Translations under genes and position numbers: made by a program
From: an uncultured Pirellulales bacterium
Lineage (GTDB): Bacteria; Planctomycetota; Phycisphaerae; Sedimentisphaerales; Anaerobacaceae
Direction of reading: 5' to 3'
Assembly: GCA_964575615.1 (NCBI GenBank)
Contig: CAZNSM010000002.1
Coordinates: 5,862 to 69,861 of the forward strand
DNA length: 64,000 nucleotides
The notes under the pieces: generated by a model
The model's database searches: none
What the model was told of the DNA's origin: nothing
The model's input: the letters and a program-made list of their open reading frames with translations, nothing else
Shown: one piece after another, positions 1 through 64,000 of the stretch
Layout of the letters: each line of letters opens with the position of its first letter
How positions within the stretch are numbered: the stretch's first letter is position 1

Positions 1-393
1 AGTCCTTGCCATAGCAGCAGTAAAAAAATTTTCGATGTCACGCGCGTTTTGTCGTTTGCCTGTTGCGTGTTTGGGACGAAATCGCATCTCTTCCCGGCGA
101 CATCAAGACCGCTGCGCAACCTGAAATCCGCGACGCCTTCCAGCTCTGAACCCACCAGATTGCGAACCTTCAATCAGTGAGGCGGCGCTCTTTCGGCCTG
201 CGTTGGTGGAGGCAGCCGCAGGGACGGAGCGCTTAGGGGCTCTTCGGCGACCGAGAATCTGGGGTAGGTTCCACATCGGCGCGGGCGATAAGCGAACTCG
301 ACACCTATGCCACTGAATCCGGCTTGGGGGACAATTTCACAAGGGCGAGATTTCCAGCCGCCGCTGTGGGTGTTGCTGCTTCTGGGGTTAATG

Positions 394-837
394 TCACAGG
401 TGGACGATTTCGATGTGGCCGAGCTTGCTTCTGAAATACTCCGCGACGAGACGGCGATGGCATTTGTCCGCTTTTGGTTCACTGCACAAGAGGCAAGCTT
501 GGTCCAGCGTGGCCAGATCGACGCGGTTCTCCGCCTGTCGTTCTCTCAAGAGCGCGCTGAACCCCTCTTCGTATTCGGTCCAGTCCATCGCCTTCTTCTT
601 GTAGGCGTCGAGAATCGCCTCTGTGGGGGCGAGAGCCGGTTCATGCCGATAGTCGCATTGGCAGATCTCACGCAGGAAGAAGGCCAAGTCGTCTCGTTTT
701 GTGAAACCGGCCAATTGGGATATGTTGTTGAGGCGGACATCGATCAAGCTCTTGACGTGAGCCTTCCGCAGAGTCGTGAAGAACTCCTCTGCAGTTTTCT
801 TGGTAAATCCGATGGTGTACAGCCTGATCTCACGCAT
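394..837 (-). CDS. DUF488-family protein (147 aa)
   Basis: The translation has the DUF488-type layout: N-terminal 'IRLYTIGFTKKTAEEFF..L....V..LIDVR' and C-terminal 'LLCSEPKADKCHRRLV'. The ATG at 835-837 overlaps the upstream gene's stop (830-832). Confidence 0.75.
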   Translation of the reverse strand: MREIRLYTIGFTKKTAEEFFTTLRKAHVKSLIDVRLNNISQLAGFTKRDDLAFFLREICQCDYRHEPALAPTEAILDAYKKKAMDWTEYEEGFSALLRERQAENRVDLATLDQACLLCSEPKADKCHRRLVAEYFRSKLGHIEIVHL

Positions 838-1456
838 GCTTCACCCGAACCGTCTCTTCCGCATCATCATCCGCGTGATGCGCGATTCGCTCGGCCTGGC
901 GCCTGTAGGCTTCGTCAAGGCGTTCCTCGTAAGACCTTCCAAACCCGGGGAGTTCTTCCGACGCCAAATCGTAGACCCGTAACAGACGAGCTTCCGCCTC
1001 TTGCTGGTCTTCGCACGACCCGTTGCTCAGGATGTGCTGGACCGTCACGTGCGACGCGTGGTAGAGATGACGCGATATCAACACCATGCGATGGCACGTA
1101 ATGGGGTCCTTTTCGGCGCACATCACAGACAGGCGGAATCGCCTCATCCCTTGCTGGAGACGTTCGATGCCCTGCCGAAACTCCGGGCGGTCGGCGAGAA
1201 TGTCCAGACGGACAACACCATCGATGTAGCATGCCGGTATGTTCGGCCTGGCGCCGCACAGGTCGCCAACAAAGACGTAGGCGATGCCCATCTTGCGCAG
1301 AGTCACCATGAGGTTCTCCCGGTTGAACTCGGGCTTGAACCTGCTATGAGGATTCGATCGCACGTCGGCGACGGCCGTAATACCGTGTTGGTTCAGGACG
1401 TCGCAGAAGGATGCGATTGTGTGAGGAGCGTATCCGATTGTGAAGATATGGCCCAT
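830..1456 (-). CDS. DUF488-family protein with acidic/helical C-terminal extension (208 aa)
   Basis: 'HIFTIGYAPHTIASFCDVL..HGITAVADVRS.P.SRF.PEF' and 'VMCAEKDPITCHR' match the same family as the downstream paralog. The start lies 1 nt after the upstream gene's stop, indicating operon coupling. Confidence 0.75.
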   Translation of the reverse strand: MGHIFTIGYAPHTIASFCDVLNQHGITAVADVRSNPHSRFKPEFNRENLMVTLRKMGIAYVFVGDLCGARPNIPACYIDGVVRLDILADRPEFRQGIERLQQGMRRFRLSVMCAEKDPITCHRMVLISRHLYHASHVTVQHILSNGSCEDQQEAEARLLRVYDLASEELPGFGRSYEERLDEAYRRQAERIAHHADDDAEETVRVKHA

Positions 1457-1457
1457 G

Positions 1458-2168
1458 TCAACACGGTCTTCTATGGTAGCACCTTATGTCTGCTGGGCAG
1501 CCCGGAAACGTGTAAATCCCGTTCGCCTGTATCCAAAACCCCCTCCTGCCGTCAGGGGACTGGTATTCACGGCTCAGTCCCACACGGACAAAGACCTCTT
1601 CCTGCGAGTGGAGAAAACCATTCAGCCTGTCCAATGCACCGTGCTCGGCAGCGTGACTCATGGCATATTCGTAGAAGCCCAAATCTGTTATCGATATGTA
1701 CCTGAATTCCCTGCCGGAGTTCTCCATGATATGAACTCGGAGCTTGCTATCATTATAGCAATCTTTGACGACCTGCAAACCCCGCGGCTCGATGCGGAGT
1801 GTGATGATAGAAGTATTCGGTGGCGTTTCTGTGGGTATGTACTTCTGGCCTTGTGGAATCCGAACAGAGAACCCATCTTCCACAGATTCAGCCGCACGGC
1901 CCGCCAGGATGTGATGGAATGTCACCGAAGAACAGGGACCGCAAGCGGCCAGATTTTCGCAAGAGTGATCCTCCAAATGGGGCGGCGAGCACCGTCTCGG
2001 GGTGAACTGCCCCGTGAGAATTGCGCCGGGCAGGATGTTCAGTTCCCTGCACTTGGCCTTGGAAAGGTAGGGCAGGGGCGGGATACAGACGCCGGTCGCG
2101 GGGCATATACCCGCGATGCAGACATTTTGGTTTTCGAACCTTGTCAGGTCGGTGACGATGATCTCCAT
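1458..2168 (-). CDS. Hypothetical Cys-rich protein (about 236 aa), first gene of the DUF488 trio
   Basis: Long ORF with GC-rich third codon positions. The ATG at 2166-2168 is preceded by AAGGTGG. The track's GTG start at 2177 is an alternative. I recognise no confident family. Confidence 0.55.
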   Translation of the reverse strand: MEIIVTDLTRFENQNVCIAGICPATGVCIPPLPYLSKAKCRELNILPGAILTGQFTPRRCSPPHLEDHSCENLAACGPCSSVTFHHILAGRAAESVEDGFSVRIPQGQKYIPTETPPNTSIITLRIEPRGLQVVKDCYNDSKLRVHIMENSGREFRYISITDLGFYEYAMSHAAEHGALDRLNGFLHSQEEVFVRVGLSREYQSPDGRRGFWIQANGIYTFPGCPADIRCYHRRPC

Positions 2169-2599
2169 AGCAGCCACCTTTCCCTCGCATAACTAATGGC
2201 TCCACACTTCGTCTCGTCGCGCTGCGTTCCGTCCGTGGGGTCTGTGTGCTTCGGTGAGCCGCATCAAGGGTGCTTCCATCTTCCTCGTCCATCGGTCATT
2301 TCAGGCCGGGAGTTGAATGGAAACAGGCCGCTCGACAGATGTGGGCAGGCTCCAACCCTGTAAACACTTGTGCAGGTGGGTTTAACGGAGAATTGACGGG
2401 GGGCTCATGGGATTGTAACGCGAGGGGGCGATGCTGGGGTCGAGCCGTCGCGGGGATGGCGGTCAGACGGAATAGAATTCAGGAGTCAGAGATGGACGAG
2501 CGCTGCATTGGATGTCCGTGGTTCGATCGGGAGACCGAGACCTGCTTCCGCAAATCGCCCAGGTTCTGTGAAGTGGATCAGACCGCGCTGGGCGTGGGG

Positions 2600-2800
2600 T
2601 CAGCCATAGGTTTTGCCGGCATCGTCGACGTACAGCTCGCCTTTGGCCTGGTTGACGATGGCGGCGGCCTCGGGGACCTCGGTCAGGTCGGGAACCTTCA
2701 ATAGGCGGAAGCACTTTCGGCATCGCAGCCGACGGTCGGCGGCGCTGCCGTCCAGCCACCAGTGGTAGCCGCAACGGGGGCATTGGGCGATGATGTGCAT
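2600..2800 (-). CDS. Small zinc-ribbon protein (66 aa)
   Basis: Two CxxC pairs ('CPRCGYHWW...LRCRKC'). ATG with an AGAGG RBS about 8 nt upstream. Coding-like codon usage. Confidence 0.5.
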   Translation of the reverse strand: MHIIAQCPRCGYHWWLDGSAADRRLRCRKCFRLLKVPDLTEVPEAAAIVNQAKGELYVDDAGKTYG

Positions 2801-3001
2801 CCGATAACCTCTGTCGCAAACGTTACTTAGAGTTTCCTGCCTCTATATAGTCGTCCGGCGAGGCGGTTTATTTTGAGCCGGATTGCGATTTCCTGCTCGC
2901 GTGCCGAATGCACTGGTCTAATAATAAAGAGGCCGCCAGGGCAGGATCGGTAACAGGCGATTTGCGAAAAACTTCTCGGACCTGCGGCCCGTAGAATCCA
3001 C

Positions 3002-3030
3002 TTGAATCGAGCCCATAATTGTGGTACGAT
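3002..3030 (+). promoter_or_regulatory. Candidate sigma-70-type promoter (TTGAAT-N17-TACGAT with TGn extended -10)
   Basis: Read directly: ttgaat cgagcccataattgtgg tacgat. It lies about 25 nt upstream of the small ORF's ATG at 3054. Confidence 0.3.
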
Positions 3031-3053
3031 AAGTGCTACTGGGGGCAGAAGTA

Positions 3054-3278
3054 ATGAACGGCTGGATCGGATACAAATCGTTGGGTGTTTTTGATGTTGC
3101 GGCTGCCTCGATGCCATTTTCGCGGCGTCTGCTGGTCGGCCACAGCGAAGCGTCCGGTCCTGTCCACGTCGACGTCCACGTCCGATCCTACGACGATTCG
3201 TGCCCCCTGGCCTTTCCGGCTCCAGCGCCGCTACCCGGCCGCCTGCCGGTCGGAACCATCCTCGACTGCTACGTTTGA
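3054..3278 (+). CDS. Possible small protein (74 aa), unknown function
   Basis: ATG preceded by GGGGG/GAAG. Third codon positions are mostly G/C. It is the only plausible coding frame in an otherwise unassigned 600-nt gap. Confidence 0.35.
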   Translation: MNGWIGYKSLGVFDVAAASMPFSRRLLVGHSEASGPVHVDVHVRSYDDSCPLAFPAPAPLPGRLPVGTILDCYV

Positions 3279-3358
3279 CAACGTAAGCGGTTTTTCCAAA
3301 AGCCTTTAAGAGTTGATCGCTCCGTTTCTGCGCGGGGCGTGTCGGCCTCGGGCAGCGC

Positions 3359-3398
3359 AAAAAAACGGGGGCCTTTGCGCCATCCTTGGCAGGCCCCA
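3359..3398 (-). terminator. Rho-independent terminator downstream of flgM
   Basis: On the minus strand the stem GGGGCC...GGCCCC is followed by a run of seven U (plus strand aaaaaaa at 3359-3365). Confidence 0.5.
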
Positions 3399-3426
3399 CG
3401 ACTCGATCTGTCTTTCTATAAAGTCT

Positions 3427-3696
3427 TTATATTCCGAAGCTTAGGATATTCCTCGCGGCCGCTTGCACGTTCTCCAGGCTGGTCAGTTGACCTGAGGCGA
3501 GTAGCTGGCGAGCCTCTTCGACGGCAACGGCATCGGCCTGGGCGGAATTCTTGGCCTGATTGATCAGGTCTTCGAAGCTCACGTGCAGCGAAGCGTCGGC
3601 CTGGCTGCCTCGCGGCGTATTGACGGGGTCGGGAGTTGGGAAGGATGCCTGTCCCATGAGGGGGCCGACTCGGTTGATGTCAATGTTGTTTATCAT
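3427..3696 (-). CDS. flgM: Anti-sigma-28 factor FlgM (89 aa)
   Basis: Small protein with a disordered N-terminus and a C-terminal helical segment, 'AVEEARQLLASGQLTSLENVQAAARNIL', resembling the FlgM sigma-28-binding region. AAGGAA RBS. It sits next to the fliA operon and has terminators on both sides. Confidence 0.6.
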   Translation of the reverse strand: MINNIDINRVGPLMGQASFPTPDPVNTPRGSQADASLHVSFEDLINQAKNSAQADAVAVEEARQLLASGQLTSLENVQAAARNILSFGI

Positions 3697-3769
3697 TTCA
3701 CGTTCCTTAGTATCCGTGTTTCCATGTTTGTTTTCGTATGATCGGCCGGAATCTTAAGGGCCTTCCTGC

Positions 3770-3797
3770 AAAAAAAACCGGCCCATAATAGGGGCCT
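3770..3797 (-). terminator. Rho-independent terminator ending the flhA-fliA operon
   Basis: Minus strand reads GGCCC-ctattat-GGGCC followed by eight U (plus strand aaaaaaaa at 3770-3777). It lies 45 nt downstream of the lipoprotein gene's stop. Confidence 0.6.
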
Positions 3798-3841
3798 CAC
3801 CACTCGTGGCGGACCGTCCGGCCCTGAAGGCGGACCGGCCG

Positions 3842-4528
3842 CTATTGCTCCGACCGCTCGAACGTCTCGGCCACCTCGTAGGCGACGAACTTGCCGAATT
3901 TCAACGGACTGACGACCACCAGCTCTTCGCGCAGCGACGCAAAGCCGGTCCGCAGGTCGTCCTTGAAGTAGCGCTTGATTCGCTTCTGAATGTCGCGGTC
4001 GGAGCTGTCCCAGACCTGTTCGAGGCCCCAGATCAGTTGCCCGTCGGTCAGATCGATCAGCTTCAGACGCAGGCCGAGCGACATGTGCGGGTAGGGCGTA
4101 TATTCGGTGACGGTCCCGACGAGCAGGCCGTTGCACTTGAGGGTCTGGCGCAAGGCCAGCAGTTGTCGCATCGCCTGGAGCGAATCGAGGTTCTCCTGGA
4201 GGCCCCTCCAGTCGGGATTGTCCTGATGGACGATGGTCAGGCCAAAGACCTGCTTTTTCTGGAGGGCAACGAAGAGCGCCTCGGTCAGGTCGGCGGAGAT
4301 CTGGGGGTGGCCGGAGTTGTTGTCCAGTTCGACCAGTGCGATGCGGCCGAGGTTGGCGAGGTCTTTGTAGGGGTTCAGGTAGAACGAGCCGGCCATGCCG
4401 TTGCCGTTCTGAGGCGATTCGCAGCCAGCCTGCAAGGCGGCTACGACCACGGCGGCAACGAGCAACAAGGCCCGGCGTCCGACGGACGCGGAGCTTCGGC
4501 GGCCCGATTCGTTTAGGCTACGGTACAT
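3842..4528 (-). CDS. Lipoprotein (228 aa), possible periplasmic flagellar accessory component
   Basis: Signal peptide with lipobox 'ALQAGC'. GGGAGGAA RBS. The start overlaps the upstream gene by 11 nt. It is the last gene of the fliA operon. The mature part loosely resembles LpoB/CsgG-N-like lipoprotein folds, judged by eye only. Confidence 0.7.
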   Translation of the reverse strand: MYRSLNESGRRSSASVGRRALLLVAAVVVAALQAGCESPQNGNGMAGSFYLNPYKDLANLGRIALVELDNNSGHPQISADLTEALFVALQKKQVFGLTIVHQDNPDWRGLQENLDSLQAMRQLLALRQTLKCNGLLVGTVTEYTPYPHMSLGLRLKLIDLTDGQLIWGLEQVWDSSDRDIQKRIKRYFKDDLRTGFASLREELVVVSPLKFGKFVAYEVAETFERSEQ

Positions 4529-5117
4529 TCGGTTCCTCCCTCACCGGCGCGTTGCTGACGTTGGAGTCCCCCTGGGGCTTGGCGCTGAGCGTCGCGGCGT
4601 GAAGACGTTCGAGGTTGGCGGCGTCCGCTTCCCCCCCGAGAATCTCCAGCACCTTCAGCAGCGCTTCTAACTGCGCCTTGGCGGCGTCGCGCATCTCCCC
4701 TCGAAAACCAAGGATGTTGCTCTTCCATGTGTTCAGCTCGGTGAGCATCTCGATGAGAAGCTCGTTGGCTTCGCCCAATTCCTTCTGCGTCTGTTTGAGC
4801 TTGGCCTCGAGGGCCGCGATCTGCTGCAAGAGGGCCTCGTTGTCGGCGGTCAGACGCTTGTTTTCCTCGCGCAGCGCGACGGTCTGGTCTGAGAGACGGG
4901 CATACTTCTCCGACAATTCGATGGCCGACTCGACGGCGGTCCGTCCTTCGAGCGGGGTATCCTGGAAGCGTTTCGCACTCGATCCGCCTGTCTGGGGGTT
5001 GGGTGCGTTCTCGGTGGTCATCGGGCGGATCGGTCGCTGCGGAGGGTTGCAGCCGCAGAAGGTGGCGGCCAGGCACGATACCGCGAACAGTGAAACGATT
5101 TGTCTGATCCTGCACAT
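4518..5117 (-). CDS. Coiled-coil lipoprotein (about 199 aa)
   Basis: 'MCRIRQIVSLFAVSCLAATFCGC' is a lipoprotein signal with a lipobox. It is followed by long heptad-like segments ('ALREENKRLTADNEALLQQIAALEAKLKQTQKEL'). GAGGAG RBS lies 7 nt upstream of the ATG at 5117. The track's start at 5147 is an alternative. Confidence 0.7.
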   Translation of the reverse strand: MCRIRQIVSLFAVSCLAATFCGCNPPQRPIRPMTTENAPNPQTGGSSAKRFQDTPLEGRTAVESAIELSEKYARLSDQTVALREENKRLTADNEALLQQIAALEAKLKQTQKELGEANELLIEMLTELNTWKSNILGFRGEMRDAAKAQLEALLKVLEILGGEADAANLERLHAATLSAKPQGDSNVSNAPVREEPNVP

Positions 5118-5143
5118 CGGATATCTCCTCGCAAAGCAACGTC

Positions 5144-5404
5144 TCATGAAGCCACCGTTGCGGCCGACGCGGGGGCGCCATCCGGCCGGGCATATTCACA
5201 TCGGACCAACGTGGTCTTGCCGCAGGAACAGGTCACCTCCACGAGGGCGTACTGTGGATGGTTCTCGGCAATGCGAATCCGCGTCGGCGCTGCGCCGCAT
5301 GAGGCGCCCGTCTTCGGAGCGGCCTTCGGGTGCAGATCCAGTCGGAACGAACCGTGCCACTGCACCTGGCTGGCTTTGAGAACACGTCTTGTTGGTTTCG
5401 GCAT
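5144..5404 (-). CDS. Small hypothetical protein (86 aa)
   Basis: The internal ATG at 5404 has an AAGGAAAAG RBS. The remainder of the 141-aa track ORF upstream of it is Arg/Pro low-complexity sequence. Coding-like codon usage. Confidence 0.5.
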   Translation of the reverse strand: MPKPTRRVLKASQVQWHGSFRLDLHPKAAPKTGASCGAAPTRIRIAENHPQYALVEVTCSCGKTTLVRCEYARPDGAPASAATVAS

Positions 5405-5450
5405 CGGCGTTTCTTTTCCTTGCTGTTTATTCCACCCGGGGCCAACGGCG

Positions 5451-5672
5451 TCAAGCACAATAATCGATCGAGTGCGGGTCGTCCTGATTGGGCGGGTTCG
5501 CCTTGGGCTCTTCGGCCTCTTCCGTCTCGGTCTCGGTCTCGGGCTCGGAGTGGGATTCCGACTTCGCATCCTGGCGGCGTTTGCGTTCCTCCTGCCTCTG
5601 GATCGGCGTCAGGCCCTGGATCGTCTGCAGCCCTTCAACTGGCCGGATGGCACTGTAATCACTATCCGTCAT
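5451..5672 (-). CDS. Small acidic protein (73 aa)
   Basis: ATG with a GGGGGAA RBS that overlaps the fliA stop by 11 nt. Contains a 'SEPETETETEEAEEP' acidic tract. GC3-rich codons. Confidence 0.5.
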   Translation of the reverse strand: MTDSDYSAIRPVEGLQTIQGLTPIQRQEERKRRQDAKSESHSEPETETETEEAEEPKANPPNQDDPHSIDYCA

Positions 5673-6483
5673 CGCGGTATTCCCCCAATTTGGCCGAGAG
5701 AATCACCAGCGCACTGGCGTGCAACTGGCTGACACGGGATTCGGTGATCTCGAGCAGATCGGCGATCTGCTTCATGGTCAGGTGCTTGTGGTAATAGAGC
5801 ACGATAATCTGAAGCCGGCGTCCGTCGAGCTCCTGCATGGCCGCCGTCAGCTTCTTGAGCATCTCGTCTTTTTCCATCCGACTGTCGGGAGCCGCGGTGT
5901 CGGCCGACGCCAGAATCTCTCCGAGGGCCGGTTGTTCCTCGCCGGACCCGTCGATGGAGACGAAGTGTTGGGCCCGCGCGCTCTCGAAGAGCGTTCCCAC
6001 CTCGTCGACGGAGATGCCCAGCTCATCGGCCAGTTGCTCGTCGGTAGGGGCGCTGCCGGTCCGCTGGGCGATGCTCTGGCTGACGCGCAGCGCGTGGCGC
6101 ACCTGTCGATTGACGTTGGAGGGCAGAGGCGAAGCCCTGCGCAGCTCATCGAGCACGGCGCCCTTGATTCGGATGTAGGCGTAGGTCCTGAACTCCGCCT
6201 GACGCGAGGCGTCGAAATCGCGGGCGGCCTTCAGCAGGCCCACCGTGCCGGCCGAGACCAGGTCGTCGAACGACAGCGGAGGATGCAGATAGCTGGCGGC
6301 GCGATGCGCGATCTGGCGGACCATCGGCAGCAGCTCGACGATCTCGTGTTCCGCGATCGAGCGGGTCTTGTGTCCCGAGTAGGCGCGCAGGGCGACGGCC
6401 TTGAGGTGGTCGCTCCTCTCGGCGGTCTGCCCGGCGGTGGTCTCGTCGGTTGCTTCCAGAAGATCGTCAGTTTTTGCGGTCAC
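5662..6483 (-). CDS. fliA: Flagellar sigma factor FliA (sigma-28, 273 aa)
   Basis: Sigma-70 family regions 2-4 are recognisable: 'FRTYAYIRIKGAVLDELRR' and the region 4 HTH 'LTMKQIADLLEITESRVSQLHASAL'. GTG start. Located downstream of flhA. Confidence 0.9.
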   Translation of the reverse strand: MTAKTDDLLEATDETTAGQTAERSDHLKAVALRAYSGHKTRSIAEHEIVELLPMVRQIAHRAASYLHPPLSFDDLVSAGTVGLLKAARDFDASRQAEFRTYAYIRIKGAVLDELRRASPLPSNVNRQVRHALRVSQSIAQRTGSAPTDEQLADELGISVDEVGTLFESARAQHFVSIDGSGEEQPALGEILASADTAAPDSRMEKDEMLKKLTAAMQELDGRRLQIIVLYYHKHLTMKQIADLLEITESRVSQLHASALVILSAKLGEYRDDG

Positions 6484-6706
6484 CGGTCTGATCCTTGCTT
6501 ATCTGGCTGGCAATCATCGCCGCGGTCACAATGGCGTCCACGGCGCGCATGGCCACGGAGGCGACCAGGTACGTCACGACCGCGCCGAGCACGGCGCGTT
6601 TGCAGCAGGTGTCGGGCGACAGGCTTACCACGCATCCGACGATGCTCAGGACGAAGAAGGCGATCACCGCGGCGGTGAATGCGATGGGTCGTGTCTGCAG
6701 CAGCAT
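6467..6706 (-). CDS. Small two-TM membrane protein (79 aa)
   Basis: Two hydrophobic helices. ATG with a GGAGGAAA RBS. It occupies the flhA-fliA interval. Confidence 0.55.
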   Translation of the reverse strand: MLLQTRPIAFTAAVIAFFVLSIVGCVVSLSPDTCCKRAVLGAVVTYLVASVAMRAVDAIVTAAMIASQISKDQTGDRKN

Positions 6707-6773
6707 AAGTCAGTCGTTTCCTCCGTCGAGTGTGCACCGCACACCAGGGCCTTTTGTCTTGTGGGTCTTGTCG

Positions 6774-8909
6774 TTACGCATGGGCATAGGCCGGTGCGGC
6801 CTTCTCCTGGGGCAGGATGGTTTCGATCGATTCGACCTCGGTGCCGAGCACGATCTCGTCATAGGCCACCACCGGCAGCATCGGCAGCGTCCGCGCCAGC
6901 ATCCGCGCCAGCGGGGCTCGCAGTCGCGCATCGCAGAGCAGCACGAGCTTCTCGCTGCCCTGATCCATTCCGGATCGCCACGCGTCGGCCATCTTTCGGT
7001 TCAGCTCCATGGCCAGATCGGCCGGAAGGTTCAGCGTCAGCTCGCCGCCTTCCTGGCTCAGACTGCCGGTCAACTGATGCTCGAAGGACGGATCGAACGT
7101 GATGGCCACGATCTTGCCGGCCGCGTTGCGGTATTGCTCGGTGATGGTCCGGCTCAGCGACTTGCGAACCACCTCGGTCAGCGTGTTGGCGTTCTTGGTC
7201 TTCGAGGCGTTCTCCGCCAGCGACTCGAGAATCGCCGTCAGTTCCCGCACGGGGATGCCGCCCTTGAGCAGGTTCTTCAGGACCCGCTGGAGCAGGGCGA
7301 TGGAGACGTCGCTGTCGGCGCCGACGATTTCTCCGACGAGCGACGGCTGGTTCTTGCGGAGACGGTCCACGAGCAGTTGCACGTCTTCGCGGGTCAGCAG
7401 CTCGTCGGCGTGTCTCTTGAGCGTCTCGGACAGATGGGTGATGAAGACCGACTCCGGATCGATGACGGTGTAGCCGTTCAGTTCGGCGGTTTCCTTCTTG
7501 CCGGCCGAGACCCAGATGGCGGGCAGTCCGTAAACCGGTTCGGTTGTCTTGATGCCCTCGACCTTTTCGCGGACGCCGCCGGGGTCCATGGCCAGGAACA
7601 TCTCCGGTTCGAGCCGGCCCTTGGCCACCGGGATCTCCGAGAGGCGGATCTCGTAGGCGTTCGGTTCGAGGTTCAGATCGTCGCGCAGGCGCACCAGGGG
7701 GATGACGATCCCCAGGTGCTGGGCGAACTGCCGGCGCAGGGCGCCGATCCGCTCGAAGATCGTGTTGCTCTTCCTGGGGTCCACCAGCGTGATCAGGCGC
7801 ACGCCGACGTGGACGGAGATCCGATCCATGTCCAGCAGCTCCTCGACCGGTTCCTTCTCGGTCTTCTTGGCGGGTGTTTCCGGCGCCGACAGCGGCTTCT
7901 TCTCGGCCCGGGAGGCGGTCCGCCCGACCAGAGCGACGGCGCCGCCCAGGAGCAGGAACTGGACCTTGGGCATGCCGGGAACGAAGGCCATCGCGCCGAT
8001 GATGCAGGCGGCCGCCAGAAGAGGCTGGCCGGCCTTGAGAAACTGCCTGGAGATGTCCTGGCCGACGCTGTGGCTGGAGGAGATCTTCGTGACAAGGAAG
8101 CCCGAGCTGACCGAGATGACCAGCGAGGGAATCTGGCTGACCAGACCGTCGCCGATCGAGAGGATCGAGTAGGTCTTGATGGCGTCGGTGATGCCCATGC
8201 CGTGGGAGTAGCCCATGGCGATGCCGCCGACGATGTTCACAGCGGTGATGACCAGGCCGGCCTTGGCGTCGCCGCGGATGAATTTGCTGGCTCCGTCCAT
8301 GGCCCCGTAGAATTCGCTCTCCTTGACGATCTTGGCGCGCCGCTCGTTGGCCTGGCTTTCGGTGATGACGCCGGCGTTGAGGTCGGCGTCGATGGCCATC
8401 TGCTTGCCGGGCATGGCGTCCAGGGTGAATCGCGCCGACACTTCGCTGATGCGCTCGGCGCCCTTGGTGATGACGATGAACTGGATGATGACGAGGATCA
8501 GGAAGATGACCATGCCGACGACGAAGCTGCCGCCGGCGACGAAGCCGCCGAAGGTCTGGATGATCTTGCCGGCGTCGCCCTGGAGCAGGATCAGACGCGT
8601 GGAGGCGACGTTGAGCGAGAGGCGAAACAGTGTGGTGAACAGCAGCAGGGAGGGGAAGGTGGACAGTTCGAGCGGCTCGGTGGACGAGAGCGTTACGATG
8701 AGCACGGCGATGGCCAGAGAAATGCTGCACGCCAGGAGCAGGTCGAGCACCGTGGTGGGCAGCGGGATGATCAGGGTGGCCAGGACGGCCACCAGTCCGA
8801 AGGCCATGATGATGTTGCTGTGGGCGGCCAGAGGGACATTCATCAGATCCCGATGTCCGGCGGGGTCGCCCGTGGCGGAATGCGGCGTTTTGGAGCGATC
8901 AGATGCCAT
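6774..8909 (-). CDS. flhA: Flagellar export gate protein FlhA (711 aa)
   Basis: FHIPEP-type N-terminal membrane domain ('FPSLLLFTTLFRLSLNVASTRLILLQGDAG') and the conserved cytoplasmic domain. Confidence 0.95.
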   Translation of the reverse strand: MASDRSKTPHSATGDPAGHRDLMNVPLAAHSNIIMAFGLVAVLATLIIPLPTTVLDLLLACSISLAIAVLIVTLSSTEPLELSTFPSLLLFTTLFRLSLNVASTRLILLQGDAGKIIQTFGGFVAGGSFVVGMVIFLILVIIQFIVITKGAERISEVSARFTLDAMPGKQMAIDADLNAGVITESQANERRAKIVKESEFYGAMDGASKFIRGDAKAGLVITAVNIVGGIAMGYSHGMGITDAIKTYSILSIGDGLVSQIPSLVISVSSGFLVTKISSSHSVGQDISRQFLKAGQPLLAAACIIGAMAFVPGMPKVQFLLLGGAVALVGRTASRAEKKPLSAPETPAKKTEKEPVEELLDMDRISVHVGVRLITLVDPRKSNTIFERIGALRRQFAQHLGIVIPLVRLRDDLNLEPNAYEIRLSEIPVAKGRLEPEMFLAMDPGGVREKVEGIKTTEPVYGLPAIWVSAGKKETAELNGYTVIDPESVFITHLSETLKRHADELLTREDVQLLVDRLRKNQPSLVGEIVGADSDVSIALLQRVLKNLLKGGIPVRELTAILESLAENASKTKNANTLTEVVRKSLSRTITEQYRNAAGKIVAITFDPSFEHQLTGSLSQEGGELTLNLPADLAMELNRKMADAWRSGMDQGSEKLVLLCDARLRAPLARMLARTLPMLPVVAYDEIVLGTEVESIETILPQEKAAPAYAHA

Positions 8910-8957
8910 AGAGAGAATTCAGTTCCTCTGGGTCCCGGTGTCTTTTCTGCCGTCCGG

Positions 8958-9341
8958 TCAGCTTGCCGCGGCGGCGGTGCCGGTGATCGTCTTGATCCGC
9001 ACGGCGAACCGATTGTCCACCACGACCACCTCGGCCTCGGCGAACTTCGAATCCTTCAGGTACAGATCGACCGGCGCGTCGATGGACTTCTCGAGCTGGA
9101 TCACCGCGCCCGGTCCGAGCTGGAGCAGGCGCCGGACGGGAACCTGCGTGGTGCCCAACGCCACAGTCACGGGCACGTCCATGTCCAGCAGGATGTCGAG
9201 TTGCCCGCCGGAAGCGGTGGCCTGTCCCTCCGGGGCTTCGGGAAACTCCACCGGCTGGGCCTGCGTCTTTCCGTCGGTCGGGATCTGTCCCGGTGCTTGT
9301 TGGGACTCGTTCTGGATTTCTGCTTCGGCCGTTTCAGGCAT
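8958..9341 (-). CDS. fliN: Flagellar motor switch protein FliN (127 aa)
   Basis: C-terminal SpoA/FliN domain: 'LDMDVPVTVALGTTQVPVRRLLQLGPGAVIQLEKSIDAPVDLYLKDSKFAEAEVVVVDNRFAVRI'. Confidence 0.9.
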   Translation of the reverse strand: MPETAEAEIQNESQQAPGQIPTDGKTQAQPVEFPEAPEGQATASGGQLDILLDMDVPVTVALGTTQVPVRRLLQLGPGAVIQLEKSIDAPVDLYLKDSKFAEAEVVVVDNRFAVRIKTITGTAAAAS

Positions 9342-9357
9342 AGCCGCATTTCCTTTC

Positions 9358-10359
9358 TTACGCTTGCTTGGCGTTGCGACCCCGGGGCGCGTCGGGATGG
9401 GAGTCCGCGGCGCGTTCGGTAATCAACACCGCATACTGCCCGTCCTTCTGGGCGGGGCGGCCGCGGAAGACGGTTTCGTTGCGGAGGATCAGGTCGACCG
9501 GCTCGTCCAGGCCCTTGTCGAGCAGAAGGACGTCGCCGGGCGCCAGATCGAGGACCTCCTCGAACGACAAACGCATCGAGGCCAGCCGGGCACACATCGT
9601 CACGGGCATCCGGTGCACGTGCTCCATGAGCAGACGCGACAGTTCATCCTGTTTGACGTTCGGCTTGGCCGGGATAGACTTGCCCAGGACCGGGGCCAGC
9701 GTCGGGCCGCCCACCATGAAGGTCACCTCGGAAGCGGTCTCGGCCTCGGCTCTTCGGATCCGAAAGACGATCCGGCAGATCGGGTCGGTGGGTTCGAAAG
9801 ACACCGGGGCCGCCTCGCGGCTCACCTGGCTTGCCGCTTTGAGGTCCTGATGCGGGCGAAGCGAATCGAGAAACGCTTCGGTGATCGCGCCGGCCAGATC
9901 CGAAAGAAGGGACTCCTCCAGCGAAGAGAGAGGCCGATTCGGGTCCTGGTCGGATTCGGAATCGCCCAGCAGACGCGTGACCCAGTCCAGAGCCACGGCG
10001 GCGCCGATCGCCAGGAACCCGCAAGGCGGCTTCTGGGCCGGGCCGAACGTCAGGGCGAAGCTCTGCTCGACCTTCGCGTGACGAGCCGCATCCGCGGCGA
10101 AGTGCTGGGTGATCGACGCGGGGACGACCTCGAACTCGCTGTTGAAGAAATGGACGCATCGTTCGGACAGCACCGCGGCGACCTGGCTCATGATGGCGGC
10201 CAGACGGTTGCGCTGGTCCTCATCGAAGTAATGAGGGTCCCGCCAGTCGTAGAGCGCTGCTTCGGCGGTCACCTCCGCCGGAACAGGGGTCGAGCCGACC
10301 GCCGCCAGCAGGCGGTGCAGCCGCACGCGATTCAGATGGACGCCGGACGAAGCGGTCAT
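9358..10359 (-). CDS. fliM: Flagellar motor switch protein FliM (about 333 aa)
   Basis: The FliM middle domain and the C-terminal FliN-like domain ('LAPGDVLLLDKGLDEPVDLILRNETVFRGRP') are present. The ATG at 10359 forms an ATGA overlap with the fliL stop. The 160-aa upstream extension in the track is Arg-rich junk overlapping fliL. Confidence 0.85.
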   Translation of the reverse strand: MTASSGVHLNRVRLHRLLAAVGSTPVPAEVTAEAALYDWRDPHYFDEDQRNRLAAIMSQVAAVLSERCVHFFNSEFEVVPASITQHFAADAARHAKVEQSFALTFGPAQKPPCGFLAIGAAVALDWVTRLLGDSESDQDPNRPLSSLEESLLSDLAGAITEAFLDSLRPHQDLKAASQVSREAAPVSFEPTDPICRIVFRIRRAEAETASEVTFMVGGPTLAPVLGKSIPAKPNVKQDELSRLLMEHVHRMPVTMCARLASMRLSFEEVLDLAPGDVLLLDKGLDEPVDLILRNETVFRGRPAQKDGQYAVLITERAADSHPDAPRGRNAKQA

Positions 10360-10925
10360 TGGATCGACAACTCCTTGAACAGGACGCGCTTGATGCACGG
10401 CGGGGCGTTGGGAAACAGTCCCTGGTTGAAGGTGTCGGCAATCTGGCTCTGCACGCTGCGCAGGTTGCGCTCGCCTCGAATGTCCTCCAGCGTCAGGTTG
10501 GCCACGAACAACGTCAGCCAGTTCTTCAAGAGGGGCTTGCGCTGCTCGAGGAAGGGGGTCCCGTCCTTTTCGGACAGCTTGTCTCCGACTTCGAGCGTCA
10601 AGGTGATCCGCACGTAGCGTGTCACGCCGGGCTCGTTGAGATTGGCGACGACGGGTTCCAGGTCGTAGTACCAGCTCGAACCGGTGGCGGCCGCGTTGAC
10701 CGGCGGCAATACCGGGGCCGTTGCCGTCGGCGCCTCGGAGGCCGCTGCGTTCTGGGCTTGGCCCCGCGTCCCGAAGAGCCGTCCGACGACGAAGCCGCCG
10801 CCGGCGCAGAGCGCGACCGTGACCACCGGGATCAGGCACGGCATCAGCTTCGAGGACTTGCCCTTCTTGTCCTGGGCCTCTGACTCGGAAGCCTTCTCAT
10901 TCTTCTTCTTTTCGGGTTCAGCCAT
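10356..10925 (-). CDS. fliL: Flagellar basal-body-associated protein FliL (about 189 aa)
   Basis: Single TM segment followed by the FliL-type periplasmic domain ('YYDLEPVVANLNEPGVTRYVRITLTLEV...LRSVQSQIADTFN'). The ATG at 10925 has an AGGAAGGA RBS. Confidence 0.8.
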   Translation of the reverse strand: MAEPEKKKNEKASESEAQDKKGKSSKLMPCLIPVVTVALCAGGGFVVGRLFGTRGQAQNAAASEAPTATAPVLPPVNAAATGSSWYYDLEPVVANLNEPGVTRYVRITLTLEVGDKLSEKDGTPFLEQRKPLLKNWLTLFVANLTLEDIRGERNLRSVQSQIADTFNQGLFPNAPPCIKRVLFKELSIQ

Positions 10926-10969
10926 GGGTGGCAAATCCTTCCTTGCGTTCGAGCCCTGTCCCGAGATGT

Positions 10970-12502
10970 TCAGGAGACCGGCTGGAGACATTCCTGCTGA
11001 CGGTAACGCCGCATCTTCTCACGGAGCGTGCGATCGCTGATTCCGAGGACCTTGGCGGCTTTCGTCTGGTTGCCGGAGGTCTGGCGGAGGGTTTCGAGGA
11101 TCGCCTGACGTTCGAGATCGGCCAGGGGGATTCCGCCGACGCCGGCGGCGGTGTCGGCAGCCGGATCGGCGGTCACGCCGGCGTTGGCGACTGTGCGGTG
11201 CGGCCGGTCGCACTGGGGCAGAGGCTGAAGCTCGTCGAACAACCACGAAACGTCGGCCAGCGACAGGGTCGGCCCGGTCCCCAGAATCAGACTGGTCAGT
11301 ACCACATTGCGGAGCTGGCGGATGTTGCCGGGCCAGGGGTACTCCGCAAAGATCTCCATCATCGCCGGGTCCAGGCGGGCGATGCGCCGCTGCGCTTCAC
11401 GGGCATACAGATTGACGAAGTGCCAGACCAGTTCGGTCAGGTCCTCGCGTCGCTCCCGCAAGGGCGGGACCACAATCCGTGCGGCGCTGAGCCGATAGTA
11501 GAGGTCCGGGCGGAAACGCCCCATCTGCACCTCGCCCAGCAGGTCGCGATTGGTCGTGCTGATGAGGCGGACGTTGATCTTGATGTTCTCGCTGCCTCCG
11601 ACCCGCTCGAATTCCTGCTGCTCGAGGATGCGCAGCAGCTTGGCCTGAAACTGAGGCGGCGTCTCGGTGATCTCATCGAGCAGCAGCGTGCCACCGTGGG
11701 CCCTTTCGAAGCGGCCCTTGCGTTGGGTGTACGCTCCCGTGAAGGCGCCTTTCTCGTGTCCGAACAGCTCGCTTTCGAGCAGCGTGTCACTGAGGGCGGC
11801 GCAGTTGACGTGGACGAACGGTCCCAGGGCCCGCTTGCTGTTGTGATGGATCAGCATGCTGATCAGCTCTTTGCCGGTACCGCTCTCGCCGTTGATGAGG
11901 ACGGGCACGGAAGTCGGCGCGATGCGTTCGGCCAGCGTGACGGTCTGCACGAGCCGGGCGCTGCGTCCGACGATCTGATAGAGGCAGCGGTCCCCTTCGC
12001 AGGCCGACGCGGCGGTGGCGACGCGCCGGTTGGGCAGCATGGTTTCGAGAACACCTTCGATCGTCTGTTGCGACAGAGGCTTGAGCAGGAAATCGCGACA
12101 GCCGGCCTGGATGGCCCGGACCGCGGTCTGCGTTCCGAGGCGCAGCAGGTGATGGCCGTCGGCCGGACGATTCCCGGCGCCGGACGGTTCCTGCGGTCCG
12201 GCGAGCATGACGATCGGCATCTCCGGCGCGGCGGCGCGAATAGTCGCCAGCAGTTCGAAGCCGTCCAACCGGTTGGGGGCGTATCCCAGAGACGTGCTGA
12301 GAAAGACCAGGTCGCAGCGGTTCTTGTCGAGCGCGGCCAGGGCGGCTTTGGCGTTGCCGGCCAGTTGCGCGCGGACGCCCTTGCGGGCGAGAGTCGCGAG
12401 CATGAGTCTTGCCGTCTCCGGCTCGTCCTCGACGATCAGCACGTTGACGCTGTCGTACTGGGCCGGGGTCCTGCGGTTGCTTTCGATGTCGATGTCACTC
12501 AC
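10970..12502 (-). CDS. Sigma-54-dependent enhancer-binding protein with pseudo-receiver domain (510 aa)
   Basis: REC-like N-terminus. AAA+ domain with Walker A 'GESGTGKE' and the sigma-54 contact loop 'GAFTGA'. C-terminal Fis-type HTH 'NQTKAAKVLGISDRTLREKMRRY'. GTG start with an AGGAG RBS. Confidence 0.9.
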   Translation of the reverse strand: MSDIDIESNRRTPAQYDSVNVLIVEDEPETARLMLATLARKGVRAQLAGNAKAALAALDKNRCDLVFLSTSLGYAPNRLDGFELLATIRAAAPEMPIVMLAGPQEPSGAGNRPADGHHLLRLGTQTAVRAIQAGCRDFLLKPLSQQTIEGVLETMLPNRRVATAASACEGDRCLYQIVGRSARLVQTVTLAERIAPTSVPVLINGESGTGKELISMLIHHNSKRALGPFVHVNCAALSDTLLESELFGHEKGAFTGAYTQRKGRFERAHGGTLLLDEITETPPQFQAKLLRILEQQEFERVGGSENIKINVRLISTTNRDLLGEVQMGRFRPDLYYRLSAARIVVPPLRERREDLTELVWHFVNLYAREAQRRIARLDPAMMEIFAEYPWPGNIRQLRNVVLTSLILGTGPTLSLADVSWLFDELQPLPQCDRPHRTVANAGVTADPAADTAAGVGGIPLADLERQAILETLRQTSGNQTKAAKVLGISDRTLREKMRRYRQQECLQPVS

Positions 12503-12538
12503 TCTGGGAGTCTCCTGTCAGCGCGTAGAATGCATCCA

Positions 12539-13483
12539 TCATTCGGGTTTCCCCGGCATGAGCTGTTGCGGCTTGGCGCTCTGGTACCAGGTGATCAATC
12601 GGCCGTGCGCCTTGGCCAATTCCGTCCAGGCCGAACCCGGATGCTCCGACACGAGCTTCATGTACAGGTCCTTGGCGCGGGCCATGTCGGTCTCGCGCAG
12701 GCAGTTGGCCAACTGGAACAGGATCCAGGCCCGGTCGTCCTGTTTCGACGAGTCGTGGGGTGCGATCCGAGCCAGCGCCCGCTCGTAGAAGACGGCGGCC
12801 TCGGGTCGGTGTCCGCTGAGGAACAGCAGTTCCGCCATCTCGAGCGGATCGCCGATCTGGTTGGGGTCCTGCAACACGTCTTCGAGTTTCTTCATGGTCT
12901 TGGGCGCCAGCGCGTTGGGCGGTTCGGACAGCTTTGAAGGAACGGCGACGGGCTCGGCCGGCGGTGTCTGCGGCGTCGGTGCGGCGCTGATGGCCGGCGT
13001 CAGATTGGTCGGGACCGCCGGCTCCGCGGGCGCCGAGAATGCCGGCTCCAGGGAGCTGTCTTCGAATCGCACGGTGCGAATGCGGCGGATCAGGTCGTCC
13101 AGGGCGGCCCGCGTCTCGGCGTCCTCGTTCGGATCGGGGGCCGCCATGCGACTCTCCCAGAGGCGGCGCGTCAGGCCGGTGCTCCAGGGGAGATTGGCGT
13201 CGGCCTCCTCGTTTCGCGTCGTCGTGCGGCTCAGAAGACCGGTCACCGCGTAATCGGCGTCCGGCGAGGAGTACTCCGGAGTCACGTTGTTCTCCGGCGT
13301 GGTCTGCCGGTTGGTGTTTTGCCGGGCCGGCGCTTTCGCCGGGCGGCGGTTCGCCGGCGGCTTTGGCATTGCCTGTCCCCAGATCGGGTCCAGCGGCAAT
13401 CCCACGACCAGACAGAGGATCGCTGCGGCCAACGTGCCGGTCCGCCATCCGCCATCGAGAGGCACGTGTCGGTCTGTGGTCAT
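12539..13483 (-). CDS. Membrane-anchored Pro-rich/TPR-like protein (about 314 aa)
   Basis: The ATG at 13483 forms an ATGA overlap with the upstream stop. One TM segment ('GTLAAAILCLVVGL'), a Pro-rich linker and a helical-repeat C-terminus. The 247-aa track extension upstream is Arg-rich and overlaps the previous gene. Confidence 0.7.
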   Translation of the reverse strand: MTTDRHVPLDGGWRTGTLAAAILCLVVGLPLDPIWGQAMPKPPANRRPAKAPARQNTNRQTTPENNVTPEYSSPDADYAVTGLLSRTTTRNEEADANLPWSTGLTRRLWESRMAAPDPNEDAETRAALDDLIRRIRTVRFEDSSLEPAFSAPAEPAVPTNLTPAISAAPTPQTPPAEPVAVPSKLSEPPNALAPKTMKKLEDVLQDPNQIGDPLEMAELLFLSGHRPEAAVFYERALARIAPHDSSKQDDRAWILFQLANCLRETDMARAKDLYMKLVSEHPGSAWTELAKAHGRLITWYQSAKPQQLMPGKPE

Positions 13484-16050
13484 ATTCCCACCCCCGGATT
13501 GGGCAGCGCGCCGCCGGAACTCGAAGAAGCCGTCGGGGCCTCCAGCAGCACCGAGACCGCCCGGTCGTATTGTTCTTGCTGACGGTATGCCTCCGCCAGC
13601 AGCGTCTGTATCTGTCTCTTCTCTGCGGAATCGTCCGTGTGTTCGAGCAACTGCAAGCAGACCGAGATCGCCTGGCTGCTCTGGCCCACGCGAAGGCAAA
13701 TGCGCGCCAGCTCGCAGCCGATCTGCTGGGCCAGCGGCCCGGGCTCGACCAGGGTGAGCGTTTCGCTCAGCGTCTTGCGGGCCCGCTCCAGATCGCCGGC
13801 GTCGACGCAACAGCCCGCCAGCTCCAGCGCCACCCTGCCTCGAAGCTCGGAGCTGGGAAGGAACTGCCCTTTCTCTCCGAGGATCGCGATCGCCTTGTTC
13901 TGGAGGCCGATGGACCGCAGAATCCTTGCGCGAATCAGCAGCAGCTCGATGGCCTCCTGCTGCGACAGTTGCCAGGCGTTGGCGCCCTCGAGCGTATTCA
14001 AGGCCTCGACGTAGAGTCCCTGCTGCATGTAGGCGCGAACCAGGGCGACGACGGTATCGACGTGCTGCTGCTGCGACAGATCGCCCTTGAGCGCGAGGTT
14101 CAGCACGGCGTGGGCCTCCTGCGGTCTTTCGAGCGCCAGATAGGTCTTGCCGAGGAGCAGACAAGCGGCGTGGAACTCCCGACGGTTCTGGTTCTGGGCC
14201 AGCGTGACATAGCGGCTCAGCCATGTGGCCGCGTCTTCATACCGCTCGGTCTCGTAGAAGCCGCGTCCGGCCCCCAGCGCCGATTCCGTCTGCGTGTCGC
14301 GCGACAGGCCCATGTTGTACACCTTGCGGTACAGATTCGTCGCCTCCTCGTACAGCCCGGCCTTCAGGGTTGCATCGGCCAGATACAGGCAGGCGCGGTC
14401 CGCCAGATCGGTCTCGGGATAGAGGTCCACCAGTTGCTTCAGGTCGCCCTGGGCGCCCGCGTAGTCGCGCAGCGCCACCTTGAGCCGGCCCGAACACAGC
14501 AGGGCGTGAGGCGCCAGGGCGTCCTTCGGGAATCGATTGGCGATCAGCCTGTATTCGGCGATCGCCTCGTTGGTCCGATCGCGTGCGGCGTAGAGCAGCC
14601 CCAGGGCGAAATGGCTGCTGGAGACCCGGGTGTCGTCTTCGGCGGTCAGGAGGAACCGCTGCCAGAGCGAGACGGACTCCTCGGCGAGCAGTTCGGTGTG
14701 TTCCGCCAGAGAGATATAAGAGGATGGATCGACGATGCGGACACTGCCCTTCGTATCCATCCGGGCGAGCAAACCGACGCTGCCGGCCGCAATCGTCATC
14801 ACCTGCTGCGTCGTCGCGGATCGCAGATAGAGGTAGGCCGGCCGCCGGCGGAGCGTCTCCTCCTCCAGAGCCACGCGGCTGCTCTCCGGCCACTGGATGT
14901 TGTAGCCCGTGTTCGTGGCGAACCGGGACAGCAGTTCCTCGATCGGGGCGCCGTTGCAGATCACCGACCAATGGCCTTTTTCCCCGGTCGGTCGGATCTG
15001 CGGCCCCAGCAGCGCTTCGTCGAGTTTCTCGGACCCCGAGGTCAGGAAGACCTTCAGTTGGGCTTCGTCGAGGTTGACGAAGGGGTCGATGTCCGGGTGC
15101 CGCATCCACAGCTCCGCCGGCAGGTCGCCGTCGGCGTCGCGCAGGGACAGCAGGCTTCGCGTCAACGCCTCGGAGATCAGGAAGGAGCATTGGCGCTGGA
15201 CCGCCCGCACCCATTTCTGGTCGTAGTCCACCACCTCGACCAGCGCGATGGTCTGATACGCTCGCGTGGCCGCCTCCAGGTAGCGCTCGCGTTCCATCAG
15301 CGTCGTGCTCTGATGGTATCGCGCCAGGGCGCGAAGCATGGGGAAACGGCTGAGCGAGACGGTTCGGAGCATGTTGTCGGCTTGCTGCGCGTTGCCGGCG
15401 TTGCGGCTGCACAAGGCCATGCGAAGCAGCAGGAAGTCCCGCAGCGGTTGCTGCTCCTCGGTGGGAGGAAGACGCCGGTAGAGTTTGTCGTACGTCGCCA
15501 GGGCGCTCTCATAGTCGGCGCCCAGATAGAGCTTGTTGGCGATCTGCAGGGACAACGGTTCGACCGTCGGCAGGTTGATCTCCGCCCTTGGAGGAATCGC
15601 GGCCGGTTCGGGCGCCGGTGGGTTCGGTTCACGGGACTGGAGCGGCGACTGCGCCGGCGGGTCCGTGTAGGACGGCTGAAACGACGTGTACTGGTTCTGC
15701 GCCGCATCCGGCTGGACAGGAACCTGCTCCTGTGACGCCGACGGCACGATCCGGAGCACCGCATAGGTCACCAGCGCCGCAACGAAGACGATTCCGGCGA
15801 ACAGCCCTTTCTGCACGTTGGTGAATCGTGGACGAGGCAGACGCAGCGCCGTCGTCAGCGGGCTTTCCAGGGGATCGCCAAACTCGGAGGGCCCGGCCTC
15901 TGAGGCGAGGTCGAGGAAGGAGGCGAAGATGTCGCCGTACTCCGGCTGGTTGACCGGGGTCGCGAAAAGCTCCTCGTGGAGCGGTCCGGATGGACCATCA
16001 GATGCCTGCGTCTTCTTCTTGCGATTGAGTTGTGGCCGTTTCATCGGCAT
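13480..16050 (-). CDS. Large membrane-anchored TPR-repeat protein (about 856 aa)
   Basis: One TM segment ('GLFAGIVFVAALVTYAVL') followed by many TPR-like 34-aa repeats. The start at 'MPMKRPQLNRKKK' (16050 or 16044) is preferred because a sigma-54 promoter lies at 16136-16150, inside the longer track ORF. Confidence 0.8.
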   Translation of the reverse strand: MPMKRPQLNRKKKTQASDGPSGPLHEELFATPVNQPEYGDIFASFLDLASEAGPSEFGDPLESPLTTALRLPRPRFTNVQKGLFAGIVFVAALVTYAVLRIVPSASQEQVPVQPDAAQNQYTSFQPSYTDPPAQSPLQSREPNPPAPEPAAIPPRAEINLPTVEPLSLQIANKLYLGADYESALATYDKLYRRLPPTEEQQPLRDFLLLRMALCSRNAGNAQQADNMLRTVSLSRFPMLRALARYHQSTTLMERERYLEAATRAYQTIALVEVVDYDQKWVRAVQRQCSFLISEALTRSLLSLRDADGDLPAELWMRHPDIDPFVNLDEAQLKVFLTSGSEKLDEALLGPQIRPTGEKGHWSVICNGAPIEELLSRFATNTGYNIQWPESSRVALEEETLRRRPAYLYLRSATTQQVMTIAAGSVGLLARMDTKGSVRIVDPSSYISLAEHTELLAEESVSLWQRFLLTAEDDTRVSSSHFALGLLYAARDRTNEAIAEYRLIANRFPKDALAPHALLCSGRLKVALRDYAGAQGDLKQLVDLYPETDLADRACLYLADATLKAGLYEEATNLYRKVYNMGLSRDTQTESALGAGRGFYETERYEDAATWLSRYVTLAQNQNRREFHAACLLLGKTYLALERPQEAHAVLNLALKGDLSQQQHVDTVVALVRAYMQQGLYVEALNTLEGANAWQLSQQEAIELLLIRARILRSIGLQNKAIAILGEKGQFLPSSELRGRVALELAGCCVDAGDLERARKTLSETLTLVEPGPLAQQIGCELARICLRVGQSSQAISVCLQLLEHTDDSAEKRQIQTLLAEAYRQQEQYDRAVSVLLEAPTASSSSGGALPNPGVGI

Positions 16051-16135
16051 AGCGTTCAGCTCTCTCAGTGCGGGCGACGCTCCGAACCGTTTTCGGCGTT
16101 CGCAGAGCATGGCCCACGACCCTATCGAGACCATA

Positions 16136-16150
16136 GCAACAGGCGTGCCA
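16136..16150 (-). promoter_or_regulatory. Sigma-54 (-24/-12) promoter TGGCACGCCTGTTGC
   Basis: The reverse complement of gcaacaggcgtgcca matches the TGGCACG-N4-TTGC consensus. It lies about 86 nt upstream of the TPR gene start. Confidence 0.65.
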
Positions 16151-16394
16151 GGGAGACGGTCGCGGGGCGGCGGCAGCGGTCGAACGGCCCGCAGAGGGCG
16201 GAGGGGCCGAGGAAAGGGCCTTTCTTCTATGGCGCATCGTTTCCGGCCGATGTCAGGATTCTATACGGGCCGCCCGATTTTCTGACAGCGGCGTTGCGGT
16301 GACCCAGCGGAGGCGTTTCAGGGAGAGTGTGTGACGTCGGATCGCAGCGGGGACGAATGCGGCAGGCCGGACGGGCCGGCGCCCGGTGCGGCGG

Positions 16395-17843
<1,449 letters not shown>

Positions 17844-18315
17844 ACCACCCCGATGTCACTGAGTCGTTTCTGGTGTCGTGTTGCATCCGTTCCTGCACGA
17901 TACCGCCCCCATCGACTGCCGATTTCCGACAACTTTAATTTTTATTGGACGGGTATCCATGTCACGTCAGGAGCGAACCGCGCGCGGCAGGGGTGATCTC
18001 CGTGTTTTATAGGACACGTTTCGGCCGGGCTGCCGACGCGGTGCGAGGGCGCGCCCATATAGGACTCATCCGATAATTCTTATGGGACGCGGAAATTCTC
18101 GCGGGATCGGCGAATAGAAATCATCCGTCTGTATTTTTTTCCGGCGCTGCGCCGCAGGCAGGATTCTCTGGATCGCAGGAAGATTCGTCGCCTTCCGCCG
18201 CGTCCCGGCGCGACCGGTTCTCGCCTGCAAGAAAACATTCCCGACGCCTAAGTGCCTGTTTGAACGCGAGGTACGATCCCCGCGCACGCCGGCGAACGGA
18301 AGCGCGGGGCGTCTG

Positions 18316-18331
18316 TGGCACGACAATTGCA
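18316..18331 (+). promoter_or_regulatory. Sigma-54 (-24/-12) promoter TGGCACGACAATTGCA
   Basis: Full match to the TGGCACG-N4-TTGCW consensus. It lies about 95 nt upstream of the flgD ATG. Confidence 0.75.
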
Positions 18332-18425
18332 AAGCTTGGCCACGGACCGTCGGCCGACGTGGATGCGTGTCGCGCAGAAACGGAGCGGCCGCCGAACGCA
18401 ATGGTTTGTATCGAAGGGAACGCAC

Positions 18426-18806
18426 ATGAGCACCACGGGTACCGTCACGTCGGCCAGCGAGTTGCAGATGAACTTCATGACGCTGCTGGTTACGCAGTTG
18501 CAGAATCAGAACCCGCTGGAACCGATGGACAATCAGGACATGGCGGCACAACTGGCGCAGTTCTCGCAGCTCCAGCAACTGGAGAGCATGAACAATTCCT
18601 TCAGCCAGGTGCTGGCGTCCCTCCAGCAGGGATACGCCAGTTCGCTGATCGGCAAGGACGTGTCGTTTGCGACGACGGCCGACGACGGGACGCAGGAGAC
18701 CCAGACGGGAGAAGTGGAGGAGGTGGTTCTCGACGACGGTGCGATCGAACTGATCGTCGGCGATCATCAGGTCCGTCTGGCGGACGTGCTTTCGGTTCGA
18801 GACTAA
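18426..18806 (+). CDS. flgD: Flagellar hook capping/assembly protein FlgD (about 126 aa)
   Basis: 'FMTLLVTQLQNQNPLEPMDNQDMAAQLAQFSQLQQLE' is the conserved FlgD N-terminal motif. The ATG at 18426 has a GAAGGGA RBS. The protein is short and lacks most of the usual C-terminal Ig-like part. Confidence 0.85.
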   Translation: MSTTGTVTSASELQMNFMTLLVTQLQNQNPLEPMDNQDMAAQLAQFSQLQQLESMNNSFSQVLASLQQGYASSLIGKDVSFATTADDGTQETQTGEVEEVVLDDGAIELIVGDHQVRLADVLSVRD

Positions 18807-18845
18807 CGAGACAATCGGCGTTTTCAGTAGTAGGAGAGCAGTGCG

Positions 18846-20534
18846 ATGAGTTATGCGTTGTCATCTGGGGTGACGGGACTCCAGGCCCATCAGAAGATGC
18901 TCGATGTGGCCGGCAACAACCTGGCCAACGTCAACACCACGGCGTTTAAGGCGAGCACGATCACGTTCAGCGAGTTGCTCGGGGAGACCCTCCAGCAGGC
19001 GTCGCAGCCCACGGATCGGATCGGCGGAACGAATCCGCAGCAGATGGGAAGCGGCGTGGGCGTCGCGGGCATTTCCGCGAACATGGCCCAGGGCAACATC
19101 GTGAACACGGGCAATTCGCTGGACGTGGCGATTGAAGGGGCGGGGTACTTCGTGGTCAGCGACGGCCAACAGTCCCTCTATACGCGGGCCGGCACGTTCG
19201 GCGTCGATGAGGCTGGATATCTGGTCGATCCGTCCACGGGGTACCGTGTGCAGCGGCTGGGACTGGTGGGGGAGGCCGATGGATTCCAGATTCCCGGCAG
19301 CAGCAACATCCGGGTCCCCTACGATGTGGCTCTGGCGGCCCGTCAGACTACGGAGATCGTCGTCAGCGGCAACCTCAGCGCCGATGCCACCGGCACTGCC
19401 ACGGCGCAGTTGCTGATGGCTTCCTCGAAATTCACGGTCGGCGACGCCGATGCGACCGCCACGACACAGATCGATCAGCTCGATCAGTTCTCCGGCGGTT
19501 CGGGCGCCGGCGGCGAACTGGGCGCCGCTCAGACGGGGACGATCAGCTTTGAAGGGTATCATCCCGATGGCACCGCGTTCAGCGGGGCCGCCCTGGACTT
19601 CACGGTCGGCGCCGACACCACGCTGGACGATCTGATCACCCACTTGAACACCAACGTGCTCAGCGGTGCGACCGCCTCGCTGGCCAACGGATACATCCGC
19701 ATCACCGACAACGCCACCGGCTATAGTCGATCGGACATCACCATGTCTTACAGCGGCGACGGCGCGCTGGACCTGCCCGGGTACTTCGAATTGAAGACGG
19801 TGGGCGGCGACGAAGTCAAGGGGGTCAACATTGCCGTGTACGACTCGCAGGGCGGCAAGCACGTCATGTCCGCCGCCTTCGTGCGGACCGACGCCGTCAA
19901 CACCTGGGATATGGTCCTGACGTCCATGACCGGGAACATCGCCTCCATGGACCTGGACAGCCGGCGTATCGAAGGCATCACATTTGATGCGCAGACCGGC
20001 GCCTTCAATGGTGTGCCCGATGGCACGAGCATGGAGTTCACCGTAACGTTTGCCCACGATGTCGACCATTCGCAGACGATCCAACTGCAGCTCGGCACCG
20101 TCGGTTCGTTCGACGGTCTGACCCAGTTCGCCGGCAACTCGACGGCGGTGGCGCGCGAGCAGGACGGCTACGAGGCCGGCAGCTTGTCGGCGGTGTCGAT
20201 CGACAACGAAGGCGTGCTGATCGGCAGCTTCAGCAACGGCATCAAGAAGGATCTGGCGACGATGGCGGTGGCCCTGTTCAAGAACGCGGCCGGCCTGGAA
20301 GGCGCCGGCGACGGGTATTACGTTCCGTCGGCCAACTCGGGAGCGCCGGTGATCACGCAGGCGAACACCGCCGGAGCCGGTTCCATCCACGGCGGGGCGC
20401 TGGAGAAGTCCAACGCCGACGTCGCGACCGAATTCGTGACGCTGATCCAGGCCCAGAATGGGTTCCAGGCAAACGCGCGAACGATCACGGTGGCCAATCA
20501 GATTCTCCAGGAGTTGACCAATCTGATTCGGTAA
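18846..20534 (+). CDS. flgE: Flagellar hook protein FlgE (562 aa)
   Basis: N-terminal 'GVTGLQAHQKMLDVAGNNLANVNTTAFK' and C-terminal 'EFVTLIQAQNGFQANARTITVANQILQEL' are rod/hook-family termini. Confidence 0.95.
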   Translation: MSYALSSGVTGLQAHQKMLDVAGNNLANVNTTAFKASTITFSELLGETLQQASQPTDRIGGTNPQQMGSGVGVAGISANMAQGNIVNTGNSLDVAIEGAGYFVVSDGQQSLYTRAGTFGVDEAGYLVDPSTGYRVQRLGLVGEADGFQIPGSSNIRVPYDVALAARQTTEIVVSGNLSADATGTATAQLLMASSKFTVGDADATATTQIDQLDQFSGGSGAGGELGAAQTGTISFEGYHPDGTAFSGAALDFTVGADTTLDDLITHLNTNVLSGATASLANGYIRITDNATGYSRSDITMSYSGDGALDLPGYFELKTVGGDEVKGVNIAVYDSQGGKHVMSAAFVRTDAVNTWDMVLTSMTGNIASMDLDSRRIEGITFDAQTGAFNGVPDGTSMEFTVTFAHDVDHSQTIQLQLGTVGSFDGLTQFAGNSTAVAREQDGYEAGSLSAVSIDNEGVLIGSFSNGIKKDLATMAVALFKNAAGLEGAGDGYYVPSANSGAPVITQANTAGAGSIHGGALEKSNADVATEFVTLIQAQNGFQANARTITVANQILQELTNLIR

Positions 20535-20569
20535 GACCGGTCGCCGTGATGGGCCGATGAGGAAATAAG

Positions 20570-21853
20570 ATGATCGTCAGTGACGTACTATGGGATACGA
20601 GCCGGGCGGCGATGGGCGTGCTGACGCCAATCGAGCGGTGGTCGGCGGCGCGCCGGATGAGCGGCGATTCGCCCTCGTATGCGTCACGGTACGAATTCGT
20701 CCTGGTGGCGTCGGTGATCCTGGTGGTTCTGGTCTTTCTGTTGTGGTGGATCAGTCACCGTCGTCGGACGCGGAGTCGAGACCTGACGCGGGAGCTGTTT
20801 GCGGAGAATGCCGTGCGACGGGGGCTCAACGGCCGCGATCGTCAGATCCTGCTGGCGATCGTCATGCGAAGCGGCCTGGGACGCAGCCATGACATCTTTA
20901 CGACGGTCGACGCCTTCGATCGCGGCGCCGCCAAGCTTCTGGCGGAGTGCGCGCGCACGCGAACGGTCGAGGAGAATGAGCGGCTCAAGACGGAGGTGGC
21001 CTATCTTCGGGAGCGGCTGGGCTTCCGGGCCGTGCGGTCGCTCGGTGGGATGGCCGCCACTCACCGGCCGAGCAGCCGTGACATTCCGGTCGGCAAGATC
21101 GTGGAGGTGACCCGTCGTCGGCGCCATCATGCCGGCGTTCCGGTCCGGGCCGAGGTGGTGCGCAACGACGATCTCGAATTGGCGGTGGAATTGGAGGAGC
21201 CCGTGGAGACGCGCGCCGGCGACCTCTGGTGCGCGCGATACGCGTTTGGCGTATACGTCTGGGAATTTGACACGACTGCGGTGACGTGCGATCGAACGCG
21301 GCTGGTGCTCAACCACACCGACAGCGTGCGGTTCGTCAACCGTCGGCGTTTTCCTCGCGTGGCGGTGCAGATGCCGGCCCTGGTGGCCCGCTTTCCTTTC
21401 GCCAGGAAGGGACCGTCGCAGGCGGCGCCCGAGGCGGGTTCCGATCGCGTCGGTGTGGCTCACGAGCCCGGCGCGCCGGAGTTCGTTTCCGGGACGATTA
21501 CGGAACTGGCCGGCCCCGGACTGCGGATCGAGCTTCCGACCCCTTTTCGTCCTGGGGAGAGAGTCCTGGTGATGTTCCGTCCGGCCGGGATCGGCGGGGG
21601 TGAAAACGAACCGGTCGCCGACGAGACCTGCGTCGTGGAGGACGTGGGCCTGGTGCGGCACAGCCGCGTCGCCGGCACAGGCGTCTCCATTGCGGTCGAG
21701 TTGTCGGGACTGAACGAATCCGAGGTGGATGTATTGGTGCGCATGACGAATGTGATTGCTTCCAGGGCCGGCGTCCAGGGCGAGACGGACGACGTGACGA
21801 CCGAGCCGGCGACGGTCGCGTCGGACGGCACGGTGGTGGAGCAGGGAGCGTAG
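20570..21853 (+). CDS. Membrane-anchored YcgR-like PilZ-domain protein (427 aa)
   Basis: N-terminal TM segment ('FVLVASVILVVLVFLLWWI'), a helical segment, a PilZN-like beta region and then 'NRRRFPRV' (RRxxxR). The second PilZ motif position reads 'TELAGPG' instead of (D/N)xSxxG. Confidence 0.7.
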   Translation: MIVSDVLWDTSRAAMGVLTPIERWSAARRMSGDSPSYASRYEFVLVASVILVVLVFLLWWISHRRRTRSRDLTRELFAENAVRRGLNGRDRQILLAIVMRSGLGRSHDIFTTVDAFDRGAAKLLAECARTRTVEENERLKTEVAYLRERLGFRAVRSLGGMAATHRPSSRDIPVGKIVEVTRRRRHHAGVPVRAEVVRNDDLELAVELEEPVETRAGDLWCARYAFGVYVWEFDTTAVTCDRTRLVLNHTDSVRFVNRRRFPRVAVQMPALVARFPFARKGPSQAAPEAGSDRVGVAHEPGAPEFVSGTITELAGPGLRIELPTPFRPGERVLVMFRPAGIGGGENEPVADETCVVEDVGLVRHSRVAGTGVSIAVELSGLNESEVDVLVRMTNVIASRAGVQGETDDVTTEPATVASDGTVVEQGA

Positions 21854-21854
21854 C

Positions 21855-22556
21855 ATGGCCGATGTCACAAGCCAGGTCAGTGCAAGCCTGAGGGCGTTGA
21901 CGCGAGAGTTCGACGTCATCGCGCACAATCTGGCCAACGTCAGCACCAGCGGATACAAGCGCCGGTGCAGCTTGTTCTCGAGCATGCTGGACGATCAGCA
22001 GAATGCGGCCGCGAGCGCTCTGGATTTCTCGCAGGGCAATCTGGTCGAGACGGGGCGGACGCTCGACGTGGCGCTCTATGGAAAAGGGTTCTTCGTCATC
22101 GAGACTCCGGACGGACCGCTATACACCCGGCACGGCGTGTTTCGCGCCAATCAGAACGGGCAGATCGTGGATTCAGAGGGACGCGCGGTGGCCGGCGCCT
22201 TCGGTCCGTTGGCCGTTCCAGCGGGGATCGATGTTTCTCAGATCACCGTCGGTCAGACCGGGCAGATCAACGCGGGCGGCGGCTCGATCGGGCAGTTCCG
22301 GATCGTGGATTTTGCGGGAAAGGAAGACCAGCTCGAGGCGGCCGGGTTCTGCTGCTACCGGGCCCCGCAGGATGTGCCGCCCAGGGACGTCGAGGACGTG
22401 GTGGTCAAACAGGGGTACCAGGAAGCGTCCAACGTGCAGATCATCGACGAGGTGGTCAGCATGATCATGGTCTCGCGGATGTACGAATCGAACATGAAGC
22501 TGGTGAACACCAAGAAGGATACGACGAACAGCGTGATCGGCGTGGCCATGGGATAA
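21855..22556 (+). CDS. flgF: Flagellar basal-body rod protein FlgF (233 aa)
   Basis: 'FDVIAHNLANVSTSGYKR' at the N-terminus and 'KQGYQEASNVQIIDEVVSMIMVSRMYESN' at the C-terminus. Located immediately upstream of flgG. Confidence 0.85.
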   Translation: MADVTSQVSASLRALTREFDVIAHNLANVSTSGYKRRCSLFSSMLDDQQNAAASALDFSQGNLVETGRTLDVALYGKGFFVIETPDGPLYTRHGVFRANQNGQIVDSEGRAVAGAFGPLAVPAGIDVSQITVGQTGQINAGGGSIGQFRIVDFAGKEDQLEAAGFCCYRAPQDVPPRDVEDVVVKQGYQEASNVQIIDEVVSMIMVSRMYESNMKLVNTKKDTTNSVIGVAMG

Positions 22557-22598
22557 GGCTGCGCCGCCGATTCGCTGTCCAGACAAGGAGAGTTGCCC

Positions 22599-23381
22599 AT
22601 GATCCGAGCTTTCTCCACAGCCTCCACGGGCATGATGGCCCAGCAGACGCTGGTGGATGTGATCGCCAACAACCTGGCGAACGTCAACACCACCGGTTTC
22701 AAGCAGAGCCAGGTCGAGTTTCAAGACCTGCTGTACGCCCGGCAGAAGGAGGCGGGCACGGAAGTGGCCCCGGGCATCAACGCGCCGACCGGTCTGGAGA
22801 TCGGCAGCGGGGTCCGCGTGGCCTCGACGCTGAAGATCTTCAGTCTGGGGGAGTTCCGCAACACGGGCCGGAACATGGACATCGCGATTCGCGGCGAAGG
22901 TTTCCTCCAGGTTGTCATGCCCAACGGGGACATCCGGTACACGCGCGACGGCTCGTTGCAGACCAACGCCAACGGGCAGGTGGTCACCATGACCGGCTAC
23001 ATGATCGAGCCGGCTCTGACGATCCCCACCGAGGCCGCCTCGGTGGACATCGGCGCCGACGGAGGCATCAACGTCACCGATCAGGCGGGCGTCCGCTCCG
23101 TGATCGGCCAGATCCAACTGGTCCGTTTCTCCAATCCGTCGGGCCTGCAAAGCCAGGGCGACAACCTGTACGCCCCGACGGACGCCAGCGGCGAGGCCGT
23201 GGTCGGCATTCCCGCGCAGGACGGCTTCGGATCGATTCAGTCCGGCTTTCTGGAGAAATCGAACGTGCACATGGTCAACGAGCTGGTGAACCTGATTACG
23301 GCCCAGCGCGCGTACGAAATCAACTCGCGCGCCATCAAGGCCGGTGACGAAATGCTGCGCAACACCAACAACATCTTCTGA
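22599..23381 (+). CDS. flgG: Flagellar distal rod protein FlgG (260 aa)
   Basis: 'MIRAFSTASTGMMAQQTLVDVIANNLANVNTTGFK' and 'GFLEKSNVHMVNELVNLITAQRAYEINSRAIKAGDEML'. ATG with an AAGGAG RBS. The track start at 22593 is TTG. Confidence 0.95.
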   Translation: MIRAFSTASTGMMAQQTLVDVIANNLANVNTTGFKQSQVEFQDLLYARQKEAGTEVAPGINAPTGLEIGSGVRVASTLKIFSLGEFRNTGRNMDIAIRGEGFLQVVMPNGDIRYTRDGSLQTNANGQVVTMTGYMIEPALTIPTEAASVDIGADGGINVTDQAGVRSVIGQIQLVRFSNPSGLQSQGDNLYAPTDASGEAVVGIPAQDGFGSIQSGFLEKSNVHMVNELVNLITAQRAYEINSRAIKAGDEMLRNTNNIF

Positions 23382-23393
23382 CGGGAGCCGGCG

Positions 23394-24395
23394 ATGAAGC
23401 GTAGGGTACTCCTTCTGGTTGGGATGGCGGCGGGCCTCCTGCCGCTCGGCGTCGTCACGAGCGCCGCGACGGCGGCGGCCGACGATGCGCCCGACGAAAT
23501 GCGTCTGCAAGTCCACCTGCCCCGCGAGGTGACGGTGGAAGGCAACCAGTTGAGCCTCGAACAGATCAGCGTGATCCGCGGATCGTCGCCGCTCGTCGCC
23601 AAGGCCCGCCAGGTGCTTCTGGGTCGTCTCTCGGCGCCGGGCCAGAAACTGGTTCTGGATCGTCCCACCATCCTCAGTCGTCTGGCCACCTGCGGGATTG
23701 GGGCCGATCAGGTGCGTCTGACCGGCGCCGATTCCGTGACCGTGCGCCGCCAGCAGCAGATCATCGAGGTGGAAGACTTCGTCGAGATCGGACGGCAGTT
23801 CGTCCAGCAGTTGGGCGGCTCGCATTCGGTGTGTGAGATCATCGCGGTCGCGCGGCCGAAAGACCTCGTTCTCTCGGAACGGCCGCAGGAGGTGCAGTTG
23901 AGACCCGAGTTGGTTCGCGGCGCGGTTCGCGGCCACGTGACCGTACGCGTGCAGGTGACGGCGGACGGCCGGGACGTGGGGACGCGCGACGTCTCGTTCC
24001 GTCTGAAGTACCGGACGCATCGTGTCGTCGCGACGGTACAGATTGCCGAGGGGACGGCCCTGACGCCGGACAACGTGACGATCGAAGCGGCCGTGTCGGA
24101 CCAGCCGGAGCCGTCCGGGTGGAAGCCCCCGTACGGACTGGTGGCCACGCGCGCCGTCGCCGCCGGGGCCGAGATTCGTGACAGCATGCTCAGTGCGGCG
24201 CCGACGGCGGTGCAGGTGCGACGCAACGAAACGGTGCTCATCCGCATCGAGCGTCCCGGCATCCTGGTCACCGCCATGGGCACTTCGCTCCAGGACGGCC
24301 GCCTGGGCGAACTGGTCAAGGTGCGAAACGCCGACTCGTCGAGGATCATCGTTTGCCGGATCATGCCCGACGGTTCGGTGGAACCGGCCCTCTGA
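23394..24395 (+). CDS. flgA: P-ring assembly chaperone FlgA (333 aa)
   Basis: Signal peptide and a SAF/FlgA C-terminal domain ('VRRNETVLIRIERPGILVTAMGTSLQDGRLGELVKVRN'). Conserved position before flgH. Confidence 0.8.
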   Translation: MKRRVLLLVGMAAGLLPLGVVTSAATAAADDAPDEMRLQVHLPREVTVEGNQLSLEQISVIRGSSPLVAKARQVLLGRLSAPGQKLVLDRPTILSRLATCGIGADQVRLTGADSVTVRRQQQIIEVEDFVEIGRQFVQQLGGSHSVCEIIAVARPKDLVLSERPQEVQLRPELVRGAVRGHVTVRVQVTADGRDVGTRDVSFRLKYRTHRVVATVQIAEGTALTPDNVTIEAAVSDQPEPSGWKPPYGLVATRAVAAGAEIRDSMLSAAPTAVQVRRNETVLIRIERPGILVTAMGTSLQDGRLGELVKVRNADSSRIIVCRIMPDGSVEPAL

Positions 24396-24455
24396 GGCCG
24401 AGGATGGATCGCGGGCGCATTTCGCAGGCCCGACCCGGATATGGAAGGAAGACGA

Positions 24456-25067
24456 ATGAAGAAGACGACACTATGGCTGGCAATGGCCCTGGCGCTCGGC
24501 GCCGCCGAGACGCTCCAGGCCGGCTCGATCTGGGCCAAGCGCGACACGAACATGAGGACGGTGTACGCCGACGACGTGGCGCGCAACATCGGCGACGTGC
24601 TGACGATCACGATCGTCGAAGACAGCAAGGTGGACAACAAGGCCAAGCGAGACCTCCAGAAGGAGACGGAACGGTCCAGCGCGTTCAACGGCGATCTGAA
24701 CATCGACCACCTTCTGCCCAGCATCCCGGGCTTTACGATGAATGCCTCGTCGGAAAACGAGCTGAAGAGCAAAGCGGATTACAAGGACGAGCGGAGCTTC
24801 GAAGACCGGGTCAGCGTGGTGGTCGTGGACATCCTGCCCAACGGGAATCTGGTGGTGATCGGGACGCGCGACCGGAACATCGCGGGCGACGTGCAGACGA
24901 TCGAGGTCAGCGGCATCGTTCGGCCCAGCGACATTGCGTTTGACAACACGGTCAAGAGCGCGCAGGTGGCGAACTTCCGCATCGTCACGCAGAACGGCGG
25001 AGTGGCGGCCCCCTATACGAGAACGGGATGGCTCGGCCGGGTGTTCGACGTCCTGTGGCCCTGGTGA
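24456..25067 (+). CDS. flgH: L-ring protein FlgH (about 203 aa), apparently non-lipidated
   Basis: 'ADDVARNIGDVLTITIVE', 'ILPNGNLVVIGTRD' and 'IEVSGIVRPSDI' are FlgH hallmarks. The ATG at 24456 has a GGAAGGAAG RBS. The protein contains no Cys at all. Confidence 0.9.
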   Translation: MKKTTLWLAMALALGAAETLQAGSIWAKRDTNMRTVYADDVARNIGDVLTITIVEDSKVDNKAKRDLQKETERSSAFNGDLNIDHLLPSIPGFTMNASSENELKSKADYKDERSFEDRVSVVVVDILPNGNLVVIGTRDRNIAGDVQTIEVSGIVRPSDIAFDNTVKSAQVANFRIVTQNGGVAAPYTRTGWLGRVFDVLWPW

Positions 25068-25112
25068 GGGCGGGGGCGGAGGTTCCTGCGGCTTCTTTGG
25101 AGAAACCCAACG

Positions 25113-26288
25113 ATGGAATTCATGAGCGCTCATAGCCCGGCCGTTCCGGTCGCCGGATCGGAACGTCTCCTCCGGATCCTCAGGAGCAGAGGCATCGGCG
25201 CACTGCTTGTGCTGCTTGCGATGGCCTGCGTTCCGGTTCAGGCCGAACGCATCAAGGACATCGTCGAGATCCAGGGCGTGCGCGGCAACCCGCTGACGGG
25301 CGTAGGGCTCGTGATCGGTCTGGCGGGCACCGGCGACTCGGGCCTTCTGTCGCGACAGATGCTGACGAACATCCTGCGAGAGTCCGGATTGGTGCTGATG
25401 CCGAACGAATTGACCGGCGGCAACATCGCGGTGGTGATGGTGACCGCCGAACTCGGGCCTTTCGATCGCGAGGGAATGCGCGTCGACGTGGACGTCTCGG
25501 CGCTGGGCGACGCCAAGAGCCTGCAAGGGGCCATGCTTCTGCCGACGCCGCTGAAAGGTCTGGACGGTCAGGTCTATGCGGTTGCGCAGGGAGGCATCTC
25601 GCTCGGCGGCTGGTCCGTCGCGGGAAAGCAGGCGTCGATGTCGAAGAACCATCAGACGGTCGGGCGCGTCGCGGACGGGGCGATCGTGGAGAAGTCGGAA
25701 CTGGCCAGCTTCATCGAGCAGGTGGCCGGCCGGCGCTTCATCACGTTCAGCCTGCGCAACAACGATTTCTCGACGGCCCAGCGCATCAGCGAGATCATCA
25801 ATCAATCGTACGCCGACAGCGCCGTGGTTCTGGACGCCGCCAGCATCCGGGTGATGGTCCCCGCCGAGGTCACGCAGAAGGACGTCATTGCGTTCCTCGA
25901 CGAGATCATGCAGAAAGAGGTCACGGTGGACATGCCCGCGACGGTGGTGATCAACGAGCGCACCGGCACGATCGTGGTCGGCGAAAACGTCGGTATCTCG
26001 TCGGTGGCGATCTCCCAGGGCAGTCTGGTGGTGAAGGTCAAGGAAACCGCCCAGGTCTCACAGCCGACGGCGCCCTTCTCCGAGGCGGGTTCCACCGAGG
26101 TGGTCCCGGAGACGATGGTCGGCGTGGAGGAGCAGAACGCCTACCTGATTCCGGTCGAACGGGCGGTGACGGTGTCCGAGCTGGCCAAGACGCTGAACGC
26201 CATCGGGGCGTCGCCTCGCGATCTGATTGCGATCTTCAACGCGTTGAAAGAGGCGGGCGCCCTGCAGGCCAAGCTGGTGATCATGTAA
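25113..26288 (+). CDS. flgI: P-ring protein FlgI (391 aa)
   Basis: 'RIKDIVEIQGVRGNPLTGVGLVIGLAGTGD' and 'LNAIGASPRDLIAIFNALKEAGALQAKLVIM' are highly conserved FlgI segments. Confidence 0.95.
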   Translation: MEFMSAHSPAVPVAGSERLLRILRSRGIGALLVLLAMACVPVQAERIKDIVEIQGVRGNPLTGVGLVIGLAGTGDSGLLSRQMLTNILRESGLVLMPNELTGGNIAVVMVTAELGPFDREGMRVDVDVSALGDAKSLQGAMLLPTPLKGLDGQVYAVAQGGISLGGWSVAGKQASMSKNHQTVGRVADGAIVEKSELASFIEQVAGRRFITFSLRNNDFSTAQRISEIINQSYADSAVVLDAASIRVMVPAEVTQKDVIAFLDEIMQKEVTVDMPATVVINERTGTIVVGENVGISSVAISQGSLVVKVKETAQVSQPTAPFSEAGSTEVVPETMVGVEEQNAYLIPVERAVTVSELAKTLNAIGASPRDLIAIFNALKEAGALQAKLVIM

Positions 26289-26298
26289 GGAAACCGAG

Positions 26299-26682
26299 AT
26301 GGACGGCATCGAATCGATCGCACTGCCTCTGGCGGTGCCGCCGGCGGCCCTTCGCCAGGTCGCGTCCGCCGCCTCCGACCCGATCGAGGGGATGGATGCG
26401 GAGGCGATCCGCAGAGCCTCCGACGAGGAAAAGAAGCAACTGGCCAAGGATTTCGAATCGGTTCTCCTGACCAAGCTGTTCGAGGAGGTCAAGAACTCCA
26501 TCGAGGATTCCGGCTTCGACGACGACGTCGCCGCCGACCAGGTCCACGGCATGTTCTGGTCGTATCTGGCCCAGGATGTGGCGAACAAAGGAGGGTTCGG
26601 GTTGTGGCAGGACCTTTACCAGCATTTCCAGGCGATGGACGGGGTTGACGCCGGCGGTGGATCGGTGAACGAGGAACTCTGA
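26299..26682 (+). CDS. flgJ: Rod-binding protein (FlgJ N-terminal domain only, 127 aa)
   Basis: The 'AKDFESVLLTKLFEEV' Rod_binding-type motif is present. The ORF contains no muramidase domain. Confidence 0.75.
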   Translation: MDGIESIALPLAVPPAALRQVASAASDPIEGMDAEAIRRASDEEKKQLAKDFESVLLTKLFEEVKNSIEDSGFDDDVAADQVHGMFWSYLAQDVANKGGFGLWQDLYQHFQAMDGVDAGGGSVNEEL

Positions 26683-26684
26683 CG

Positions 26685-27200
26685 ATGATATCGAGCGTGG
26701 CAGAAATCAAGGTGGACGCCCTGTTGGCGGCCCTGGATGAGGATATCCGCAGCACACAGAGCACGTTGTCTCAACTGGATGTTCTGCGCAGTCTGATCAT
26801 CAAGCGAGACGACAAGGCGCTGGAAGCGCTTCTCCGTGATCTTCAGGAGGAGGCGGAGTCGCGCCTGGCGGCGATCCAGCGGCGCCAGGCCATCCGCAAG
26901 GAGCTGGCCGACGAGTTGGGATGCGAGCCGGGCGCGATGACGCTGTCGGCGTTGCGGCGTCTGCTCGTCGATCCGCGGCGCCGGGCGGTGGAGGATCGGC
27001 AGACCCGTCTGAAGGACCTGGTCGCTCAACTGAGAGGGGAATATGCGCTGACCACCGCGCTGGTGGCGGATTGCGCCCGCTTCAATCGCTCGTTGATGCG
27101 GGTGTTCTTCGGGCAGGACGCCCAGGGCAAAGCCACGTACAACGCCCGGGGGACGGTGCATCGTCAGGCGAATGTGAGCCTGGTCAATCTGCACTATTAG
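26685..27200 (+). CDS. flgN: FlgN-like export chaperone (171 aa)
   Basis: All-helical protein with a FlgN-like N-terminal pattern. Located directly upstream of flgK-flgL. Confidence 0.65.
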   Translation: MISSVAEIKVDALLAALDEDIRSTQSTLSQLDVLRSLIIKRDDKALEALLRDLQEEAESRLAAIQRRQAIRKELADELGCEPGAMTLSALRRLLVDPRRRAVEDRQTRLKDLVAQLRGEYALTTALVADCARFNRSLMRVFFGQDAQGKATYNARGTVHRQANVSLVNLHY

Positions 27201-27265
27201 CGGCACAAGGGAATGTCATGGCCGCCGGTGCGGTCTTTTGCCGGACGGCGGTTGAGGATCAGCCT

Positions 27266-29236
27266 ATGCAGAGCTTCTCGATTGGATTGAGCGGTCTGAG
27301 TGCGGCGTACGCGGCGATGGACGTGATCGGCAACAACATCGCCAACGCGTCGACCGACGGCTACCACCGTCAACGCATTGAGCTGAGTCCGTCGAAAGCG
27401 ACACAGACCGGGGCGGCGGCGGTCGGCGCGGGCGTGGACATCGTCGGCGTCACGCGCATGATCGACAGCCTCCTGGAGCGGGAGATCGTCAGCCAGACCT
27501 CCTCCAACGCGCAGATCTCTCAGGAACTGTCCACGCTGAGCTCCGTGGAAACGACGTTCGGAGAATTCGGCGCCAGCGGTGGATTGAACGAGACGCTGGA
27601 CACGTTCTTCGATGCGTTGCGCGGCTTGGCGGCCAACCCGCTCGAGCAAACCTGGCGCAACGAGGTCATCAGCTCGGCCCAGATCCTGACGACGGAATTC
27701 CGGCGGTTGGGCGACTCGCTGACCAGTCTCGAAGACCAGGTAGTGCTCGAGGCGCAGAATGTCGCCGAATCCATCAACGCGTTGACGGCACAGATTGCCG
27801 AGCTGAACGGCAAGATCCAGGGCGTGGAGATCAACGGCGGACAAGCGAACAACCTGCGCGACAGTCGGGATCAGTTGATCGCCGAACTGGCGGCGTTGAC
27901 GGGCATTGAAACGCAGACCCGAGAGTACGGCGGGGTCGACGTCTCCATTGACGGGCTTCCCGTGGTCACGGGGGCGATCACTTTGGAGGTCTCCGTCACG
28001 ATGCAGAACAACGGATCGCTGGCCCTGCAAGCCGCGGGAACCGAGGGCTACGGCCTGCTTGTGGAAGGAGGGCGTCTCGGGGGACTGCTCTCGCTCAAGA
28101 ACGAACTGCTGCCGGAGCTTCAGGAGCAACTCGACACGCTGGCCAAGGGCATTGTGGTCCAGATCAACGCATGCCATGTTCAGGGGGTCGGGCTGGACGG
28201 GGCGTTCACGGAGATGGACGGCTGGGCGATGAACAGCGACCAACTGAGCGAGGTCGAACCGCCGATCACCGACGGGACCTTTTACATTCGCGTCACCAAC
28301 ACGGACACCGGCGAGATCCGGCGACACGCCGTGACTGTGGATGTGTCCGGCGCCTTGCCCGACACACTGGATTCGATTGCCGCCAAGATCAACGCCATTC
28401 CGGGTTTGAACGGATCGTCAGACTCGTCGAAGCTCCACATTGTGTCCGATCTCGGGTACGAGTTCGACTTCATTCCGGCCGTGCTGCCCCAACCGACGGC
28501 CAGCAATCTGACCGCGGCGGTTCCGCCGACGATCTCCGTTTCGGGCACGTATGATGAAGAGTCCAATGAGACGCTCCGTTTCACGGTCAGCGGCTCCGGC
28601 GCCGTCGGAAACGGGGTCGTTCGTCTGACGGTCACGAATTCCGGCGGCGATGTGATTGCCACGCTGAACGTCGGCGATGGTTACGCCGCCGGCGACGTGA
28701 TCGAGATGACCAACGGGATCAAGATCGCGCTGAGCACGGGCGATCTCAACGACGGAGACACCTTCGACGTCGACGTCTTTCAGACCACGGACACCTCGGG
28801 TTTTCTGGCGGCGGCGGGCATGAACGTGTTCTTCTCCGGCGCCAGCGCCTCGGAGATGAGCGTCTGCGCCGACATAGCCAACCACCCGAACCGGGTGGCC
28901 ACGGCCCTGGGCGCGGACCTGAGCGACAATGAGGCGGCGCTGCGGATGGCCCGCGTTCATGATGCGTCGGTGGAGAGCCTCGGGGGCATGACCGCCAACG
29001 AGTACTACCAGCGGACGATGGCCACTATCGGACAGCAGGTGGCGCTGCGGCAGTCGAGACAGGACAACATTGAGGCGGTCATTCAGGACCTGAAGAAGCA
29101 GCAGAGCGAGATCAGCGGTGTCAATATCAACGATGAGGCGGCCCAATTGATCGTCTTTGAGACGATGTTCCAGGCGATGGCCAAGTTCCTCACGACGCAG
29201 CAGACGGTGCTGATGTCGCTGATGGACATGGTTTGA
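27266..29236 (+). CDS. flgK: Hook-associated protein 1 FlgK (about 656 aa)
   Basis: 'MQSFSIGLSGLSAAYAAMDVIGNNIANASTDGYHRQR' at the N-terminus and 'ISGVNINDEAAQLIVFETMFQAMAKFLTT' at the C-terminus. Confidence 0.9.
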   Translation: MQSFSIGLSGLSAAYAAMDVIGNNIANASTDGYHRQRIELSPSKATQTGAAAVGAGVDIVGVTRMIDSLLEREIVSQTSSNAQISQELSTLSSVETTFGEFGASGGLNETLDTFFDALRGLAANPLEQTWRNEVISSAQILTTEFRRLGDSLTSLEDQVVLEAQNVAESINALTAQIAELNGKIQGVEINGGQANNLRDSRDQLIAELAALTGIETQTREYGGVDVSIDGLPVVTGAITLEVSVTMQNNGSLALQAAGTEGYGLLVEGGRLGGLLSLKNELLPELQEQLDTLAKGIVVQINACHVQGVGLDGAFTEMDGWAMNSDQLSEVEPPITDGTFYIRVTNTDTGEIRRHAVTVDVSGALPDTLDSIAAKINAIPGLNGSSDSSKLHIVSDLGYEFDFIPAVLPQPTASNLTAAVPPTISVSGTYDEESNETLRFTVSGSGAVGNGVVRLTVTNSGGDVIATLNVGDGYAAGDVIEMTNGIKIALSTGDLNDGDTFDVDVFQTTDTSGFLAAAGMNVFFSGASASEMSVCADIANHPNRVATALGADLSDNEAALRMARVHDASVESLGGMTANEYYQRTMATIGQQVALRQSRQDNIEAVIQDLKKQQSEISGVNINDEAAQLIVFETMFQAMAKFLTTQQTVLMSLMDMV

Positions 29237-29316
29237 CGCCAGGAGACCTCGGGCCGAAGGATGGAGCGGCCGGCAAGCCTGTTGGGCAGTTTGTAGAAGA
29301 CGACTGTGAGGCAACT

Positions 29317-30504
29317 ATGAGCGGTTCATTAGCCAGCATATGCGACAATGTCAGTTATGCCCTGTCTCTCCATACCCGGGCGATCACCACGTTGCAGGAG
29401 CAGGCCTCCACGGGCAACCGGGTCAATCGGGCCTCCGACAGCCCCTCGGAGGCCTATCGGATTCTCGGCCTGAACACGCAGGATCGTTCGTTGGCCGGCT
29501 ACATCGAGAACATCCAGAACCTCATCGGCACGCTCGAGATTTCCTCAACCGTCATCGAGAACATGGCGTCCGAGCTGGCCGACAGCCGAACGGTCCTGAC
29601 CGAAATCGTCGGCGGTGTTTACGACAACGAAGGACAGGAGCGAATCGCCGAGAAACTCAACAGCACGCTGGAACAACTGGTCTCGCTGGCGAACACCAAG
29701 CACGCGAACCAGTACCTGTTTTCCGGAAACAACACCAGCGCTCCACCCTACGCGGTGGAGTACTCCGGCGGGCAGATCGTCAGCGTAACCTATCAAGGGG
29801 GCGAGGAATCCCGTCGAATCGACGTGGCCCCGGCGGTGGAAATCGAGGCGTTTCGCGTCGGCGACGACATCTTTCAAGCCAACCAACGCGAGGCCCCGAT
29901 CTTCCTCGGCGGCACCGGGGCCCAGAACGGAACCGGCACCTCGAACGTGCGCGGAGATGTTTGGCTGGTGGTCGAGCATGATGGAAGCAATTACCGAATC
30001 TCCATCGACGACGGCGCCACGTTCGTCACGGTGCCCGCCGGCGGGGCAACCAACCAGGCGGTGACGGATTCGCGCACGGGATGCGTTCTCTATGTCGATA
30101 CCACGCAGATTACCGCCACCGGCGTCGAACTGGTCCGCGTCCCTGGAACCTACGATGTCTTCAGCACCCTGATGAGCCTGCGAGACATCCTGAAGAACGA
30201 CCGCGAGGTTTCCCCCCAGCAGTTGCTCAGCTACGTGGATCAGTGCGTCCAGGCGGTGGAGGAAGTGCGAAGCCTCCTGATCCAGTCCGACGTCTCCACG
30301 GGATCGAAGGTCGGGTTCCTCACCGCCCTGCAGGACACTCTCGAAAACATGCAGTTTGACACGCAGGACGAGACCACGCGGCTCCAGGAGGCCGATATTG
30401 CCCAGATTTCCATCGACCTTTCGCGACGTGAGATTCTCTACCAGATGTCGCTGTCGGTCGCCGCGAAGCTGATGGGCATGTCACTGCTGGACTACATCAG
30501 TTGA
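29317..30504 (+). CDS. flgL: Hook-associated protein 3 FlgL (about 395 aa)
   Basis: Flagellin-superfamily termini: 'LQEQASTGNRVNRASDSP' at the N-terminus and 'EADIAQISIDLSRREILYQMSLSVAAKL' at the C-terminus. Located after flgK. Confidence 0.85.
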   Translation: MSGSLASICDNVSYALSLHTRAITTLQEQASTGNRVNRASDSPSEAYRILGLNTQDRSLAGYIENIQNLIGTLEISSTVIENMASELADSRTVLTEIVGGVYDNEGQERIAEKLNSTLEQLVSLANTKHANQYLFSGNNTSAPPYAVEYSGGQIVSVTYQGGEESRRIDVAPAVEIEAFRVGDDIFQANQREAPIFLGGTGAQNGTGTSNVRGDVWLVVEHDGSNYRISIDDGATFVTVPAGGATNQAVTDSRTGCVLYVDTTQITATGVELVRVPGTYDVFSTLMSLRDILKNDREVSPQQLLSYVDQCVQAVEEVRSLLIQSDVSTGSKVGFLTALQDTLENMQFDTQDETTRLQEADIAQISIDLSRREILYQMSLSVAAKLMGMSLLDYIS

Positions 30505-30619
30505 CCCGGACCATCCCGAGGGGGGATTCACGGTCGTTTTGCAGACGGCGGTGTCTGATTTCTATCCAGACGATCCGTCCCGATGGGCCTTGCGCCAAAT
30601 AAACCCCGTTTCACCACAC

Positions 30620-30635
30620 CGGCACGCCGTTTGCA
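30620..30635 (+). promoter_or_regulatory. Sigma-54-type promoter CGGCACGCCGTTTGCA upstream of the modification island
   Basis: GG-N10-GC spacing is exact, and the sequence matches the consensus at all positions but the first. It lies 52 nt upstream of the ATG at 30687. It nearly duplicates the element at 61449-61465. Confidence 0.55.
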
Positions 30636-30686
30636 CACATCGGCCAAGAGTCGCGTTCTACTCCGTTGTCCAAAAGGAGCACACAT

Positions 30687-32198
30687 ATGACCGCACAAAC
30701 CGTTGTGAATGCCCACCAGCGTGGGCTGGAACTGGCCGAGGCCGGAAAATACGAAGCCGCATTGAGCTGCATCCGCGAGCACTTGCGGGCGGCTCCGCAG
30801 GATGCCCAGGCCCTGAACGATGCCGGGGCGATCCTCCATTGCCTGGGGCGCTCCGAGGATGCCGTTGCGCATCTGGTCAAGGCGCATGCGCTGCGCCCGG
30901 ACAGCGGGGAGATCGTCTGGAATCTCGTCGAGGCCTATCTTGCGGCGGGCATGGCCGGTGAGGCCGCCTCCCTGCTCGAGACGATGGAGCGGATGGACAT
31001 CCTCAATATCGAGGTGCTCAACCGCGTCGCCACGATGTTGCTCGATCAGGGCCAGAAAGGTCCGGCTGTCGAGGTCCTGCTGCGGTCGCGTCACCGATGG
31101 CCCGAACAGGACGTGCTCAATCCGATTCTGAGCGTGATCCAGAGCAAACGTCCGAAAATCGCGTTGTTCCGGGTTGGCCAGGGCGTGGACGGCGCTCTGG
31201 CGGAGGCATGGGCATTCGTCCAGGAGCGGTTCCAGACGGAGTTTTGCACGGGCCGCACGCCCGAGGAGCTGTCGCGTCTGATGCAGTGGTGTGACATCGC
31301 CTGGTTCGACGGCGGTGGTCCGATCGTGGCCGAGGCGCTGCAATCGCCGGCGCCGGGCAAGATCCTCGTGAGTCTGCGCTGCTCGGACGTCCGCGACGAC
31401 TGGGCGCGGCGGGTTCGATGGGAGAATGTGGACATCGTGATTCAGATTGGCAGCTCGGCCGTCGAGGAGGCGCTGCTGAGGTGGGTGCCCGACATTCGGA
31501 ATCGGACGCGCCTGGCGGTCGTGCCCCACGGAATCGACCCGACGCGATACGCGTTTCAGCAGCGCGGTCGCGGCAGGAACCTCGCGTGCATGGGCCGGCT
31601 GTCGATGGAATCGAATCCGGCTTTTCTCCTCCAGTGCATGCAGAAGCTGCACTACCTCGACGGAAGTTATCGGCTGTTCTTCTGTGGCGATTTCGAGAAT
31701 CCCATGCTCGAACAATACACGCACCACATGGTTCAGACGCTCGGCCTGACCGGCGTGGTGTCGTTCGATCCCTATGTGGGCGACCAGAACGCGTGGCTTG
31801 GCGACAAGCACTTCATCGTCTCCGGCGGCATCGGCGAGAGCCAGATCGAGTCGCTGCTGACGGGCATGGCCTGCGGGCTGAAGCCCATCGTGCACCATTT
31901 CGCCGGCGCCGACCGTCTGTTCCCGGCGCCGAGTCTGTTCCGCATCGCCGAGGAGTTTTGCGAATGTGCGCTCGGCGGCGAGTATGATCCGGCGGGCTAT
32001 CGGCGGTTCGTGGAAGAACGCTATCCGATTCGCAGGCAACTGCACCAGGTGGGCGGCATCTTGAATCAGCTCGAAAGCGAGATTGACGCCCGGCGTCTCG
32101 GCGTCGGTTCGTGTCGTTCCGGCGGGATTTGCGACGTTCCGACGCCGCGTGGCCGTCGACCCGGTGTGGAAGCCCCCGCCAGCCCGTTCACCCTGTAA
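30687..32198 (+). CDS. TPR + GT-B (group-1-like) glycosyltransferase, FlmG-like architecture (about 503 aa)
   Basis: N-terminal TPR repeats ('AQALNDAGAILHCLGRSEDAVAHLVKAHALRPD') are followed by a glycosyltransferase-like C-terminal half ('FIVSGGIGESQIESLLTGMACGLKPIV'). AAGGAG RBS. Confidence 0.75.
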   Translation: MTAQTVVNAHQRGLELAEAGKYEAALSCIREHLRAAPQDAQALNDAGAILHCLGRSEDAVAHLVKAHALRPDSGEIVWNLVEAYLAAGMAGEAASLLETMERMDILNIEVLNRVATMLLDQGQKGPAVEVLLRSRHRWPEQDVLNPILSVIQSKRPKIALFRVGQGVDGALAEAWAFVQERFQTEFCTGRTPEELSRLMQWCDIAWFDGGGPIVAEALQSPAPGKILVSLRCSDVRDDWARRVRWENVDIVIQIGSSAVEEALLRWVPDIRNRTRLAVVPHGIDPTRYAFQQRGRGRNLACMGRLSMESNPAFLLQCMQKLHYLDGSYRLFFCGDFENPMLEQYTHHMVQTLGLTGVVSFDPYVGDQNAWLGDKHFIVSGGIGESQIESLLTGMACGLKPIVHHFAGADRLFPAPSLFRIAEEFCECALGGEYDPAGYRRFVEERYPIRRQLHQVGGILNQLESEIDARRLGVGSCRSGGICDVPTPRGRRPGVEAPASPFTL

Positions 32199-32233
32199 TA
32201 CTGGCGCCATACGTGAGATTGAACACTCGTCCA

Positions 32234-33907
32234 ATGTCCACAGACCGTCAGGAGAATCTGTCGCAATCCTCCGCTCCGGACGGCCGCGATCGAAGCGGTC
32301 CTCTGGTCAGTGTGTTGCTGCCCACGTACAATCGGCGCCGCTATCTGCCCTACGCTCTGGCCAGCGCCGTGCGGCAGACCTATCGGAACCTGGAAATCTT
32401 CGTGGTCAACGACGGCGGCCACGACGTGCGTGACATTGTTGCATCCTTCGACGATCCGCGAATCCTCTTCATCGATCGGCGCGAGAACCGGGGCAAGCCC
32501 CATTCGCTCAACGAGGCGCTGGCCCGCGCTCGCGGCAAGTACGTCGCCTATCTCGATGATGACGACATCTACTATCCGAACCATGTGCAGGTGCTGGTCG
32601 AAGCGCTGGAGGGGCCGACCGATTGTCAGGTGGCCTACAGCGACCTGTACAAGACCTACTGTCGGGTGCTGTCCAACGGCGATCGGGAGATCCTGAGCAA
32701 GCACGTGGAAATCAGCCGGGATTTCGACCGTTTTCTGATGCTCTACTTCAACCATGCGTTGCACGTGTCCCTGATGCATCGCCGGGATCTGCTGGACCGG
32801 ACGGGTCTCTATAACGAGAATCTGAACATTCTGATCGATTGGGACATGACGCGCCGCCTGGCGTTCTTCTCGGACTTCCAGCACCTGCCCACGATTACGG
32901 GGGAGTTCTACAGTCCGATCGAGGAGTCGGACCGCATCTCGATTCAGCGCCGCAAGGACCCCCAGGAGTATCTGCGGAACGTGCTGGCCATCCGGACCAC
33001 GCACCCTCCGAAGCCGTGGGACAAGCTTGAGGAGCTGGCGATCATCCTGCTCGTCGACCGGCTGGACCGGCGCATCGCAGAAACGTGCGGGCGCCTCTGG
33101 CGGCACACATTCTATCCCTACCGGCTCTATATTCCGCTGTCGCCTCACGACATCGGGCGGCTGAACAGCGAGATGCCGAACATGGTCCTGGTTCCCGTCG
33201 ATCCCCAGAGTTCGGCGCAGCAGAAGGTGGATGCGGCGCTGCAACGGATCGAAAGCGCTTATGTGGCGATTGCGCCCGGCACTCTGCCGATCGAGGAGAT
33301 GTGGGTGGAGGATCCGCTCTACGTGTTGATTCACAGCGCGTCTGATCGGGAAGCGCTTCTGCTGGAGGGCGGTGGTGCAGGACTATGGGGCGCCGTGTTG
33401 AAAGAGGGCGATCTGCGGCAGGCCAGGCGGGCTCACCCTGGCTTGTCGGTGGAAGCCTCGCTGGCGGCCTGCGGCATCCGGGTGCGGCGTCCGCAGCCCG
33501 AAGAGCTGCCGTTTCAGTTCGACGAGTTGTTGCGGCAGGCGTGGCAGGCGGAGGCGGACGGCGATTGGCCGCTGGCGGCCCGGGCCTATGAGTATCTGGC
33601 CGCCCACCATCGCAATGAACTGTGGATGAAGTCTTTGGCGGCCGGCGCCCATTTCCACGCGGGCCATCACGCACAGGCCGCCCGGCTCAGTCGCCAGGTC
33701 AATCAGGTGCGATCGACCGTGGAGACCCTCCTGCTGGAGGCCAGGGTGTGCCGCCGGAAACGGAACTTCACAGACGCCATTGGATTGCTCGAACAAGCCG
33801 AGAGGGGACTTCAAGGTCATCTTCCGATACCTGCACGCACGCCGATGGTCTCAGCGCAAGGGTGGCAGGAAACTGGGGAAACGCAGACATGGATACGGCG
33901 CCAATGA
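32234..33907 (+). CDS. Family-2 glycosyltransferase with helical C-terminal domain (557 aa)
   Basis: 'VSVLLPTYNRRRYLPYALASAVRQTYRNLEIFVVNDGG' and 'YVAYLDDDDIYYPNH' are a classical GT2 N-terminus and a DxD motif. Confidence 0.85.
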   Translation: MSTDRQENLSQSSAPDGRDRSGPLVSVLLPTYNRRRYLPYALASAVRQTYRNLEIFVVNDGGHDVRDIVASFDDPRILFIDRRENRGKPHSLNEALARARGKYVAYLDDDDIYYPNHVQVLVEALEGPTDCQVAYSDLYKTYCRVLSNGDREILSKHVEISRDFDRFLMLYFNHALHVSLMHRRDLLDRTGLYNENLNILIDWDMTRRLAFFSDFQHLPTITGEFYSPIEESDRISIQRRKDPQEYLRNVLAIRTTHPPKPWDKLEELAIILLVDRLDRRIAETCGRLWRHTFYPYRLYIPLSPHDIGRLNSEMPNMVLVPVDPQSSAQQKVDAALQRIESAYVAIAPGTLPIEEMWVEDPLYVLIHSASDREALLLEGGGAGLWGAVLKEGDLRQARRAHPGLSVEASLAACGIRVRRPQPEELPFQFDELLRQAWQAEADGDWPLAARAYEYLAAHHRNELWMKSLAAGAHFHAGHHAQAARLSRQVNQVRSTVETLLLEARVCRRKRNFTDAIGLLEQAERGLQGHLPIPARTPMVSAQGWQETGETQTWIRRQ

Positions 33908-34506
33908 ACGAGGTCGAAAAACGCAAGAGAACCCAGCACTATGAAGTGCTGCGCGAGCTGGGCGACTGCTACACGTCGGTGGGCAACTACGCGCAAGCCC
34001 AGCGCTGCTACGAGAAAGCGGCGTCGATCGGGCCGGATGAGCCGGGACCTTATGTGGGTCTGGGGGCGGCCGCCCTTCAGAGAGGCCAGTGCGAGGATGC
34101 CGAGATTGCGTTTCGCGTCGCCTGCCGGCTGGATCCCAACTGCGCCAAGGCCTACACCGGTCTGGCCATGGTCGCACAGCAGCGCCGAGAATACGCGCCG
34201 GCCTTCGATCTTTACATGAAGTCGCTCGAACTGGACAGCGACAACATCACCGCACTGCTCGGATTGTTCCAGGTCTCCTGTGAGATGGGTTCCTTCGCCA
34301 AAGTGATCTACTACCTGGAGGTCTACCTGCACATGCACCCGGGAGACGCCTCGGTGATGTTCGCGCTGGCGGCATTGTACCTCAAGGACGGGCGTCCGGG
34401 AGAGTCGCGGGAAATGCTGCTCAATCTGCTGGCGCTGGAGCCGACGAATGAAGATGCGACGAACCTGCTGGAAGAAGTGGACCACAGCCTGGCGGGAGCA
34501 CGATAG
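33889..34506 (+). CDS. TPR-repeat protein (about 205 aa)
   Basis: Several canonical TPRs ('LGDCYTSVGNYAQAQRCYEKAASIGPDEP', 'AKAYTGLAMVAQQRREYAPAFDLYMKSLELD'). An alternative ATG at 33904 forms an ATGA overlap with the GT2 stop. Confidence 0.75.
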   Translation: MDTAPMNEVEKRKRTQHYEVLRELGDCYTSVGNYAQAQRCYEKAASIGPDEPGPYVGLGAAALQRGQCEDAEIAFRVACRLDPNCAKAYTGLAMVAQQRREYAPAFDLYMKSLELDSDNITALLGLFQVSCEMGSFAKVIYYLEVYLHMHPGDASVMFALAALYLKDGRPGESREMLLNLLALEPTNEDATNLLEEVDHSLAGAR

Positions 34507-34509
34507 CCC

Positions 34510-34908
34510 ATGAGCGCCAGCGACGACCACACGAAGCGTGCACCCGACCGGATGGCAGAGCGGCTGGACGAGTTGAGCCGCCTGCTGCGGGGGCAGATCG
34601 ACGGGGTGCGCGAAGGCCAGTTCGATCGGGTCGACCGGCTGGCGGCCCGCGCCGAGACGCTGGTGGCCGGAATGATCCAGGACCGGCAGCGTACGGGGAC
34701 GCTGGCCGAATCGCAAAGAGCGCATCTGGCGCGGTTATACGAGGAGCTGGCCCTCGCCCTGCGAGCCGAACGAGGCGACGTACAGGCGAAGCTCAGGCAG
34801 CTCAGACAGGTCAAGAGGGCCATCGCCGCCTATGGACGAAAGGCCCGGACAGGATCTCCGTCGCCGGCGACCTTCGGCGGCGGGGCACGTATTAAGGTCA
34901 CCAAGTAA
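34510..34908 (+). CDS. Helical hypothetical protein (132 aa), possibly chaperone-like
   Basis: Predicted to be all-helical and Arg/Leu/Gln-rich ('AKLRQLRQVKRAIAAY'). No family assigned. A loose resemblance to FlgN/FliT-type proteins is only an impression. Confidence 0.55.
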   Translation: MSASDDHTKRAPDRMAERLDELSRLLRGQIDGVREGQFDRVDRLAARAETLVAGMIQDRQRTGTLAESQRAHLARLYEELALALRAERGDVQAKLRQLRQVKRAIAAYGRKARTGSPSPATFGGGARIKVTK

Positions 34909-34920
34909 GGAGCGTTCCCG

Positions 34921-36345
34921 ATGAACCTATCTTGTGTCGGTCTCGGAAAGCTGGGCCTTTGCTCGGCGGCGTGCTTCGCCGGCAAGGGACATCACGTCAT
35001 CGGCGTGGATTCCAGCGCCGAGCACATGGAGGCACTCGCCAGCGGACGATGTCCCGTCGACGAGACTGGACTGCCGGCGCTGCTGGACGGGTGCCGAGCG
35101 CGCATGGAGTTCACCCCCGACTACGGGTATGCCGTGAAGCACAGCGACATCACGCTGATCACGGTGCCGACCCCGAGCGACTCGAACGGCCGATTCTCCA
35201 ACGCGTATGTCGAAGCGGTTCTCGATCGCATCGCCGGGGGCCTGAAGGCCAAGAAGTCGTTTCACGTGGTGGCCCTGGTCTCGACGGTCATGCCGACGAC
35301 GTGTGAACACGTCTTCGTGCCCATCCTCGAGAAGCTCACGGGCAAGGTGTGCGGGCGGGACTTCGGGTTCGTCTATAATCCCGAGTTCGTCGCGCTGGGT
35401 TCGGTGATTCACGACTTCCTCCATCCGGACATGCTGCTCATCGGCGCCTCCGACGAGCGGTCGGCGCAACTGTGCCGGGAGCTGTACTCGTCCGTGGTGG
35501 AGAACGATCCGTACTATGCGGTCATGAACCTGACCAACGCGGAGATCACCAAGCTGAGCCTCAACTGCTACGTGACCATGAAGATCAGTTTCGCCAACGA
35601 GTTGGCGTCGATCTGCGAACGGATTCCGGGCGCGGATGTCGACGTGGTGACCACGGCGGTCGGGTCCGATACGCGCGTGGGCCGTCGGTACCTCAAGGGC
35701 GGGCTGGGCTTCGGCGGTCCGTGTTTTCCTCGCGACAACCTGGCGTTTCAGCGATGTGCCGAGGATGCCGGGGCGGATGCGAACCTGAGCCCGCGCGTCG
35801 TCAAGGTCAATGGCGAAGTAGTCAACCGGCTGTTCACCATGATCAGCGAGCACGCCCGGCCCGGATCGAGCGTGGCCTTGCTGGGCCTTTCCTACAAGCC
35901 GGGCACGCACATCATCGAAGAGTCTCAGTCGGTCATGCTCGCAGCGCAGCTCCTCAAGGCGGGCTACGTGGTCCGCATGCACGACCCCAAGGCGCTGGGA
36001 AGCGTCCGCGAGGCGCTTCAGGGACGGGGCATCTACTGCGAAGATCCGTACGACGCCGTCTCCGGGGCCGGCGTGGTGGTGATGCTGACGAACTGGCCGC
36101 AATACAACGAACTGGACGTCGCCCGATTGGAGGAAAGGGCCGGCACGGCGCCGCTGATGATCGATTGCTGGAGAATCTATCGGAACGCCACGCTGAAGAA
36201 ATTCACCTACCGCGCGTTCGGGATGGTGACCGCACCTGCAGGGGGAATCGCACATGACAGTCGCGCAGACATTCTCTACCAGGACCGTCGAGGACGTGCG
36301 CCGGTACTGGAACGCACGTCCGTGCAACATCCGGCACTCACCTAA
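34921..36345 (+). CDS. UDP-glucose/GDP-mannose dehydrogenase-family nucleotide-sugar dehydrogenase (474 aa)
   Basis: N-terminal Rossmann motif 'VGLGKLGLCSAACFA', a central catalytic-Cys region ('GGLGFGGPCFPRD') and the C-terminal UDP-binding domain. AAGGAG RBS. The last 37 or so aa overlap the next gene. Confidence 0.9.
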   Translation: MNLSCVGLGKLGLCSAACFAGKGHHVIGVDSSAEHMEALASGRCPVDETGLPALLDGCRARMEFTPDYGYAVKHSDITLITVPTPSDSNGRFSNAYVEAVLDRIAGGLKAKKSFHVVALVSTVMPTTCEHVFVPILEKLTGKVCGRDFGFVYNPEFVALGSVIHDFLHPDMLLIGASDERSAQLCRELYSSVVENDPYYAVMNLTNAEITKLSLNCYVTMKISFANELASICERIPGADVDVVTTAVGSDTRVGRRYLKGGLGFGGPCFPRDNLAFQRCAEDAGADANLSPRVVKVNGEVVNRLFTMISEHARPGSSVALLGLSYKPGTHIIEESQSVMLAAQLLKAGYVVRMHDPKALGSVREALQGRGIYCEDPYDAVSGAGVVVMLTNWPQYNELDVARLEERAGTAPLMIDCWRIYRNATLKKFTYRAFGMVTAPAGGIAHDSRADILYQDRRGRAPVLERTSVQHPALT

Positions 36346-37102
36346 GCCGGTCGGCACGCGGGCGTACTTCGACGAGGTGGAAGCCCGCAAGTATTTCGTG
36401 GAGCCGCACATCCCGGCCTTCGCCCAGTTCGATCGGTGGGCGGGCAAGAAGGTGCTGGAAATCGGTTGCGGCATCGGGACCGATACGATGGGCTTCGCCC
36501 GGGCGGGCGCCCAAGTCACGGCGGTGGACCTGTCCGATGCGTCGCTGGCGGTGGCGAAGGAACGCGCATCGGTCTTCGGTCTGGCCGATCGCATCCGGTT
36601 CTATCAGGCGAACGTCGAGCGGCTCAGCGAGTCCGTCCCGGTCGAGGAATACGACCTGGTCTACTCCTTCGGCGTCATTCATCACACGCCGCACCCGCAG
36701 GACGCCATCCGCGAGATTCGCAAGTACATGGGACCGCAGAGCGTGTTCAAGATGATGGTGTACCATCGCCATTCCTGGAAGGTGCTCTGGATCCTGCTGA
36801 AGTTCGGGAAAGGGGCCTTCTGGAAGCTCGACGAGCTGATTGCCCGCCACTCCGAGGCCCAGACGGGTTGCCCGGTGACGTACAGCTACTCCCGCCGGAC
36901 CGTGCGCGACCTGTTGCAGGGATTCCGCGTCCGCGCCGCCAGGGTGGACCACATCTTCCCCTACTCGATCCCGGAATACCGGCAGCACAAATACAGGAAG
37001 GTGTGGTACTTCCGCATCCTGCCCGCATGGGCATTTCGCCGGCTGGAACAGAGCCTGGGTTGGCATCTCCTGGTGGATGCCGCGCCGGCAGACAGGTTGT
37101 GA
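36254..37102 (+). CDS. Class I SAM-dependent methyltransferase (282 aa)
   Basis: Motif I 'VLEIGCGIGTDTMGFARAGAQVTAVDLS', followed by 'YDLVYSFGVIHHTP'. Confidence 0.85.
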   Translation: MTVAQTFSTRTVEDVRRYWNARPCNIRHSPKPVGTRAYFDEVEARKYFVEPHIPAFAQFDRWAGKKVLEIGCGIGTDTMGFARAGAQVTAVDLSDASLAVAKERASVFGLADRIRFYQANVERLSESVPVEEYDLVYSFGVIHHTPHPQDAIREIRKYMGPQSVFKMMVYHRHSWKVLWILLKFGKGAFWKLDELIARHSEAQTGCPVTYSYSRRTVRDLLQGFRVRAARVDHIFPYSIPEYRQHKYRKVWYFRILPAWAFRRLEQSLGWHLLVDAAPADRL

Positions 37103-37104
37103 CC

Positions 37105-39441
37105 ATGATGACTATCACCCGCGTCAGTCCCGCAGATCGACCGGCTCCGGTCGTCGAGAAGATCCCTCTGAACCCGGAGGGGCGTCGCTCTCCGATTCAA
37201 CGGATGAAAGACCTCCCGACGATCCAGTTGTTTGCGTCGACGTACTGCAACCTGAAGTGCCCGTATTGCAGTCAGGGACAGCGTCGCAAGCCGGAATTGG
37301 CGGAGGACTTCCTGTCTGACCCGGCTTTGCTGCGCGCGCTGGAACAATGGCAGCCGACGCACTTCTATGTCAGCGGCGGCGAACCCCTGTTGCATCCGGG
37401 CCTGACCCGCTTCCTGCAAAAGGCGGCGCAGTGCCACCACTATGTTTCGTTCGACACCAACGGAGTGGTGCCGACGGAGACCGTCAGCGAGATCCTCGAC
37501 GTCTTTCCGCACGAGCAGTTCGGGTTCTTCAATATCAGCCATCATCTGCTGGCGGGCGTCAAGCTCGGGCACATCACGCCCCTGATCTCGCGCCTGAAGC
37601 AGGCCGGCATCCCGCATTTCGTCAAGTACATCGGCGCCCCGGAGAGCATCGGGACCATCCGCGACCACATGCGGTCGCTCCAGAAGGAGCAGGTGGGCGT
37701 CGCGGTAACTCTGCTGGAGACCTATGCCAACCCCTGGCGGGGCCGGCATCTGCCGCGAGACTACAGCGAGCAGGAACTGCGCGATTTGCTGGAGCTGGTC
37801 ACGCTCGACGTGCACGGGATGCAATTCTTTGGAGGGATCGAGAGCCAGGGGCTGCCGTGCTCGGCCGGGTACAGGTACTTCACGCTGAACATGCGCGAGC
37901 AGCGCGAGCTGTGCGCGTGCTGCCATCGCTCCGATCCGGTCGATTGGAAGCAGACCGTCTTCCTGCGGCCCGCGGCGACAAAGACCATGTATCCTTGCAC
38001 GACGTCGAAGTGCCTGGGTGACCTGATGTTCATTATCGGTTGCCAGGGCCTCGGCGATGAAATCGATCGATTCGAACAGGTGTGTCGCGGGATCTCTCCG
38101 CCCGTCGGGATCGAGTCGGTCCTGCGCTATACGAAGGCCATCGCGCAGCAGCGTCGTCTTGTGCTCCAGGACCGGTTCGACGCCTTCTGCCAGCGATTCC
38201 ACAGCGAGCGGACCGCGCCACAGCCGGAGGCGCCTTGTGCTGCCGTCGCCGCTGGGCCCGCCCCGTTCCGTGAGAAGGTCCTGTCGCCTGAATCGGCGAA
38301 GGGCACAAAGAAGCTCTCCGAGTATCTTGTCGCCTTCCATTCGCTGGCGCAGAAGAGCGAGGCGGAAATCCAGCAGATCTTCCGCGCCATCCCGTTGCGA
38401 GGATACTACTACGATCAGCGACGTTGGCCCGGGTGGCAGAAGCACAACCAGTTGAAGTACTTCCTCAACAAGGCGTACGGCTTCCCGATGAAGTTCAACG
38501 TCGAGGTGGCGACCCAGTGCGTCTTCAAATGCGAGTTCTGCGTGCTGCACAGCGGCCGGCTGGCGCAGAAACGAACCCAGCGCTTCCTTCGCTTCGAGGA
38601 CTTCGCCCGGCTGTTCCTTCAGATCCAGCCGTTTGTGACGCACGTCGAGTTCACCGGAGGCGAGCCTCTGCTGAACGCGGATCTCGGCAAGATGGTCCGC
38701 TTGTGCAACGACTGGAGCGTCAAGACGGTCATTGCCACGAATGCCAAGCTGCTCGACGAGAAACGGATCGACGCGCTGCTGACGGACCCGCCGTCGGAGC
38801 TGCTGGTCGCCTATGAAACCGGGCAGGTCGAAGCCTACGAGAAACATCGCCGCGGCGGCAACCTGGAACTGCTTGTCCACAACATCAAAGGGTTCGTCGA
38901 GGAGCGCAACCGGCGGGGGCAGCCGTCTCCTCGCGTGAAGCTCCAGACCGTGGTCAGCCGCGAAACCGTGTCGCACATGGAGGAGTTCTGGAGGGACGCG
39001 GAACTGCTGGGTGTCGACGAAGCCTGCTCCAAGCCCATCTTTGTCTGGCCCGATGGGGACGATGCGCACTGGCAGATGATGAAGGACAAGTACCTGATCC
39101 CGAACCACCCGCTGAGCTACTACCGAGCCGATGCCCAGGGTCGCCTGCTGCCGACGGGGCGGGAAGGGTTCTGCCCGAACGTCGAGAACGTGCACGTCGG
39201 CGCCGGCGGCGAAGTGGTTCCCTGCTGGTATAACCTCCTGGCGTCGCCGTCGATGGGCAACGCGCTGACCGAGTCGTTCGTCGACATCTGGTTCTCGCCG
39301 ACGTACGATCAGTTCCGCCAGCGCATGGTCGCCCACACCGCCTACGAGCACGGCTGCAAATACTGCATCGGCGTCCATGATCCGAAGTTGTTCGAAACCA
39401 GAGTCTTCGCCGGCAAGACGGAGTCGAAGGTTCCGGCATGA
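37105..39441 (+). CDS. Fusion of two radical-SAM domains, each with a Cys-rich SPASM/twitch-like extension (about 778 aa)
   Basis: Two CxxxCxxC clusters ('STYCNLKCPYCS' and 'ATQCVFKCEFCV') and two Gly-rich SAM-binding-like motifs ('FYVSGGEPLLHP' and 'VEFTGGEPLLNAD'). Cys-rich tails are present ('CACCHRS...', 'GEVVPCWYN...HGCKYCIG'). The ATG at 37105 lies 2 nt after the previous stop. Confidence 0.85.
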   Translation: MMTITRVSPADRPAPVVEKIPLNPEGRRSPIQRMKDLPTIQLFASTYCNLKCPYCSQGQRRKPELAEDFLSDPALLRALEQWQPTHFYVSGGEPLLHPGLTRFLQKAAQCHHYVSFDTNGVVPTETVSEILDVFPHEQFGFFNISHHLLAGVKLGHITPLISRLKQAGIPHFVKYIGAPESIGTIRDHMRSLQKEQVGVAVTLLETYANPWRGRHLPRDYSEQELRDLLELVTLDVHGMQFFGGIESQGLPCSAGYRYFTLNMREQRELCACCHRSDPVDWKQTVFLRPAATKTMYPCTTSKCLGDLMFIIGCQGLGDEIDRFEQVCRGISPPVGIESVLRYTKAIAQQRRLVLQDRFDAFCQRFHSERTAPQPEAPCAAVAAGPAPFREKVLSPESAKGTKKLSEYLVAFHSLAQKSEAEIQQIFRAIPLRGYYYDQRRWPGWQKHNQLKYFLNKAYGFPMKFNVEVATQCVFKCEFCVLHSGRLAQKRTQRFLRFEDFARLFLQIQPFVTHVEFTGGEPLLNADLGKMVRLCNDWSVKTVIATNAKLLDEKRIDALLTDPPSELLVAYETGQVEAYEKHRRGGNLELLVHNIKGFVEERNRRGQPSPRVKLQTVVSRETVSHMEEFWRDAELLGVDEACSKPIFVWPDGDDAHWQMMKDKYLIPNHPLSYYRADAQGRLLPTGREGFCPNVENVHVGAGGEVVPCWYNLLASPSMGNALTESFVDIWFSPTYDQFRQRMVAHTAYEHGCKYCIGVHDPKLFETRVFAGKTESKVPA

Positions 39442-40277
39442 TCGCTATTCGCGAATACGATACGAAAGTCGCGGTGCCCACGACGCCTCCTGACGACGAA
39501 GGATGGATCCGGCAGTGGCACGGGCTGTACATGCTGGCCGAATCGTTCTCGCAGGAGAGTTGGCAGGGTCACGCGCAGTTGTTTTCGGGTCCTTCCTATC
39601 CGGCGCACGCACTGGAGGCCTTTGCCCTGATCTCGATCCTGCGTCACTTTGCTGGGCTCGATCGCTTCCACTTCATCGAACTGGGCAGCGGGCGGTCACC
39701 CTGGTGCCTGACCGTGGCCAGCGTGGTCGCGAACCGCCTGTTCGAGACGCGAATCGCTGACTACTTCGCGCTGGCGGTCGAGGCGGAGCCGCATCATTAC
39801 ATCTGGTCGGCGCTGCACTTTCTGCGACAGGACATTCACGGCGAGGTCGTTCACGGCGCGGTGGGCCGCAGCCGAGGGACCTGTCGTTTCAAGGCCGACA
39901 CCGACCCGGCGGCCCACATGGGACAGGCGGTCCGGCCCGACGGCAACATCGTGGTCGAATGCTACACGATCGAGGACCTGATGCGCGTCCACGGTCTGGC
40001 GCGCGTTCACGCAGTGCACATGGACATCCAGGGCGAGGAGGTCAACGCGGTGATCGGAGCGCAATCCTCGCTGGACGCCATCGACTTCTTTATCATTGGA
40101 ACGCACGGATCGCAGATCGAAGCCGAACTGAAACGATGGCTCGGGCGCACGCATCGGCTGGTGCTGGAGCTGCCGCGAGGTGGATCGCTGCACCTGGCCG
40201 GCATCGATCGGCCCTTCGTCTCTGCGGATGACGGCGTTCAAGTTTATCAGCGAGAAGCATTGTGTCGGGGAACCTGA
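39438..40277 (+). CDS. FkbM-family methyltransferase-like protein (279 aa)
   Basis: 'FIELGSGRSPW' and 'VHAVHMDIQGEEVNAVIGA' resemble FkbM-family motifs. ATGA overlap with the upstream stop. Confidence 0.7.
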   Translation: MIAIREYDTKVAVPTTPPDDEGWIRQWHGLYMLAESFSQESWQGHAQLFSGPSYPAHALEAFALISILRHFAGLDRFHFIELGSGRSPWCLTVASVVANRLFETRIADYFALAVEAEPHHYIWSALHFLRQDIHGEVVHGAVGRSRGTCRFKADTDPAAHMGQAVRPDGNIVVECYTIEDLMRVHGLARVHAVHMDIQGEEVNAVIGAQSSLDAIDFFIIGTHGSQIEAELKRWLGRTHRLVLELPRGGSLHLAGIDRPFVSADDGVQVYQREALCRGT

Positions 40278-42334
40278 GAACCCAGGAGCCAACTCCTCCC
40301 TGGCGTCTGGGCGAAGACGTGAAGACCGAACGGCTCCTTGCCTATCTGGCGGAGTGCTCGGACCGGTTGCGAGCCGCGCTCGGACGGCAGGACCACGTCG
40401 GCATTTGCAGCGCTTTGCGCGAACACGTCTATCGCGTGGTCAACTGGTCCAACTGCGGGCTCAACACCAGGCGTTTCTTCCACCGGTTCGCGGACGTCTC
40501 GATTTCGGATCTGATCCTGCTTTCCCATGCCAAGGAAGTCGGGTTCCTGTGCGGGGGCACGTCGGAGTTCCTGCGGAAACTCTACGTCGCCCTCGGGTAT
40601 GACGCATACGTCTACAATTACGGTCTGCCGGGCGTATCCACGCACGTGACGACCCTGGTGATGATACCCTGCGGCCGCGAGACCATGCCGGTGTTTCAGG
40701 ACGCCACGTTCAATTTCACTCTTGAAGCGAAAGGCACATCCGACGCCGTTGCTGTGTTTCGGGCGGTTGCGCGGGCAGATTTCGCCGATCTGCGCATTGT
40801 CAAGGGCGCCATCGGGCCGAGGAATATCTATTTCCTCGCGGATGCCGTCCATGAGTCGTTTGATTACTACCAGGCGAACGATGTCTTCCTCGGTCCGGCC
40901 CGGGCGGAGCGGTCGGCCATCACGCACACGAACCTGCTGGTGGCGCCGGCGGACCTCGACTACGACACGAGCTACCGAAGGCGAAGAGAGGCAGGCGTGC
41001 TCGATGCCCTTTCCGCACGATTGGGTCGTCCACGTTCGGAGGTCCATCTCTCGCAACTGATGCTCTTCCCGATCGACATCGGCCCGACCCACCGAGCCGA
41101 CCACCGCAGAGTGTTTGACACGTTGCTGACGATCGCGGCCGAGGCGCGGAAAGCCTCGTGCCCGCAGGAAGGTGGCGCGACAGAGGATACAGGGAGTGTC
41201 CCGATGAACGTTGGACAGATGGTCAGTGCCGGCATCGACATGTACCACAAGGGCGACGTGCCCAACGCCACGAGCGTGTTCCGTCACGCGGTGGCGGCCG
41301 ATCCCGAGCACGCGAATGCGTGGAACAACCTGGGCGTGCTGCTGGTCCAGCAGAACCAGATCTCCGAGGGCCTGCGTTGTTTCCAGAACGCCTTTCGGAG
41401 GGACCGCACCAACGGCGCCCTCGTGTCGAACTACGTCAGCGTGTTGCGCAAAGCCGGTCGGTCGGATGAGGCCCACGACGTCGTCGATCAGTATCTTCGG
41501 GCCGGCGGCGATCCGCAGCGCTTCGGCGGCGTGGCCGACAAACCGGCCGAAGCGCCCGCCGATTCTATGCCCCTCGACGACAGGACTGTTCCCTTCGTTC
41601 CGGTCCAGGAACTGCACCGCGCCCTCGGATTCCAGACGCCGATCGAGTACCCCGCGTCGTCGCTGACCAAATCGCTCAGCGCCTGGAAGATGGAAATCGA
41701 CGACATGCCGATCTTCCGCTACCTCTATCGCCACTTTCGGCCGCGACGCCATCTGGAGTTCGGCACCTGGCAGGGCGCCGGCGTCGTCTACTGCCTCCAG
41801 GAGTGTGACGCCACCGTCTGGACGCTGAACCTGCCGTTCGGGGAATCGCAACCCAACGGCGAGCCGGCCTATTCCGGCGACGGCGACTCCTACGGCCTGG
41901 GCACCTCGCTGGTAGGTGAATGGGCGCGGCGCATCGGGCTGCCCGAGCGGCGCGAACACCCGACGGACTCGTTCGGCTTCATCGGCCGCTTCTATCTGGA
42001 GAAGCAGCTTGGACATCGCGTCTGCCAGATCTTCTGCGATTCGCGGCAGTGGGACACCTCGAACTATCCGCCGGGGTTCTTCGACACGGCTCTCATCGAC
42101 GGCGGCCATTTCCCCGAGATCGTCGCCTCCGACAGCCGCAAGGCGCTGTCCCTGCTCCGGCCCGGCGGCCTGATCCTCTGGCACGATTTCTGCCCCTCGA
42201 TGCGCGACCGCAGTCCCGTGGTCCAGGGAGTGATGCAGGGCGTGGAAAGCATCCGTGACCTGCTTGCGGATCAGCTCGAACGATGGTTCTGGATCAAGCC
42301 CAGCCATATCCTCGTGGGGAGGAAGAAGGCATGA
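40262..42334 (+). CDS. Three-part protein: unknown N-domain + TPR + class I methyltransferase-like C-domain (690 aa)
   Basis: Central TPRs ('ANAWNNLGVLLVQQNQISEGLRCFQNAFRRD'). C-terminal 'HLEFGTWQGAGVVYCL...ALIDGGHFPEIVASDSRKALSLLRPGGLILWHDF' is methyltransferase-like. GTG start overlaps the upstream gene by 16 nt. Confidence 0.75.
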   Translation: MSGNLRTQEPTPPWRLGEDVKTERLLAYLAECSDRLRAALGRQDHVGICSALREHVYRVVNWSNCGLNTRRFFHRFADVSISDLILLSHAKEVGFLCGGTSEFLRKLYVALGYDAYVYNYGLPGVSTHVTTLVMIPCGRETMPVFQDATFNFTLEAKGTSDAVAVFRAVARADFADLRIVKGAIGPRNIYFLADAVHESFDYYQANDVFLGPARAERSAITHTNLLVAPADLDYDTSYRRRREAGVLDALSARLGRPRSEVHLSQLMLFPIDIGPTHRADHRRVFDTLLTIAAEARKASCPQEGGATEDTGSVPMNVGQMVSAGIDMYHKGDVPNATSVFRHAVAADPEHANAWNNLGVLLVQQNQISEGLRCFQNAFRRDRTNGALVSNYVSVLRKAGRSDEAHDVVDQYLRAGGDPQRFGGVADKPAEAPADSMPLDDRTVPFVPVQELHRALGFQTPIEYPASSLTKSLSAWKMEIDDMPIFRYLYRHFRPRRHLEFGTWQGAGVVYCLQECDATVWTLNLPFGESQPNGEPAYSGDGDSYGLGTSLVGEWARRIGLPERREHPTDSFGFIGRFYLEKQLGHRVCQIFCDSRQWDTSNYPPGFFDTALIDGGHFPEIVASDSRKALSLLRPGGLILWHDFCPSMRDRSPVVQGVMQGVESIRDLLADQLERWFWIKPSHILVGRKKA

Positions 42335-43170
42335 GAGTGCTGCAAGTCATGCCGAAGCGCAAAGGCGCCGGCAATATCCTGCTGCAATACCGCAACAAGG
42401 TCACGTCCAGCAACGGCGAAGACGGCATCATCGAGTACATCGCGGCGAGGATGAACGTCGCTCCGGGCTATTGCGTCGAATTCGGCGCCTGGGACGGCCG
42501 CCTGGGAAGCAACACGTGGAACCTTCTGAATCATCGAGAGTGGAAGGGCCTGCTGATCGAAGCGGACCCCGCCAAGTACGCCCAATTGGAGAACCTGTAC
42601 CGCAACCATCCCGGCGTGGTGACCGCCAACGCCTTCGTCGGCTGGCAGGGCGACGCGGCGCTGGACCGGCATTTGGAGCGGTACGGCGTGCCTGCCGACT
42701 TCGCACTGCTGAGCATCGACATCGACGGAAACGATTGGCACGTCTGGCGGTCTCTGACGCGGTTTCGGCCGCGGATCGTTGTGATCGAGTTCAACAACCA
42801 CGTTCCCAACGACATTCTCTTCATCCAGGAAGCGGATATCGCGGTGAACCAGGGCAGTTCACTTCTGGCGATGATCGAGCTGGGCAAGCAGAAGGGATAC
42901 GAGTTGGTCTGCACTCTGGGGTGCAACGCCTTCTTCGTGCCCCGGGAGTATTTTGCCCTGTTCGGCATCGAGAACAACCATATCGATGCCATGTTCGACG
43001 ACACGCGGACGGAAACGAGAGTGTTCCAGTGCTACGACGGTACGCTGGTCCTGGCGGGGAAGAAGTCGCTGAACTGGCACAAGATCGACTTCTGTGACGA
43101 GGACATCCAGATTCTGCCCGCTTCGCTGCGACGGTACGGCAAGCGGCTGGATGTCTCCCCCACGACCTGA
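42331..43170 (+). CDS. FkbM-like/SAM-methyltransferase-like protein (about 279 aa)
   Basis: 'SNGEDGIIEYI...YCVEFGAWDGRLGSNTWNL...WKGLLIEADP' and 'LLSIDIDGNDWHVW...PRIVVIEFN'. ATGA overlap with the upstream stop. Confidence 0.65.
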   Translation: MRVLQVMPKRKGAGNILLQYRNKVTSSNGEDGIIEYIAARMNVAPGYCVEFGAWDGRLGSNTWNLLNHREWKGLLIEADPAKYAQLENLYRNHPGVVTANAFVGWQGDAALDRHLERYGVPADFALLSIDIDGNDWHVWRSLTRFRPRIVVIEFNNHVPNDILFIQEADIAVNQGSSLLAMIELGKQKGYELVCTLGCNAFFVPREYFALFGIENNHIDAMFDDTRTETRVFQCYDGTLVLAGKKSLNWHKIDFCDEDIQILPASLRRYGKRLDVSPTT

Positions 43171-43223
43171 CGAACGAGGACGCACACCCGGGACAGCGCG
43201 ATGCGAAGGCCCGAGAAGTGAGG

Positions 43224-46200
43224 ATGCACGCAGTGAACGATACACCCTACTTGAGCGTGGTGGCCACGTCGCGAAACGACGATCACGGCGGCAATCTGGT
43301 GCTGCGCATGCAGTTGTTCGTCCAGTGCCTGATGGCCCAGGCGAAGCGGCACCGCCTGAAGACGGAACTGATCCTGGTGGAATGGAATCCGCCCGCCGAC
43401 CGTCCCCGGCTGAGGGAGGCGCTGCGCTTCGACGCCCATCATCCGTTCTGCTCGGTGCGCATCGTCGAGGTCCCGGCGGCGATCCACGCTCGCTATCGGC
43501 ACGCGCAGGCCTTGCCGGTGTACCAGATGATCGCCAAGAACGTGGGCATTCGCCGGGCGCGCGGCCGTTTCGTCCTGGCGACGAACGTGGACATCGTGTT
43601 CTCCGATCCGCTGTTTGCCCGCCTGGCGAAGCAGGATCTTCAGTCCGGGCGCTGCTATCGCAGCATCCGCCACGATGTGGACAACGCATTGACGTCCGGG
43701 ATGCCTGTCGAAGCGGTCCTGGACTATTGCCAGAGCCATTTGATCCGCGTGAACCAGCGAGAGTGCTCGCTCAACGTGCGTGACGGGTCCAGACATGTCG
43801 TCTACCGTCCGGGTGTGAGTGAGGCGCAGCTTGGGCACCCGAAGCTGTTCACCAACGGTTGCGGCGATTTCACCCTTCTGGCGCAGGAGGACTGGTCTCG
43901 TCTGCGCGGCTACGCGGAACTGGACATGTTCTCCTTCCATCTGGATTCACTGTTCCTGCACTGTGCGTACTACGCCGGGATCGCCGAACACGTGTTTCCC
44001 GACGACCACGTGCACTACCACATCGAGCACCAGGAGGGGTGGACCCCGGAGATTCATCGCGACCGAACGCTGGACGCCCGGTTGGACAAGGGACAGATCG
44101 ATCGTCTGGACAACGCCTCCCTGCGCCGGCTGCTGGACCGCATGCGAAACGAGGGAAAACCGCTGATCTTCAACGACGCGAACTGGGGCCTGGCCAACGA
44201 CCATTTGGCCGAAGAGCGCGTGACCATTGCGGATTGGGAACGAACGGAACCGCAGGAGGCCGCGAGCGCGGGCAAAGCGGCCGATACAGCGTGGGCTAAA
44301 GCCCATCCTACGTATCTGAGCGTCGTGGTGACGACGCGGAACGATGACCACGGCGGGAATCACCTCCATCGGTTCCAGGTCTTCCTCGACCATCTGGCCG
44401 ACATGTGCGCGCGGCATCGCCTCGCGGCCGAGCTGATCGTGGTGGAATGGAACCCCGACCCCTCGCGGCCGTCGCTGGTCCAGGCGATGCGCTGGCCCGA
44501 TCCGTCGCGACTGGCGAGCCGGGTGATCGTTGTTCCTCCTGAGATTCATCGATCGTACCGGAACTCCGACAAGTTCCCGTTGTTCCAGATGATCGCCAAG
44601 AACGTGGGAATTCGGCGGGCCCGAGGGCAATACGTTCTGGCGACCAACATGGACGTGCTCTTCTCTGACGAACTGGCCGCCTGGCTGGCCCGGCGGGAGC
44701 TGCGGGAGGACTGTGTCTACCGCATCGACCGGCACGATGTGGGCCAGACCGCGATCCCGTCGGGATTGTCGCGCGACGAGGTCCTGGAGTTCTGCGCCCG
44801 TCACGTGGTGCGCGTCCACGGGCAGCATGGCACCTGTGCGTGGGGCGATCCGCCGCGGGTCGGCGATCCGGACCGACTGCACAGCCATGCCTGCGGCGAC
44901 TTCACCCTGATGGCGCGCACCCAGTGGGAGCGGCTCAAAGGCTATCCGGAATTCCCCCTGTGGTCGATCTATCTGGACGGCCTGCTGCTTCATGCGGCGC
45001 GCGCCGTCGGTCTGGAGCAGAAGATCCTTCGCGAGCCACTGCGCCTCTACCATGTCGAGCATTCGCTCGGCTGGGCGGTGAACCAGGACACCGTCAAAGA
45101 GCGACCGAGCCTGGATTACCACAAGGAATACCAGCCCCTGTGCGCGGAGATGCTGCGTACTCACAAGGCGCTGGACGTGAATTCGGAGAACTGGGGCCTG
45201 AAGGATAAGGCGCTGGAAGAGTGTGAGCCTGGAGCGCGCGGTTTGCCGCCGGCGTCGATGACGTGCACTGCCGGCGAGCGGCCGGACGGCTTGTCGGACA
45301 AGATCGTCCGCTCCTGGATCGACCGCATCAGCTCCACGGAGAATCGACTCTACTACCGAGACCAGTCCGCACAGACCCTGATCGCTCTGGCCCGCTATGC
45401 CCGCACAATGAATCCCACGGTGGTCGTGGAGCTGGGAACGCTGGCCGGGCTTTCGCTGCGCACCTGGATCGCCGCGGCCGAACGCGCCAGGATCTACGCG
45501 GTCGATCTGAGCTTCCAGACCTTGCAGGAGACCGGACGCGTTCTGCCCCTGGACCTGTCGCGCGTCACTCTGCTGGAGCAGGACATCCTCAAGACGGATT
45601 TTGCATCCCTCTGGACCGCGCAGGACCGGGTGATCTTCTTCGTGGATGCGCACGATCTGCCCGGCGTGCCGATCATGGAGCACGTGCTGACGAGGGCGCT
45701 TCCGGCCTTGCCGGACGGCAGCCTGGTGGTCGTGGACGATCTGTGGTTCAGCGCCGAAAGACTGACGCGCGACAACGCCAAGGCGTTTCTGGACAGCCGC
45801 GTGGTTGCAGAGATCGACGAGCTGCAATGCTTCGAAGGGTATTACGCGCCGTACCACGAAGGCGGCTCGTTCATGGGCTTTGCCGAGGTTATCCCGCTGC
45901 TGAAATTCGTCAACGCGCACGGCATTCTGCTGGCCTGCGAGAAAGGGGGCAAGCAGGTCTCGTTCGTGTGGCGAAGCGCCTTGCGAGAGGCAGTCAGATC
46001 GCGCGGGGCAGGTTCAACGGAGCCGGCCGAGTGCTACGGTTCGGTGTTGCACAATCCGCTGACCTCTGTTCCCGTGCCGGCGCCGCTGCGGGAAATGATG
46101 GACGGCCTCGCCCAGGAGTACCGGCAGAAGAAGATCGTGCCGGTAGCGGAACGCCTGGCCAGGCTCCTGGAGCAGTATCCCAACGATCCGGGTTTGTCCT

Positions 46201-49200
46201 ATGCCCTGGCAGTTTGCCTGGCCCGCTGCCGCGAGCTGACGCGCGCCAGAGACATCCTCGGTCGCGTCGTCCGCGACGGTGCCGATCCGCGTTGCCGTCG
46301 GCTGTTCGACGATCTTGTCGCGCGGGTTGGACCCGGTGGCACGGCGTCGTCCCGAGTTCCTTCCTCGCCGCCGCAGGACGGAGAGGGGCTGACGATCTTC
46401 GCGATGCCCAAGCCGTTTGAGGGACACATCGCGACCATCCAGAAGAACGCGATCCGAAGCTGGGCCCGGCTGCGGCCGGCCCCGCAGATCATCCTCTTCG
46501 GCGACGAGCCGGGGACACGTCAGATCGCGCAGGAGGTCGGCGCCTGTCACGTGCCCGACATCGAGCGCAACGAATTCGGAACGCCCCTGGTCAATAAGCT
46601 GTTCGAGGAGGCCCAGAAGCGCGCTTCGCATCGGATCGTCGCTTACGTGAACGCCGACATCATTCTTTTTGAGAGCTTCGTAAAGGGCGTGCGGGAGGTC
46701 CAGTCGCGTCTTGCGAAGTTCCTTCTCATCGGCCAGCGCTGGGACCTCACGGTGCTCGACGAGATCGACTTCGGCCGGCCCGACTGGCCCAGCATGCTGC
46801 AAGCCCAGATGCAGGAACGTGCGATGCTGCACGGCGAGTGCGGCCTGGACTACTTCGTGTTTCCCAAAGGGGTGTACCCCGAGATTCCACCGTTTGCGAT
46901 CGGGCGAATCGCCTGGGACAACTGGCTGGTCATGGCTCCGCACCGGGCCGGCGTTCCGGTCGTCGACGGCACCGAGTTCATCACGGCGGTCCATCAGGAC
47001 CACGATTATGGACACGTCGCCGGAGGCCGGCGTGGCGCCTGGAGCGGCGCAGAGGCCTCGCGCAACCGCGCCTTGGCCGGAAAGGTGGATGATTCGGCCT
47101 ATGCCTCCGGGGCCGAGTGGGTCCTGCGGCGAGATGGGCGGCTGGCCGAATCGCGGCCGCGAGAACCGGTGTTCGGCAGCACGGCGTACCGGGAGTATCG
47201 CCATGCCTGGCTGGCGAAGGAGGCGCGACGATTGATGGCCCTCGACCGAATGGAGCTGGCGGCGGCCAAGTGGGAGGAGACGCTCCCGATTCTCGAGCGC
47301 CTGCTGATTGCGGCACGGCGCAAGGGAAGCTCTCCGGACTCGGACGGTGTCCGACTGGCCGAATGCTATGCGACCGCGTGCGTGTCACTGGCCCAGTGTC
47401 ATATGCAACTGGGTTGCCACGATCGAGTCGTGGCGGACTACACGCGGCTGCTGGAGACCTCCCTTTTCGAGATTCCGCAGAAGCAGCGTGACGACATCCA
47501 GCGGGTGTGCGATCGGCTGCGCGAGCGTCTGCCGCAGAGCAAAGACCCTCTGGTGCATTCGCCCGTCGATCGACAGAAGCGATCCGCTCCGGCCGAAACG
47601 GTTCAGCCCTCGAGATGCTGTGGGGCGGCGAGACCGGGCCTCGGTGAGAAGCGGCTGGCCCTGATCGTCTCGATTCCGGATCGCGCCGACGATTTGCGCC
47701 GTCTCCTCGTGGACCTCGAAGACCAGGTGGACGATATCCGCATTCTGCTGAACGAGTACGAAACGGTCCCGGAGGACCTGTATCGTTTCGCCAAGGTCAC
47801 TCGCGTCGAAGCCAGTCCGAAGGGCGAGTTGTATGCCAGCGGGGCCTGGGACTTGCTGATGCCGGATGACGAGGGGTATGTGCTCGTGATGGACGACGAC
47901 ATCAAGTATCCGCCGGATTATGCCGACACGATGATCGCGAAGATCGAGGAGCATCAGCGTCGCGCCGTCGTCGTGGTCCACGGGATGGATTTCCGTCCGC
48001 CGTTTGCCGACTTCGTCGTGGATCGGAACATGTATCATTTCGAAACCGCTTGTCGTCAGGATCGTGTGGTGCATGCCGGAGGCGTGGGGACGCTGGTGTT
48101 CCACACCAGCACGATTCGCCCCCGGAGCCGTGACTTCCCGAACCCTAATTTCCGCGACCTGTGGTTTGCCGTTCTGGCGGCCAAACATGAGGTGCCCATC
48201 GTGTGCATCGCGCACGACGCCGGCTGGCTGCTTGCCAAAAGGATGCGCGGCAGACAACTGTGGCGCATGGCCTACGAACAAGGCCAGAGGGACCTGAAGA
48301 ATGAGGTCTTCCGAACCCGCCTTCTGCCTTTGCTGAACATCGACGTGCTCCAGACCCACGCGACCGATCATCGCTTCACCATCTTCTGCTTCACCAACGG
48401 TCGTAGCACGTTCGACTACTGCGTCCGATCGCTGACGGATTCCTGGGACCAGCACGAGAAGACCGTCGTGCTGCGAGATATGGACTTCTTCGAGGCCACT
48501 GCCCAATGCCTCGAAGATTGTGAGACACCGTACTTCTTCAAGGTCGACGACGATTTTCTCCTCCACCCCCAAGCCATCGCCTACATGCGAAAGAAGGTGC
48601 TGGAGTATCCTTGTCCGGAGGAACTGGGGATCTACTACTGCCATCTGTGGGAGGACTGGACCAGCCGCGTGCGACAGAGCATCAAGGTCTACCGGGCCGA
48701 GGCCCTGCGTCGGATCGGCGGGTTCCAGGCGAACGATCAGGGGAAGGTGGACGAGGCGACCAAAGCAGCGCTGGAGCGGGCCGGGTTCAAGGTTGTTGAG
48801 GACCCCAGCGTGGTGGCACTTCATGCCTGCGGCACTTGGGAAGAGCAGTTGGAGTACGAGCGGCTCTGGAGCGCGATGGCCGATGCGCCCTACAAGAAGC
48901 CCACACATGATGCGATGAAGGCTTACTGCGGAACCAAATCGCTCGATACGCAATACGCCATGAGGTTGGGGACGCTGGAGTCCATCAACCGGCAGTTGAA
49001 CACTCCGTTCCACCGCTTTCTGGTCGAGAGCGCAGCGGACTCTCCCAGCAGCGCGCTACCGGAGAGCGAGGTATCCGACTCCTCGGCGCATGTGGCGGAG
49101 GATACTGCGGCCGGCGGAAGCCTGCTTCATCCGTCCTCCCGCCCTCGGCGACAGAGGGTACGCGATCGCCTTCTGCGGGCAGAGCCGACGGCGCGACGCG

Positions 49201-52200
49201 GATCGCAACCCGACGCCGGACGTCGGCCACGAGTCACCGTGGTGCTGGCGTGCCGCGATGGGGAGCGACACCTGCCGGAATGTCTGGACAGCATTCTGAA
49301 GCAGACCCTGTCGGAGTGGGAGCTGTTCTTGCTCGACGACGGCAGCACGGACGGCACGCGGCAGGTCATGGAAAAGTACGCCGCCCGCGATGCGCGCATC
49401 CGGCCCTTCTACTTCGACCAGAGCGCCGGGCCGTACATTCGCCGCAATTTCGCCATCGAGCGCGCCGGCGCTCCTTTCGTCGTGATCCAGGACGCCGACG
49501 ACCTCATGTGCCCCGAGAAGCTGGAGCGGCTGTGGTTGGCCATCACCCAGGACGACCGTCTTGGCGTGGTCGGCTCGTTCTACCACATGTTTCTCGATGA
49601 GTACCAGGGGGCGGAACACAGCGATACGGTCGTCCTGAAGACGACGCACGAGCAGATCCTGGAAGAATACCGAAACGCGGCCGTCTGTGATTTCTGCTGG
49701 CATGGCTCGGCCATCATCCGCAAGCGCCTCTTTGAGGATATCGGGCCCTACGACGAGAACCCCTTCGCCTCGGACTCCTTCTGGCTGGCCAAGGTCGCGG
49801 AGTATGCGTGCCGAAGCGAGGCGGTTCGCTTGATGAATCTGCCGGAGGTGCTGACGCTGCGACGGATGCACGTCAGCTCTCAAACGGGCAGCCTGCCGGC
49901 GTTCGATCCACGCAGTCGGCGGGCGCACTTCAAGGAGCACCGCCGCCAGAAACTGTCGGAATTGATTCGAACGCTCCATGCCGACCCTCGTGCCGATATC
50001 AAGGCGGTCCTGCGTCGCACCGTTTGTGGCGACTTCATCAAGCAGAACGCACGGCTCTTCCCCGAATGGGAAAACGCGCCTTTGACCGGTCCGATCGTCC
50101 AGGGTTTCCTCGGACGGATTTACAGTCACTTCACGAAGGGGCAGTTCGTTCAATGCCTCTGGACGAGCCGGATCGTGGAACAACTGGTGACGGGCATCGC
50201 GCAGAACGTGCGAAGCTACGAACTGATCAAGGGTCTGGCCTATTTCGCACTCGGGTACCCTTGCGAGAGTCGGGAATGCCTGGACCGGGAATGTGACATT
50301 CATGGGACCCCTGTGGCGATGCAGTTCCGCGCGGACTGGCTCGATCGGGGCAACGGTCTCCAGCCGCGAGCCCAGCGTTTGAGCCTCATCGAAAGGGCCC
50401 TCTTTCATCCGGACGGCAGACGAACGGAGCCGGTCGAGTGTCTTCCGGACAGCGGCGCCAAAGGACCGACGGGCGTGTCGGTTATCGTGTCTCTCGCGGG
50501 GGATGCGGCGTCGTGGGCCGATGTGATCGCTTCTTTCGACGCACAGACGGAGAAGGACTTTGAGGTCATCGCACTGGTTCCAGCGCCTTTGGCGGAGGAC
50601 CTGGCGCGTCGGGCCGCACACGTCGGCTTTCGTCTCTCCGTCCTCGGCACGAGGGAGGGAGCGAGCCCGTGTCGCTACAGGAATGCGGCAGCCGAGCAGG
50701 CGCAGGGCCGCTGCCTTGCGTTCCTGGGAGAGTACGTGGCGCCGGACCGTGACTTCGTCGCACGTGTACAGCAGCATTTCCAGGAGAAGGACCTCTGCGG
50801 CCTGCGAGGCCGGATTCTCTGTGAGGGCCGTTCCTCCACTCCCCTCCGATTCGACTTGGGGCCGGACCAGATGGCCGCTGCATGGGACATCGACGAATTG
50901 TGTGTCTTTGACAGAGAGACCTTCTTCCGCCTCGGCGGGTTCCCCGCCGTGCCGTTCGATCACGGGGCGATTCACCTCTCGCATCGGGCGTACGCCGATC
51001 TGCGTGACGGTCGGCGTCGTATTCTCTATTGCCCCGATGTGCTCTGTCGCTACCGTGGACCGGAGGAGGCGCGGGTTGGTCTCGTAGATCGGTTCGCCAT
51101 GGAGAATCGCTTCGCGGTCAGTCAAGCGCTGCTCGCGGTCGATCTCCAGGAGGACCAGGAACGTCATGTATGGGGATTCCGCGAGTTCCTGGAGGGGTTG
51201 TACTGGCGAGACACCGGTACGCCGGAAGAGTGCTTCCGACGGTTTCTCCGGACCAGCCTGTTTTTCCGGGAGCGCGACCCTCGCCTGGCAAGCGAGTGGG
51301 CGCGGATGGCGCTGCGGCTGCGTCCGGACTGCATTGAGGCCCGTTGTGTCCTGGGTTCTGCGCAGGCGATGCTGGGCCAGCCCGGTGACGCATGCGTTCT
51401 TCTCGAAACGTGCCTTGAGCCGTTGGAGGAATTGATCGCCTTGGAGCGGCTGGATCGCGCGCGAAGCGAGTTCAGAGGCTATGCCGATATCGTGGAATGT
51501 TACGTTGCCAGTTGTACGCTTCTGGCCGAGTGCTATATGAAGACGGGCCGGTACGATCGCGTGGGCGTCACCTATGCGCGACTGCTTGGGAACCCCCATG
51601 TCCATCTCGATCCGGCTCAGCGGCAGAACATGGAACGCATACGAGACCGCCTGGTTTCGTCGCACCGGGCCGAGATCGTGCCCGTGCCCTCGCATGGGGC
51701 CGGATGCGGACGCGATGTGGCGCCGGTGAATTCTGCTCCGCCACGCAGGATGGAGCCGCAAAGCCCGGCGGTGCCATCGACAGATGGGTCAGGCCGGGAT
51801 CGTGCGTCGGAAAACCCGTGCGTTGCGAAGCTGACGGAGCTGGAACGCATGTATCGATCGATGCCGCCAGGATCGGCGTCCCGACATGCGGTGGCCAGCC
51901 GGCTCGCCAAACTGTTCCGCAAGGCCGGCGCGACCGACAAGAGCAGGATGCTGGAGATGGAAGCCCGGGCCATCGGCAACACCATGGCCTACGAAGAGGC
52001 CCGGCGGACCAAACCGGACGTCTGTTCCCATCGCCCCGTGACCGTGGAGTTCAACGTGATCACCCGGTGCAACGGCGGCTGCGTCATGTGCAGCTACGGC
52101 ACAGACGGCGAGATTATGGACCTGGCACAGTTCCAGCATCTCGCGGACGAGTGGCTGCCGGCCGCCCGCGATGCCCATCTGATCGGCGGCGAGGTCCTGC

Positions 52201-55200
52201 TGCACCCGCAGTTCTACGAGCTCTGCGAATACGCCAATCGTTTTGGCGTGTGCCTCGGTATGACGACCAACCTGTCGACGCTGGCGGGACGGAGGGCAGA
52301 GGCGATCACGAGGTTCTTCCACACGGTTCGGGTCTCTGTGGATGGGGCCACCCGACAAACCTATGAATCCATACGTCGGCGTCTGAGCTTCGAGCGACTC
52401 TGTCAGAACCTGGCGGTTCTGGCGGACATCAAGCGAAGCAGGCCGGAACTCGAGATGGAACTGGCCTTTGTCGCGATGCGCCAGAATATTGCGGAATTGC
52501 CCGACGTGATCGAAATGGCCGCCCGGTACGCCTTCGATAGCGTCGCCGTCAATTTCGTCCATGTGTACAATGCTCAGACCTTGGACGATTCGCTGCTGTT
52601 TCACCGAGAACTGGCGAACAAGCACCTCGACCTGGCCCGGGCGGCAGCGGCCCGACTCGGCCTGGCTCTGGACATTCCCGACAACTTCGACCTGAGCCGG
52701 ACGCCCTACGTGGCCTCGCAACAACTGACGGAAGGCCACAGACAATGCACCCGGCCCTGGCAGCGCGTTCGACTGCTCATCCATGGCGAGGTCATTCCCT
52801 GCTGTCATCTCCACGACCTTCCGATGGGCAATGCGCTGGCGGAGTCCTTTGAGGGGGTGTGGAATGGCGAGAAGTTCAGAGGACTGCGACAGGCCATCCG
52901 GGACAGTCGCGATGAAATGCCCGAGCGATGTAAGCACTGCCGCATACTCATGCGAGGAGCCGATTCCAACGACGCGATGATGCACGTCAATCCGGCTCTT
53001 GTGCCCGAACTGAAGCAGCGCCTCCAGACGCGGGCCAGTACGCCGGCGGTGGCTGTATCCACTGCGTCCGCGCCGCGTGTATCCGTGCTGGCAGTCAGCG
53101 TGGTGTTGGCGTGCCGCAATGGGGCCGAGCACCTGCCGGAATGTCTGGACAGCGTCTTGGCGCAGACCCTGTCGGAGTGGGAATTGCTGCTTCTCGACGA
53201 CGGGAGCACCGACAGTACGCGCGGGATCATGGAGGCGTACGCCGCCCGCGATGCGCGCATCCGGCCCTTCTACTTCGACGAAAGCGCCGGACCGTACGTC
53301 CGTCGCAATTTCGCCATCCGACAGGCCCGTGCACCGTTTGTCTCGATTCAGGACGCTGACGACATCATGTGTCCGGACAAGCTCCGGCGTCTGTATGACG
53401 CAATCGGCGGCGACGAGCGTCTCGCGGTCGTGGGTTCGTTCTACCGGAAGTTCCTGGATGATTTCACCGGCATCGAATCCACGGAGGCCGTGACGTTGCC
53501 GGCAACGCACGAAGAGATTCTAAAGGCATACGACGCCCGGTCCATGTGGGATTTCTCCTGGCACGGCTCGGCGATCGTCCGGCGGATGCTGTTCGAGGAG
53601 ATCGGGCTGTACGACGAGAACCCCTTCGGCGCCGACTCGTTCTGGCTGGCCAAGGTAGCCGAATACGCCCGCCGCACGGAGCGTATCCGGTTGTGCAATA
53701 TTCCGGAGTCTCTCACTCTGCGGCGGGTGCACAGCGAATCGCAGGTGGGGCAACTGCCGGCGATGGACCCCCGCAGCCGACGAACGCGCTATTCGCAGTA
53801 CTGCCTCAGCCGGCTCCAGGAGGTGGTCAACACGGTGGCGCGCGACCCCTCGATGGATGTCGCCCGGGCGCTGCGCGAATGCACCTGCGCCGACTTCCTC
53901 CCGCGCTTCGGCGCGCAGATCGCCGAATGGGAGCGCGCGCCGATGGACGAAGGGATCGTGGTTCGCTTCCTTCAGCGTGCCACAGAGTGCTTCCGAATGC
54001 AGCGTTACGTCAGTTGCGTGCAGACCCTGTCCGCGTTGGAAGGCATGGACCCGGAACTGCCGCATCGCCTCGCCAATGTCGATCTGGTCCGCGCGCTAGC
54101 GCTCTATGGGCTGGGGCAGAAAGAGCGGTGTCAGATTTATCTGCGCAGGGAGATGGCCCATCACGACAACCCGGTCGCCCGGCAGTTTTACGAGGAGGCC
54201 TTCACGCGAGGCGTGCCGATCGACGTGCACCAGTGGGGCGCTGAGCATGTGGACGCCGTCGCATTGCGAATCACGGATGCAAGGCTTTCGGCCCCGTCTG
54301 CGCCGGCAGGGCCCGGCGTCGAGACGGCGGCGGGCGAGTCGCCCAAGGTCACGGTGATCACCGCGTGCCGGAATGCCGCTCGGTTCCTCCCGGAGTGCCT
54401 GGACAGCATTCTGGCCCAAACGCTGGGCCAGTGGGAGCTGTTTCTGCTCGACGATGCCAGCACGGACGACACCCGCCGGATCATCGAGGAATACGCGCGA
54501 CGGGATGGACGCATCCATGCCCATTTCTTCGACGACCAGAAGGGACCGTACGTCCGGCGGAATTTTGCCATCGAGCGGGCCCGCGCGGATTTCATCGTGA
54601 TTCACGATGCCGATGACCTGATGTGCTCCACCAAGCTGGAGACTCTGTACGACGAGATCAGCCGGGACGACCGGCTGGCGATGGTGGGCTCGAACTACCG
54701 TACATTCCTCGAAGCGTATCGCGGTCCGGAATACAGCGAATGCAGCCAACTGCCGTTGAAGGACGACGAGATTCTGACCCGGTTCAAATCCTGGCAGCAC
54801 GGGATGAGTCACGGATCGGCGATCATCCGCAAGACCCTCTTCGCCGAGATCGGTCTCTACGACGAAAATCCATTCTCCGCCGACTCCTTCTGGTCGGCGA
54901 AACTGGCTTTGTATGCCGAGGCCGGCCGGCCCATCTTCGTGAAGAATGTGCCCGAGAGCCTGACCCTGATCCGTCTGCACGCGATGAACCACACGCGGGT
55001 CGTCTCGACACTCGATCCGCGCAACCGAAGGACGCGGTACCGGCAATACTGCGAAGGCCGGCTGTGGCGCATCCGTGAGCGGCTGAAGTCGGAACCCGGC
55101 ATGGATATCGGACGGGAACTGCGCCAGTGTGCCTGCGGCGACTTCCTGACCCGTTTCCAGGCCCAGATCCTCGCCTGGGAGAGTGAGCCTTTGAACGATC

Positions 55201-55577
55201 GAGTGGTCCCGGAGTATCTGGACATCGCCTTGTTGCTGTTCAACAGGGGCTGTCACGTCAGTTGCGTCAATGTCCTCAACAACGTGGAGGCATTCGATCC
55301 GGGCGTGGCCGCTCGTGTGGCCGGCTATGATCTGCTTCGAGGTCTGGCGTTCTTCGCGCTGCGGATGAACGGGCCAGCGCGGCTGTGTTTGGATCGCGAG
55401 ATTCGTCGTCACGGCACGGCCGCGGCCCGCCGATTTGTCGCAGATGCCTTCGAGTCCACCAAGCCGGTCGATCTGGCGTCCTGGTGTCAGGAGTGCGGGG
55501 AGCGATTCGGTCTGCGCCTGGTGGAGGCCGGACCGCCAAAATCGCGGCAGACGACGCTTTCGTCCGTCGGGGTCTGA
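43224..55577 (+). CDS. Giant multidomain glycosyltransferase/methyltransferase/radical-SAM polyprotein (about 4,117 aa)
   Basis: Uninterrupted 12.35-kb ORF with recognisable enzyme-like motifs along its whole length. These are two 'YLSVV..(S/T)RNDDHGGN' GT-A-like modules, an MT-like module, 'IFAMPKPFEGH', 'VMDDDIKYPPDY' and 'FFKVDDDFLLHP' GT-like modules, three 'ACR(D/N).....LPECLDS.L.QTL..WEL.LLDD.STD' GT2 modules, one divergent GT2-like module, a 'CNGGCVMC' radical-SAM/SPASM domain, and TPR-like spacers. Confidence 0.85.
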   Translation: MHAVNDTPYLSVVATSRNDDHGGNLVLRMQLFVQCLMAQAKRHRLKTELILVEWNPPADRPRLREALRFDAHHPFCSVRIVEVPAAIHARYRHAQALPVYQMIAKNVGIRRARGRFVLATNVDIVFSDPLFARLAKQDLQSGRCYRSIRHDVDNALTSGMPVEAVLDYCQSHLIRVNQRECSLNVRDGSRHVVYRPGVSEAQLGHPKLFTNGCGDFTLLAQEDWSRLRGYAELDMFSFHLDSLFLHCAYYAGIAEHVFPDDHVHYHIEHQEGWTPEIHRDRTLDARLDKGQIDRLDNASLRRLLDRMRNEGKPLIFNDANWGLANDHLAEERVTIADWERTEPQEAASAGKAADTAWAKAHPTYLSVVVTTRNDDHGGNHLHRFQVFLDHLADMCARHRLAAELIVVEWNPDPSRPSLVQAMRWPDPSRLASRVIVVPPEIHRSYRNSDKFPLFQMIAKNVGIRRARGQYVLATNMDVLFSDELAAWLARRELREDCVYRIDRHDVGQTAIPSGLSRDEVLEFCARHVVRVHGQHGTCAWGDPPRVGDPDRLHSHACGDFTLMARTQWERLKGYPEFPLWSIYLDGLLLHAARAVGLEQKILREPLRLYHVEHSLGWAVNQDTVKERPSLDYHKEYQPLCAEMLRTHKALDVNSENWGLKDKALEECEPGARGLPPASMTCTAGERPDGLSDKIVRSWIDRISSTENRLYYRDQSAQTLIALARYARTMNPTVVVELGTLAGLSLRTWIAAAERARIYAVDLSFQTLQETGRVLPLDLSRVTLLEQDILKTDFASLWTAQDRVIFFVDAHDLPGVPIMEHVLTRALPALPDGSLVVVDDLWFSAERLTRDNAKAFLDSRVVAEIDELQCFEGYYAPYHEGGSFMGFAEVIPLLKFVNAHGILLACEKGGKQVSFVWRSALREAVRSRGAGSTEPAECYGSVLHNPLTSVPVPAPLREMMDGLAQEYRQKKIVPVAERLARLLEQYPNDPGLSYALAVCLARCRELTRARDILGRVVRDGADPRCRRLFDDLVARVGPGGTASSRVPSSPPQDGEGLTIFAMPKPFEGHIATIQKNAIRSWARLRPAPQIILFGDEPGTRQIAQEVGACHVPDIERNEFGTPLVNKLFEEAQKRASHRIVAYVNADIILFESFVKGVREVQSRLAKFLLIGQRWDLTVLDEIDFGRPDWPSMLQAQMQERAMLHGECGLDYFVFPKGVYPEIPPFAIGRIAWDNWLVMAPHRAGVPVVDGTEFITAVHQDHDYGHVAGGRRGAWSGAEASRNRALAGKVDDSAYASGAEWVLRRDGRLAESRPREPVFGSTAYREYRHAWLAKEARRLMALDRMELAAAKWEETLPILERLLIAARRKGSSPDSDGVRLAECYATACVSLAQCHMQLGCHDRVVADYTRLLETSLFEIPQKQRDDIQRVCDRLRERLPQSKDPLVHSPVDRQKRSAPAETVQPSRCCGAARPGLGEKRLALIVSIPDRADDLRRLLVDLEDQVDDIRILLNEYETVPEDLYRFAKVTRVEASPKGELYASGAWDLLMPDDEGYVLVMDDDIKYPPDYADTMIAKIEEHQRRAVVVVHGMDFRPPFADFVVDRNMYHFETACRQDRVVHAGGVGTLVFHTSTIRPRSRDFPNPNFRDLWFAVLAAKHEVPIVCIAHDAGWLLAKRMRGRQLWRMAYEQGQRDLKNEVFRTRLLPLLNIDVLQTHATDHRFTIFCFTNGRSTFDYCVRSLTDSWDQHEKTVVLRDMDFFEATAQCLEDCETPYFFKVDDDFLLHPQAIAYMRKKVLEYPCPEELGIYYCHLWEDWTSRVRQSIKVYRAEALRRIGGFQANDQGKVDEATKAALERAGFKVVEDPSVVALHACGTWEEQLEYERLWSAMADAPYKKPTHDAMKAYCGTKSLDTQYAMRLGTLESINRQLNTPFHRFLVESAADSPSSALPESEVSDSSAHVAEDTAAGGSLLHPSSRPRRQRVRDRLLRAEPTARRGSQPDAGRRPRVTVVLACRDGERHLPECLDSILKQTLSEWELFLLDDGSTDGTRQVMEKYAARDARIRPFYFDQSAGPYIRRNFAIERAGAPFVVIQDADDLMCPEKLERLWLAITQDDRLGVVGSFYHMFLDEYQGAEHSDTVVLKTTHEQILEEYRNAAVCDFCWHGSAIIRKRLFEDIGPYDENPFASDSFWLAKVAEYACRSEAVRLMNLPEVLTLRRMHVSSQTGSLPAFDPRSRRAHFKEHRRQKLSELIRTLHADPRADIKAVLRRTVCGDFIKQNARLFPEWENAPLTGPIVQGFLGRIYSHFTKGQFVQCLWTSRIVEQLVTGIAQNVRSYELIKGLAYFALGYPCESRECLDRECDIHGTPVAMQFRADWLDRGNGLQPRAQRLSLIERALFHPDGRRTEPVECLPDSGAKGPTGVSVIVSLAGDAASWADVIASFDAQTEKDFEVIALVPAPLAEDLARRAAHVGFRLSVLGTREGASPCRYRNAAAEQAQGRCLAFLGEYVAPDRDFVARVQQHFQEKDLCGLRGRILCEGRSSTPLRFDLGPDQMAAAWDIDELCVFDRETFFRLGGFPAVPFDHGAIHLSHRAYADLRDGRRRILYCPDVLCRYRGPEEARVGLVDRFAMENRFAVSQALLAVDLQEDQERHVWGFREFLEGLYWRDTGTPEECFRRFLRTSLFFRERDPRLASEWARMALRLRPDCIEARCVLGSAQAMLGQPGDACVLLETCLEPLEELIALERLDRARSEFRGYADIVECYVASCTLLAECYMKTGRYDRVGVTYARLLGNPHVHLDPAQRQNMERIRDRLVSSHRAEIVPVPSHGAGCGRDVAPVNSAPPRRMEPQSPAVPSTDGSGRDRASENPCVAKLTELERMYRSMPPGSASRHAVASRLAKLFRKAGATDKSRMLEMEARAIGNTMAYEEARRTKPDVCSHRPVTVEFNVITRCNGGCVMCSYGTDGEIMDLAQFQHLADEWLPAARDAHLIGGEVLLHPQFYELCEYANRFGVCLGMTTNLSTLAGRRAEAITRFFHTVRVSVDGATRQTYESIRRRLSFERLCQNLAVLADIKRSRPELEMELAFVAMRQNIAELPDVIEMAARYAFDSVAVNFVHVYNAQTLDDSLLFHRELANKHLDLARAAAARLGLALDIPDNFDLSRTPYVASQQLTEGHRQCTRPWQRVRLLIHGEVIPCCHLHDLPMGNALAESFEGVWNGEKFRGLRQAIRDSRDEMPERCKHCRILMRGADSNDAMMHVNPALVPELKQRLQTRASTPAVAVSTASAPRVSVLAVSVVLACRNGAEHLPECLDSVLAQTLSEWELLLLDDGSTDSTRGIMEAYAARDARIRPFYFDESAGPYVRRNFAIRQARAPFVSIQDADDIMCPDKLRRLYDAIGGDERLAVVGSFYRKFLDDFTGIESTEAVTLPATHEEILKAYDARSMWDFSWHGSAIVRRMLFEEIGLYDENPFGADSFWLAKVAEYARRTERIRLCNIPESLTLRRVHSESQVGQLPAMDPRSRRTRYSQYCLSRLQEVVNTVARDPSMDVARALRECTCADFLPRFGAQIAEWERAPMDEGIVVRFLQRATECFRMQRYVSCVQTLSALEGMDPELPHRLANVDLVRALALYGLGQKERCQIYLRREMAHHDNPVARQFYEEAFTRGVPIDVHQWGAEHVDAVALRITDARLSAPSAPAGPGVETAAGESPKVTVITACRNAARFLPECLDSILAQTLGQWELFLLDDASTDDTRRIIEEYARRDGRIHAHFFDDQKGPYVRRNFAIERARADFIVIHDADDLMCSTKLETLYDEISRDDRLAMVGSNYRTFLEAYRGPEYSECSQLPLKDDEILTRFKSWQHGMSHGSAIIRKTLFAEIGLYDENPFSADSFWSAKLALYAEAGRPIFVKNVPESLTLIRLHAMNHTRVVSTLDPRNRRTRYRQYCEGRLWRIRERLKSEPGMDIGRELRQCACGDFLTRFQAQILAWESEPLNDRVVPEYLDIALLLFNRGCHVSCVNVLNNVEAFDPGVAARVAGYDLLRGLAFFALRMNGPARLCLDREIRRHGTAAARRFVADAFESTKPVDLASWCQECGERFGLRLVEAGPPKSRQTTLSSVGV
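43245..45240 (+). repeat. Tandem duplication of a GT-A-like module of about 330 aa inside the giant ORF (copy 1 about 43245-44290, copy 2 about 44309-45240)
   Basis: Collinear protein similarity ('YLSVVATSRNDDHGGNLVLRMQLF...LILVEWNP' vs 'YLSVVVTTRNDDHGGNHLHRFQVF...LIVVEWNP'; 'YQMIAKNVGIRRARGRFVLATNVDIVFSD' vs 'FQMIAKNVGIRRARGQYVLATNMDVLFSD'). A 23-nt identical run, cagatgatcgccaagaacgtggg, is shared. Confidence 0.8.
49230..50460 (+). repeat. GT2 + helical-tail module, copy 1 of 3 (inside giant ORF)
   Basis: Paralogous to 53090-54300 and 54344-55574. It shares a 43-nt identical run with copy 2 (49376-49418 = 53237-53279). Confidence 0.8.
52030..52960 (+). other. Radical-SAM/SPASM domain embedded in the giant ORF
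   Basis: 'VEFNVITRCNGGCVMCSYG' is a CxxxCxxC cluster. It is followed by 'IGGEVLLHP' and the tail 'CTRPWQRVRLLIHGEVIPCCHLHDLPMGNALAESFEGVW...CKHCRI'. Confidence 0.8.
53090..54300 (+). repeat. GT2 + helical-tail module, copy 2 of 3
   Basis: 'VVLACRNGAEHLPECLDSVLAQTLSEWELLLLDDGSTDSTRGIMEAYAARDARIRPFYFDESAGPYVRRNFAI...IQDADDIMCP' is collinear with copy 1 over about 400 aa. Confidence 0.8.
54344..55574 (+). repeat. GT2 + helical-tail module, copy 3 of 3 (C-terminus of giant ORF)
   Basis: 'VTVITACRNAARFLPECLDSILAQTLGQWELFLLDDASTDDTRRIIEEYARRDGRIHAHFFDDQKGPYVRRNFAIERA...IHDADDLMCS'. It sits directly in tandem with copy 2. Confidence 0.8.
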
Positions 55578-55703
55578 AAAAACGGATCAGCGGCTTTAGG
55601 ACGATGCGAGTCCGAACGATAACACTATCGGGGTCGATCGTTCCGACAGCCCTGGGGATTTCTGTGCGCCGCCGGGTCGGCGGCCAATGAAGGGTCGATA
55701 ATC

Positions 55704-57731
55704 ATGGGCGAATTGCGGCTTTCCGGCCTGTCGACGGGCATTGACACCGAGACACTGGTCAAGCAACTGGTCGCGATTGAAGGGCAACGGCGCGACAAGT
55801 ACGTCGAACGAAAAGAGACTTGGGACGAGCGCCGGGAGGCCTTGAACACGCTGGAAACGAAGCTGGAGGCCCTGCAAAAGGCGGCCGAAGGTCTTTCCGA
55901 CGCCAAGAAGCTGCGTTCCTTCGGAACCAAGACCAGCGATGAGGATATCCTTTCGGCCGAATCGTCCAACACGGCTTATGAGGGCAGCCATTCGGTCGTC
56001 GTGAATCGGCTGGCGAATGCGGAACGCTGGGTGCACACCAGCGGCCTGGAATATGCGGAAAGCCTCGTTGGGGCCGGCACGTTCATCTTCTCATACAACA
56101 ACGAAGAGATGGTCATCACCACCACGGAGGACACGACGCTGGAGGAACTCGTGGGGCTGATCAACAACGACGCGAGTAACCCGGGCGTGACCGCGAATTT
56201 GCTGTCCTATAATGACGCGTATCATCTCGTGCTGAACGGCAACGACGCCGGCTCGGACTACGAGATCAAGATCAACACCAGCAACACGGAGGTGTGGCAA
56301 ACGGCCTCGGCCCTGACGGTCGGGGGCGAAAACGTCGCCCTGTCCGATAAGATCCGCAAGCTCGATCAATTCAGCGGCGTGCTGGCGGGCGACGAGTCCA
56401 TCACCATCTCGGGCACGATGCACGACGGCACGGTGGTCAACCACACGCTGAACGTCAACGAGAATACGACCCTGGATCATCTCCTCGGAGAGATCAATGA
56501 CGCCTTCGCAGGCACTGCGACCGCGACGCTGGTCAACGGCCAGATCCGGCTGACCAGCGAGACCAGCGGCGTCAGCCAGATGACGCTCAGCCTGGCGTAC
56601 GATTCCGGATCGGGGTCCACTACGCTGGACCTGCCGGCGATCAGCCAGTCCACGCAGGGGGGCAGTGTGACGGCCAGCCTGGCGGGCTTTGCCGGGTCGG
56701 ATTTCGTCGAGACGCAATCCGCCCAGGATTCTCAGATCAAGGTGGATGGCTTTCCGCCGGGCGCCGATGAGTGGATCAGTCGCAGTTCGAACACGGTTGA
56801 CGACGTCATTTCCGGCGTGACGCTGCATCTGCACGACGCCGGGACCGTGCAAGTGAGCCTGACCCGCGACACCGAATCGGTCAAGGACAAGCTCCAGTCG
56901 TGGGTGGACGCCTACAATGACGTGGTGGCGTTCATCGCGGCAAACACCGGATACGACAGCACACAGGGGATCGCGGGCCTTCTGATGAGCGACTCGACCG
57001 TCACGAGCATTGCCAACAACCTGCGGACGTCCCTGGTTCGGCGAACCAGCGGCTTCGTTATGGACGTGGACAGCTTCCTCATGCCGGGACAGATTGGTCT
57101 CGAACTCGACCGCGACGGTCTGCTCTCGCTGGATTCGACGGCGTTCGATGAAGCAATCGCGAAGGACTACATGGGCGTGCTTTCTCTGATCGGGGCCGAC
57201 AAGACGGGCAGCTCCGACAGCAACGTGGTTCAGTTCTACAGCGCCTCGAGCAAGAACACGCAAGGCGGGACGTACAGCGTGCAGGTGACGGTTTCCGGAG
57301 GAGTCATCACCAGCGCCAAGATTAAGCCGGAAGGCGAATCCGCCTATCGCGATGCGATATTCGCCGGCAACATTGTCACCGGAGACCGAACGTTCGATAA
57401 CAATGGAGCGCCGCTGTACGCGGAGAATGGCCTGACGCTCAGCGTCGATCTCAGCCAGGACGGCACCTTCAACGCCACGGTCCGCGTCAAGCAGGGATTC
57501 ACCGGGGCGATGAAGGACGTGCTCGAGCGGTTCCTGAAGCCCACGAACGGATGGCTCACACTGGACCAGGAGTCGGTCGAGTCGCAGATTGAGAACCTGG
57601 AGGACCGCATCGCGACAGAGGAAAACCGCCTGTCGCGCGTGGAGGCGCGTCTGGTTGCGAAGTATGCACGGCTCGAGAGGACTCTGACCCTGCTGCAAAG
57701 CCAGATGTCGGGGCTTCTGTCGAACGAGTAG
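55704..57731 (+). CDS. fliD: Flagellar filament cap protein FliD (675 aa)
   Basis: 'LSGLSTGIDTETLVKQLVAIEGQR' at the N-terminus and a C-terminal coiled coil ('RIATEENRLSRVEARLVAKYARLERTLTLLQSQ'). Confidence 0.9.
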   Translation: MGELRLSGLSTGIDTETLVKQLVAIEGQRRDKYVERKETWDERREALNTLETKLEALQKAAEGLSDAKKLRSFGTKTSDEDILSAESSNTAYEGSHSVVVNRLANAERWVHTSGLEYAESLVGAGTFIFSYNNEEMVITTTEDTTLEELVGLINNDASNPGVTANLLSYNDAYHLVLNGNDAGSDYEIKINTSNTEVWQTASALTVGGENVALSDKIRKLDQFSGVLAGDESITISGTMHDGTVVNHTLNVNENTTLDHLLGEINDAFAGTATATLVNGQIRLTSETSGVSQMTLSLAYDSGSGSTTLDLPAISQSTQGGSVTASLAGFAGSDFVETQSAQDSQIKVDGFPPGADEWISRSSNTVDDVISGVTLHLHDAGTVQVSLTRDTESVKDKLQSWVDAYNDVVAFIAANTGYDSTQGIAGLLMSDSTVTSIANNLRTSLVRRTSGFVMDVDSFLMPGQIGLELDRDGLLSLDSTAFDEAIAKDYMGVLSLIGADKTGSSDSNVVQFYSASSKNTQGGTYSVQVTVSGGVITSAKIKPEGESAYRDAIFAGNIVTGDRTFDNNGAPLYAENGLTLSVDLSQDGTFNATVRVKQGFTGAMKDVLERFLKPTNGWLTLDQESVESQIENLEDRIATEENRLSRVEARLVAKYARLERTLTLLQSQMSGLLSNE

Positions 57732-57776
57732 GCACCGGCCAGGAAAAGCGGCGTGGTTCTCGTCGGTCGCCTCGTA

Positions 57777-58853
57777 CTACTTGCGAGCCTTTCGGCTCTG
57801 CCGCAGCCGGTAGATCATCGCCAAGACTTCCGCCACCGCCATGTAGAGCGATTCCGGTATGCGCTGTCCCGGCTGGACGGAGGCGTAGATGGCGCGGGCG
57901 ACTTCCGGCCGTCGGACGATCGGAATCCCGTACGAACGCCCGATGGCGATGATCTTCTGCGCCACGTGGTCGGCGCCCTTGGCCAGCAGGACAGGCGCGT
58001 CCATGGTCCTGGCTTCATACCGCAGCGCGACCGCGACGTGGGTCGGGTTCACCAGGATGACGCTGGCCTTGGGCACCTCGCGGATCAGGCGTTTCATCGA
58101 CATCTGGATCTGAATGCGGCGGATTCGGCCCTTGATTTCCGGGGAGCCTTCGCTGTCTTTGCGCTCCTGTTTGACCTCCTGGCGGGTCATCTTCAGCTCT
58201 TGAATGTACTGCCACTTCTGATAGAGCGCATCGGCCAGCCCGAGCACGACAATCGCGATGCCCACCCGGATCCCGAGGCCGAAGGTCATCGAGGCAATGG
58301 AGCCGATCAACTGCGAGGACCAGGCCCAACGGAGGCTGGCCATGGTCTCCAGCTTGTCCCGCAGGTAGAGCCAGACGATCAGGCCGACGATGAGCAGCTT
58401 GGCGATCGAGCTGATCAGGCGGACCAGCGATCGCACGTTGCCGAGTCTCTGGATGACGGAAACGGGATTGATGGCGTCCCACTTGAATCCCACGGCGCCG
58501 GCGCTGAACGTTACGCCCCCGATGGCGATGCTCGCGGCGATTCCGGCCACACTGATGGCGGCCAGGATGGGCAACATGACGACGACCGCATCCACGATGT
58601 TGGCGTTCAGGTACGCCGCAAACGTGGCGGCGTCGGCCATGGGGCCGATCTGCCCGGACACGCTCGCTTCGACCTGACCCTTGAACCAGCGCAGCAGGCC
58701 GGGTGCCAGCAGCGCGACACTCAGAAATAACACCAGAAGTGTAACTGCCGAGCCCAGGTCCTGGCTCTGCGGGACCTGCCCTTTTTCGCGGGCCTTCCCC
58801 AGCTTCCGCGGGGTCGGTTGCTCTGTCCTTTCGGCAGCAGGTTTGTCGGCCAT
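57777..58853 (-). CDS. flhB: Flagellar export switch protein FlhB (358 aa)
   Basis: 'ERTEQPTPRKLGKAREKGQVPQSQDL' at the N-terminus, four TM segments and the NPTH autocleavage site ('VILVNPTHVAVAL'). Confidence 0.95.
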   Translation of the reverse strand: MADKPAAERTEQPTPRKLGKAREKGQVPQSQDLGSAVTLLVLFLSVALLAPGLLRWFKGQVEASVSGQIGPMADAATFAAYLNANIVDAVVVMLPILAAISVAGIAASIAIGGVTFSAGAVGFKWDAINPVSVIQRLGNVRSLVRLISSIAKLLIVGLIVWLYLRDKLETMASLRWAWSSQLIGSIASMTFGLGIRVGIAIVVLGLADALYQKWQYIQELKMTRQEVKQERKDSEGSPEIKGRIRRIQIQMSMKRLIREVPKASVILVNPTHVAVALRYEARTMDAPVLLAKGADHVAQKIIAIGRSYGIPIVRRPEVARAIYASVQPGQRIPESLYMAVAEVLAMIYRLRQSRKARK

Positions 58854-58869
58854 CGTCGAAACTGACTAT

Positions 58870-58934
58870 GGATCATTGATGATTGGGAGAACGTCTCGCT
58901 TCTGCCATCGTCAATCATCCATAATCAATCATCC
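58870..58934. repeat. AT-rich repeat cluster in the fliR-flhB spacer: TCAATCATCC x2 (58911-58920, 58925-58934) plus inverted near-copies (58870-58885)
   Basis: Read directly: ggatcattgatgattg ... tcaatcatcc ataa tcaatcatcc. On the mRNA strand this can form an imperfect hairpin of about 16 bp just upstream of the flhB start. Confidence 0.5.
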
Positions 58935-58936
58935 TT

Positions 58937-59680
58937 CTAAAGCGGCAGCAGCTTCGCCATCCAACCGGCCATCTCCGTCACATACCCATTGAGGAAGGGC
59001 AGAAACGTCGCGGCCATGATCAGCCCCAGACCGATGCGCACCGGCATACTGATGAAGAGAATGTTCATCTCGGGAACCAGCCGCGCCAGCAGGGCCAACG
59101 CCACCATGAGGACCATGAACGCCGCCAGCATGGGAGCCGCCAGACGCAGCGCCGCGATCAGCATGGCCGAGCCGGCCGTGAGCACTCCTCCGGTCAGCGT
59201 CTGGATCGTCGGGATCGTGCCGGCCGGGAAGGCGGTGTAGCTCTTCGAGAGGATCAGCAGGAACAGATGGTGCCCGTTGGCACTGAGGAACAACAGGACG
59301 AAGATCATCTCCAGCAGACCGCCGAGCGGCTGGCCGTTCTCTCCGGTCAACGGGTCCAGAATCTCGGCCATCGTCAGTCCCATCTCACGCTCGACAATCT
59401 GGCCGCTGAGCCTGACCACGGAAAACAGCGAGGTGACGATCACTCCGAGGGCCAGGCCGTAGGTGGCTTCGCCGGCCAGCAACAGCATCGCCTTGAGCGT
59501 GGAGATCTCGGCCACGTCGATGCCGAGCGGCACGACGGCGGCGAAGAAGACCGAGAGAACCACGGTCGCGGCCACCTTGATCTGCATCGGGATCGCCTGC
59601 CACCCGAAGACGGGAAGGATCAGGAAGAAGGCGCTGATGCGCGTCAGGACCAGGGTGAAGCCGAGCAGGATTTCGAGCAT
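58937..59680 (-). CDS. fliR: Flagellar export apparatus protein FliR (about 247 aa)
   Basis: Polytopic membrane protein beginning 'MLEILLGFTLVLTRISAFFLILPVFG' (FliR-type N-terminus). GGAGG RBS lies 6 nt upstream of the ATG at 59680. Confidence 0.9.
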   Translation of the reverse strand: MLEILLGFTLVLTRISAFFLILPVFGWQAIPMQIKVAATVVLSVFFAAVVPLGIDVAEISTLKAMLLLAGEATYGLALGVIVTSLFSVVRLSGQIVEREMGLTMAEILDPLTGENGQPLGGLLEMIFVLLFLSANGHHLFLLILSKSYTAFPAGTIPTIQTLTGGVLTAGSAMLIAALRLAAPMLAAFMVLMVALALLARLVPEMNILFISMPVRIGLGLIMAATFLPFLNGYVTEMAGWMAKLLPL

Positions 59681-59694
59681 CGGGGCCTCCGCCG

Positions 59695-59964
59695 TCAGTA
59701 CTTGATATGCTGAATCTGGGCGAAGATTTCGGCGGTGAACCGCAAGGCGATCTGGAGCATCCAACTGCCGAACAGCAGGCTGACGGCGCAGACGGCCAGC
59801 AGCTTCGGCACGATGGTCAGCGTCATGTCGCGAATGGACGTGACCGCCTGGAGCAGGGTGACGATGACGCCCACGGCCATGCAGGTGATCAGGATCGGCG
59901 CCGACAGGAGCAAGGCGGTCTCCAGCGTATGTCTTCCGAGGTAGAGCACGTAGCTGCTATCCAT
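59695..59964 (-). CDS. fliQ: Flagellar export apparatus protein FliQ (89 aa)
   Basis: 'LLLSAPILITCMAVGVIVTLLQAVTSIRDMTLTIVPKLLAV' is typical FliQ. It is the last 89 codons of a spurious 450-aa track ORF. Confidence 0.9.
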   Translation of the reverse strand: MDSSYVLYLGRHTLETALLLSAPILITCMAVGVIVTLLQAVTSIRDMTLTIVPKLLAVCAVSLLFGSWMLQIALRFTAEIFAQIQHIKY

Positions 59965-60014
59965 AGATTCCAGTCCTCTTTGTCTGGGTGTGCCGTTGCG
60001 CCCGGGGCCGGTCA

Positions 60015-60857
60015 TCACTGGAACCCGAGGCTGAGGCTCTTGGCCAGCAGCCCCCAGCCGTCGACCAGGATGAACAGGATCAGCTTGAACGGCAGCGAAA
60101 TCATCACGGGCGGTAGCATCATCATGCCCGCGCTGAGCAGTACGCTGGCGATGACCATGTCGATCAGCAGAAACGGGATGAACAGGAGGCAGCCGATCTC
60201 GAAGGCAGTGCGGAATTCGCTGATGATGAAGGCCGGGATGACGATGTGCAGCGGGATGCCCATGGGCGTGGTCGGCGGAGCGACCTTGGCCATCTGGACG
60301 AAGAGCGCCAGGTCGTTGCGCCGGCTCTGACGCAGCATGAACTCCTTGATGCACCCGGCCGCGGTGTCGGTGGCCTTCGTGAAGTCGATCTTGTCGGCGA
60401 GGTAGGGCTGGATGGCTTCCGTGTTGACCTTGGCGTACGTCGGGGCCATCGTGTACAGCGTCAGAAACAGCGCCAGGCCGATGACCGCCACCGTCGGGGG
60501 TATGCTCTGGGTGCTCAAGGCCCGCCGCGCGAAGGACAACACGATCACGATCCGGGTGAAAGACGTCATCATCATCAGCAGGCTCGGCAGAATCGCCAGG
60601 CCGCTGAAGATGATGACGAGCTTGACGGGCGTGGACCAGTCGCGGCCCTCTGTCTCTTTGGCGGTGGCCTTGTCGAGGACGGTCGCCAGGTCGTTCAGGC
60701 TCGGCACGTTGTTCGATGGCGGAACGGTGGTCGAGTCGGATGGCGTCCCGGGCAATGGCAGCGGCGCGATCGGGCCGGCCATCTGCCCGTGCGACGTTGT
60801 GACCGCTGCCCCAAGGACCAGCAGCAGTGCCGTCAGGGTGGTTCGAATCGCCATCAT
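60015..60857 (-). CDS. fliP: Flagellar export apparatus protein FliP (280 aa)
   Basis: Signal peptide plus the conserved 'LLMMMTSFTRIVIVLSFARRALSTQSIPP' and 'FIISEFRTAFEIGCLLFIPFLLIDMVIASVLLSAGMMMLPP'. Confidence 0.95.
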   Translation of the reverse strand: MMAIRTTLTALLLVLGAAVTTSHGQMAGPIAPLPLPGTPSDSTTVPPSNNVPSLNDLATVLDKATAKETEGRDWSTPVKLVIIFSGLAILPSLLMMMTSFTRIVIVLSFARRALSTQSIPPTVAVIGLALFLTLYTMAPTYAKVNTEAIQPYLADKIDFTKATDTAAGCIKEFMLRQSRRNDLALFVQMAKVAPPTTPMGIPLHIVIPAFIISEFRTAFEIGCLLFIPFLLIDMVIASVLLSAGMMMLPPVMISLPFKLILFILVDGWGLLAKSLSLGFQ

Positions 60858-61343
60858 CTATGCACTCACCGGATTGTCGATGTCCTGCCTGGGCAGGTCC
60901 AGCCAGGTGTCCCCGATGTGGGCCAGGGCGGCAATGCTCTCGTTGGTGCTGCCGATCAGCAGCCTCTGGTTGCCGATCTCCACCAGGTGCAGCGCCTTGC
61001 GCGGTCCGAGATAGGTGGTCTCGACGACGCGAATCTCTTTGCCGCACGCCTTGGTGAGGTTGGGAAGCACCCTCTTGGACAGGTACAGGGCGCCGACGCC
61101 CAGGCCCACGACGAGCAGGACCGAGAGCATCATCTTGAAGAACAGCTCCTTGTTGCCGAGATTGCCTGACGCTTCGGGACCCGGCTGGGCGAAGTTGGGA
61201 TCATCGAACAGGGTTCTCTGCGCCGGCGGGACAGGGGCCGCTTTCTCCTGATCGGTCGCGCGGGCGGCAAAGCCGATCAGCCCGCCGGCGACGACGACCG
61301 CGGCGAACATCACCAGTGTTTTCCTTTTCTTCAGATCGTTCAC
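60858..61343 (-). CDS. fliO: FliO-like export apparatus accessory protein (about 161 aa)
   Basis: TM segment(s) and the 'IRVVETTYLGPRKALHLVEIGNQRLLIGST' FliO-type C-terminal segment. The stop abuts the fliP start. A GTG start at 61343 (GAGG RBS, 'VNDLKKRKTLV' then a TM segment) is preferred because a sigma-54 promoter at 61449-61465 predicts a transcription start near the track's ATG at 61439. Confidence 0.65.
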   Translation of the reverse strand: MNDLKKRKTLVMFAAVVVAGGLIGFAARATDQEKAAPVPPAQRTLFDDPNFAQPGPEASGNLGNKELFFKMMLSVLLVVGLGVGALYLSKRVLPNLTKACGKEIRVVETTYLGPRKALHLVEIGNQRLLIGSTNESIAALAHIGDTWLDLPRQDIDNPVSA

Positions 61344-61448
61344 ACGGACCTCGAAAGTGTTCTGGCCGGTACGGCTCGCGAAGGAGCTTTGCCGGCGGCG
61401 GCCTGACGCGTCCCAATGACGGTCGAGGTGCCGCATCATGAGCAGATG

Positions 61449-61465
61449 TGCAAACGGTGTGCCGG
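61449..61465 (-). promoter_or_regulatory. Sigma-54-type promoter CGGCACACCGTTTGCA upstream of fliOPQR-flhB
   Basis: The reverse complement of tgcaaacggtgtgccgg has exact GG-N10-GC spacing. It differs by 1 nt from the element at 30620-30635. Confidence 0.5.
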
Positions 61466-61563
61466 GACCCTGGGGCCTGTCAAAGAGGGCGTTTCGATGG
61501 CGTCAGAGGGATATCGGCCGTTCCGCCGGACGTCGAAGCGACTGAAGAATGGTCAGACTGTCG

Positions 61564-61587
61564 AAAAACTTGACACGATCGATGTCA
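61564..61587 (-). terminator. Weak candidate terminator after the second motB paralog
   Basis: Minus strand reads GACAUCGAUCGUGUC (4-5 bp stem) followed by AAGUUUUUC. The stem overlaps the stop codon. Confidence 0.25.
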
Positions 61588-62355
61588 GGGGCCCGATTTC
61601 AGCATGGCGATGAGAATCTGGGATTGTCCGGGATCGGGGCGGTCCTGGCCTGCCCAGTTGCCGCCCGGGCCGGCTCCCCACCACAGAATGCGCCATGGGG
61701 GGGCCTCCTGGGGCGCAGAAGCTCCCGGCCGGGCAACGAAGGTCTGGGCCAACTGTTCCTCCAGGAACCCGGCGACCGCCTGCGCGCGGCGGGCCGAGAG
61801 CATCCACTGTTGTCGCTCCGTCGATTCGTCGCCTGCCAGCCCGAGGACATACAGGGTACAGGTTTCGGCACGGAGGTTCTGCTGGAGGTCGAGGCAGTAT
61901 CTCGACAGATACTGACGGGCCTCCTCGTTGAGCAGGGCTTGGCCGGGCTCAAACCGCACGGCGGTGATCGAGAAGTCGAGGCGACGACCGACGATCTGCG
62001 AAGGCAGGGTGGTCATCGATTGGTTGAGACGTTCGAAGATCCGGCGGAGCTTTTCGCGGTATTCATCGAGGGTCCGGTCCGATGTCGTCTCCGGGTCGGA
62101 GGTGCGGTACTTTGTTGCAGGGGCGTCCAGATTCGGGACCGGTTTGCTGCCCAGAAGCACTCCCAGGCCGCACAGATTGATGGCCTCCCGGAAGGAATCG
62201 CGACCCTGATTGAACAGCTCCGGATCCTGCACGGTCGCCAGCGACAGCAGCAGCACGAAGAACGTCAGCAGCAGCGTCACCATGTCGGAGAAGGTGACGA
62301 TGTAGGCCGGAACCTTCGGCTTCTCTTCCGGAGGTGAGGAAATCCGCGATCTCAA
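61585..62355 (-). CDS. MotB-like stator protein, paralog 2 (256 aa), OmpA-like C-domain
   Basis: 'AYIVTFSDMVTLLLTFFVLLLS' is the MotB TM segment with the proton-relay Asp. The C-terminal 'WMLSARRAQAVAGFL' is an OmpA-type peptidoglycan-binding motif. TTG start forms a TTGA overlap with the upstream stop. Confidence 0.8.
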   Translation of the reverse strand: MRSRISSPPEEKPKVPAYIVTFSDMVTLLLTFFVLLLSLATVQDPELFNQGRDSFREAINLCGLGVLLGSKPVPNLDAPATKYRTSDPETTSDRTLDEYREKLRRIFERLNQSMTTLPSQIVGRRLDFSITAVRFEPGQALLNEEARQYLSRYCLDLQQNLRAETCTLYVLGLAGDESTERQQWMLSARRAQAVAGFLEEQLAQTFVARPGASAPQEAPPWRILWWGAGPGGNWAGQDRPDPGQSQILIAMLKSGP

Positions 62356-63056
62356 TTGTATGTGCTCCGTTCCAGAATGACGATCTCGACCACCCGGGAG
62401 ACTCCCGCATTCAGAGCGGCCAGCCCGCTGTGACGCAGCGTCTCGGGGTCCACGGTGGCCGCCGAAGTGATGCTCAGCCGGGTTTTGGCGATGCCCTGAC
62501 CGTCTGTCAGGAACTGGGCGATCGTCCAGGCCCGGCCCAGCCCGATTTCGTCGGAGGCCTCCTGGCCGGCCTCCAGCGCGTGCTCGCTGACGATGACTCG
62601 ATTGGGCACCGCCTTCAGCAGGGCCGCCACGTCGGCCAGCATTTGGCGGCCGTGACCGCTGGTCCGGGTCCCGCGCCCCAGAAAGACGTCTTCCGACGGC
62701 ACCAGAAACACCTTCTGATCCTGGAAATCCATGAAATCCAGACTCTCGCTCGGATTCGATTCGTATTGTCCGTCCACCGTCGGCTTGTCACTGCCTTTCT
62801 CGGGGTCCTGCTGGTAGACCACGCGCGGTATGGGCAGCAACGCCTCGTTGGTGCGGGTCAGACGCACCCCGATCGACGAGAGTCCCTCGGCAAACGCCGA
62901 CTCCATTCTCTGAAAGACCTTATTGTCGAACGAGGAGAAGCTCAGCAGCAGGACGAAGAACGTCAGCAGGAGGGTCATGCAGTCGCTGAACGTGACCATC
63001 CATTCCGGAGCGCCCGGATCGTCTTCCTGCGGTTTCTGTCTGCCTTTGGGGGCCAT
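62352..63056 (-). CDS. motB: MotB-like stator protein, paralog 1 (about 234 aa)
   Basis: 'EWMVTFSDCMTLLLTFFVLLLSF' is the MotB TM segment with the Asp. The C-domain is divergent and OmpA-like ('GLGRAWTIAQFL'). The ATG at 63056 overlaps the motA stop by 1 nt. The 222-aa track extension upstream is Arg/Pro junk antisense-shifted over motA. Confidence 0.8.
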   Translation of the reverse strand: MAPKGRQKPQEDDPGAPEWMVTFSDCMTLLLTFFVLLLSFSSFDNKVFQRMESAFAEGLSSIGVRLTRTNEALLPIPRVVYQQDPEKGSDKPTVDGQYESNPSESLDFMDFQDQKVFLVPSEDVFLGRGTRTSGHGRQMLADVAALLKAVPNRVIVSEHALEAGQEASDEIGLGRAWTIAQFLTDGQGIAKTRLSITSAATVDPETLRHSGLAALNAGVSRVVEIVILERSTYN

Positions 63057-63826
63057 CAGACGGTCGCCTTGATTTCCTTCCGTCGGCTGTGCGAGACGAA
63101 TGCCTGCATCCGCTCGCGGACAATGGTGGGGTTGTCGCCCTGGGCGATGGAGCAGACGCCTTCGAGAATCATCTCCATGGCCAGCGATTCCTCCTTGGAG
63201 TAGATGCCGAGTTTTCCGGCCAGGGGAATGAATACGAGGTTGGAGGCAAATGCCCCGTAAAACGTCGTGATGAGGGCCACCGCCATGCCGGCCCCGATCT
63301 GGTCGGGCGAGCTGAGGTTCTGGAGCATCTGGACCAGACCGATGAGGGTGCCGATCATGCCGAAGGCGGGGGCGGCGGCTCCCATGAATTCGAGGATCTT
63401 CTTGCCTCCGGCGTGGCGCTCCTGGAGATACTGAATCTCCGGCTCCAGAAGGTCCCGGATGGCCTCGGAATCCTGCCCGTCCACGAGCAGTTGCAGGCCC
63501 TTGGCGAAGAAATGATCGCTCAGTTTGCCGATCTCCGGCTCCAGCGCCAGCGTGCCGTCGCGCCGATTGATAGCCGCGAAGTTGACCATCTTCTGGACCA
63601 GTTCGGATTGCGCCGGGATCTTGGCGATGATCGTCTTCTTGATGATCGAGAAAATGCTGAGGAACTGCGGCAGCGAGAAGTGAATCATTGTTGCGCAGAG
63701 CATCCCGCCGATCGTGATGCACAGCGAGGGAACGTGGAAAAAGATGGCGGCGCCGCCGCCCATGATGATCGCGCCGATGATCACGACCAGGCCGAGCAGG
63801 GTTCCGATGATGGTTGCGATGTCCAT
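63056..63826 (-). CDS. motA: Flagellar stator protein MotA (256 aa)
   Basis: MotA/TolQ/ExbB-family four-TM protein with the conserved C-terminal 'PAFGMIGTLIGLVQML...GAGMAVALITTFYGAFASNLVFIPLAGKL'. AGGAGG RBS. Confidence 0.9.
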   Translation of the reverse strand: MDIATIIGTLLGLVVIIGAIIMGGGAAIFFHVPSLCITIGGMLCATMIHFSLPQFLSIFSIIKKTIIAKIPAQSELVQKMVNFAAINRRDGTLALEPEIGKLSDHFFAKGLQLLVDGQDSEAIRDLLEPEIQYLQERHAGGKKILEFMGAAAPAFGMIGTLIGLVQMLQNLSSPDQIGAGMAVALITTFYGAFASNLVFIPLAGKLGIYSKEESLAMEMILEGVCSIAQGDNPTIVRERMQAFVSHSRRKEIKATV

Positions 63827-63833
63827 GGACGCG

Positions 63834-64000
63834 TTATCCTCCTGTGACCTGTTTGAGCTTCTGACACAACAAGGCAGCCAGGGCCGGCTCGCTCGTCGCC
63901 AGTTCGGCCAGCACCTTCGCCTTGGTCCGATCCTGCATGAAGAAGAGGATCTTGACGGCGTCGTCGATGTTGGTGTTGCGTGCGGCCCCGCCGCTCGTCG
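63834..64000 (-). CDS. 3' end of an upstream gene (partial, truncated by the window edge), helical, MgtE-N/MotE-like impression
   Basis: Reverse-strand frame reads '...NIDDAVKILFFMQDRTKAKVLAELATSEPALAALLCQKLKQVTGG*' with the TAA stop at 63834-63836, 7 nt before the motA RBS. The family assignment is tentative. Confidence 0.4.
   Translation of the reverse strand, partial: TSGGAARNTNIDDAVKILFFMQDRTKAKVLAELATSEPALAALLCQKLKQVTGG

Follow-up and report, generated by a model that had tools for sequence, protein, structure and literature searches.

Gene content of the flgL–fliD interval

Eleven co-directional genes, g1 to g11, occupy positions 30687–55577 of the window (the whole 64,000-nucleotide stretch analyzed) between flgL and fliD in a genome of the Sedimentisphaerales (Phycisphaerae, Planctomycetota). 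The flgL–fliD interval is 25.2 kb long, and all of its credible genes, as judged by a GC3 filter, lie on the plus strand. The gene calls and this filter confirmed an initial annotation that had placed a one-direction block between the end of flgL at 30504 and the start of fliD at 55704. From flgL to g11, the successive gaps are 182, 35, −4, 3, 12, −92, 2, −4, −16, −4 and 53 nt, and g11 is separated from fliD by 126 nt. The upstream boundary, flgL (29233–30504, plus strand), encodes hook-associated protein 3 with Flagellin_N and Flagellin_C domains, matches the FlgL model TIGR02550 at 166.5 bits (NCBIfam cutoff 127.2), and likely starts at 29317. A weak terminator-like hairpin, consisting of a 6-bp stem and then a T-rich tail, lies 3' of flgL (30542–30557, plus strand) and is a candidate terminator from a consensus scan only. 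The downstream boundary, fliD (55704–57731, plus strand), encodes the filament cap with FliD_N and FliD_C domains, and an identical FliD protein was found on five public contigs.

Domain searches matched the products initially listed, namely a TPR-GT-B protein, a GT2, a TPR protein, a dehydrogenase, methyltransferases, a double radical-SAM protein, and a giant ORF. The first gene, g1 (30687–32198, plus strand; 503 aa), joins a TPR region (residues 1–153) to a GT-B glycosyltransferase domain (Pfam TPR and Glyco_trans_1_4). Its AF2 model had a pLDDT of 79.7, with SPINDLY and bacterial and human OGT as top Foldseek matches, and g1 is a candidate protein O-glycosyltransferase. We collected 761 g1 homologues, and the genome scan for g1 returned Planctomycetota only. 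The second gene, g2 (32234–33907, plus strand; 557 aa), encodes an N-terminal GT2 domain (GT-A), which matched Glycos_transf_2 at 2e-27 as well as solved GT2 enzymes, and a C-terminal TPR-like region with a weak ANAPC3/TPR match in Pfam. A stand-alone TPR protein of ~200 aa is encoded by g3 (33904–34506, plus strand; TPR families), which is translationally coupled to both g2 and g4 and scored 6.8e-17 on an LcrH/SycD-type T3SS chaperone model, a value under that model's cutoff. The "helical protein" of the initial annotation corresponds to the 132-aa helical product of g4 (34510–34908, plus strand), a description that stood and could be refined to weakly FliT-like. Of 39 family members, 15 matched Pfam FliT (best 1.2e-6) and 12 matched FlgN; the window protein itself gave a FliT E-value of 0.25, and hhalign found no relation between g4 and the local FlgN family. 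On these family-level matches, g4 could serve flagellar export as a chaperone or as a specificity factor.

The genes from g5 to g10 (all plus strand) encode predicted enzymes of sugar oxidation, methylation, and radical chemistry. The g5 product (34921–36345) is a nucleotide-sugar dehydrogenase of the UDP-glucose/GDP-mannose dehydrogenase family, with three UDPG_MGDP_dh domains and a TIGR03026 score of 345 bits; with AglM and TuaD as the nearest equivalog models, it is closest to UDP-glucose 6-dehydrogenase. It overlaps g6 (36254–37102), a class I SAM methyltransferase gene in domain searches, by 92 nt, as it does in two related loci (L006 and L011). The double radical-SAM protein g7 (37105–39441) showed Radical_SAM matches in two stretches, SPASM in its second half, and Fer4_12, and a CX3CX2C motif can be read in the translation of both halves. 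All of its NCBIfam matches fell under their cutoffs, the best including peptide and metalloenzyme maturases. An FkbM-family methyltransferase is encoded by g8 (39438–40277; Methyltransf_21, with TIGR01444 under its cutoff). The 690-aa product of g9 (40262–42334) ends in a Methyltransf_24 domain preceded by a TPR region, and domain searches left its N-terminal region unassigned. The FkbM-like g10 (42331–43170), with its start set by the ATGA overlap with g9, is methyltransferase-like (Methyltransf_21 at 3.6e-5).

The last gene, g11 (43224–55577, plus strand), is 12.35 kb long and encodes a modular protein of 4117 aa, resolved by Pfam and by self-comparison, which showed internal repeats. Besides a methyltransferase and a radical-SAM/SPASM domain, about nine domains of GT-A-like type are fused in this one chain. 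From the N terminus, it comprises two A-domains, whose GT-A fold Pfam does not cover (residues 11–332 and 366–668), Methyltransf_24 (737–841), TPR (~970–1030), an unassigned "1050" domain (1055–1300), a GT-A-like region (1480–1700), a GT2-plus-extension module (1995–2378), a second GT-A-like region (2415–2650), radical SAM plus SPASM (2940–3245), and two further GT2-plus-extension modules (3276–3688 and 3699–4104). The A-domain AF2 model (pLDDT 86.7) matched chondroitin polymerase, GalNAc-T, and heparosan synthase. Two contigs (NCBI and JGI) carry a 4117-aa protein that is 98% identical, and an orthologue of 4112 aa is 89% identical. The gene has no internal stop codons, a GC3 of 0.79, and a dN/dS of 0.20 overall and 0.13–0.29 in each 400-codon bin; it is a real gene under purifying selection. 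Together, the 11 genes (the island) encode five methyltransferase domains (g6, g8, g9, g10, and one in g11) and three radical-SAM domains (two in g7, one in g11), two of the three with SPASM.

Several expected components were absent. Flagellin and FliS, initially reported missing from the window, were also not found in the 10 kb on either side (~84 kb in all). No island protein contained an aminotransferase, acetyltransferase, NeuB/PseI-like, or Maf domain, in agreement with the first reading that the aminotransferases, N-acetyltransferases, and NeuB/PseI-like synthases are lacking. The domain search revealed no exporter, flippase, polymerase, lipid-carrier enzyme, or initiating phosphotransferase among the 11 genes. 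Membrane segments were predicted in 0 of 11 island proteins, whereas FlhA, FlhB, and FliP scored strongly, which favors cytoplasmic protein glycosylation.

Promoters and regulators

The sigma-54-type element noted upstream of the first gene was borne out as a −24/−12 element, CGGCACGCCGTTTGCA, at 30620–30635 (plus strand), 52 nt upstream of the g1 ATG. Further elements precede the flgD-flgE hook operon (TGGCACGACAATTGCA; 18316–18331, plus strand), the fliOPQR-flhB export gate operon (CGGCACACCGTTTGCA; 61449–61464, minus strand), and an 884-aa TPR gene located between the two enhancer-binding protein genes (TGGCACGCCTGTTGCT; 16135–16150, minus strand). The fliO element is the same as that of the island at 15 of 16 positions and is also kept upstream of fliO in three related loci (L007, L008, and L010). 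The core GGCAC-N5-TTGC has four occurrences in the window where 0.8 would be expected, a count reached by 1 of 100 shuffles, and all four sites are intergenic and directed at flagellar operons. Among the 77 related species in which promoters were counted, GGCAY-N5-TTGC was kept upstream of g1 in 69 (47 strict), ~500-fold over background; of 56 strict sigma-54 sites in 2.8 Mb, 47 were those upstream of g1.

Two sigma-54 enhancer-binding proteins are encoded on the minus strand (both supported by NCBIfam): one of response-regulator type, FlbD/FlgR-like (10970–12502; Response_reg, Sigma54_activat, and HTH_8), and one with Sigma54_activat and HTH_8 (16395–17843), in which the domain search detected no receiver domain. 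The window does not contain rpoN. It does contain fliA, encoding sigma-28 (5662–6483, minus strand; Sigma70 r2/r3/r4), which scored 190.8 bits on TIGR02479 FliA_WhiG against a cutoff of 189.6. The sole sigma-28 (FliA)-like promoter in the window, TTTAGG-N15-ACGATAA (55595–55622, plus strand), lies upstream of fliD, and of 19 distinct orthologous loci, ~15 showed by eye a comparable TTAAG-like/CGATAA-like pair some 85 nt before fliD. With this conserved sigma-28-like promoter of its own, fliD is not part of the sigma-54 unit. The co-regulation with hook and basal-body genes proposed initially is supported by the element shared with the flgD and fliO operons, but would not extend to fliD.

Comparison across related species

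Related loci were compared in a sample of 80 species. In ~75–80 of them, g1 lies immediately downstream of flgN-flgK-flgL and the order flgN-flgK-flgL-g1-(g2)-g3-g4 is kept. The near-core gene g2 is present in 67 of 80, and a g4 orthologue follows g3 immediately in 72 loci. Median identities to the window were 60% for g2 and 70% for g3, the best-conserved gene of the block, versus 54% for FlgK and 58% for FlgL. Minimal loci consist of g1-g3-g4 only, with g4 immediately upstream of fliD. The flgL–fliD span was 2.7–11.4 kb where both ends were visible; for 43 or more species it was longer than ~11.5 kb. The locus is not a single unit, but a conserved core (g1–g4) followed by hypervariable cargo up to fliD. 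Polymorphism of this kind in length and content is typical of glycosylation islands.

Neither flagellin nor fliS was found in the related loci of the 80 species. The same layout was present in 80 of 80. The flagellin-less flgL–fliD arrangement is ancestral for the class, and the initial statement that the island "replaces" flagellin and fliS does not describe an event. Seven contexts of g11 homologues were read. In five (L006, L007, L008, L010, and L092) the homologue directly precedes fliD; of the two exceptions, one adjoins flaF (L009) and the other lacks any flagellar gene within 28 kb (L093). Cargo modules (A-domain glycosyltransferase, dehydrogenase, and g6-like methyltransferase) are common in metagenomes, mostly without recognizable flagellar neighbors. 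Among such loci of at least 9 kb, only 2 of 30 included fliD, and in one (L131) the neighbors were dnaE, lexA, and an NAD synthase gene.

Interpretation of the locus

We consider it probable (roughly 65%) that the interval is a two-layer flagellar protein-glycosylation locus of Phycisphaerae, whose soluble enzymes act on an export substrate, most likely flagellin. The sigma-54 promoter, activated by both enhancer-binding proteins, would transcribe g1–g11 with the hook and export-gate operons, ahead of the sigma-28 late genes; fliD would be such a late gene, as presumably would flagellin, encoded elsewhere in the genome. The island enzymes would work in the cytoplasm on the unfolded substrate. 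The TPR domain of g1 may hold this substrate while g1 adds the first sugar to Ser/Thr, the chain could then be lengthened by g2 and the multi-glycosyltransferase g11, and the g11 methyltransferase and radical-SAM domains may tailor it. The cargo would supply UDP-uronic acid via g5, methylation from g6, g8, g9, g10, and one g11 domain, and radical-SAM tailoring from g7 and one g11 domain. Finally, g3 and g4 may hold the substrate (or FliD) or bring it to the export gate. The most likely outcome would be a complex sugar chain on a flagellar protein. Computationally, each element of the initial interpretation is supported, with synteny and the lack of export and membrane genes pointing to a flagellar modification island, and the dehydrogenase, methyltransferase, and radical-SAM domains fitting the proposed non-nonulosonic chemistry rich in methylation and radical steps; we infer the acceptor protein.

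It is unlikely, although worth weighing, that the locus is flagellar with an acceptor other than flagellin, the core acting on FliD or FlgK/FlgL, or that g1, g3, and g4 are mainly chaperones or regulators in the manner of GmaR, which moonlights as an anti-repressor. The core does sit between flgL and fliD, adjoining fliD through g4 in minimal loci, and no flagellin gene is nearby. FliT, which g4 resembles, is the FliD chaperone in enterobacteria, and a model for T3SS TPR chaperones picks up g3. However, g2 did not match the TPR/anti-repressor region solved for GmaR, and a cap present in five copies is a less fitting target for ~ten cargo glycosyltransferase domains than a filament protein that is abundant and exposed at the surface. 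The known TPR-glycosyltransferase flagellar enzymes FlmG, Maf-1, and GmaR also all target flagellin (PMC7591256; bioRxiv 10.1101/2023.12.03.569772; PMC9638930).

A non-flagellar glycoconjugate (a cell-surface or secreted glycan, or general protein glycosylation) whose genes merely reside among the flagellar ones and share their regulation is rather improbable. Such a reading would account for the wide spread of the cargo cassette outside flagellar contexts and for the similar cluster in L093, but not for the finding that none of the 11 genes encodes a transmembrane protein, exporter, flippase, or lipid-carrier transferase. Moreover, ~80 species keep the block between flgL and fliD, the promoter type is that of flagellar operons, and the core genes are better conserved than the structural hook-associated proteins.

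The substrates of SPASM-type radical-SAM enzymes are often peptides and not sugars, and some of the island chemistry may therefore be misassigned. Direct modification of the substrate protein by the radical-SAM/SPASM enzymes and methyltransferases (RiPP-like maturation or lysine methylation), with glycosylation only a part, is very improbable. SPASM on two of three radical-SAM domains, the maturases among the sub-cutoff neighbors of g7, and the occurrence of flagellin methylation in other bacteria speak for it. Against it, the g11 radical-SAM domain is set among glycosyltransferase domains, FkbM- and Methyltransf_24-type enzymes are common in sugar pathways, and a non-exhaustive look at the ORF list and gene map of the island showed no precursor-peptide-like small ORF. 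An artefactual g11 (an assembly or annotation error such as the joining of separate genes, or a pseudogene array in decay), suggested by its unusual length and internal repeats, is effectively refuted by its independent assemblies, dN/dS, GC3, and lack of stop codons.

Comparison with known systems

In pseudomonads and Campylobacter, flagellar glycosylation islands usually adjoin the gene of their flagellin substrate. The island described here differs in this respect: with no flagellin within ~84 kb or in related loci, the usual adjacency to the presumed substrate is missing, which counts against flagellar glycosylation acting on flagellin. The likeness lies in the first gene of the core, as the TPR plus GT-B build of g1 is that of OGT, SPINDLY, and FlmG, the last of which binds flagellin through its TPR domain (PMC7591256; bioRxiv 10.1101/2022.03.25.485807).

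Flagellar Setting of the Island

The window is a flagellar supercluster of high GC content (about 63%). Its minus strand carries fliA, flhA, fliN, fliM, and fliL, followed by a response-regulator type sigma-54 enhancer-binding protein (EBP; 10970–12502), an 884-aa TPR protein, and a second EBP (16395–17843). On the plus strand lie flgD, flgE, a PilZ protein, flgF, flgG, flgA, flgH, flgI, and a FlgJ-like 127-aa protein, and further on flgN, flgK, flgL, the island, and fliD. The genes flhB, fliR, fliQ, fliP, fliO, two copies of motB, and motA are on the minus strand and converge on fliD. FlgL scored above its NCBIfam equivalog cutoff and FliA above its NCBIfam subfamily cutoff. Eleven genes for glycosyltransferases and sugar modification (g1–g11, 30687–55577, plus strand) are embedded in this cluster between flgL (ending at 30504) and fliD (starting at 55704). 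Filtering this interval by GC3 left plus-strand genes alone, and the eleven are tightly packed, with gaps of −92 to +53 nt, which upholds the co-directional island described in the initial annotation.

The nearest genomes were Sedimentisphaerales/Phycisphaerae MAGs from anaerobic reactors (loci L012 and L013), with a g1 of 97–98% identity. The cultured Anaerobaca lacustris had the same layout and a g1 of 76% identity, and fliD and the giant protein encoded by g11 were identical or nearly so on JGI and Logan metagenome contigs. The 10 kb beyond one side of the window held fliK, flgB, flgC, fliE, fliF, fliG, fliH, fliI, and fliJ; the 10 kb beyond the other held unrelated genes.

Neither the window, nor the 10 kb flanking it on each side, nor any of the related loci yielded a flagellin gene, and FliS, FlaG, FlgM, CsrA, and FliW were not found in the 10 kb to the left or the 10 kb to the right of the window. 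Searches by tblastn and phmmer with approximate E. coli/Salmonella FliC termini returned no match in the window or the loci, not even FlgL; these queries are an insensitive test and count only together with the Pfam scans. The flagellin-less flgL–fliD arrangement is ancestral to the group, and the earlier proposal that the island replaces flagellin and fliS does not stand.

Inside the hook/rod operon, the gene between flgE and flgF (20570–21853, plus strand) encodes a 427-aa PilZ-domain protein, which may be a c-di-GMP-responsive flagellar regulator or brake. The motB paralogues lie in tandem (61585–62355 and 62352–63056, both minus strand) after a single motA. Both products have the MotB plug, with an OmpA domain detectable in one only, and the motA-motB-motB arrangement is kept in related contigs. 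The left border of the flagellar cluster (1–5600) has a GC content of 56–59% vs. 63%. Paired DUF488 genes and a dual-OB (DuOB) protein are encoded there, and immediately past this stretch come HNH, VapBC, and extra sigma-factor genes (L094). This border is possibly a defence or mobile region. Genes at 3842–5147, downstream of fliA, encode coiled-coil proteins.

Conserved Core and Variable Cargo

Scanning a genome collection (one genome per species) with an alignment of g1 gave 80 loci, all from Planctomycetota. A tblastn matrix of these loci recovered the order flgN-flgK-flgL-g1 in essentially all of them. At >70% coverage, g2 was present in 67 loci and g3 in 71, while 72 loci had a g4-like ORF of 103–132 aa whose start lay no more than a few bases from the g3 stop. 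Over the 54 species having all six genes, the median identity to the window was 42% for FlgN, 54% for FlgK, and 58% for FlgL, compared with 51% for g1, 60% for g2, and 70% for g3. The accessory genes are thus under no weaker constraint than those for the structural hook-associated proteins.

The remaining genes varied. In the same matrix g5 was found in 31 loci and g6 in 25 only, and g7–g10, together with most domains of the giant protein, were confined to the closest relatives. Across the 80 species loci sampled, the flgL–fliD interval ranged from 2.7 kb to 25.2 kb. It measured 2.7–4.3 kb as a whole in four to six species, contained g1, g3, and g4 alone in four of these (L041, L049, L074, and L089), and exceeded about 11.5 kb in at least 43 species. 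The kind of cargo differed as well: A. lacustris carried a heptose-type set (HldE-, GmhA-, and GmhB-like genes), and two other loci (L008 and L092) carried a dTDP-sugar/GHMP-kinase type. Homologues of the giant gene in five related loci (L006, L007, L008, L010, and L092) stop just upstream of fliD. The location is thus conserved in relatives with polymorphic gene content, the core being kept and the cargo variable, and the 25-kb island can be described as a conserved four-gene core (g1–g4) with a hypervariable cargo (g5–g11) that is here among its larger forms.

We also considered whether radical SAM, dehydrogenase, and methyltransferase genes make up a single conserved cassette. Both the dehydrogenase and the methyltransferase have orthologues across the loci, whereas the radical-SAM genes of L007, L009, and L010 had no detectable relation to g7 or to the radical-SAM domain of g11, and the cassette was rejected. 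Over 92 nt (36254–36345), g5 and g6 share sequence that is read in different frames, an overlap kept in L006 and A. lacustris (L011).

Promoters and Regulation

The initial annotation placed a sigma-54 element before the first gene of the island, and this was confirmed: CGGCACGCCGTTTGCA occupies 30620–30635, 52 nt before an ATG that is preceded by AAGGAG, so that a GG-N10-GC (−24/−12) element stands at the proper distance from g1. The GGCAC-N5-TTGC core occurred four times in the window vs. 0.8 expected, and one of 100 shuffles gave four. All four sites lie in 5′ regions and are oriented at their genes. Besides the island site, they are found before flgD (18316–18331), before fliO (61449–61464, identical to the island element at 15 of 16 positions), and, as a perfect site, before the gene for the 884-aa TPR protein (16135–16150). 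This TPR protein (13480–16134, minus strand) is encoded between the two EBPs.

The element before g1 was strict in 47 of 77 species and followed the pattern GGYAY-N5-YTGC in 22 more (69/77 in total). Its spacer bases vary across species, with GG and TTGC fixed, and 47 of the 56 strict sites in 2.8 Mb of related loci were those upstream of g1. The fliO site is likewise conserved. Two EBPs are encoded in the flagellar cluster, and the flgD and fliO operons have the same promoter type; rpoN itself was not found in the window. From the conservation of the element and the sites at flgD and fliO, the island is thus predicted to belong to a sigma-54 class, grouped with the hook and export-gate operons. 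Sigma-54-like sites also occurred in similar clusters elsewhere, one of which adjoins an EBP. Within related islands, such elements were observed before cargo genes at position 5446 of L010, 3920 and 19128 of L009, 8191 and 22534 of L092, and 1712 and 3263 of L093, which suggests that some cargoes may be served by sigma-54 promoters of their own.

A single sigma-28-like site occurs in the window: TTTAGG-N15-ACGATAA at 55595–55622 (plus strand), about 85 nt before fliD. A comparable motif, judged by eye, was seen in about 15 of 19 distinct orthologous fliD loci, and fliD is predicted from this motif to be a late FliA-class gene. The motif before fliD is kept across Phycisphaerae, where its apparent −35 consensus is TTAAG, unlike the enterobacterial TAAA.

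Proteins of the Core

The domains listed in the initial annotation were all recovered from the island proteins. For g1, the AF2 model (mean pLDDT 79.7) consisted of a TPR superhelix (residues 1–153) followed by a two-lobed GT-B unit (157–470). In Foldseek, the top 30 matches were SPY or OGT structures (E 1.6e-11 to 2.5e-8), the best being SPINDLY, bacterial OGT homologues (this group including TtOGT and XcOGT), and human OGT. TM-scores to OGT/SPINDLY were low (0.27–0.36), owing to a different orientation of the two domains to each other. The Pfam Glyco_transf_41 domain was not found in g1; the GT half matched Glyco_trans_1_4 weakly (4.8e-5, below cutoff), and profile matches to OGT chains were limited to the TPR part. 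OGT and SPINDLY (GT41) share with g1 a TPR superhelix followed by a GT-B unit, which in those enzymes acts on protein Ser/Thr. They differ in that the TPR domain of g1 is much shorter and that g1 lacks the Glyco_transf_41 match.

Another enzyme of this two-domain plan, an N-terminal TPR region and a C-terminal GT-B domain, is FlmG, to which g1 is alike in architecture; OGT and SPINDLY are its nearest solved folds. In FlmG, the TPR domain binds flagellin and the GT-B domain sets donor specificity, and the enzymes of Caulobacter and Brevundimonas transfer pseudaminic or legionaminic acid (PMC7591256; bioRxiv 10.1101/2022.03.25.485807). None of 120 g1 homologues among the matches listed bears the name FlmG. 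Expression ahead of the late flagellar genes has been proposed for FlmG and is proposed here for the island. Unlike for FlmG, a pathway to pseudaminic or legionaminic acid is lacking in the island: Pfam scans of the island proteins found no NeuB/PseI-like, aminotransferase, or acetyltransferase domain, in agreement with the initial annotation. These scans also found no Maf/MAF_flag10 domain in any island protein.

In residues of its long ORF, g2 has a Glycos_transf_2 domain (67–173) and a weak ANAPC3/TPR match (488–562). Listeria GmaR is a GT2 plus TPR flagellin O-GlcNAc transferase and anti-repressor (PMC9638930). The protein g2 resembles GmaR in its order of domains, with a TPR-like helical region after an N-terminal GT2 domain, and in belonging to a flagellar locus; unlike GmaR, it shows no sign of an anti-repressor domain or a MogR-like partner. 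A phmmer search of the PDB with g2 gave no match to GmaR (solved region 141–637) at E ≤ 0.01 and returned GT2 enzymes only.

The third core protein, g3, is a pure TPR protein whose second-best NCBIfam match was the SycD/LcrH type III chaperone model, below cutoff. The fourth, g4, is helical with a conserved C-terminal RKGKKTIxxYR-like motif. Among 39 members of the g4 family, 15 matched the Pfam FliT model (best 1.2e-6) and 12 matched FlgN, while the copy in the window matched FliT at E = 0.25. A profile search of PDB sequences with g4 recovered no solved FliT and gave spurious helical matches only, such as ribosomal protein S20. The idea that g4 might be paralogous to the local FlgN family was rejected (hhalign probability 0.2%). 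In the Maf-2/GlfM system, flagellin glycosylation is tripartite and GlfM is a specificity/adaptor factor (bioRxiv 10.1101/2023.12.03.569772). Like GlfM, g4 is small, cis-encoded, all-helical, and located beside flagellar glycosyltransferases, and by this analogy it could be a specificity or adaptor factor. The systems differ in that the island has no Maf-type enzyme and that g4 matches the FliT/FlgN models rather than any described GlfM.

Cargo Enzymes and the Giant Protein

In the cargo of the window, g5 is a nucleotide-sugar dehydrogenase closest to UDP-glucose 6-dehydrogenases. Methyltransferase-like sequences make up g6, g8, g10, and the C-terminus of g9, and g7 contains a SPASM domain in addition to a pair of radical-SAM cores that both have a CX3CX2C motif. 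The last gene, g11, encodes 4117 aa with two copies of a 320-aa domain (the A-domain), a methyltransferase domain (MT24), TPRs, and a '1050' domain, along with further GT-A-like stretches, three GT2-plus-extension modules, and a radical-SAM/SPASM domain. Against an orthologue of 89% identity, its dN/dS was 0.20 overall and 0.13–0.29 in every 400-codon bin, which shows that this ORF is a functional gene and excludes the explanation that it is an artefact.

The A-domains (43224–44220 and 44313–45220; residues 11–332 and 366–668) have invariant motifs including RND, VEWNP, QMxAKNVGIRRA, CGDF, and HxEH over their approximately 320 aa (loci including L097–L176). Neither the A-domain nor the '1050' domain had a match in Pfam or in a sequence-profile search of the PDB. 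Only structure prediction resolved the A-domain: the confident model (pLDDT 86.7) had a GT-A fold, and its closest structural matches were chondroitin polymerase, GalNAc-transferases, and heparosan synthase. The '1050' domain (46380–47120; residues about 1055–1300) has invariant motifs including PKxF, QxNA..SW, DYFxFxK, GRxxWDNW, and HQxH and is duplicated in L010 and L092. The A-domain, '1050' domain, and MT24 are shuffled, duplicated, and reordered between lineages like synthase modules, and L092 has three A-domains, three MT24, and two '1050' domains.

The best fold matches of the A-domain, K4 chondroitin polymerase and the PmHS2 heparosan synthase, are single polypeptides with several GT-A domains that use UDP-uronic acids, and the island encodes the UDP-glucose dehydrogenase-like g5 alongside g11. 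In contrast to g11, these polymerases have two GT domains rather than about nine, make free or lipid-primed polysaccharides, and lack the methyltransferase, radical-SAM, and TPR modules.

A metagenome scan with the A-domain gave at least 600 stretches and at least 570 confirmed loci. Among the 30 A-domain loci of at least 9 kb, about 25 contained a g5-like dehydrogenase, a g6-like methyltransferase, or both; the presence of fliD was detected in only two of the 30, and that of flgK/flgL in none. One metagenomic locus sits among dnaE, lexA, and an NAD synthase gene. The scan therefore rejects the giant-GT family as flagellum-specific everywhere and indicates that the cargo chemistry is portable and not intrinsically flagellar. 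In the window, the cargo is tied to the flagellum by the core, its position, and the promoter. An island-like cluster of radical SAM, methyltransferase, and dehydrogenase genes was observed at 4665–28880 of another contig (L009; ENA ERZ25039514 contig_5251), together with a multi-GT gene for 2959 aa and several TPR-GT genes, of which one has a GT41 domain. This cluster adjoins flaF and carries sigma-54-like sites; flgL and fliD were not detected in the 29 kb examined. It is an independent link of such cargo to flagellin regulation.

Probable Acceptor and Proposed Mechanism

By analogy, flagellin is the most probable acceptor because every characterised TPR-GT flagellar enzyme acts on it. FliD or a hook-associated protein could be the acceptor instead, as suggested by the FliT-like g4 and the neighbouring fliD. 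The SPASM radical-SAM and methyltransferase domains could also act on the protein itself rather than on a glycan. That the product could be a non-flagellar glycan is weakened by the island having no export function. A hydrophobic stretch compatible with a membrane helix was found in none of the eleven island proteins; FlhA, FlhB, and FliP have them.

With flagellin as the favoured substrate, soluble enzymes whose sigma-54-controlled synthesis precedes that of the late genes would act in the cytoplasm, glycosylating a flagellar export substrate while it is still unfolded. The TPR domain of g1 would recognise the acceptor and g1 would add the first sugar, with g2 and g11 extending the chain. The methyltransferase and radical-SAM domains may tailor the chain, UDP-uronic acid from g5 may be among the donors, and g3/g4 may have an adaptor or chaperone role.

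In its most far-reaching form, the proposal is that Phycisphaerae have an obligatory, class-wide flagellar O-glycosylation/chaperone module (OGT-like g1, g3, and FliT-like g4) in the place that flagellin and fliS have in other bacteria, perhaps standing in for FliS-type chaperoning, that feeds a lipid-free cytoplasmic 'assembly-line' megasynthase. We regard this as unlikely, at roughly one chance in five. If true, this single 4117-aa polypeptide, with its approximately nine GT-A domains and its methyltransferase and radical-SAM/SPASM domains, would assemble and tailor a long, defined glycan on the filament protein itself while the latter is unfolded, ahead of type III export.

What is known of flagellar glycosylation comes almost wholly from Proteobacteria, Campylobacterota, and Firmicutes, and mostly concerns nonulosonic acids. 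In our searches of the literature we met no work on this kind of glycosylation in Planctomycetota, nor any on radical SAM enzymes in islands of this type. The four-gene core with its built-in sigma-54 switch offers a defined system over about 80 species, and the series of cargoes from none (3 kb) to 25 kb is well suited to working out the function of the bare core and the way in which glycans gain complexity. The g11 protein is an unusually large fused enzyme, in which as many as about nine glycosyltransferase domains are combined with methyltransferase and radical-SAM domains, and could show how complex glycans are put together on protein free of a lipid carrier. The A-domain represents a widespread GT-A family outside Pfam, with its at least 570 metagenomic loci. 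As the cultured A. lacustris has the same layout, these predictions are open to experiment.

Comparison with Known Systems

Flagellin glycosylation islands lie downstream of flgL in Pseudomonas, as orfA–orfN of a-type P. aeruginosa and fgt1/fgt2 of P. syringae. The closest known kind to the island in the window is this flagellar glycosylation island of pseudomonads. In both, a cluster of glycosyltransferase and sugar-tailoring genes stands in a flagellar locus directly after flgL, the gene content is highly polymorphic between lineages, and the enzymes are cytoplasmic with no lipid-carrier or export step. Unlike the Pseudomonas islands, the planctomycete island is not adjacent to flagellin and has fliD as its downstream neighbour. 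It also has a class-wide conserved core that includes a chaperone-like pair, a conserved sigma-54 promoter of its own, radical-SAM domains, and cargo fused in a 4117-aa multi-GT protein (about nine GT domains plus methyltransferase and radical-SAM). At the level of single enzymes, the closest known counterparts are FlmG in architecture and OGT/SPY in fold for g1, GmaR in architecture for g2, and the bifunctional GT-A polymerases in fold for the A-domain.

What the first reader, a model, noticed from the sequence alone, without database searches (positions are those of the whole stretch)
37105..39441. Fusion of two complete radical-SAM domains in one 778-aa protein within the glycosylation island
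**Seen in sequence.** There are two separate CxxxCxxC clusters: CNLKCPYC near the N-terminus and CVFKCEFC at about residue 470. Each is followed by a GGEPLL SAM-binding-like motif and by its own Cys-rich auxiliary-cluster-like tail.

**Established knowledge.** SPASM/twitch radical-SAM enzymes typically modify peptides or proteins (thioether, Cα-formylglycine and similar products) or perform unusual sugar chemistry.

**Inference.** Tandem fusion of two such domains is uncommon. Here it sits among glycosyltransferases and methyltransferases. That placement suggests either sequential radical modification of a sugar (C-methylation, epimerisation or deoxygenation) or direct modification of a flagellar protein substrate.
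Basis: partly seen in the sequence, partly recalled or inferred. Interest (0 to 1): 0.7.

Follow-up and report, generated by a model that had tools for sequence, protein, structure and literature searches.

The report
Fused pair of radical-SAM sugar enzymes
One 778-residue protein really does join two complete but different radical-SAM enzymes, which are neighbouring separate genes in most relatives and always sit among sugar-building genes, so it most likely performs two radical steps in making an unusual sugar for the flagellum or cell surface.

Summary
Window 37105-39441 (+) encodes a 778-aa protein with two CxxxCxxC motifs (C48/52/55 and C472/476/479). Each motif is followed by GGEP and by four invariant extra cysteines.

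- **Both halves are radical-SAM domains.** Each half alone passes the Pfam Radical_SAM cut-off.
- **The C-half is a twitch-type enzyme.** It has one auxiliary cluster, like BtrN, not a full 7-Cys SPASM domain.
- **The N-half is divergent.** It is a separate family with a twitch/SPASM-like fold and a non-canonical Cys pattern.
- **The halves are not a recent duplication.** They share 32% identity over 65 residues only.

The fusion is not an error. It recurs in at least 12 relatives down to 34% identity, and dN/dS against a 91% ortholog is 0.05-0.15 across both halves.

Most relatives carry the two modules as adjacent separate genes, N then C. Fusion arose or broke more than once. The pair travels with a nucleotide-sugar 6-dehydrogenase, three kinds of methyltransferase and glycosyltransferases. 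It lies in flagellar loci, and in two loci directly beside Wzm/Wzt polysaccharide exporters.

The substrate is therefore most likely a sugar or glycan, not flagellin peptide. The chemistry is unknown. No curated family or paper covers it. I rate it an uncharacterised variant of a known enzyme class, of moderate interest.

The parts
37105..39441 (+). 778-aa fused double radical-SAM gene (alternative start at M34 = nt 37204)
   Evidence: ORF and translation. Pfam Radical_SAM x2 plus SPASM. The exact sequence occurs on 8 contigs and a 12-member 90% cluster is named 'radical SAM protein [Sedimentisphaerales bacterium]'. dN/dS is 0.05-0.15 against the 91% ortholog L090.
37216..37839 (+). N-module radical-SAM core (residues 38-245), including the SAM-cluster motif C48-x3-C52-x2-C55 (nt 37246-37269) and GGEP 91-94 (nt 37375-37386)
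   Evidence: Pfam Radical_SAM 45.0 bits for the half alone. The motif is invariant in 39 homologs. The AF2 model shows alternating strand/helix elements with pLDDT above 90.
37858..38085 (+). N-module auxiliary Cys domain (residues 252-327). C252, C272, C298 and C303 are invariant; C273 is 95%, H274 87% and C327 67% conserved.
   Evidence: Conservation in 39 sequences. The fold search of the N-half model hits BlsE, anSME, SuiB, SpeY and SkfB over about 280-390 columns. There is no Pfam SPASM hit.
38212..38265 (+). Low-confidence Pro/Ala-rich linker (residues 370-387) between the two modules
   Evidence: pLDDT below 50 for 370-387. The region is poorly conserved in alignment A1.
38296..38478 (+). 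Helical N-terminal extension of the C-module (residues 398-458)
   Evidence: AF2 predicts three helices and no sheet. The region is also present at the N-terminus of standalone C-type proteins, whose profile matches start at position about 380-395. There is no RRE or PqqD Pfam hit.
38485..39054 (+). C-module radical-SAM core (residues 461-650), including C472-x3-C476-x2-C479 (nt 38518-38541) and GGEP 518-521 (nt 38656-38667)
   Evidence: Pfam Radical_SAM 49.7 bits for the half alone. The motif is invariant in 27 homologs. PDB sequence hits are SuiB, BlsE, viperin and GDGT-MAS.
39172..39366 (+). C-module twitch domain (residues 690-754) with invariant cysteines C690, C707, C751 and C754
   Evidence: Pfam SPASM 35.1 bits. 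Only four invariant Cys, with no CX5CX3C. It aligns to the BtrN twitch domain. The model places C690 before a beta-hairpin, C707 after it, and C751/C754 after the helices.
34921..36345 (+). Nucleotide-sugar 6-dehydrogenase, closest to UDP-glucose dehydrogenases
   Evidence: TIGR03026 scores 345 bits against a cut-off of 190; AglM and TuaD are the next best matches. An ortholog lies next to the rSAM pair in 6 of 8 other loci.
36254..37102 (+). Class I SAM methyltransferase (public gene calls start at 36377)
   Evidence: Pfam Methyltransf_25/11/31. It is 59-75% identical in L082, L083, L085 and L087.
39438..40277 (+). FkbM-family methyltransferase, translationally overlapping the rSAM gene
   Evidence: Pfam Methyltransf_21. 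The equivalent domain is fused to the C-terminus of the double rSAM in P0010 and P0020. It is 45-51% identical in 5 of 8 loci.
40262..42334 (+). 690-aa protein made of an unknown N-terminal domain, TPR repeats and a Methyltransf_24 domain
   Evidence: Pfam. The MT24 domain is fused to the double rSAM in P0007, P0008, P0009, P0018 and P0019 and to an N-module in P0012. It is 52-68% identical in 4 loci.
43218..55577 (+). 4119-aa multidomain ORF with MT24, TPR, three GT2 domains and a third radical-SAM/twitch domain (nt 52053-52940)
   Evidence: Pfam. Segments 1-1400 have homologs next to the rSAM pair in 5 loci.
29233..34506 (+). FlgL (29233-30504), TPR-GT1 (30666-32198), GT2 (32111-33907) and a TPR protein (33622-34506), forming the upstream edge of the island
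   Evidence: The same order occurs in L085 with 48-64% identity.
55704..57731 (+). FliD filament cap, the downstream edge of the island
   Evidence: Pfam FliD_N and FliD_C.

Best explanation
The gene encodes two different, catalytically complete radical-SAM enzymes joined by a flexible linker.

**Predicted cofactors (inferred).** Each module should bind one SAM-cleaving [4Fe-4S] cluster and one fully Cys-ligated auxiliary [4Fe-4S] cluster. That gives four clusters per chain.

**Origin (shown).** In most relatives the two modules are neighbouring genes, N then C. They therefore form an obligate working pair, and this lineage has fused them.

**Role (inferred from context).** The pair belongs to a conserved cassette. 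The other members are a nucleotide-sugar 6-dehydrogenase that probably makes a uronic acid, class I, FkbM and MT24 methyltransferases, and glycosyltransferases. Together these build a heavily tailored sugar. In this genome the TPR-glycosyltransferases encoded between flgL and fliD then use that sugar on the flagellum.

**Mechanism (by analogy).**
1. Each module cleaves SAM to a 5'-deoxyadenosyl radical.
2. The radical abstracts a hydrogen from a sugar carbon.
3. The auxiliary cluster takes the electron from the substrate radical.
4. The outcome is oxidation to a keto-sugar, epimerisation, dehydration or decarboxylation, as in BtrN, SpeY, DesII and BlsE.

The two modules would catalyse two consecutive steps of this kind. 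It is unresolved whether the substrate is the nucleotide-sugar or the already transferred glycan.
For: **Both modules look active.**
- CxxxCxxC and GGE are invariant in both halves, and each half has four invariant auxiliary Cys.
- Each half passes Pfam Radical_SAM on its own.
- The AF2 models are confident: pLDDT 87 for the full length and 90 for the N-half.
- dN/dS is 0.11 for the N-half and 0.05 for the C-half against L090.

**The two modules are functional partners.**
- Standalone N-type and C-type genes are adjacent, some overlapping, in L003, L087, L088 and L089.
- Fused forms fall in at least two clades interleaved with solo forms.

**The substrate is a sugar or glycan.**
- The dehydrogenase is present in 7 of 9 loci, counting the window. 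FkbM, class I and MT24 methyltransferases recur as well.
- FkbM or MT24 domains are fused to the double rSAM in P0007-P0010 and P0018-P0020.
- Wzm/Wzt lies directly upstream in L002 and L082, with no flagellar gene within 10 kb.
- L087 carries a DegT aminotransferase, an acetyltransferase and an epimerase. L089 carries a cytidylyltransferase and Maf.
- A third rSAM-twitch domain is embedded between GT2 domains in the 4119-aa ORF.

**Similarity to sugar-acting enzymes.**
- The C-half twitch domain aligns with BtrN.
- The closest solved structures include the sugar- or nucleotide-acting enzymes BlsE, DesII, BtrN, SpeY, AbmM and viperin.
- There is no RRE domain.
Against: - No biochemical data exist.
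- Similarity to characterised enzymes is confined to the generic SAM-binding core. Identity is 13-19% and TM about 0.5. The same searches also return the peptide-modifying enzymes SuiB, anSME, SkfB, PqqE and EpeE with similar scores.
- The literature warns that function cannot be read from similarity in this subfamily (PMC6231123).
- TPR domains fused to some family members (P0008, P0013, P0018) could mean protein recognition.
- The context sample is small (9 loci), and each locus was found through the protein itself.
- The dehydrogenase is absent from the 10 kb upstream and 5 kb downstream of the fused gene in L002.
- Binding of auxiliary clusters is inferred from cysteine conservation only.
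- The N-half Cys pattern (C-x19-C-x25-C-x4-C) has no solved counterpart.
Confidence: 0.55

Rival explanations
1. The enzyme modifies amino-acid residues of a protein, either flagellin or another flagellar or secreted protein. The reaction could be epimerisation, Cα or Cβ oxidation, or cross-linking. This is what many SPASM/twitch enzymes do.
For: - The structural neighbours include anSME, SuiB, SkfB, PqqE and EpeE.
- The gene lies between flgL and fliD.
- TPR protein-interaction repeats are fused to N-type or fused family members: P0013, P0008 and P0018.
- TPR proteins abound in the island.
Against: - There is no RRE or PqqD-like peptide-binding domain. The only extension is three helices.
- The pair also occurs beside Wzm/Wzt polysaccharide exporters with no flagellar genes within 10 kb.
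- The constant neighbours are a nucleotide-sugar dehydrogenase and small-molecule-type methyltransferases.
- The motif scan found no flagellin gene in the window.
Confidence: 0.15
2. Only one module is the catalyst. The other is a non-catalytic or accessory partner, for example an electron-transfer subunit, a scaffold, or an activase-like helper for the first.
For: - The N-half resembles small activating enzymes in its first 150 residues: PFL-AE, NrdG and QueE hits.
- At least one distant N-type relative (P0053) has lost the CxxxCxxC motif.
- The low pTM of 0.59 leaves the relation between the domains open.
Against: - Both SAM motifs, both GGE motifs and both sets of four auxiliary Cys are invariant across 27-39 diverse sequences.
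- Both halves are under strong purifying selection.
- No glycyl-radical enzyme partner is present in any locus.
Confidence: 0.15
3. The fusion is an assembly or sequencing artefact, such as a lost stop codon or a frameshift between two adjacent genes.
For: Adjacent split N and C genes with overlapping stop and start exist in relatives. A single-base error could therefore fuse them.
Against: - The identical 778-aa sequence is on 8 contigs, and near-identical ones come from several sources.
- A 91% ortholog from another sample (L090) is also uninterrupted.
- Fused relatives at 34-57% identity keep a roughly 115-residue linker region with conserved motifs.
- The linker has dN/dS 0.15.
Confidence: 0.02

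Closest known systems
BtrN (2-deoxy-scyllo-inosamine dehydrogenase) and SpeY, twitch-domain radical-SAM dehydrogenases acting on sugar-like substrates
   Same: - They have a radical-SAM core plus a truncated SPASM ('twitch') domain with one auxiliary [4Fe-4S] cluster ligated by four Cys (PMC9012708, PMC6231123).
- The C-half has exactly four invariant Cys in the same order: one before the hairpin, one after it, and CxxC after the helices. It aligns to the BtrN twitch domain.
- SpeY is among the best sequence and fold hits of the N-half.
   Different: - Identity is only about 15-19% and scores are far below any family threshold.
- These are single-module enzymes of 250-320 aa from antibiotic pathways.
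- The N-half Cys spacing does not match them.
- Substrate and reaction here are unknown.
BlsE (cytosylglucuronate decarboxylase, blasticidin S pathway)
   Same: - It is a radical-SAM enzyme acting on a glucuronic-acid-derived sugar (PMC3715490).
- It is the top fold hit of the N-half and a top-5 hit of the whole protein and the C-half.
- A nucleotide-sugar 6-dehydrogenase that would supply a uronic acid lies two genes upstream, with the class I methyltransferase between them.
   Different: - NCBIfam rSAM_BlsE scores 38 bits against a cut-off of 400, so this protein is not a member.
- TM is 0.5-0.6 at 13-17% identity.
- There is no evidence for decarboxylation.
Proteins with two radical-SAM motifs or domains: FbiC (CofG+CofH fusion), MJ0619/GDGT-MAS and Tes
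   Same: [quoted passage not shown] FbiC is likewise a fusion of two enzymes that are separate genes in other organisms (my own knowledge).
   Different: - They are not homologous beyond the generic core. GDGT-MAS is only a weak hit, E about 2e-4 over roughly 85 residues.
- They belong to different pathways (cofactor and lipid).
- Here both modules also carry their own auxiliary-cluster domain.
SPASM-domain peptide maturases (anSME, SuiB, PqqE, SkfB)
   Same: They share the overall fold class and have comparable Foldseek scores. Pfam SPASM hits the C-half.
   Different: - There is no RRE.
- The 7-Cys SPASM motif is incomplete, with 4 Cys only.
- The genomic context is glycan biosynthesis, with no precursor-peptide gene noted.

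Membership tests
Radical SAM superfamily (PF04055), N-half | CxxxCxxC cluster motif, GGE SAM-binding motif and a partial TIM-barrel core | tested here: met
   C48/52/55 and G91-G92-E93 are invariant in 39 sequences. Pfam scores 45.0 bits against a cut-off of 29.5. The AF2 model shows alternating beta/alpha elements with pLDDT above 90.
Radical SAM superfamily (PF04055), C-half | CxxxCxxC cluster motif, GGE SAM-binding motif and a partial TIM-barrel core | tested here: met
   C472/476/479 and G519-E520-P521 are invariant in 27 sequences. Pfam scores 49.7 bits against 29.5. AF2 model.
SPASM domain (two auxiliary clusters) | Seven-cysteine motif CX9-15GX4C-gap-CX2CX5CX3C-gap-C (PMC6231123) | tested here: not met
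   The C-half has only C690, C707, C751 and C754 conserved, and no Cys follows C754. The Pfam SPASM model still matches at 35 bits because it also covers twitch domains. The N-half gets no SPASM hit.
Twitch domain (one auxiliary cluster), C-half | A truncated SPASM with one Cys before the beta-hairpin, one after it, and two after helix alpha2' (PMC6231123) | tested here: met
   Four invariant Cys. The model places C690 before E695-705, C707 just after, and C751/C754 after H732-742. It aligns to the BtrN twitch domain.
Twitch domain, C-half and N-half | Actual binding of an auxiliary Fe-S cluster | not testable with these tools
   This needs anaerobic reconstitution, Fe/S analysis and EPR or Mossbauer spectroscopy.
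Twitch/SPASM-like auxiliary domain, N-half | Canonical Cys spacing and sequence similarity to known twitch domains | tested here: inconclusive
   Four invariant Cys are present (C252, C272, C298, C303) but with the spacing x19, x25, x4. There is no Pfam hit. The fold search aligns the whole half to BlsE and anSME at TM about 0.5. PDB profile hits cover only the core.
RiPP radical-SAM maturases | An N-terminal RRE (PqqD-like) peptide-binding domain | tested here: not met
   No PqqD or RRE Pfam hit at E<=1. Residues 1-24 are low-confidence in the model, and the core's first strand begins at residue 39. Residues 398-458 form three helices without a sheet.
RiPP radical-SAM maturases | An adjacent precursor-peptide gene | not tested
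   Small ORFs were not searched systematically. All the called neighbours are enzymes.
BlsE family (TIGR04466) | Score above the curated cut-off | tested here: not met
   38.4 bits against a cut-off of 400.
Any NCBIfam radical-SAM equivalog (MoaA, PqqE, viperin, W-cofactor maturase, HpnH, QueE, NrdG) | Score above the curated cut-off | tested here: not met
   The best match is TIGR04317 at 101 bits against 380. None of the 25 best of the 77 matched families reaches its cut-off; the remaining 52 lower-scoring matches were not listed.

The most novel reading that the evidence does not exclude
The N-type and C-type radical-SAM pair, together with the uronic-acid-forming dehydrogenase and three methyltransferases, is a widespread but unrecognised cassette of anaerobic bacteria (Planctomycetota, Desulfobacterota, Verrucomicrobiota). 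It makes a structurally new, radical-tailored sugar, for example a ring-modified, C-branched or decarboxylated and methylated uronic acid. This sugar is used both as a flagellar glycan and as the cap or unit of Wzm/Wzt-exported polysaccharides. The N-module would represent a new auxiliary-cluster domain type with chemistry not yet seen in carbohydrate radical-SAM enzymes.
Probability: 0.3. Interest if true: 0.7.

Novelty: new variant of a known kind. Interest (0 to 1): 0.5.

Why it matters
Radical-SAM enzymes that act on sugars are few, and each characterised one (BtrN, DesII, BlsE, SpeY, AprD4 and viperin-type enzymes) revealed new chemistry.

- **A defined, uncharacterised pair.** This work defines a conserved two-enzyme radical-SAM pair with clear partners: a dehydrogenase, three methyltransferases and glycosyltransferases. 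It also identifies a natural fusion protein that could be expressed as one unit.
- **An unstudied role.** My literature searches found no paper that describes radical-SAM chemistry in flagellin glycosylation.
- **A concrete entry point.** If the cassette makes a new sugar, it would extend the known repertoire of bacterial surface glycans in anaerobes. It would also give a way into the poorly known flagellar glycosylation of Planctomycetota.
- **If it is not a new sugar.** It remains a useful annotation correction, from 'radical SAM protein' to a fused two-module twitch-type enzyme of glycan biosynthesis.

Tried and rejected
- **Tandem duplication rejected.** The halves share only 32% identity over 65 residues around the SAM motif. 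They have different auxiliary Cys patterns and match different standalone families.
- **Full SPASM rejected for the C-half.** It has only four conserved Cys.
- **Curated families gave no membership.** Nothing among the listed NCBIfam matches is above cut-off.
- **PDB sequence searches reach only the generic core.** This held for single sequences and for the A3 profile of the N-half.
- **Fold search of the full-length model is not domain-resolved and has high rmsd.** I therefore modelled the N-half separately. Even so, TM stays at about 0.5, and sugar-acting and peptide-acting enzymes are intermixed. Function cannot be read from it.
- **Collection scans added little.**
  - The genome scan found only 3 true relatives among 185,579 species genomes.
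  - The metagenome scan added only 3 more, including a 91% ortholog.
- **Literature searches found nothing on this family.** I searched radical SAM with flagellin glycosylation, FkbM, UDP-glucuronic acid, and two radical SAM domains.
- **The extra standalone rSAM of relatives is not in the giant ORF.** I checked whether the 408-450 aa rSAM of relatives (L083, L085, L088) corresponds to the rSAM inside the 4119-aa ORF. It does not: identity is 27-29% over part of the length.
- **No flagellin gene found in the window** with an N-terminal motif scan. This is a weak test.
Full report

Yes. Window 37105-39441 (+) is an uninterrupted 778-codon ORF. Its ATG lies 2 nt after the stop of the upstream methyltransferase gene. 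Its stop overlaps the ATG of the downstream FkbM-type methyltransferase.

- The motifs are CNLKCPYC at residues 48-55 and CVFKCEFC at 472-479. GGEP is at 91-94 and 518-521.
- Pfam gives Radical_SAM at E=1.3e-25 in two stretches, plus SPASM at 694-754.
- Scanned separately, each half passes the Radical_SAM gathering score: 45.0 and 49.7 bits against 29.5.
- Some public gene calls start at M34 and give 745 aa. The ATG-ATG start is conserved in a 91% ortholog, and residues 1-37 show dN/dS 0.27. The start is therefore not settled, and it does not affect either domain.

**2. Is the fusion genuine?**

Yes.

- The exact sequence occurs on 8 contigs. Its 90% cluster has 12 members from several sources, named 'radical SAM protein [Sedimentisphaerales bacterium]'.
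- A 5.8-billion-protein search found fused relatives at 57% and 52% identity, and five more at 34-38%.
- A profile search of 1.84 billion representatives added further fused clusters: P0018-P0022.
- Against the 91% ortholog L090, dN/dS is 0.11 for the N-half, 0.15 for the linker region and 0.05 for the C-half, with no stops.

**3. Anatomy**

The two halves are not a recent duplication. They share 32% identity over 65 residues around the SAM motif and nothing else.

*C-half*
- Across 27 homologs the invariant residues include C472/476/479, G519-E520-P521, and exactly four further cysteines: C690, C707, C751 and C754.
- The canonical SPASM motif needs seven cysteines for two auxiliary clusters. 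The truncated 'twitch' form binds one (PMC6231123, PMC9012708).
- The AF2 model places C690 before a beta-hairpin, C707 just after it, and C751/C754 after the following helices. That is the twitch topology described in PMC6231123.
- The segment aligns to the BtrN twitch domain.
- The C-half is therefore a twitch-type enzyme, not a full SPASM.

*N-half*
- Across 39 homologs the invariant residues are C48/52/55, G91-G92-E93, H112, N119, H147, and four further cysteines: C252, C272, C298 and C303. C273 is 95% conserved and H274 87%.
- Pfam SPASM does not detect this tail.
- A confident model of the half (pLDDT 90.4, pTM 0.89) aligns over most of its length with BlsE, anSME, SuiB, SpeY and SkfB at TM about 0.5.
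- I read it as a divergent twitch/SPASM-clan enzyme with a non-canonical Cys arrangement.

*Linker and extension*
- Residues 370-387 form a low-confidence Pro/Ala linker.
- Residues 398-458 form three helices, which also precede the core in standalone C-type proteins.
- No RRE-like peptide-binding domain is present.

*Prediction (inferred)*: four [4Fe-4S] clusters per chain.

**4. The two modules are a conserved gene pair**

The representative search shows many standalone N-type proteins of about 335-376 aa. It also shows many standalone C-type proteins of about 370-400 aa.

In all four loci where I could see the DNA, the two are adjacent in the order N then C:

| Locus | N gene | C gene |
|---|---|---|
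| L003 | 261-1307 | 1304-2455 |
| L087 | 10001-11023 | 11020-12216 |
| L088 | 8927-10042 | 10058-11245 |
| L089 | 8430-9437 | 9497-10642 |

A rough neighbour-joining tree of N-modules puts fused forms in at least two clades interleaved with solo forms. It has no support values. Fusion or fission has probably happened more than once.

Some relatives carry further domains:
- P0010 and P0020 add the FkbM methyltransferase, which is the next gene in the window.
- P0007, P0008, P0009, P0018 and P0019 add the MT24 methyltransferase, which is part of the gene after that.
- P0012 and P0013 have the N-module alone, joined to MT24 or to TPR repeats.

**5. Context**

In the window the gene order is:
1. 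FlgE, FlgF, FlgG, FlgA, FlgH, FlgI and FlgK.
2. FlgL at 29233-30504. TIGR02550 scores above its cut-off, so this is not flagellin.
3. TPR-GT1, GT2, a TPR protein and a 132-aa ORF.
4. A nucleotide-sugar 6-dehydrogenase. TIGR03026 scores 345 bits, and the closest families are the UDP-glucose dehydrogenases AglM and TuaD.
5. A class I methyltransferase.
6. The double radical-SAM gene.
7. An FkbM methyltransferase, an unknown/TPR/MT24 protein and an FkbM-like ORF.
8. A 4119-aa ORF, then FliD.

Across eight other loci the recurring neighbours are as follows:

| Neighbour | Loci | Identity |
|---|---|---|
| Nucleotide-sugar dehydrogenase | 6 of 8 | 41-61% |
| Class I methyltransferase | 4 of 8 | 59-75% |
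| FkbM methyltransferase | 5 of 8 | 45-51% |
| MT24 methyltransferase | 4 of 8 | 52-68% |
| First 700 residues of the giant ORF | 5 of 8 | 38-58% |

- L085 repeats the flagellar arrangement (FlgL, TPR-GT, GT2, TPR, FliT).
- L089 carries Maf and a cytidylyltransferase.
- In L002 and L082 the fused gene directly follows a Wzm/Wzt ABC exporter, with no flagellar gene within 10 kb.
- L087 carries a DegT aminotransferase, an acetyltransferase and an epimerase.

The constant association is therefore with sugar and glycan biosynthesis, not with flagellin as such.

**6. Most likely function**

*Shown:* two complete, conserved radical-SAM modules that behave as an obligate pair inside a sugar-tailoring cassette.

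*Inferred:* each module abstracts a hydrogen from a sugar carbon. Its fully ligated auxiliary cluster then oxidises the substrate radical, as proposed for BtrN (PMC9012708). Possible outcomes are a keto-sugar, epimerisation, dehydration, or decarboxylation of a uronic acid (BlsE, PMC3715490). The methyltransferases would act on or around these intermediates.

*Unresolved:* whether the substrate is the nucleotide-sugar or the transferred glycan. The TPR fusions hint that some steps may occur on a protein-bound glycan.

*Rivals:*
- Protein-residue modification is weakened by the lack of an RRE and by the Wzm/Wzt contexts.
- A non-catalytic partner module is weakened by invariant motifs and low dN/dS in both halves.
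- An artefact is excluded.

Similarity to characterised enzymes is confined to the generic core. Sugar-acting and peptide-acting enzymes score alike. The literature warns against reading function from similarity in this subfamily (PMC6231123).

**7. Comparison with what is known, and novelty**

- Among the listed NCBIfam matches, none reaches its cut-off. The best is 101 bits against 380.
- Proteins with two radical-SAM motifs are known: FbiC, MJ0619/GDGT-MAS and Tes (PMC11917521, PMC5943407, PMC8941075). A fusion as such is therefore not new.
- Other multi-radical-SAM proteins appear in the database, with 3-6 matched stretches in P0116, P0133, P0142 and P0161. P0014 has two rSAM/SPASM units.
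- New here are the specific N+C pair, the non-canonical auxiliary domain of the N-module, and the pair's place in flagellar and cell-surface glycan cassettes of anaerobes. My literature searches found nothing on any of these.

I classify it as a new variant of a known kind. Interest is moderate, at 0.5. It is a good enzymology target but not a surprise in kind.

Noticed in passing
window 43218-55577 (+): A single 4119-aa ORF combines Methyltransf_24, TPR repeats, three GT2 glycosyltransferase domains and a third radical-SAM plus twitch/SPASM domain (nt 52053-52940; CNGGCVMC, then C..PCC..CKHC). Its first 1400 residues have homologs next to the rSAM pair in five other loci. A radical-SAM domain covalently fused to glycosyltransferases is unusual.
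   Followed up: partly
window 29233-30504 (+): The 'Flagellin_N' gene after FlgK is FlgL: TIGR02550 scores 166 bits against a cut-off of 127. A motif scan found no flagellin gene anywhere in the 64-kb window. The glycosylation island lies between flgL and fliD, where flagellin genes often sit.
   Followed up: partly
L083 2563-3789; L085 5416-6768; L088 17462-18697: Relatives carry an additional conserved standalone radical-SAM gene of 408-450 aa, 52-65% identical among themselves, just upstream of or near the sugar dehydrogenase. The window lacks it. The rSAM domain of the giant ORF is not its ortholog.
   Followed up: partly
L002 7768-9958 and L082 7818-9926: A Wzm/Wzt ABC exporter with the Wzt_C carbohydrate-binding domain lies directly upstream of the fused double-rSAM gene in two non-flagellar loci. 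In known systems Wzt_C reads a chain-terminating modification, which is my own knowledge. The cassette might therefore make such a cap.
   Followed up: no
protein P0053 (1135 aa): A distant N-type module has lost the CxxxCxxC motif ('HLFSHYSSRDVKS') but keeps the CCH and later Cys of the auxiliary domain. It is a possible pseudo-radical-SAM relative.
   Followed up: no
window 40262-41221 (+), the first ~320 residues of the 690-aa protein: The N-terminal domain has no Pfam match. It is conserved at 35-38% identity as a separate gene next to the rSAM pair in L003, L082 and L087. It is an uncharacterised member of the cassette.
   Followed up: no
window 20570-21853 (+): A 427-aa ORF with a weak PilZ-domain hit lies between the flgE and flgF-like genes. 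It may be a c-di-GMP-responsive flagellar regulator.
   Followed up: no
L089 10655-12130: A B12-binding radical-SAM enzyme, the class B methylase type, follows the split N/C pair in a locus that also has Maf and a cytidylyltransferase. Some versions of the cassette therefore hold three or four radical-SAM enzymes.
   Followed up: no

Follow-up and report, generated by a model that had tools for sequence, protein, structure and literature searches.

The question raised by this locus is what a flagellated planctomycete might build with a soluble protein of more than 4,000 residues that is encoded directly upstream of the gene for the filament cap and resembles a string of glycosyltransferases (GT). 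An earlier note on the stretch of 64,000 nucleotides analysed here (the window) had described one 12.35-kb ORF, not a shadow ORF, which carries at least nine GT-like modules, a methyltransferase-like module, a radical-SAM/SPASM domain and TPR spacers within a flagellar locus. The reading that we regard as fairly probable, judged from sequence and context, is that of a soluble cytoplasmic single-chain glycan-building enzyme belonging to a flagellar glycosylation island; the enzyme would elaborate an O-glycan, methylated and derived from uronic acid, on flagellin or a different exported axial protein.

A single uninterrupted gene

43224..55577, + strand: giant gene, 4,117 aa from ATG, 466 kDa, pI 6.4

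The frame extends from GTG 43218 or ATG 43224 to the stop at 55577, the ATG being in agreement with the database copies (N-terminus MHAVND). Given the base composition of the window, a stop-free run of 4,119 codons would arise by chance with a probability of about 1e-52, and the second-longest stop-to-stop frame of the window has 1,031 codons. Every 300-codon block of the gene shows a GC3 of 0.73-0.83 and a GC2 of 0.37-0.49, which is the coding pattern of the adjoining genes. The exact protein is already present in the database, where its 90% cluster contains six full-length copies (4,115-4,117 aa) on different contigs, as well as fragments of 143-806 aa on short contigs. An orthologue of 4,112 aa from a different metagenome-assembled genome (MAG) is 89% identical and has an equal gene context, and the longest frame found in a relative (L010) measures 4,156 codons stop to stop. 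All of these sequences are MAGs, derived from short reads. Internal nucleotide repeats do not exceed 81% identity over 300 nt, making repeat collapse unlikely, and the motifs of modules A, B, MT, D and R (see below) are invariant among homologues that are 38-77% identical, which points to purifying selection. Stop-free length, GC3 and independent assemblies thus agree with the original description of the ORF and confirm a single uninterrupted gene of 4,117 codons, for which an intact polypeptide of 466 kDa is predicted. This polypeptide contains no hydrophobic segment, its Kyte-Doolittle mean over 19 residues staying at or below 1.6 throughout.

Module architecture

43245..44258, + strand: module A1 (aa 8-345), predicted GT-A fold, family without Pfam model
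44307..45242, + strand: module A2 (aa 362-673), paralogue of A1
45321..46013, + strand: module MT (aa 700-930), class I SAM-dependent, cation-dependent O-methyltransferase-like (Methyltransf_24)
46101..46343, + strand: linker T1, TPR_19 (38.5 bits, over cut-off)
46386..47213, + strand: module B (aa 1055-1330), predicted GT-A fold, family without Pfam model, 'YVNAD' (NxD)
47226..47618, + strand: linker T2, helical/TPR-like, weak TPR_1/TPR_2 matches
47661..48299, + strand: module C (aa 1480-1692), GT45, KfiA-like alpha-GlcNAc-transferase-type GT-A, 'DDD'
48366..49043, + strand: module D (aa 1715-1940), probable GT-A, 'KVDDD'
49230..50453, + strand: module G1 (aa 2003-2410), canonical GT2 ('QDADD') with C-terminal helical extension of ~160 aa
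50469..51143, + strand: module E (aa 2416-2640), GT2-like
51291..51773, + strand: linker T3, helical/TPR (TPR_19 E 2.7e-3, TPR_7 E 4.5e-3), followed by a low-complexity linker
52029..52958, + strand: module R (aa 2936-3245), radical SAM with twitch/SPASM-type auxiliary-cluster domain
53088..54308, + strand: module G2 (aa 3289-3695), canonical GT2 ('QDADD') with helical extension
54342..55574, + strand: module G3 (aa 3707-4117), canonical GT2 ('HDADD') with helical extension

The module coordinates proposed earlier proved correct to within a few dozen bases. Profile and fold searches had been suggested as a check; the former placed three GT2 modules, Radical_SAM with SPASM, and TPR_19 above the Pfam cut-offs, and the latter (AF2 models compared by Foldseek) returned a GT-A fold for A and B. 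The count of at least nine GT-like modules is borne out for eight, namely A1, A2, B, C (GT45), G1-G3 and E, the last with a degenerate DxD, whereas D is a candidate ninth GT-A module with a DDD motif and GT2/GT31 similarity below threshold.

The two N-terminal modules, described before as duplicated and GT-A-like, are indeed paralogues: A2 is 41% identical to A1 over 324 aa (E 6e-76) and is included in the A1 alignment. Module A1 has neither a Pfam match nor a PDB match by sequence; it carries NxD ('ATNVD') where DxD is expected, together with the invariant motifs EWNP, KNVG..R..G, CGDF and H.EH. Its AF2 model (pLDDT 84.5) retrieved K4CP (4e-10), followed by WrtF, GalNAc-T2 and PmHS2, all top matches being GT-A enzymes, and GT-A enzymes make up the whole of the best 50 PDB matches of module A. 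Module B, the most conserved module across the entire family, corresponds to the segment at 46381-47090 that had been called GT-like. Its model (pLDDT 90.6) retrieved WrtF (3e-7), then PcManGT, the Leptospira GT 6p61, K4CP and TarP, and 49 of its best 50 matches are GT-A proteins, rank 25 alone being taken by a CMP-NeuAc synthetase. For A and B alike the Foldseek probability is 1.0, but the TM-scores are modest (~0.45). The models thus suggest that A1/A2 and B adopt a GT-A fold with NxD instead of DxD, and no Pfam or CAZy family fits them.

The methyltransferase-like fold recognized between A2 and B is consistent with the profile results, which are weak, module MT scoring 24.1 bits against PF13578 (E 7e-5), below the cut-off of 26.3. 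Several homologues carry a precomputed PF13578 annotation, the MT profile retrieves 4ymg and 4qvk, which are O-methyltransferases in the PDB, with E 6e-4, and 'ELGTLxGxS' and 'DAHD' are invariant. As to the proposed TPR spacers, T1 exceeds the Pfam cut-off for TPR_19, and T2 is homologous with part of T3 (40% identity, E 2e-12).

The GT-like segment at 47648-48240 can be specified further. Module C matches residues 305-513 of the heparosan synthase PmHS2 (phmmer against PDB, E 9e-26) and residues 9-219 of KfiA (5z8b, E 8e-17), and its similarity over the full domain, along with the motif 'MDDDI', assigns it to GT45. For the following segment (48368-48890, module D) the GT-like label stands in a weaker form, as sub-threshold similarity to GT-A enzymes: six of eight homologues match GT2 (best 4e-4) and five of eight GT31 Galactosyl_T (best 2e-4). 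The family of module D comprises 449 representatives, mostly stand-alone proteins of ~220 aa; in a sample of 50, seven match GT2 (best 4e-5). No PDB match was found for D, and its DDD motif is invariant.

Modules G1-G3 match PF00535 (Glycos_transf_2) in three stretches with 323 bits (cut-off 23.3) and retain DxD, as expected from the three canonical GT2 modules announced at 49230, 53090 and 54344; G1 shares 47-54% identity with G2 and G3 across ~400 aa. No module besides these three is a canonical GT2. Module E, previously called divergent GT2-like (50465-51060), keeps its similarity to the GT2 module profile (hhalign probability 96.9%, E 1.3e-10; Pfam E 0.03) but has lost DxD ('FLGEYVAP') and most of the nucleotide-binding motif ('ALVPAP' where 'VDDGS' is expected). 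All of its orthologues have degenerate motifs, with G/A-E-x at the DxD site. Module E derives from GT2 but probably does not work as one, and is possibly non-catalytic.

Module R, reported earlier as radical SAM/SPASM at 52030-52960, exceeds the cut-offs of both Pfam profiles (PF04055, 39.9 bits vs 29.5; PF13186, 45.0 vs 21.5). It carries CX3CX2C at aa 2949 and five invariant cysteines at segment positions 246, 264, 265, 307 and 310, features that assign it, by sequence, to the radical-SAM enzymes with a SPASM/twitch domain. Its profile matches the auxiliary-cluster domain of BtrN (6e-7) and the core of BlsE, a cytosylglucuronate decarboxylase (5.5e-5). Among the PDB matches at E<=0.1 these two carbohydrate-acting enzymes are the sole recognised relatives, and no peptide-modifying SPASM enzyme occurs; the fifth match, 8wm2, is weak (E 0.03) and labelled merely 'Fe-S radical SAM'. 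None of the specific NCBIfam equivalog cut-offs was reached, the scores being far below.

The sugar island and its flagellar neighbourhood

26921..30504, + strand: flgK and flgL, upstream border of the island
30666..32198, + strand: N-terminal TPR and C-terminal GT-B (Glyco_trans_1_4), FlmG-like layout
32111..33907, + strand: GT2 with C-terminal TPR-like region, 26-29% identical to the G modules
34921..36345, + strand: UDP-glucose/GDP-mannose dehydrogenase family (UGDH-like)
36254..37102, + strand: class I methyltransferase
37105..39441, + strand: two radical-SAM cores with SPASM (orthologue called at 778 aa)
39438-40277, + strand: FkbM methyltransferase
40262-42334, + strand: TPR with Methyltransf_24
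42283-43170, + strand: FkbM methyltransferase
55595..55622, + strand: sigma-28-like promoter motif TTTAGG-N16-CGATAA, between the giant gene and fliD
55704..57731, + strand: fliD (filament cap), starting 127 nt past the giant gene

The flagellar setting that the earlier note had recognized is evident from flgK-flgL upstream (FlgL TIGR02550, 166.5 bits, cut-off 127.2) and fliD downstream, the giant gene being the last gene of the sugar island between them. The gene at 30666-32198, whose Glyco_trans_1_4 match is sub-threshold (24.1 bits vs 27), is by its N-TPR/C-GT-B layout a candidate priming flagellin glycosyltransferase. For the double radical-SAM gene, the ORF listing puts the start at 36436. 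Among the proteins encoded from 30666 to 55577 we detected no membrane-spanning hydrophobic segment and no match to polyprenyl-phosphate transferase, flippase or ABC-transporter families; glycosylation of a protein in the cytoplasm is thus a better fit than export of a lipid-linked polysaccharide. Genes for nonulosonic-acid biosynthesis were not seen in the island, and a flagellin gene is absent both from the window and from the related loci examined. Note also that the sigma-28-like motif occurs once in the window and is kept in 17 aligned loci; fliD apparently has its own sigma-28-type promoter, and co-regulation is thus not implied by adjacency.

Relatives of the giant protein

In the GTDB species genomes, module B has 230 related loci. 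In 24 of 78 module-B loci, a B-containing ORF of 1,800-4,156 aa ends 110-1,465 nt upstream of fliD, so that at least 24 species have a relative directly upstream of that gene; all 24 loci bear planctomycete MAG labels, mostly Sedimentisphaerales or Phycisphaerae. Relatives P0002, P0005, P0007, P0009 and P0012 are likewise upstream of fliD, and one relative, P0010, does not adjoin it. The slot within the flgK-flgL ... fliD block is kept among relatives whose identity with the window protein is no more than 37-50%. These relatives have a constant MT-B core and otherwise shuffled modules, the last module before fliD always being of the G type, and module C is missing from many of them. The giant protein is not an isolated case; it belongs to a family that extends across the lineage, shuffles its modules and is anchored upstream of fliD.

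Deltaproteobacteria, cyanobacteria, Chloroflexota and further phyla have modules B, MT and A as well, at loci in which no homologue of fliD, flhB, flgK or flgL was detected. This indicates that the chemistry of these modules is not flagellum-specific. A UDP-glucose dehydrogenase is present in 28 of the 51 module-B loci without fliD (within ~300 nt in nine of them), where module B is often joined by homologues of the class I methyltransferase and of the radical-SAM protein as well, and the genomic linkage of the UGDH-like gene with module B holds across phyla. This cross-phylum cassette of UDP-glucose dehydrogenase, methyltransferase, radical SAM and B-type GT is indicative of a so far uncharacterised pathway for a sugar derived from uronic acid.

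Proposed function

The presence of relatives beside fliD in at least 24 species suggests that the giant protein probably takes part in the sugar decoration of a flagellar protein. Modified nucleotide sugars would be supplied by the UGDH-family enzyme, the class I methyltransferase, the double radical-SAM protein and the FkbM/Methyltransf_24 methyltransferases of the island, and a flagellar type III export substrate, most likely flagellin, would be O-glycosylated in the cytoplasm prior to export. The first sugar might be attached by the FlmG-like TPR-GT-B protein (30666-32198) or, alternatively, by the A modules, the fold of which also resembles that of protein O-GalNAc transferases. The giant protein would then extend and decorate the glycan, with the active GT-A modules A1, A2, B, C, D, G1, G2 and G3 each contributing one sugar type or linkage: module B would probably transfer a glucuronic-acid-derived sugar and module C an alpha-linked HexNAc, although the donor and acceptor specificities given here are guesses. 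The MT module may O-methylate a sugar, as a decoration or as a chain-terminating cap, and the BtrN/BlsE-like module R may oxidise, decarboxylate or epimerise one of the sugars while the glycan is growing. The protein substrate or a chaperone could be held by the TPR segments, which would also keep the modules apart. Module E is perhaps structural only, and module gain, loss and shuffling among species would generate glycan diversity.

A bolder version, which we consider rather doubtful, is a collinear 'glycan assembly line' in the manner of NRPS/PKS, in which module order and content would set the sequence of a protein-linked heterooligosaccharide, with the substrate (flagellin or a different exported axial protein) held by TPR segments as the glycan is handed on from one module to the next, in-line tailoring by the methyltransferase and radical-SAM modules, shuffling among Phycisphaerae as a readable code of flagellar glycan diversity, and A, B and D as new GT families.

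Alternative explanations

The giant protein might instead be a polysaccharide polymerase, making a glycosaminoglycan-like or other repeat chain that is carried by flagellin or released as a flagellar or cell-surface coat. GT45 and GT2/K4CP-like modules would act with UDP-GlcA from the island dehydrogenase and an MT terminator. Module C does match the GlcNAc-transferase half of heparosan synthase as well as KfiA, in fold, module A is matched best by K4CP (chondroitin polymerase), with PmHS2 also ranking high, the UDP-glucose dehydrogenase lies inside the island and is linked with module B, the G modules are triplicated, and known polymerase-terminator systems join several GT modules and a methyltransferase in one polypeptide (PMC11231755). 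We nevertheless hold this reading to be unlikely: neither a membrane protein nor a membrane segment in the giant protein was detected, no ABC transporter, Wzx/Wzy, phosphoglycosyltransferase or synthase-type channel was found in the island, two to three modules suffice for known polymerases as against nine different ones here, and many fliD-adjacent family members do without module C.

It is more improbable still that gene order has placed the enzyme next to fliD by accident in this lineage and that its target is non-flagellar (for instance a general protein O-glycan, a glycan of the cell envelope or a glycolipid). Such an accident would accommodate the MT-B and A-MT-B proteins, and the stand-alone B beside UGDH, in loci where searches for fliD, flhB, flgK and flgL homologues gave none (among the taxa with such loci, Moorena, Saccharibacteria and Dehalococcoidia are not known to be flagellated), the location of P0010 away from fliD and the promoter-like motif of fliD's own. 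It would not account for a slot that persists at 37-50% identity with very different module sets, for flagellar genes flanking the island on both sides, for an FlmG-like TPR-GT-B gene within it, or for island products that are all predicted to be cytoplasmic, a feature shared with known flagellin glycosylation. An artefact of assembly or annotation, or a fusion in decay, with misjoined genes or mostly inactive relic modules, seems hardly credible. The short-read origin of every source, the 143-806-aa fragments, the missing catalytic motifs of E and the weak support for D could be cited in its favour, but are outweighed by the six full-length copies on separate contigs, the 4,112-aa orthologue, frames of up to 4,156 codons, the negligible chance of such openness with coding-type GC3 throughout, the divergence of the internal repeats and the selection acting on the motifs of A, B, MT, D and R. 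A glycan-building enzyme of flagellar glycosylation thus remains the reading that we prefer.

Implications

The family exposes at least two, and probably three, widespread GT-A families without a Pfam model (A, B and D), and it is fixed beside fliD throughout a planctomycete lineage in spite of the reshuffling of its modules. If the modules act sequentially on a flagellar protein, it would represent a natural system for template-free programming of a glycan sequence, would also show how fusion and substrate docking give fidelity, and would offer a parts list for glyco-engineering. No description of such a multi-GT and radical-SAM protein was found in the searchable literature, and none of the papers retrieved on giant genes in planctomycetes describes it, in line with the earlier note, whose author knew of no flagellar-locus protein of this architecture. 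Flagellar glycosylation islands and polymerising GTs with two to three modules are already known; the giant protein is a variation on these, with ~9 modules fused.

Comparison with known systems

In the flagellin glycosylation islands of Pseudomonas aeruginosa (a-type), Campylobacter and Clostridium, a variable block of sugar-biosynthesis, methyltransferase and GT genes lies among late flagellar genes and encodes separate small enzymes, the content differing from strain to strain. The sugar/methyltransferase/GT block of the window likewise sits among flagellar genes, but it is bordered by flgL and fliD and has no flagellin gene beside it, and a single 12.4-kb fusion gene accounts for most of its transferase capacity.

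BtrN (the 2-deoxy-scyllo-inosamine dehydrogenase of butirosin synthesis) and BlsE are the carbohydrate-acting twitch/SPASM enzymes matched by the R profile. Module R shares with them CX3CX2C and a C-terminal cysteine pattern consistent with one auxiliary cluster; they are, however, stand-alone enzymes of antibiotic pathways, whereas R is embedded between GT modules and its identity with them is very low.

The precedents cited in the earlier note do exist. FlmG of Caulobacter crescentus, a protein of 596 aa, binds flagellins by its TPR domain and glycosylates them by its single GT-B domain, transferring one sugar, pseudaminic acid (PMC7591256). The giant protein resembles FlmG in being soluble and (by prediction) cytoplasmic, in being encoded among flagellar genes and in combining TPR and GT domains, and the neighbouring gene at 30666-32198 has the same N-TPR/C-GT-B organization, as compared by domain layout only. 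Differently from FlmG, the giant protein has ~9 GT-A modules, a methyltransferase and a radical-SAM module, and no GT-B.

WbdA, WbbB, WbbM and ORF6(O7) of K. pneumoniae are multi-module polymerising GTs of ABC-transporter-dependent O-antigen and capsule pathways that use one module per linkage and methyltransferase terminators, the terminator of ORF6(O7) being fused with two GT2 modules (PMC11231755). Similarly to these enzymes, the giant protein carries several GT modules on one chain with helical spacers between them; its module C is homologous with the GT45 half of PmHS2 and with KfiA, and modules A and B have a fold like K4CP and WrtF, K4CP and PmHS2 themselves being bifunctional. The known polymerising GTs, however, have two to three GT modules and work at the membrane on acceptors linked to undecaprenyl, and their genes accompany those of transporters, whereas the giant protein unites ~9 GT modules, a methyltransferase and a radical-SAM module in one soluble chain, encoded in a flagellar locus without membrane component or transporter.

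A single open reading frame at the end of a sugar-enzyme island

The giant gene, situated between flgK-flgL (26921-30504) and fliD (55704-57731), has an open frame on the forward strand that begins at 43218 (GTG) or 43224 (ATG) and runs to a stop at 55577. The ATG (MHAVND...) is the start found in database copies and gives a protein of 4,117 aa (466 kDa, pI 6.4) with zero hydrophobic segments. The earlier note had read this region as one long frame and not a high-GC shadow, which is borne out by openness statistics, coding-type GC and database copies. At the base composition of the window a stop is expected about every 35 codons, a run of 4,119 open codons would arise with a probability of about 1e-52, and the second-longest stop-to-stop frame has 1,031 codons. 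Each 300-codon block shows codon-position GC typical of coding sequence (GC3 0.73-0.83, GC2 0.37-0.49), and the large antisense ORFs of the region are high-GC shadows. The exact protein sequence is already in the database, where its 90% cluster includes six full-length copies (4,115-4,117 aa) on separate contigs, and a 4,112-aa orthologue (89% identity) occurs in a Sedimentisphaerales MAG with the same gene order as the window. Internal nucleotide repeats reach at most 81% identity over 300 nt, making assembler collapse or chimerism unlikely; mis-assembly by repeat collapse was rejected on this ground. Scans for promoter and terminator consensus sequences at the two gene ends were uninformative. 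The sequence evidence for this gene is strong, and its architecture is unusual and conserved.

Recognised modules

The modules follow the order A1-A2-MT-T1-B-T2-C-D-G1-E-T3-R-G2-G3. Searched with the full-length protein and with ten segments of it, Pfam and NCBIfam recognised GT2, radical SAM, SPASM and TPR and no other family; the Pfam scan of the translated ORF proposed earlier recovered the following domains:

aa 976-1027, TPR_19
aa ~2003-2180, GT2
aa 2944-3072, Radical_SAM
aa 3175-3239, SPASM
aa 3292-3460, GT2
aa 3707-3822, GT2

The GT2 modules G1-G3 are paralogues of ~415 aa (mutual identity 47-54%), each ending in a C-terminal helical extension of ~160 aa. Module C (aa 1480-1692), which has a DDD motif, is assigned to GT45 because it matches the GlcNAc-transferase half of the Pasteurella heparosan synthase PmHS2 (E 9e-26) and E. 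coli KfiA (E 8e-17). For the methyltransferase-like module MT, profile matches to cation-dependent O-methyltransferase structures (E 6e-4) agree with the proposed identity, and its Methyltransf_24 score of 24.1 bits falls just under the 26.3-bit cut-off.

Module R has its CX3CX2C motif at aa 2949, and five Cys in its C-terminal part are invariant. Its profile had five matches in all among PDB sequences at E<=0.1, namely two BtrN chains (best 6e-7, to the auxiliary-cluster domain), two chains of the cytosylglucuronate decarboxylase BlsE (5.5e-5, to the core) and one chain labelled only 'Fe-S radical SAM' (0.03), with no recognisable peptide-modifying SPASM enzyme. BtrN and BlsE are carbohydrate-acting enzymes, and these matches would count, weakly, against a peptide-modifying (RiPP-type) role of the SPASM domain.

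Modules without Pfam models

Neither Pfam nor NCBIfam had a significant match for modules A1, A2, B and D, and PDB sequences, searched with profiles of A, B and D, yielded none either. As hhalign among the module profiles left A, B, C and D unlinked to GT2 or to each other (probability <=3%), fold prediction was needed and was used for A and B. A1 and A2 are paralogues (41% identity). The AF2 model of module A, built from 16 homologues and confident (pLDDT 84.5), had only GT-A glycosyltransferases as top Foldseek matches, with the chondroitin polymerase K4CP first (4e-10), then WrtF, ppGalNAc-T2 and PmHS2. The equally confident module B model (pLDDT 90.6) likewise matched almost exclusively GT-A proteins (WrtF first at 3e-7, then PcManGT, a Leptospira GT, K4CP and TarP), the single non-GT-A entry in the top 50 being a CMP-NeuAc synthetase at rank 25. 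Both have an invariant NxD at the position of DxD in GT2 enzymes; its Asp is D123 in A1 and D106 of the module B segment ('YVNAD', protein aa ~1145). Of the structural check suggested in the earlier note, the part concerning A and B thus places them in the GT-A fold, and the other modules are judged by sequence.

By hhalign, module E is a homologue of the GT2 modules (96.9%, E 1.3e-10), the only link found between module profiles. It has G/A-E-x in place of DxD in every orthologue and, in the giant protein, 'ALVPAP' in place of 'VDDGS'; from these substitutions it may be non-catalytic and is probably inactive. Module D has an invariant KVDDD motif. Eight D homologues gave sub-threshold matches only (GT2 in 6/8, GT31 Galactosyl_T in 5/8), and weak, sub-threshold GT2 matches appeared in 7 of 50 sampled members of a family that, in an exhaustive profile search, comprised 449 representatives, mostly stand-alone proteins of ~220 aa without a Pfam model. 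A chimeric D+E query recovered homologues for D only. Module D is a probable GT-A on this basis. Within its family (proteins P0043-P0182), the D domain is fused to Radical_SAM in 5/50 sampled members, so that fusion of a GT to radical SAM is recurrent.

Profile, fold and motif results, taken module by module, leave the earlier map essentially right: eight GT-A-type modules, E among them, have tool support, and D is a probable further GT-A. The chain also carries a single O-methyltransferase-like module, a single radical-SAM module and three linkers of TPR/helical type. The proposed count of nine or more glycosyltransferase modules therefore stands for eight, with D only probable and E probably inactive.

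Flagellar context

The gene lies in a flagellar locus, as had been proposed; flagellar genes flank the island on both sides, and FlgL scores above the TIGR02550 cut-off:

Further upstream, 5.6-18 kb: flhA, fliN, fliL, FliA-like sigma factor, two sigma-54 activators
Upstream, + strand, in order: flgD, flgE, PilZ protein, flgF, flgG, flgA, flgH, flgI, FlgJ-like, flgN, flgK, flgL
30666-32198 (+): island gene 1, TPR-GT-B
From 32111 (+): island gene 2, GT2-TPR
Next in island: small ORFs
Next in island: UDP-glucose/GDP-mannose dehydrogenase-family gene, then class I methyltransferase
Next in island: double radical SAM/SPASM protein
Last four in island, in order: FkbM, TPR-Methyltransf_24, FkbM, giant gene
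127 nt downstream of the giant gene: start of fliD
Downstream, minus strand: flhB, fliR, fliP, fliO, motB, motA

All island products are without membrane segments, the island gave no match to any transporter or phosphoglycosyltransferase family, and no flagellin gene was found within the window.

Several further features were observed. The product of 30666-32198 (510 aa) combines N-terminal TPR repeats with a C-terminal GT-B domain (Glyco_trans_1_4, 24.1 bits against a cut-off of 27), and a similar gene occurs in locus L007. At 34510-34908 (+), between the GT2-TPR/TPR genes and the dehydrogenase, lies a 132-aa ORF without family match, which may be a candidate export chaperone inside the island because its positional counterpart in locus L005 has a weak FliT match. 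The double radical-SAM protein (36436-39441 (+), probably 37105-39441) contains two radical-SAM cores plus a single SPASM domain, its C-terminal half resembling module R (22% identity, E 1e-11); since the L001 orthologue is called at 778 aa, starting right behind the methyltransferase gene, the 1,001-aa ORF at 36436 is probably an upstream over-extension. The giant gene-fliD gap contains a sigma-28 (FliA)-type promoter-like motif, TTTAGG-N16-CGATAA (55595-55622 (+)), whose boxes and spacing are kept in 17 aligned Phycisphaerae loci and which occurs once in the window; the gene of the FliA-like sigma factor is at 5662-6483 (-). A sigma-54 tier in the flagellar hierarchy is suggested by two sigma-54-dependent activators, of which one has a receiver domain, on either side of an 884-aa TPR protein (10970-17843 (-)) upstream of the flgD-flgE operon. 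The 427-aa protein between flgE and flgF (20570-21853 (+)) carries a PilZ domain at its C-terminus and may regulate the flagellum in response to c-di-GMP. Two adjoining DUF488 genes (147 and 208 aa; 394-1456 (-)) lie at the non-flagellar window edge.

Relatives and module shuffling

Homologues of 2,500-4,100 aa occur in Phycisphaerae and other Planctomycetota. The genes of P0002, P0005, P0007, P0009 and P0012 (37-89% identity) each stand directly upstream of fliD, which is followed by flhB, fliR, fliQ, fliP, fliO and motB; homologue P0010 is the exception to this position. The module B alignment, used to scan the species genomes of GTDB, gave 230 loci, of which 78 were retrieved. In 24 of these, all labelled planctomycete MAGs and mostly Sedimentisphaerales or Phycisphaerae, a B-containing ORF of 1,800-4,156 aa ends 110-1,465 nt upstream of fliD. 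Module order varies by species (e.g. A-A-MT-B-C-D-G-E-R-G-G, A-A-MT-B-C-D-G-G, MT-B-G-E-R-G, MT-B-C-D-B-G and MT-B-G-G), with MT-B as the usual core (20/24) and G always the final module; the upstream sugar-biosynthesis genes vary as well.

Outside this lineage (Desulfovibrionales, Syntrophobacterales, Dehalococcoidia, Melainabacteria, Fervidibacter, Saccharibacteria, cyanobacteria), module B is found in shorter proteins or alone (~300 aa). B is strongly linked there to the dehydrogenase, which is present in 28 of 51 B loci without fliD and within ~300 nt of B in 9; the loci often also contain homologues of the class I methyltransferase and of the radical-SAM protein of the island. A cassette of UDP-glucose dehydrogenase, class I methyltransferase, radical SAM and B-type GT-A, corresponding in the window to 34921-39441 plus module B (46386-47213), recurs across distant phyla (Dehalococcoidia, Melainabacteria, Fervidibacter, Saccharibacteria, deltaproteobacteria; loci L037, L042, L049, L059, L061, L064, L066, L069, L073, L077, L081, L083), B often being a stand-alone ~300-aa gene 0-300 nt from the dehydrogenase. 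This recurrence suggests an uncharacterised uronic-acid-derived sugar pathway.

Proposed function and alternatives

Domain content, absence of membrane segments, conserved position and modular variation are directly observed, and the architecture and context put forward earlier are confirmed, which leaves the earlier interpretation partly supported. We infer that the giant protein acts in the cytoplasm, where it would elaborate an O-linked glycan on a flagellar type III substrate. In FlmG the TPR domain binds flagellins and the GT domain modifies them (PMC7591256), and in multi-module polymerases each linkage has its own GT module, with methyltransferases as terminators (PMC11231755). The gene at 30666-32198, whose domain layout is that of Caulobacter FlmG, is a candidate priming enzyme. 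Linkage of B to UDP-glucose dehydrogenase suggests a GlcA-derived donor for this module, the relatives of module C suggest alpha-HexNAc transfer, and the BtrN and BlsE precedents raise the possibility that module R oxidises or decarboxylates a sugar, e.g. a glucuronyl residue.

The resemblance of module A to K4CP and of module C to PmHS2 and KfiA would suit a GAG-like polymerase, a reading that we consider unlikely for a soluble protein whose island encodes no detected transporter. Lower still is the probability that the product serves a non-flagellar glycoconjugate and that the gene order is coincidental: B does occur in loci without fliD, and the giant forms recur ahead of fliD in 24 loci. 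That the gene is an artefact or a decayed fusion, as a probably inactive module E might hint, is scarcely credible beside its full-length copies.

Comparison with known systems

Giant genes are common in planctomycetes and have been described as surface proteins or NRPS/PKS (PMC5352709); the planctomycete giant-gene literature found makes no mention of such a protein, and a search of the searchable literature for a comparable flagellar multi-GT or radical-SAM protein found none. The nearest known systems are the FlmG-type TPR-GT flagellin glycosyltransferases and flagellin glycosylation islands, together with the polymerising glycosyltransferases of two to three modules (WbdA, WbbB, ORF6-O7, K4CP, PmHS2). 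Differently from these, the giant protein has about nine GT modules, drawn from GT2, GT45 and three families that have no Pfam model, and an in-line radical-SAM domain; it is soluble, has no export partner, and belongs to a conserved module-shuffling family anchored at fliD.
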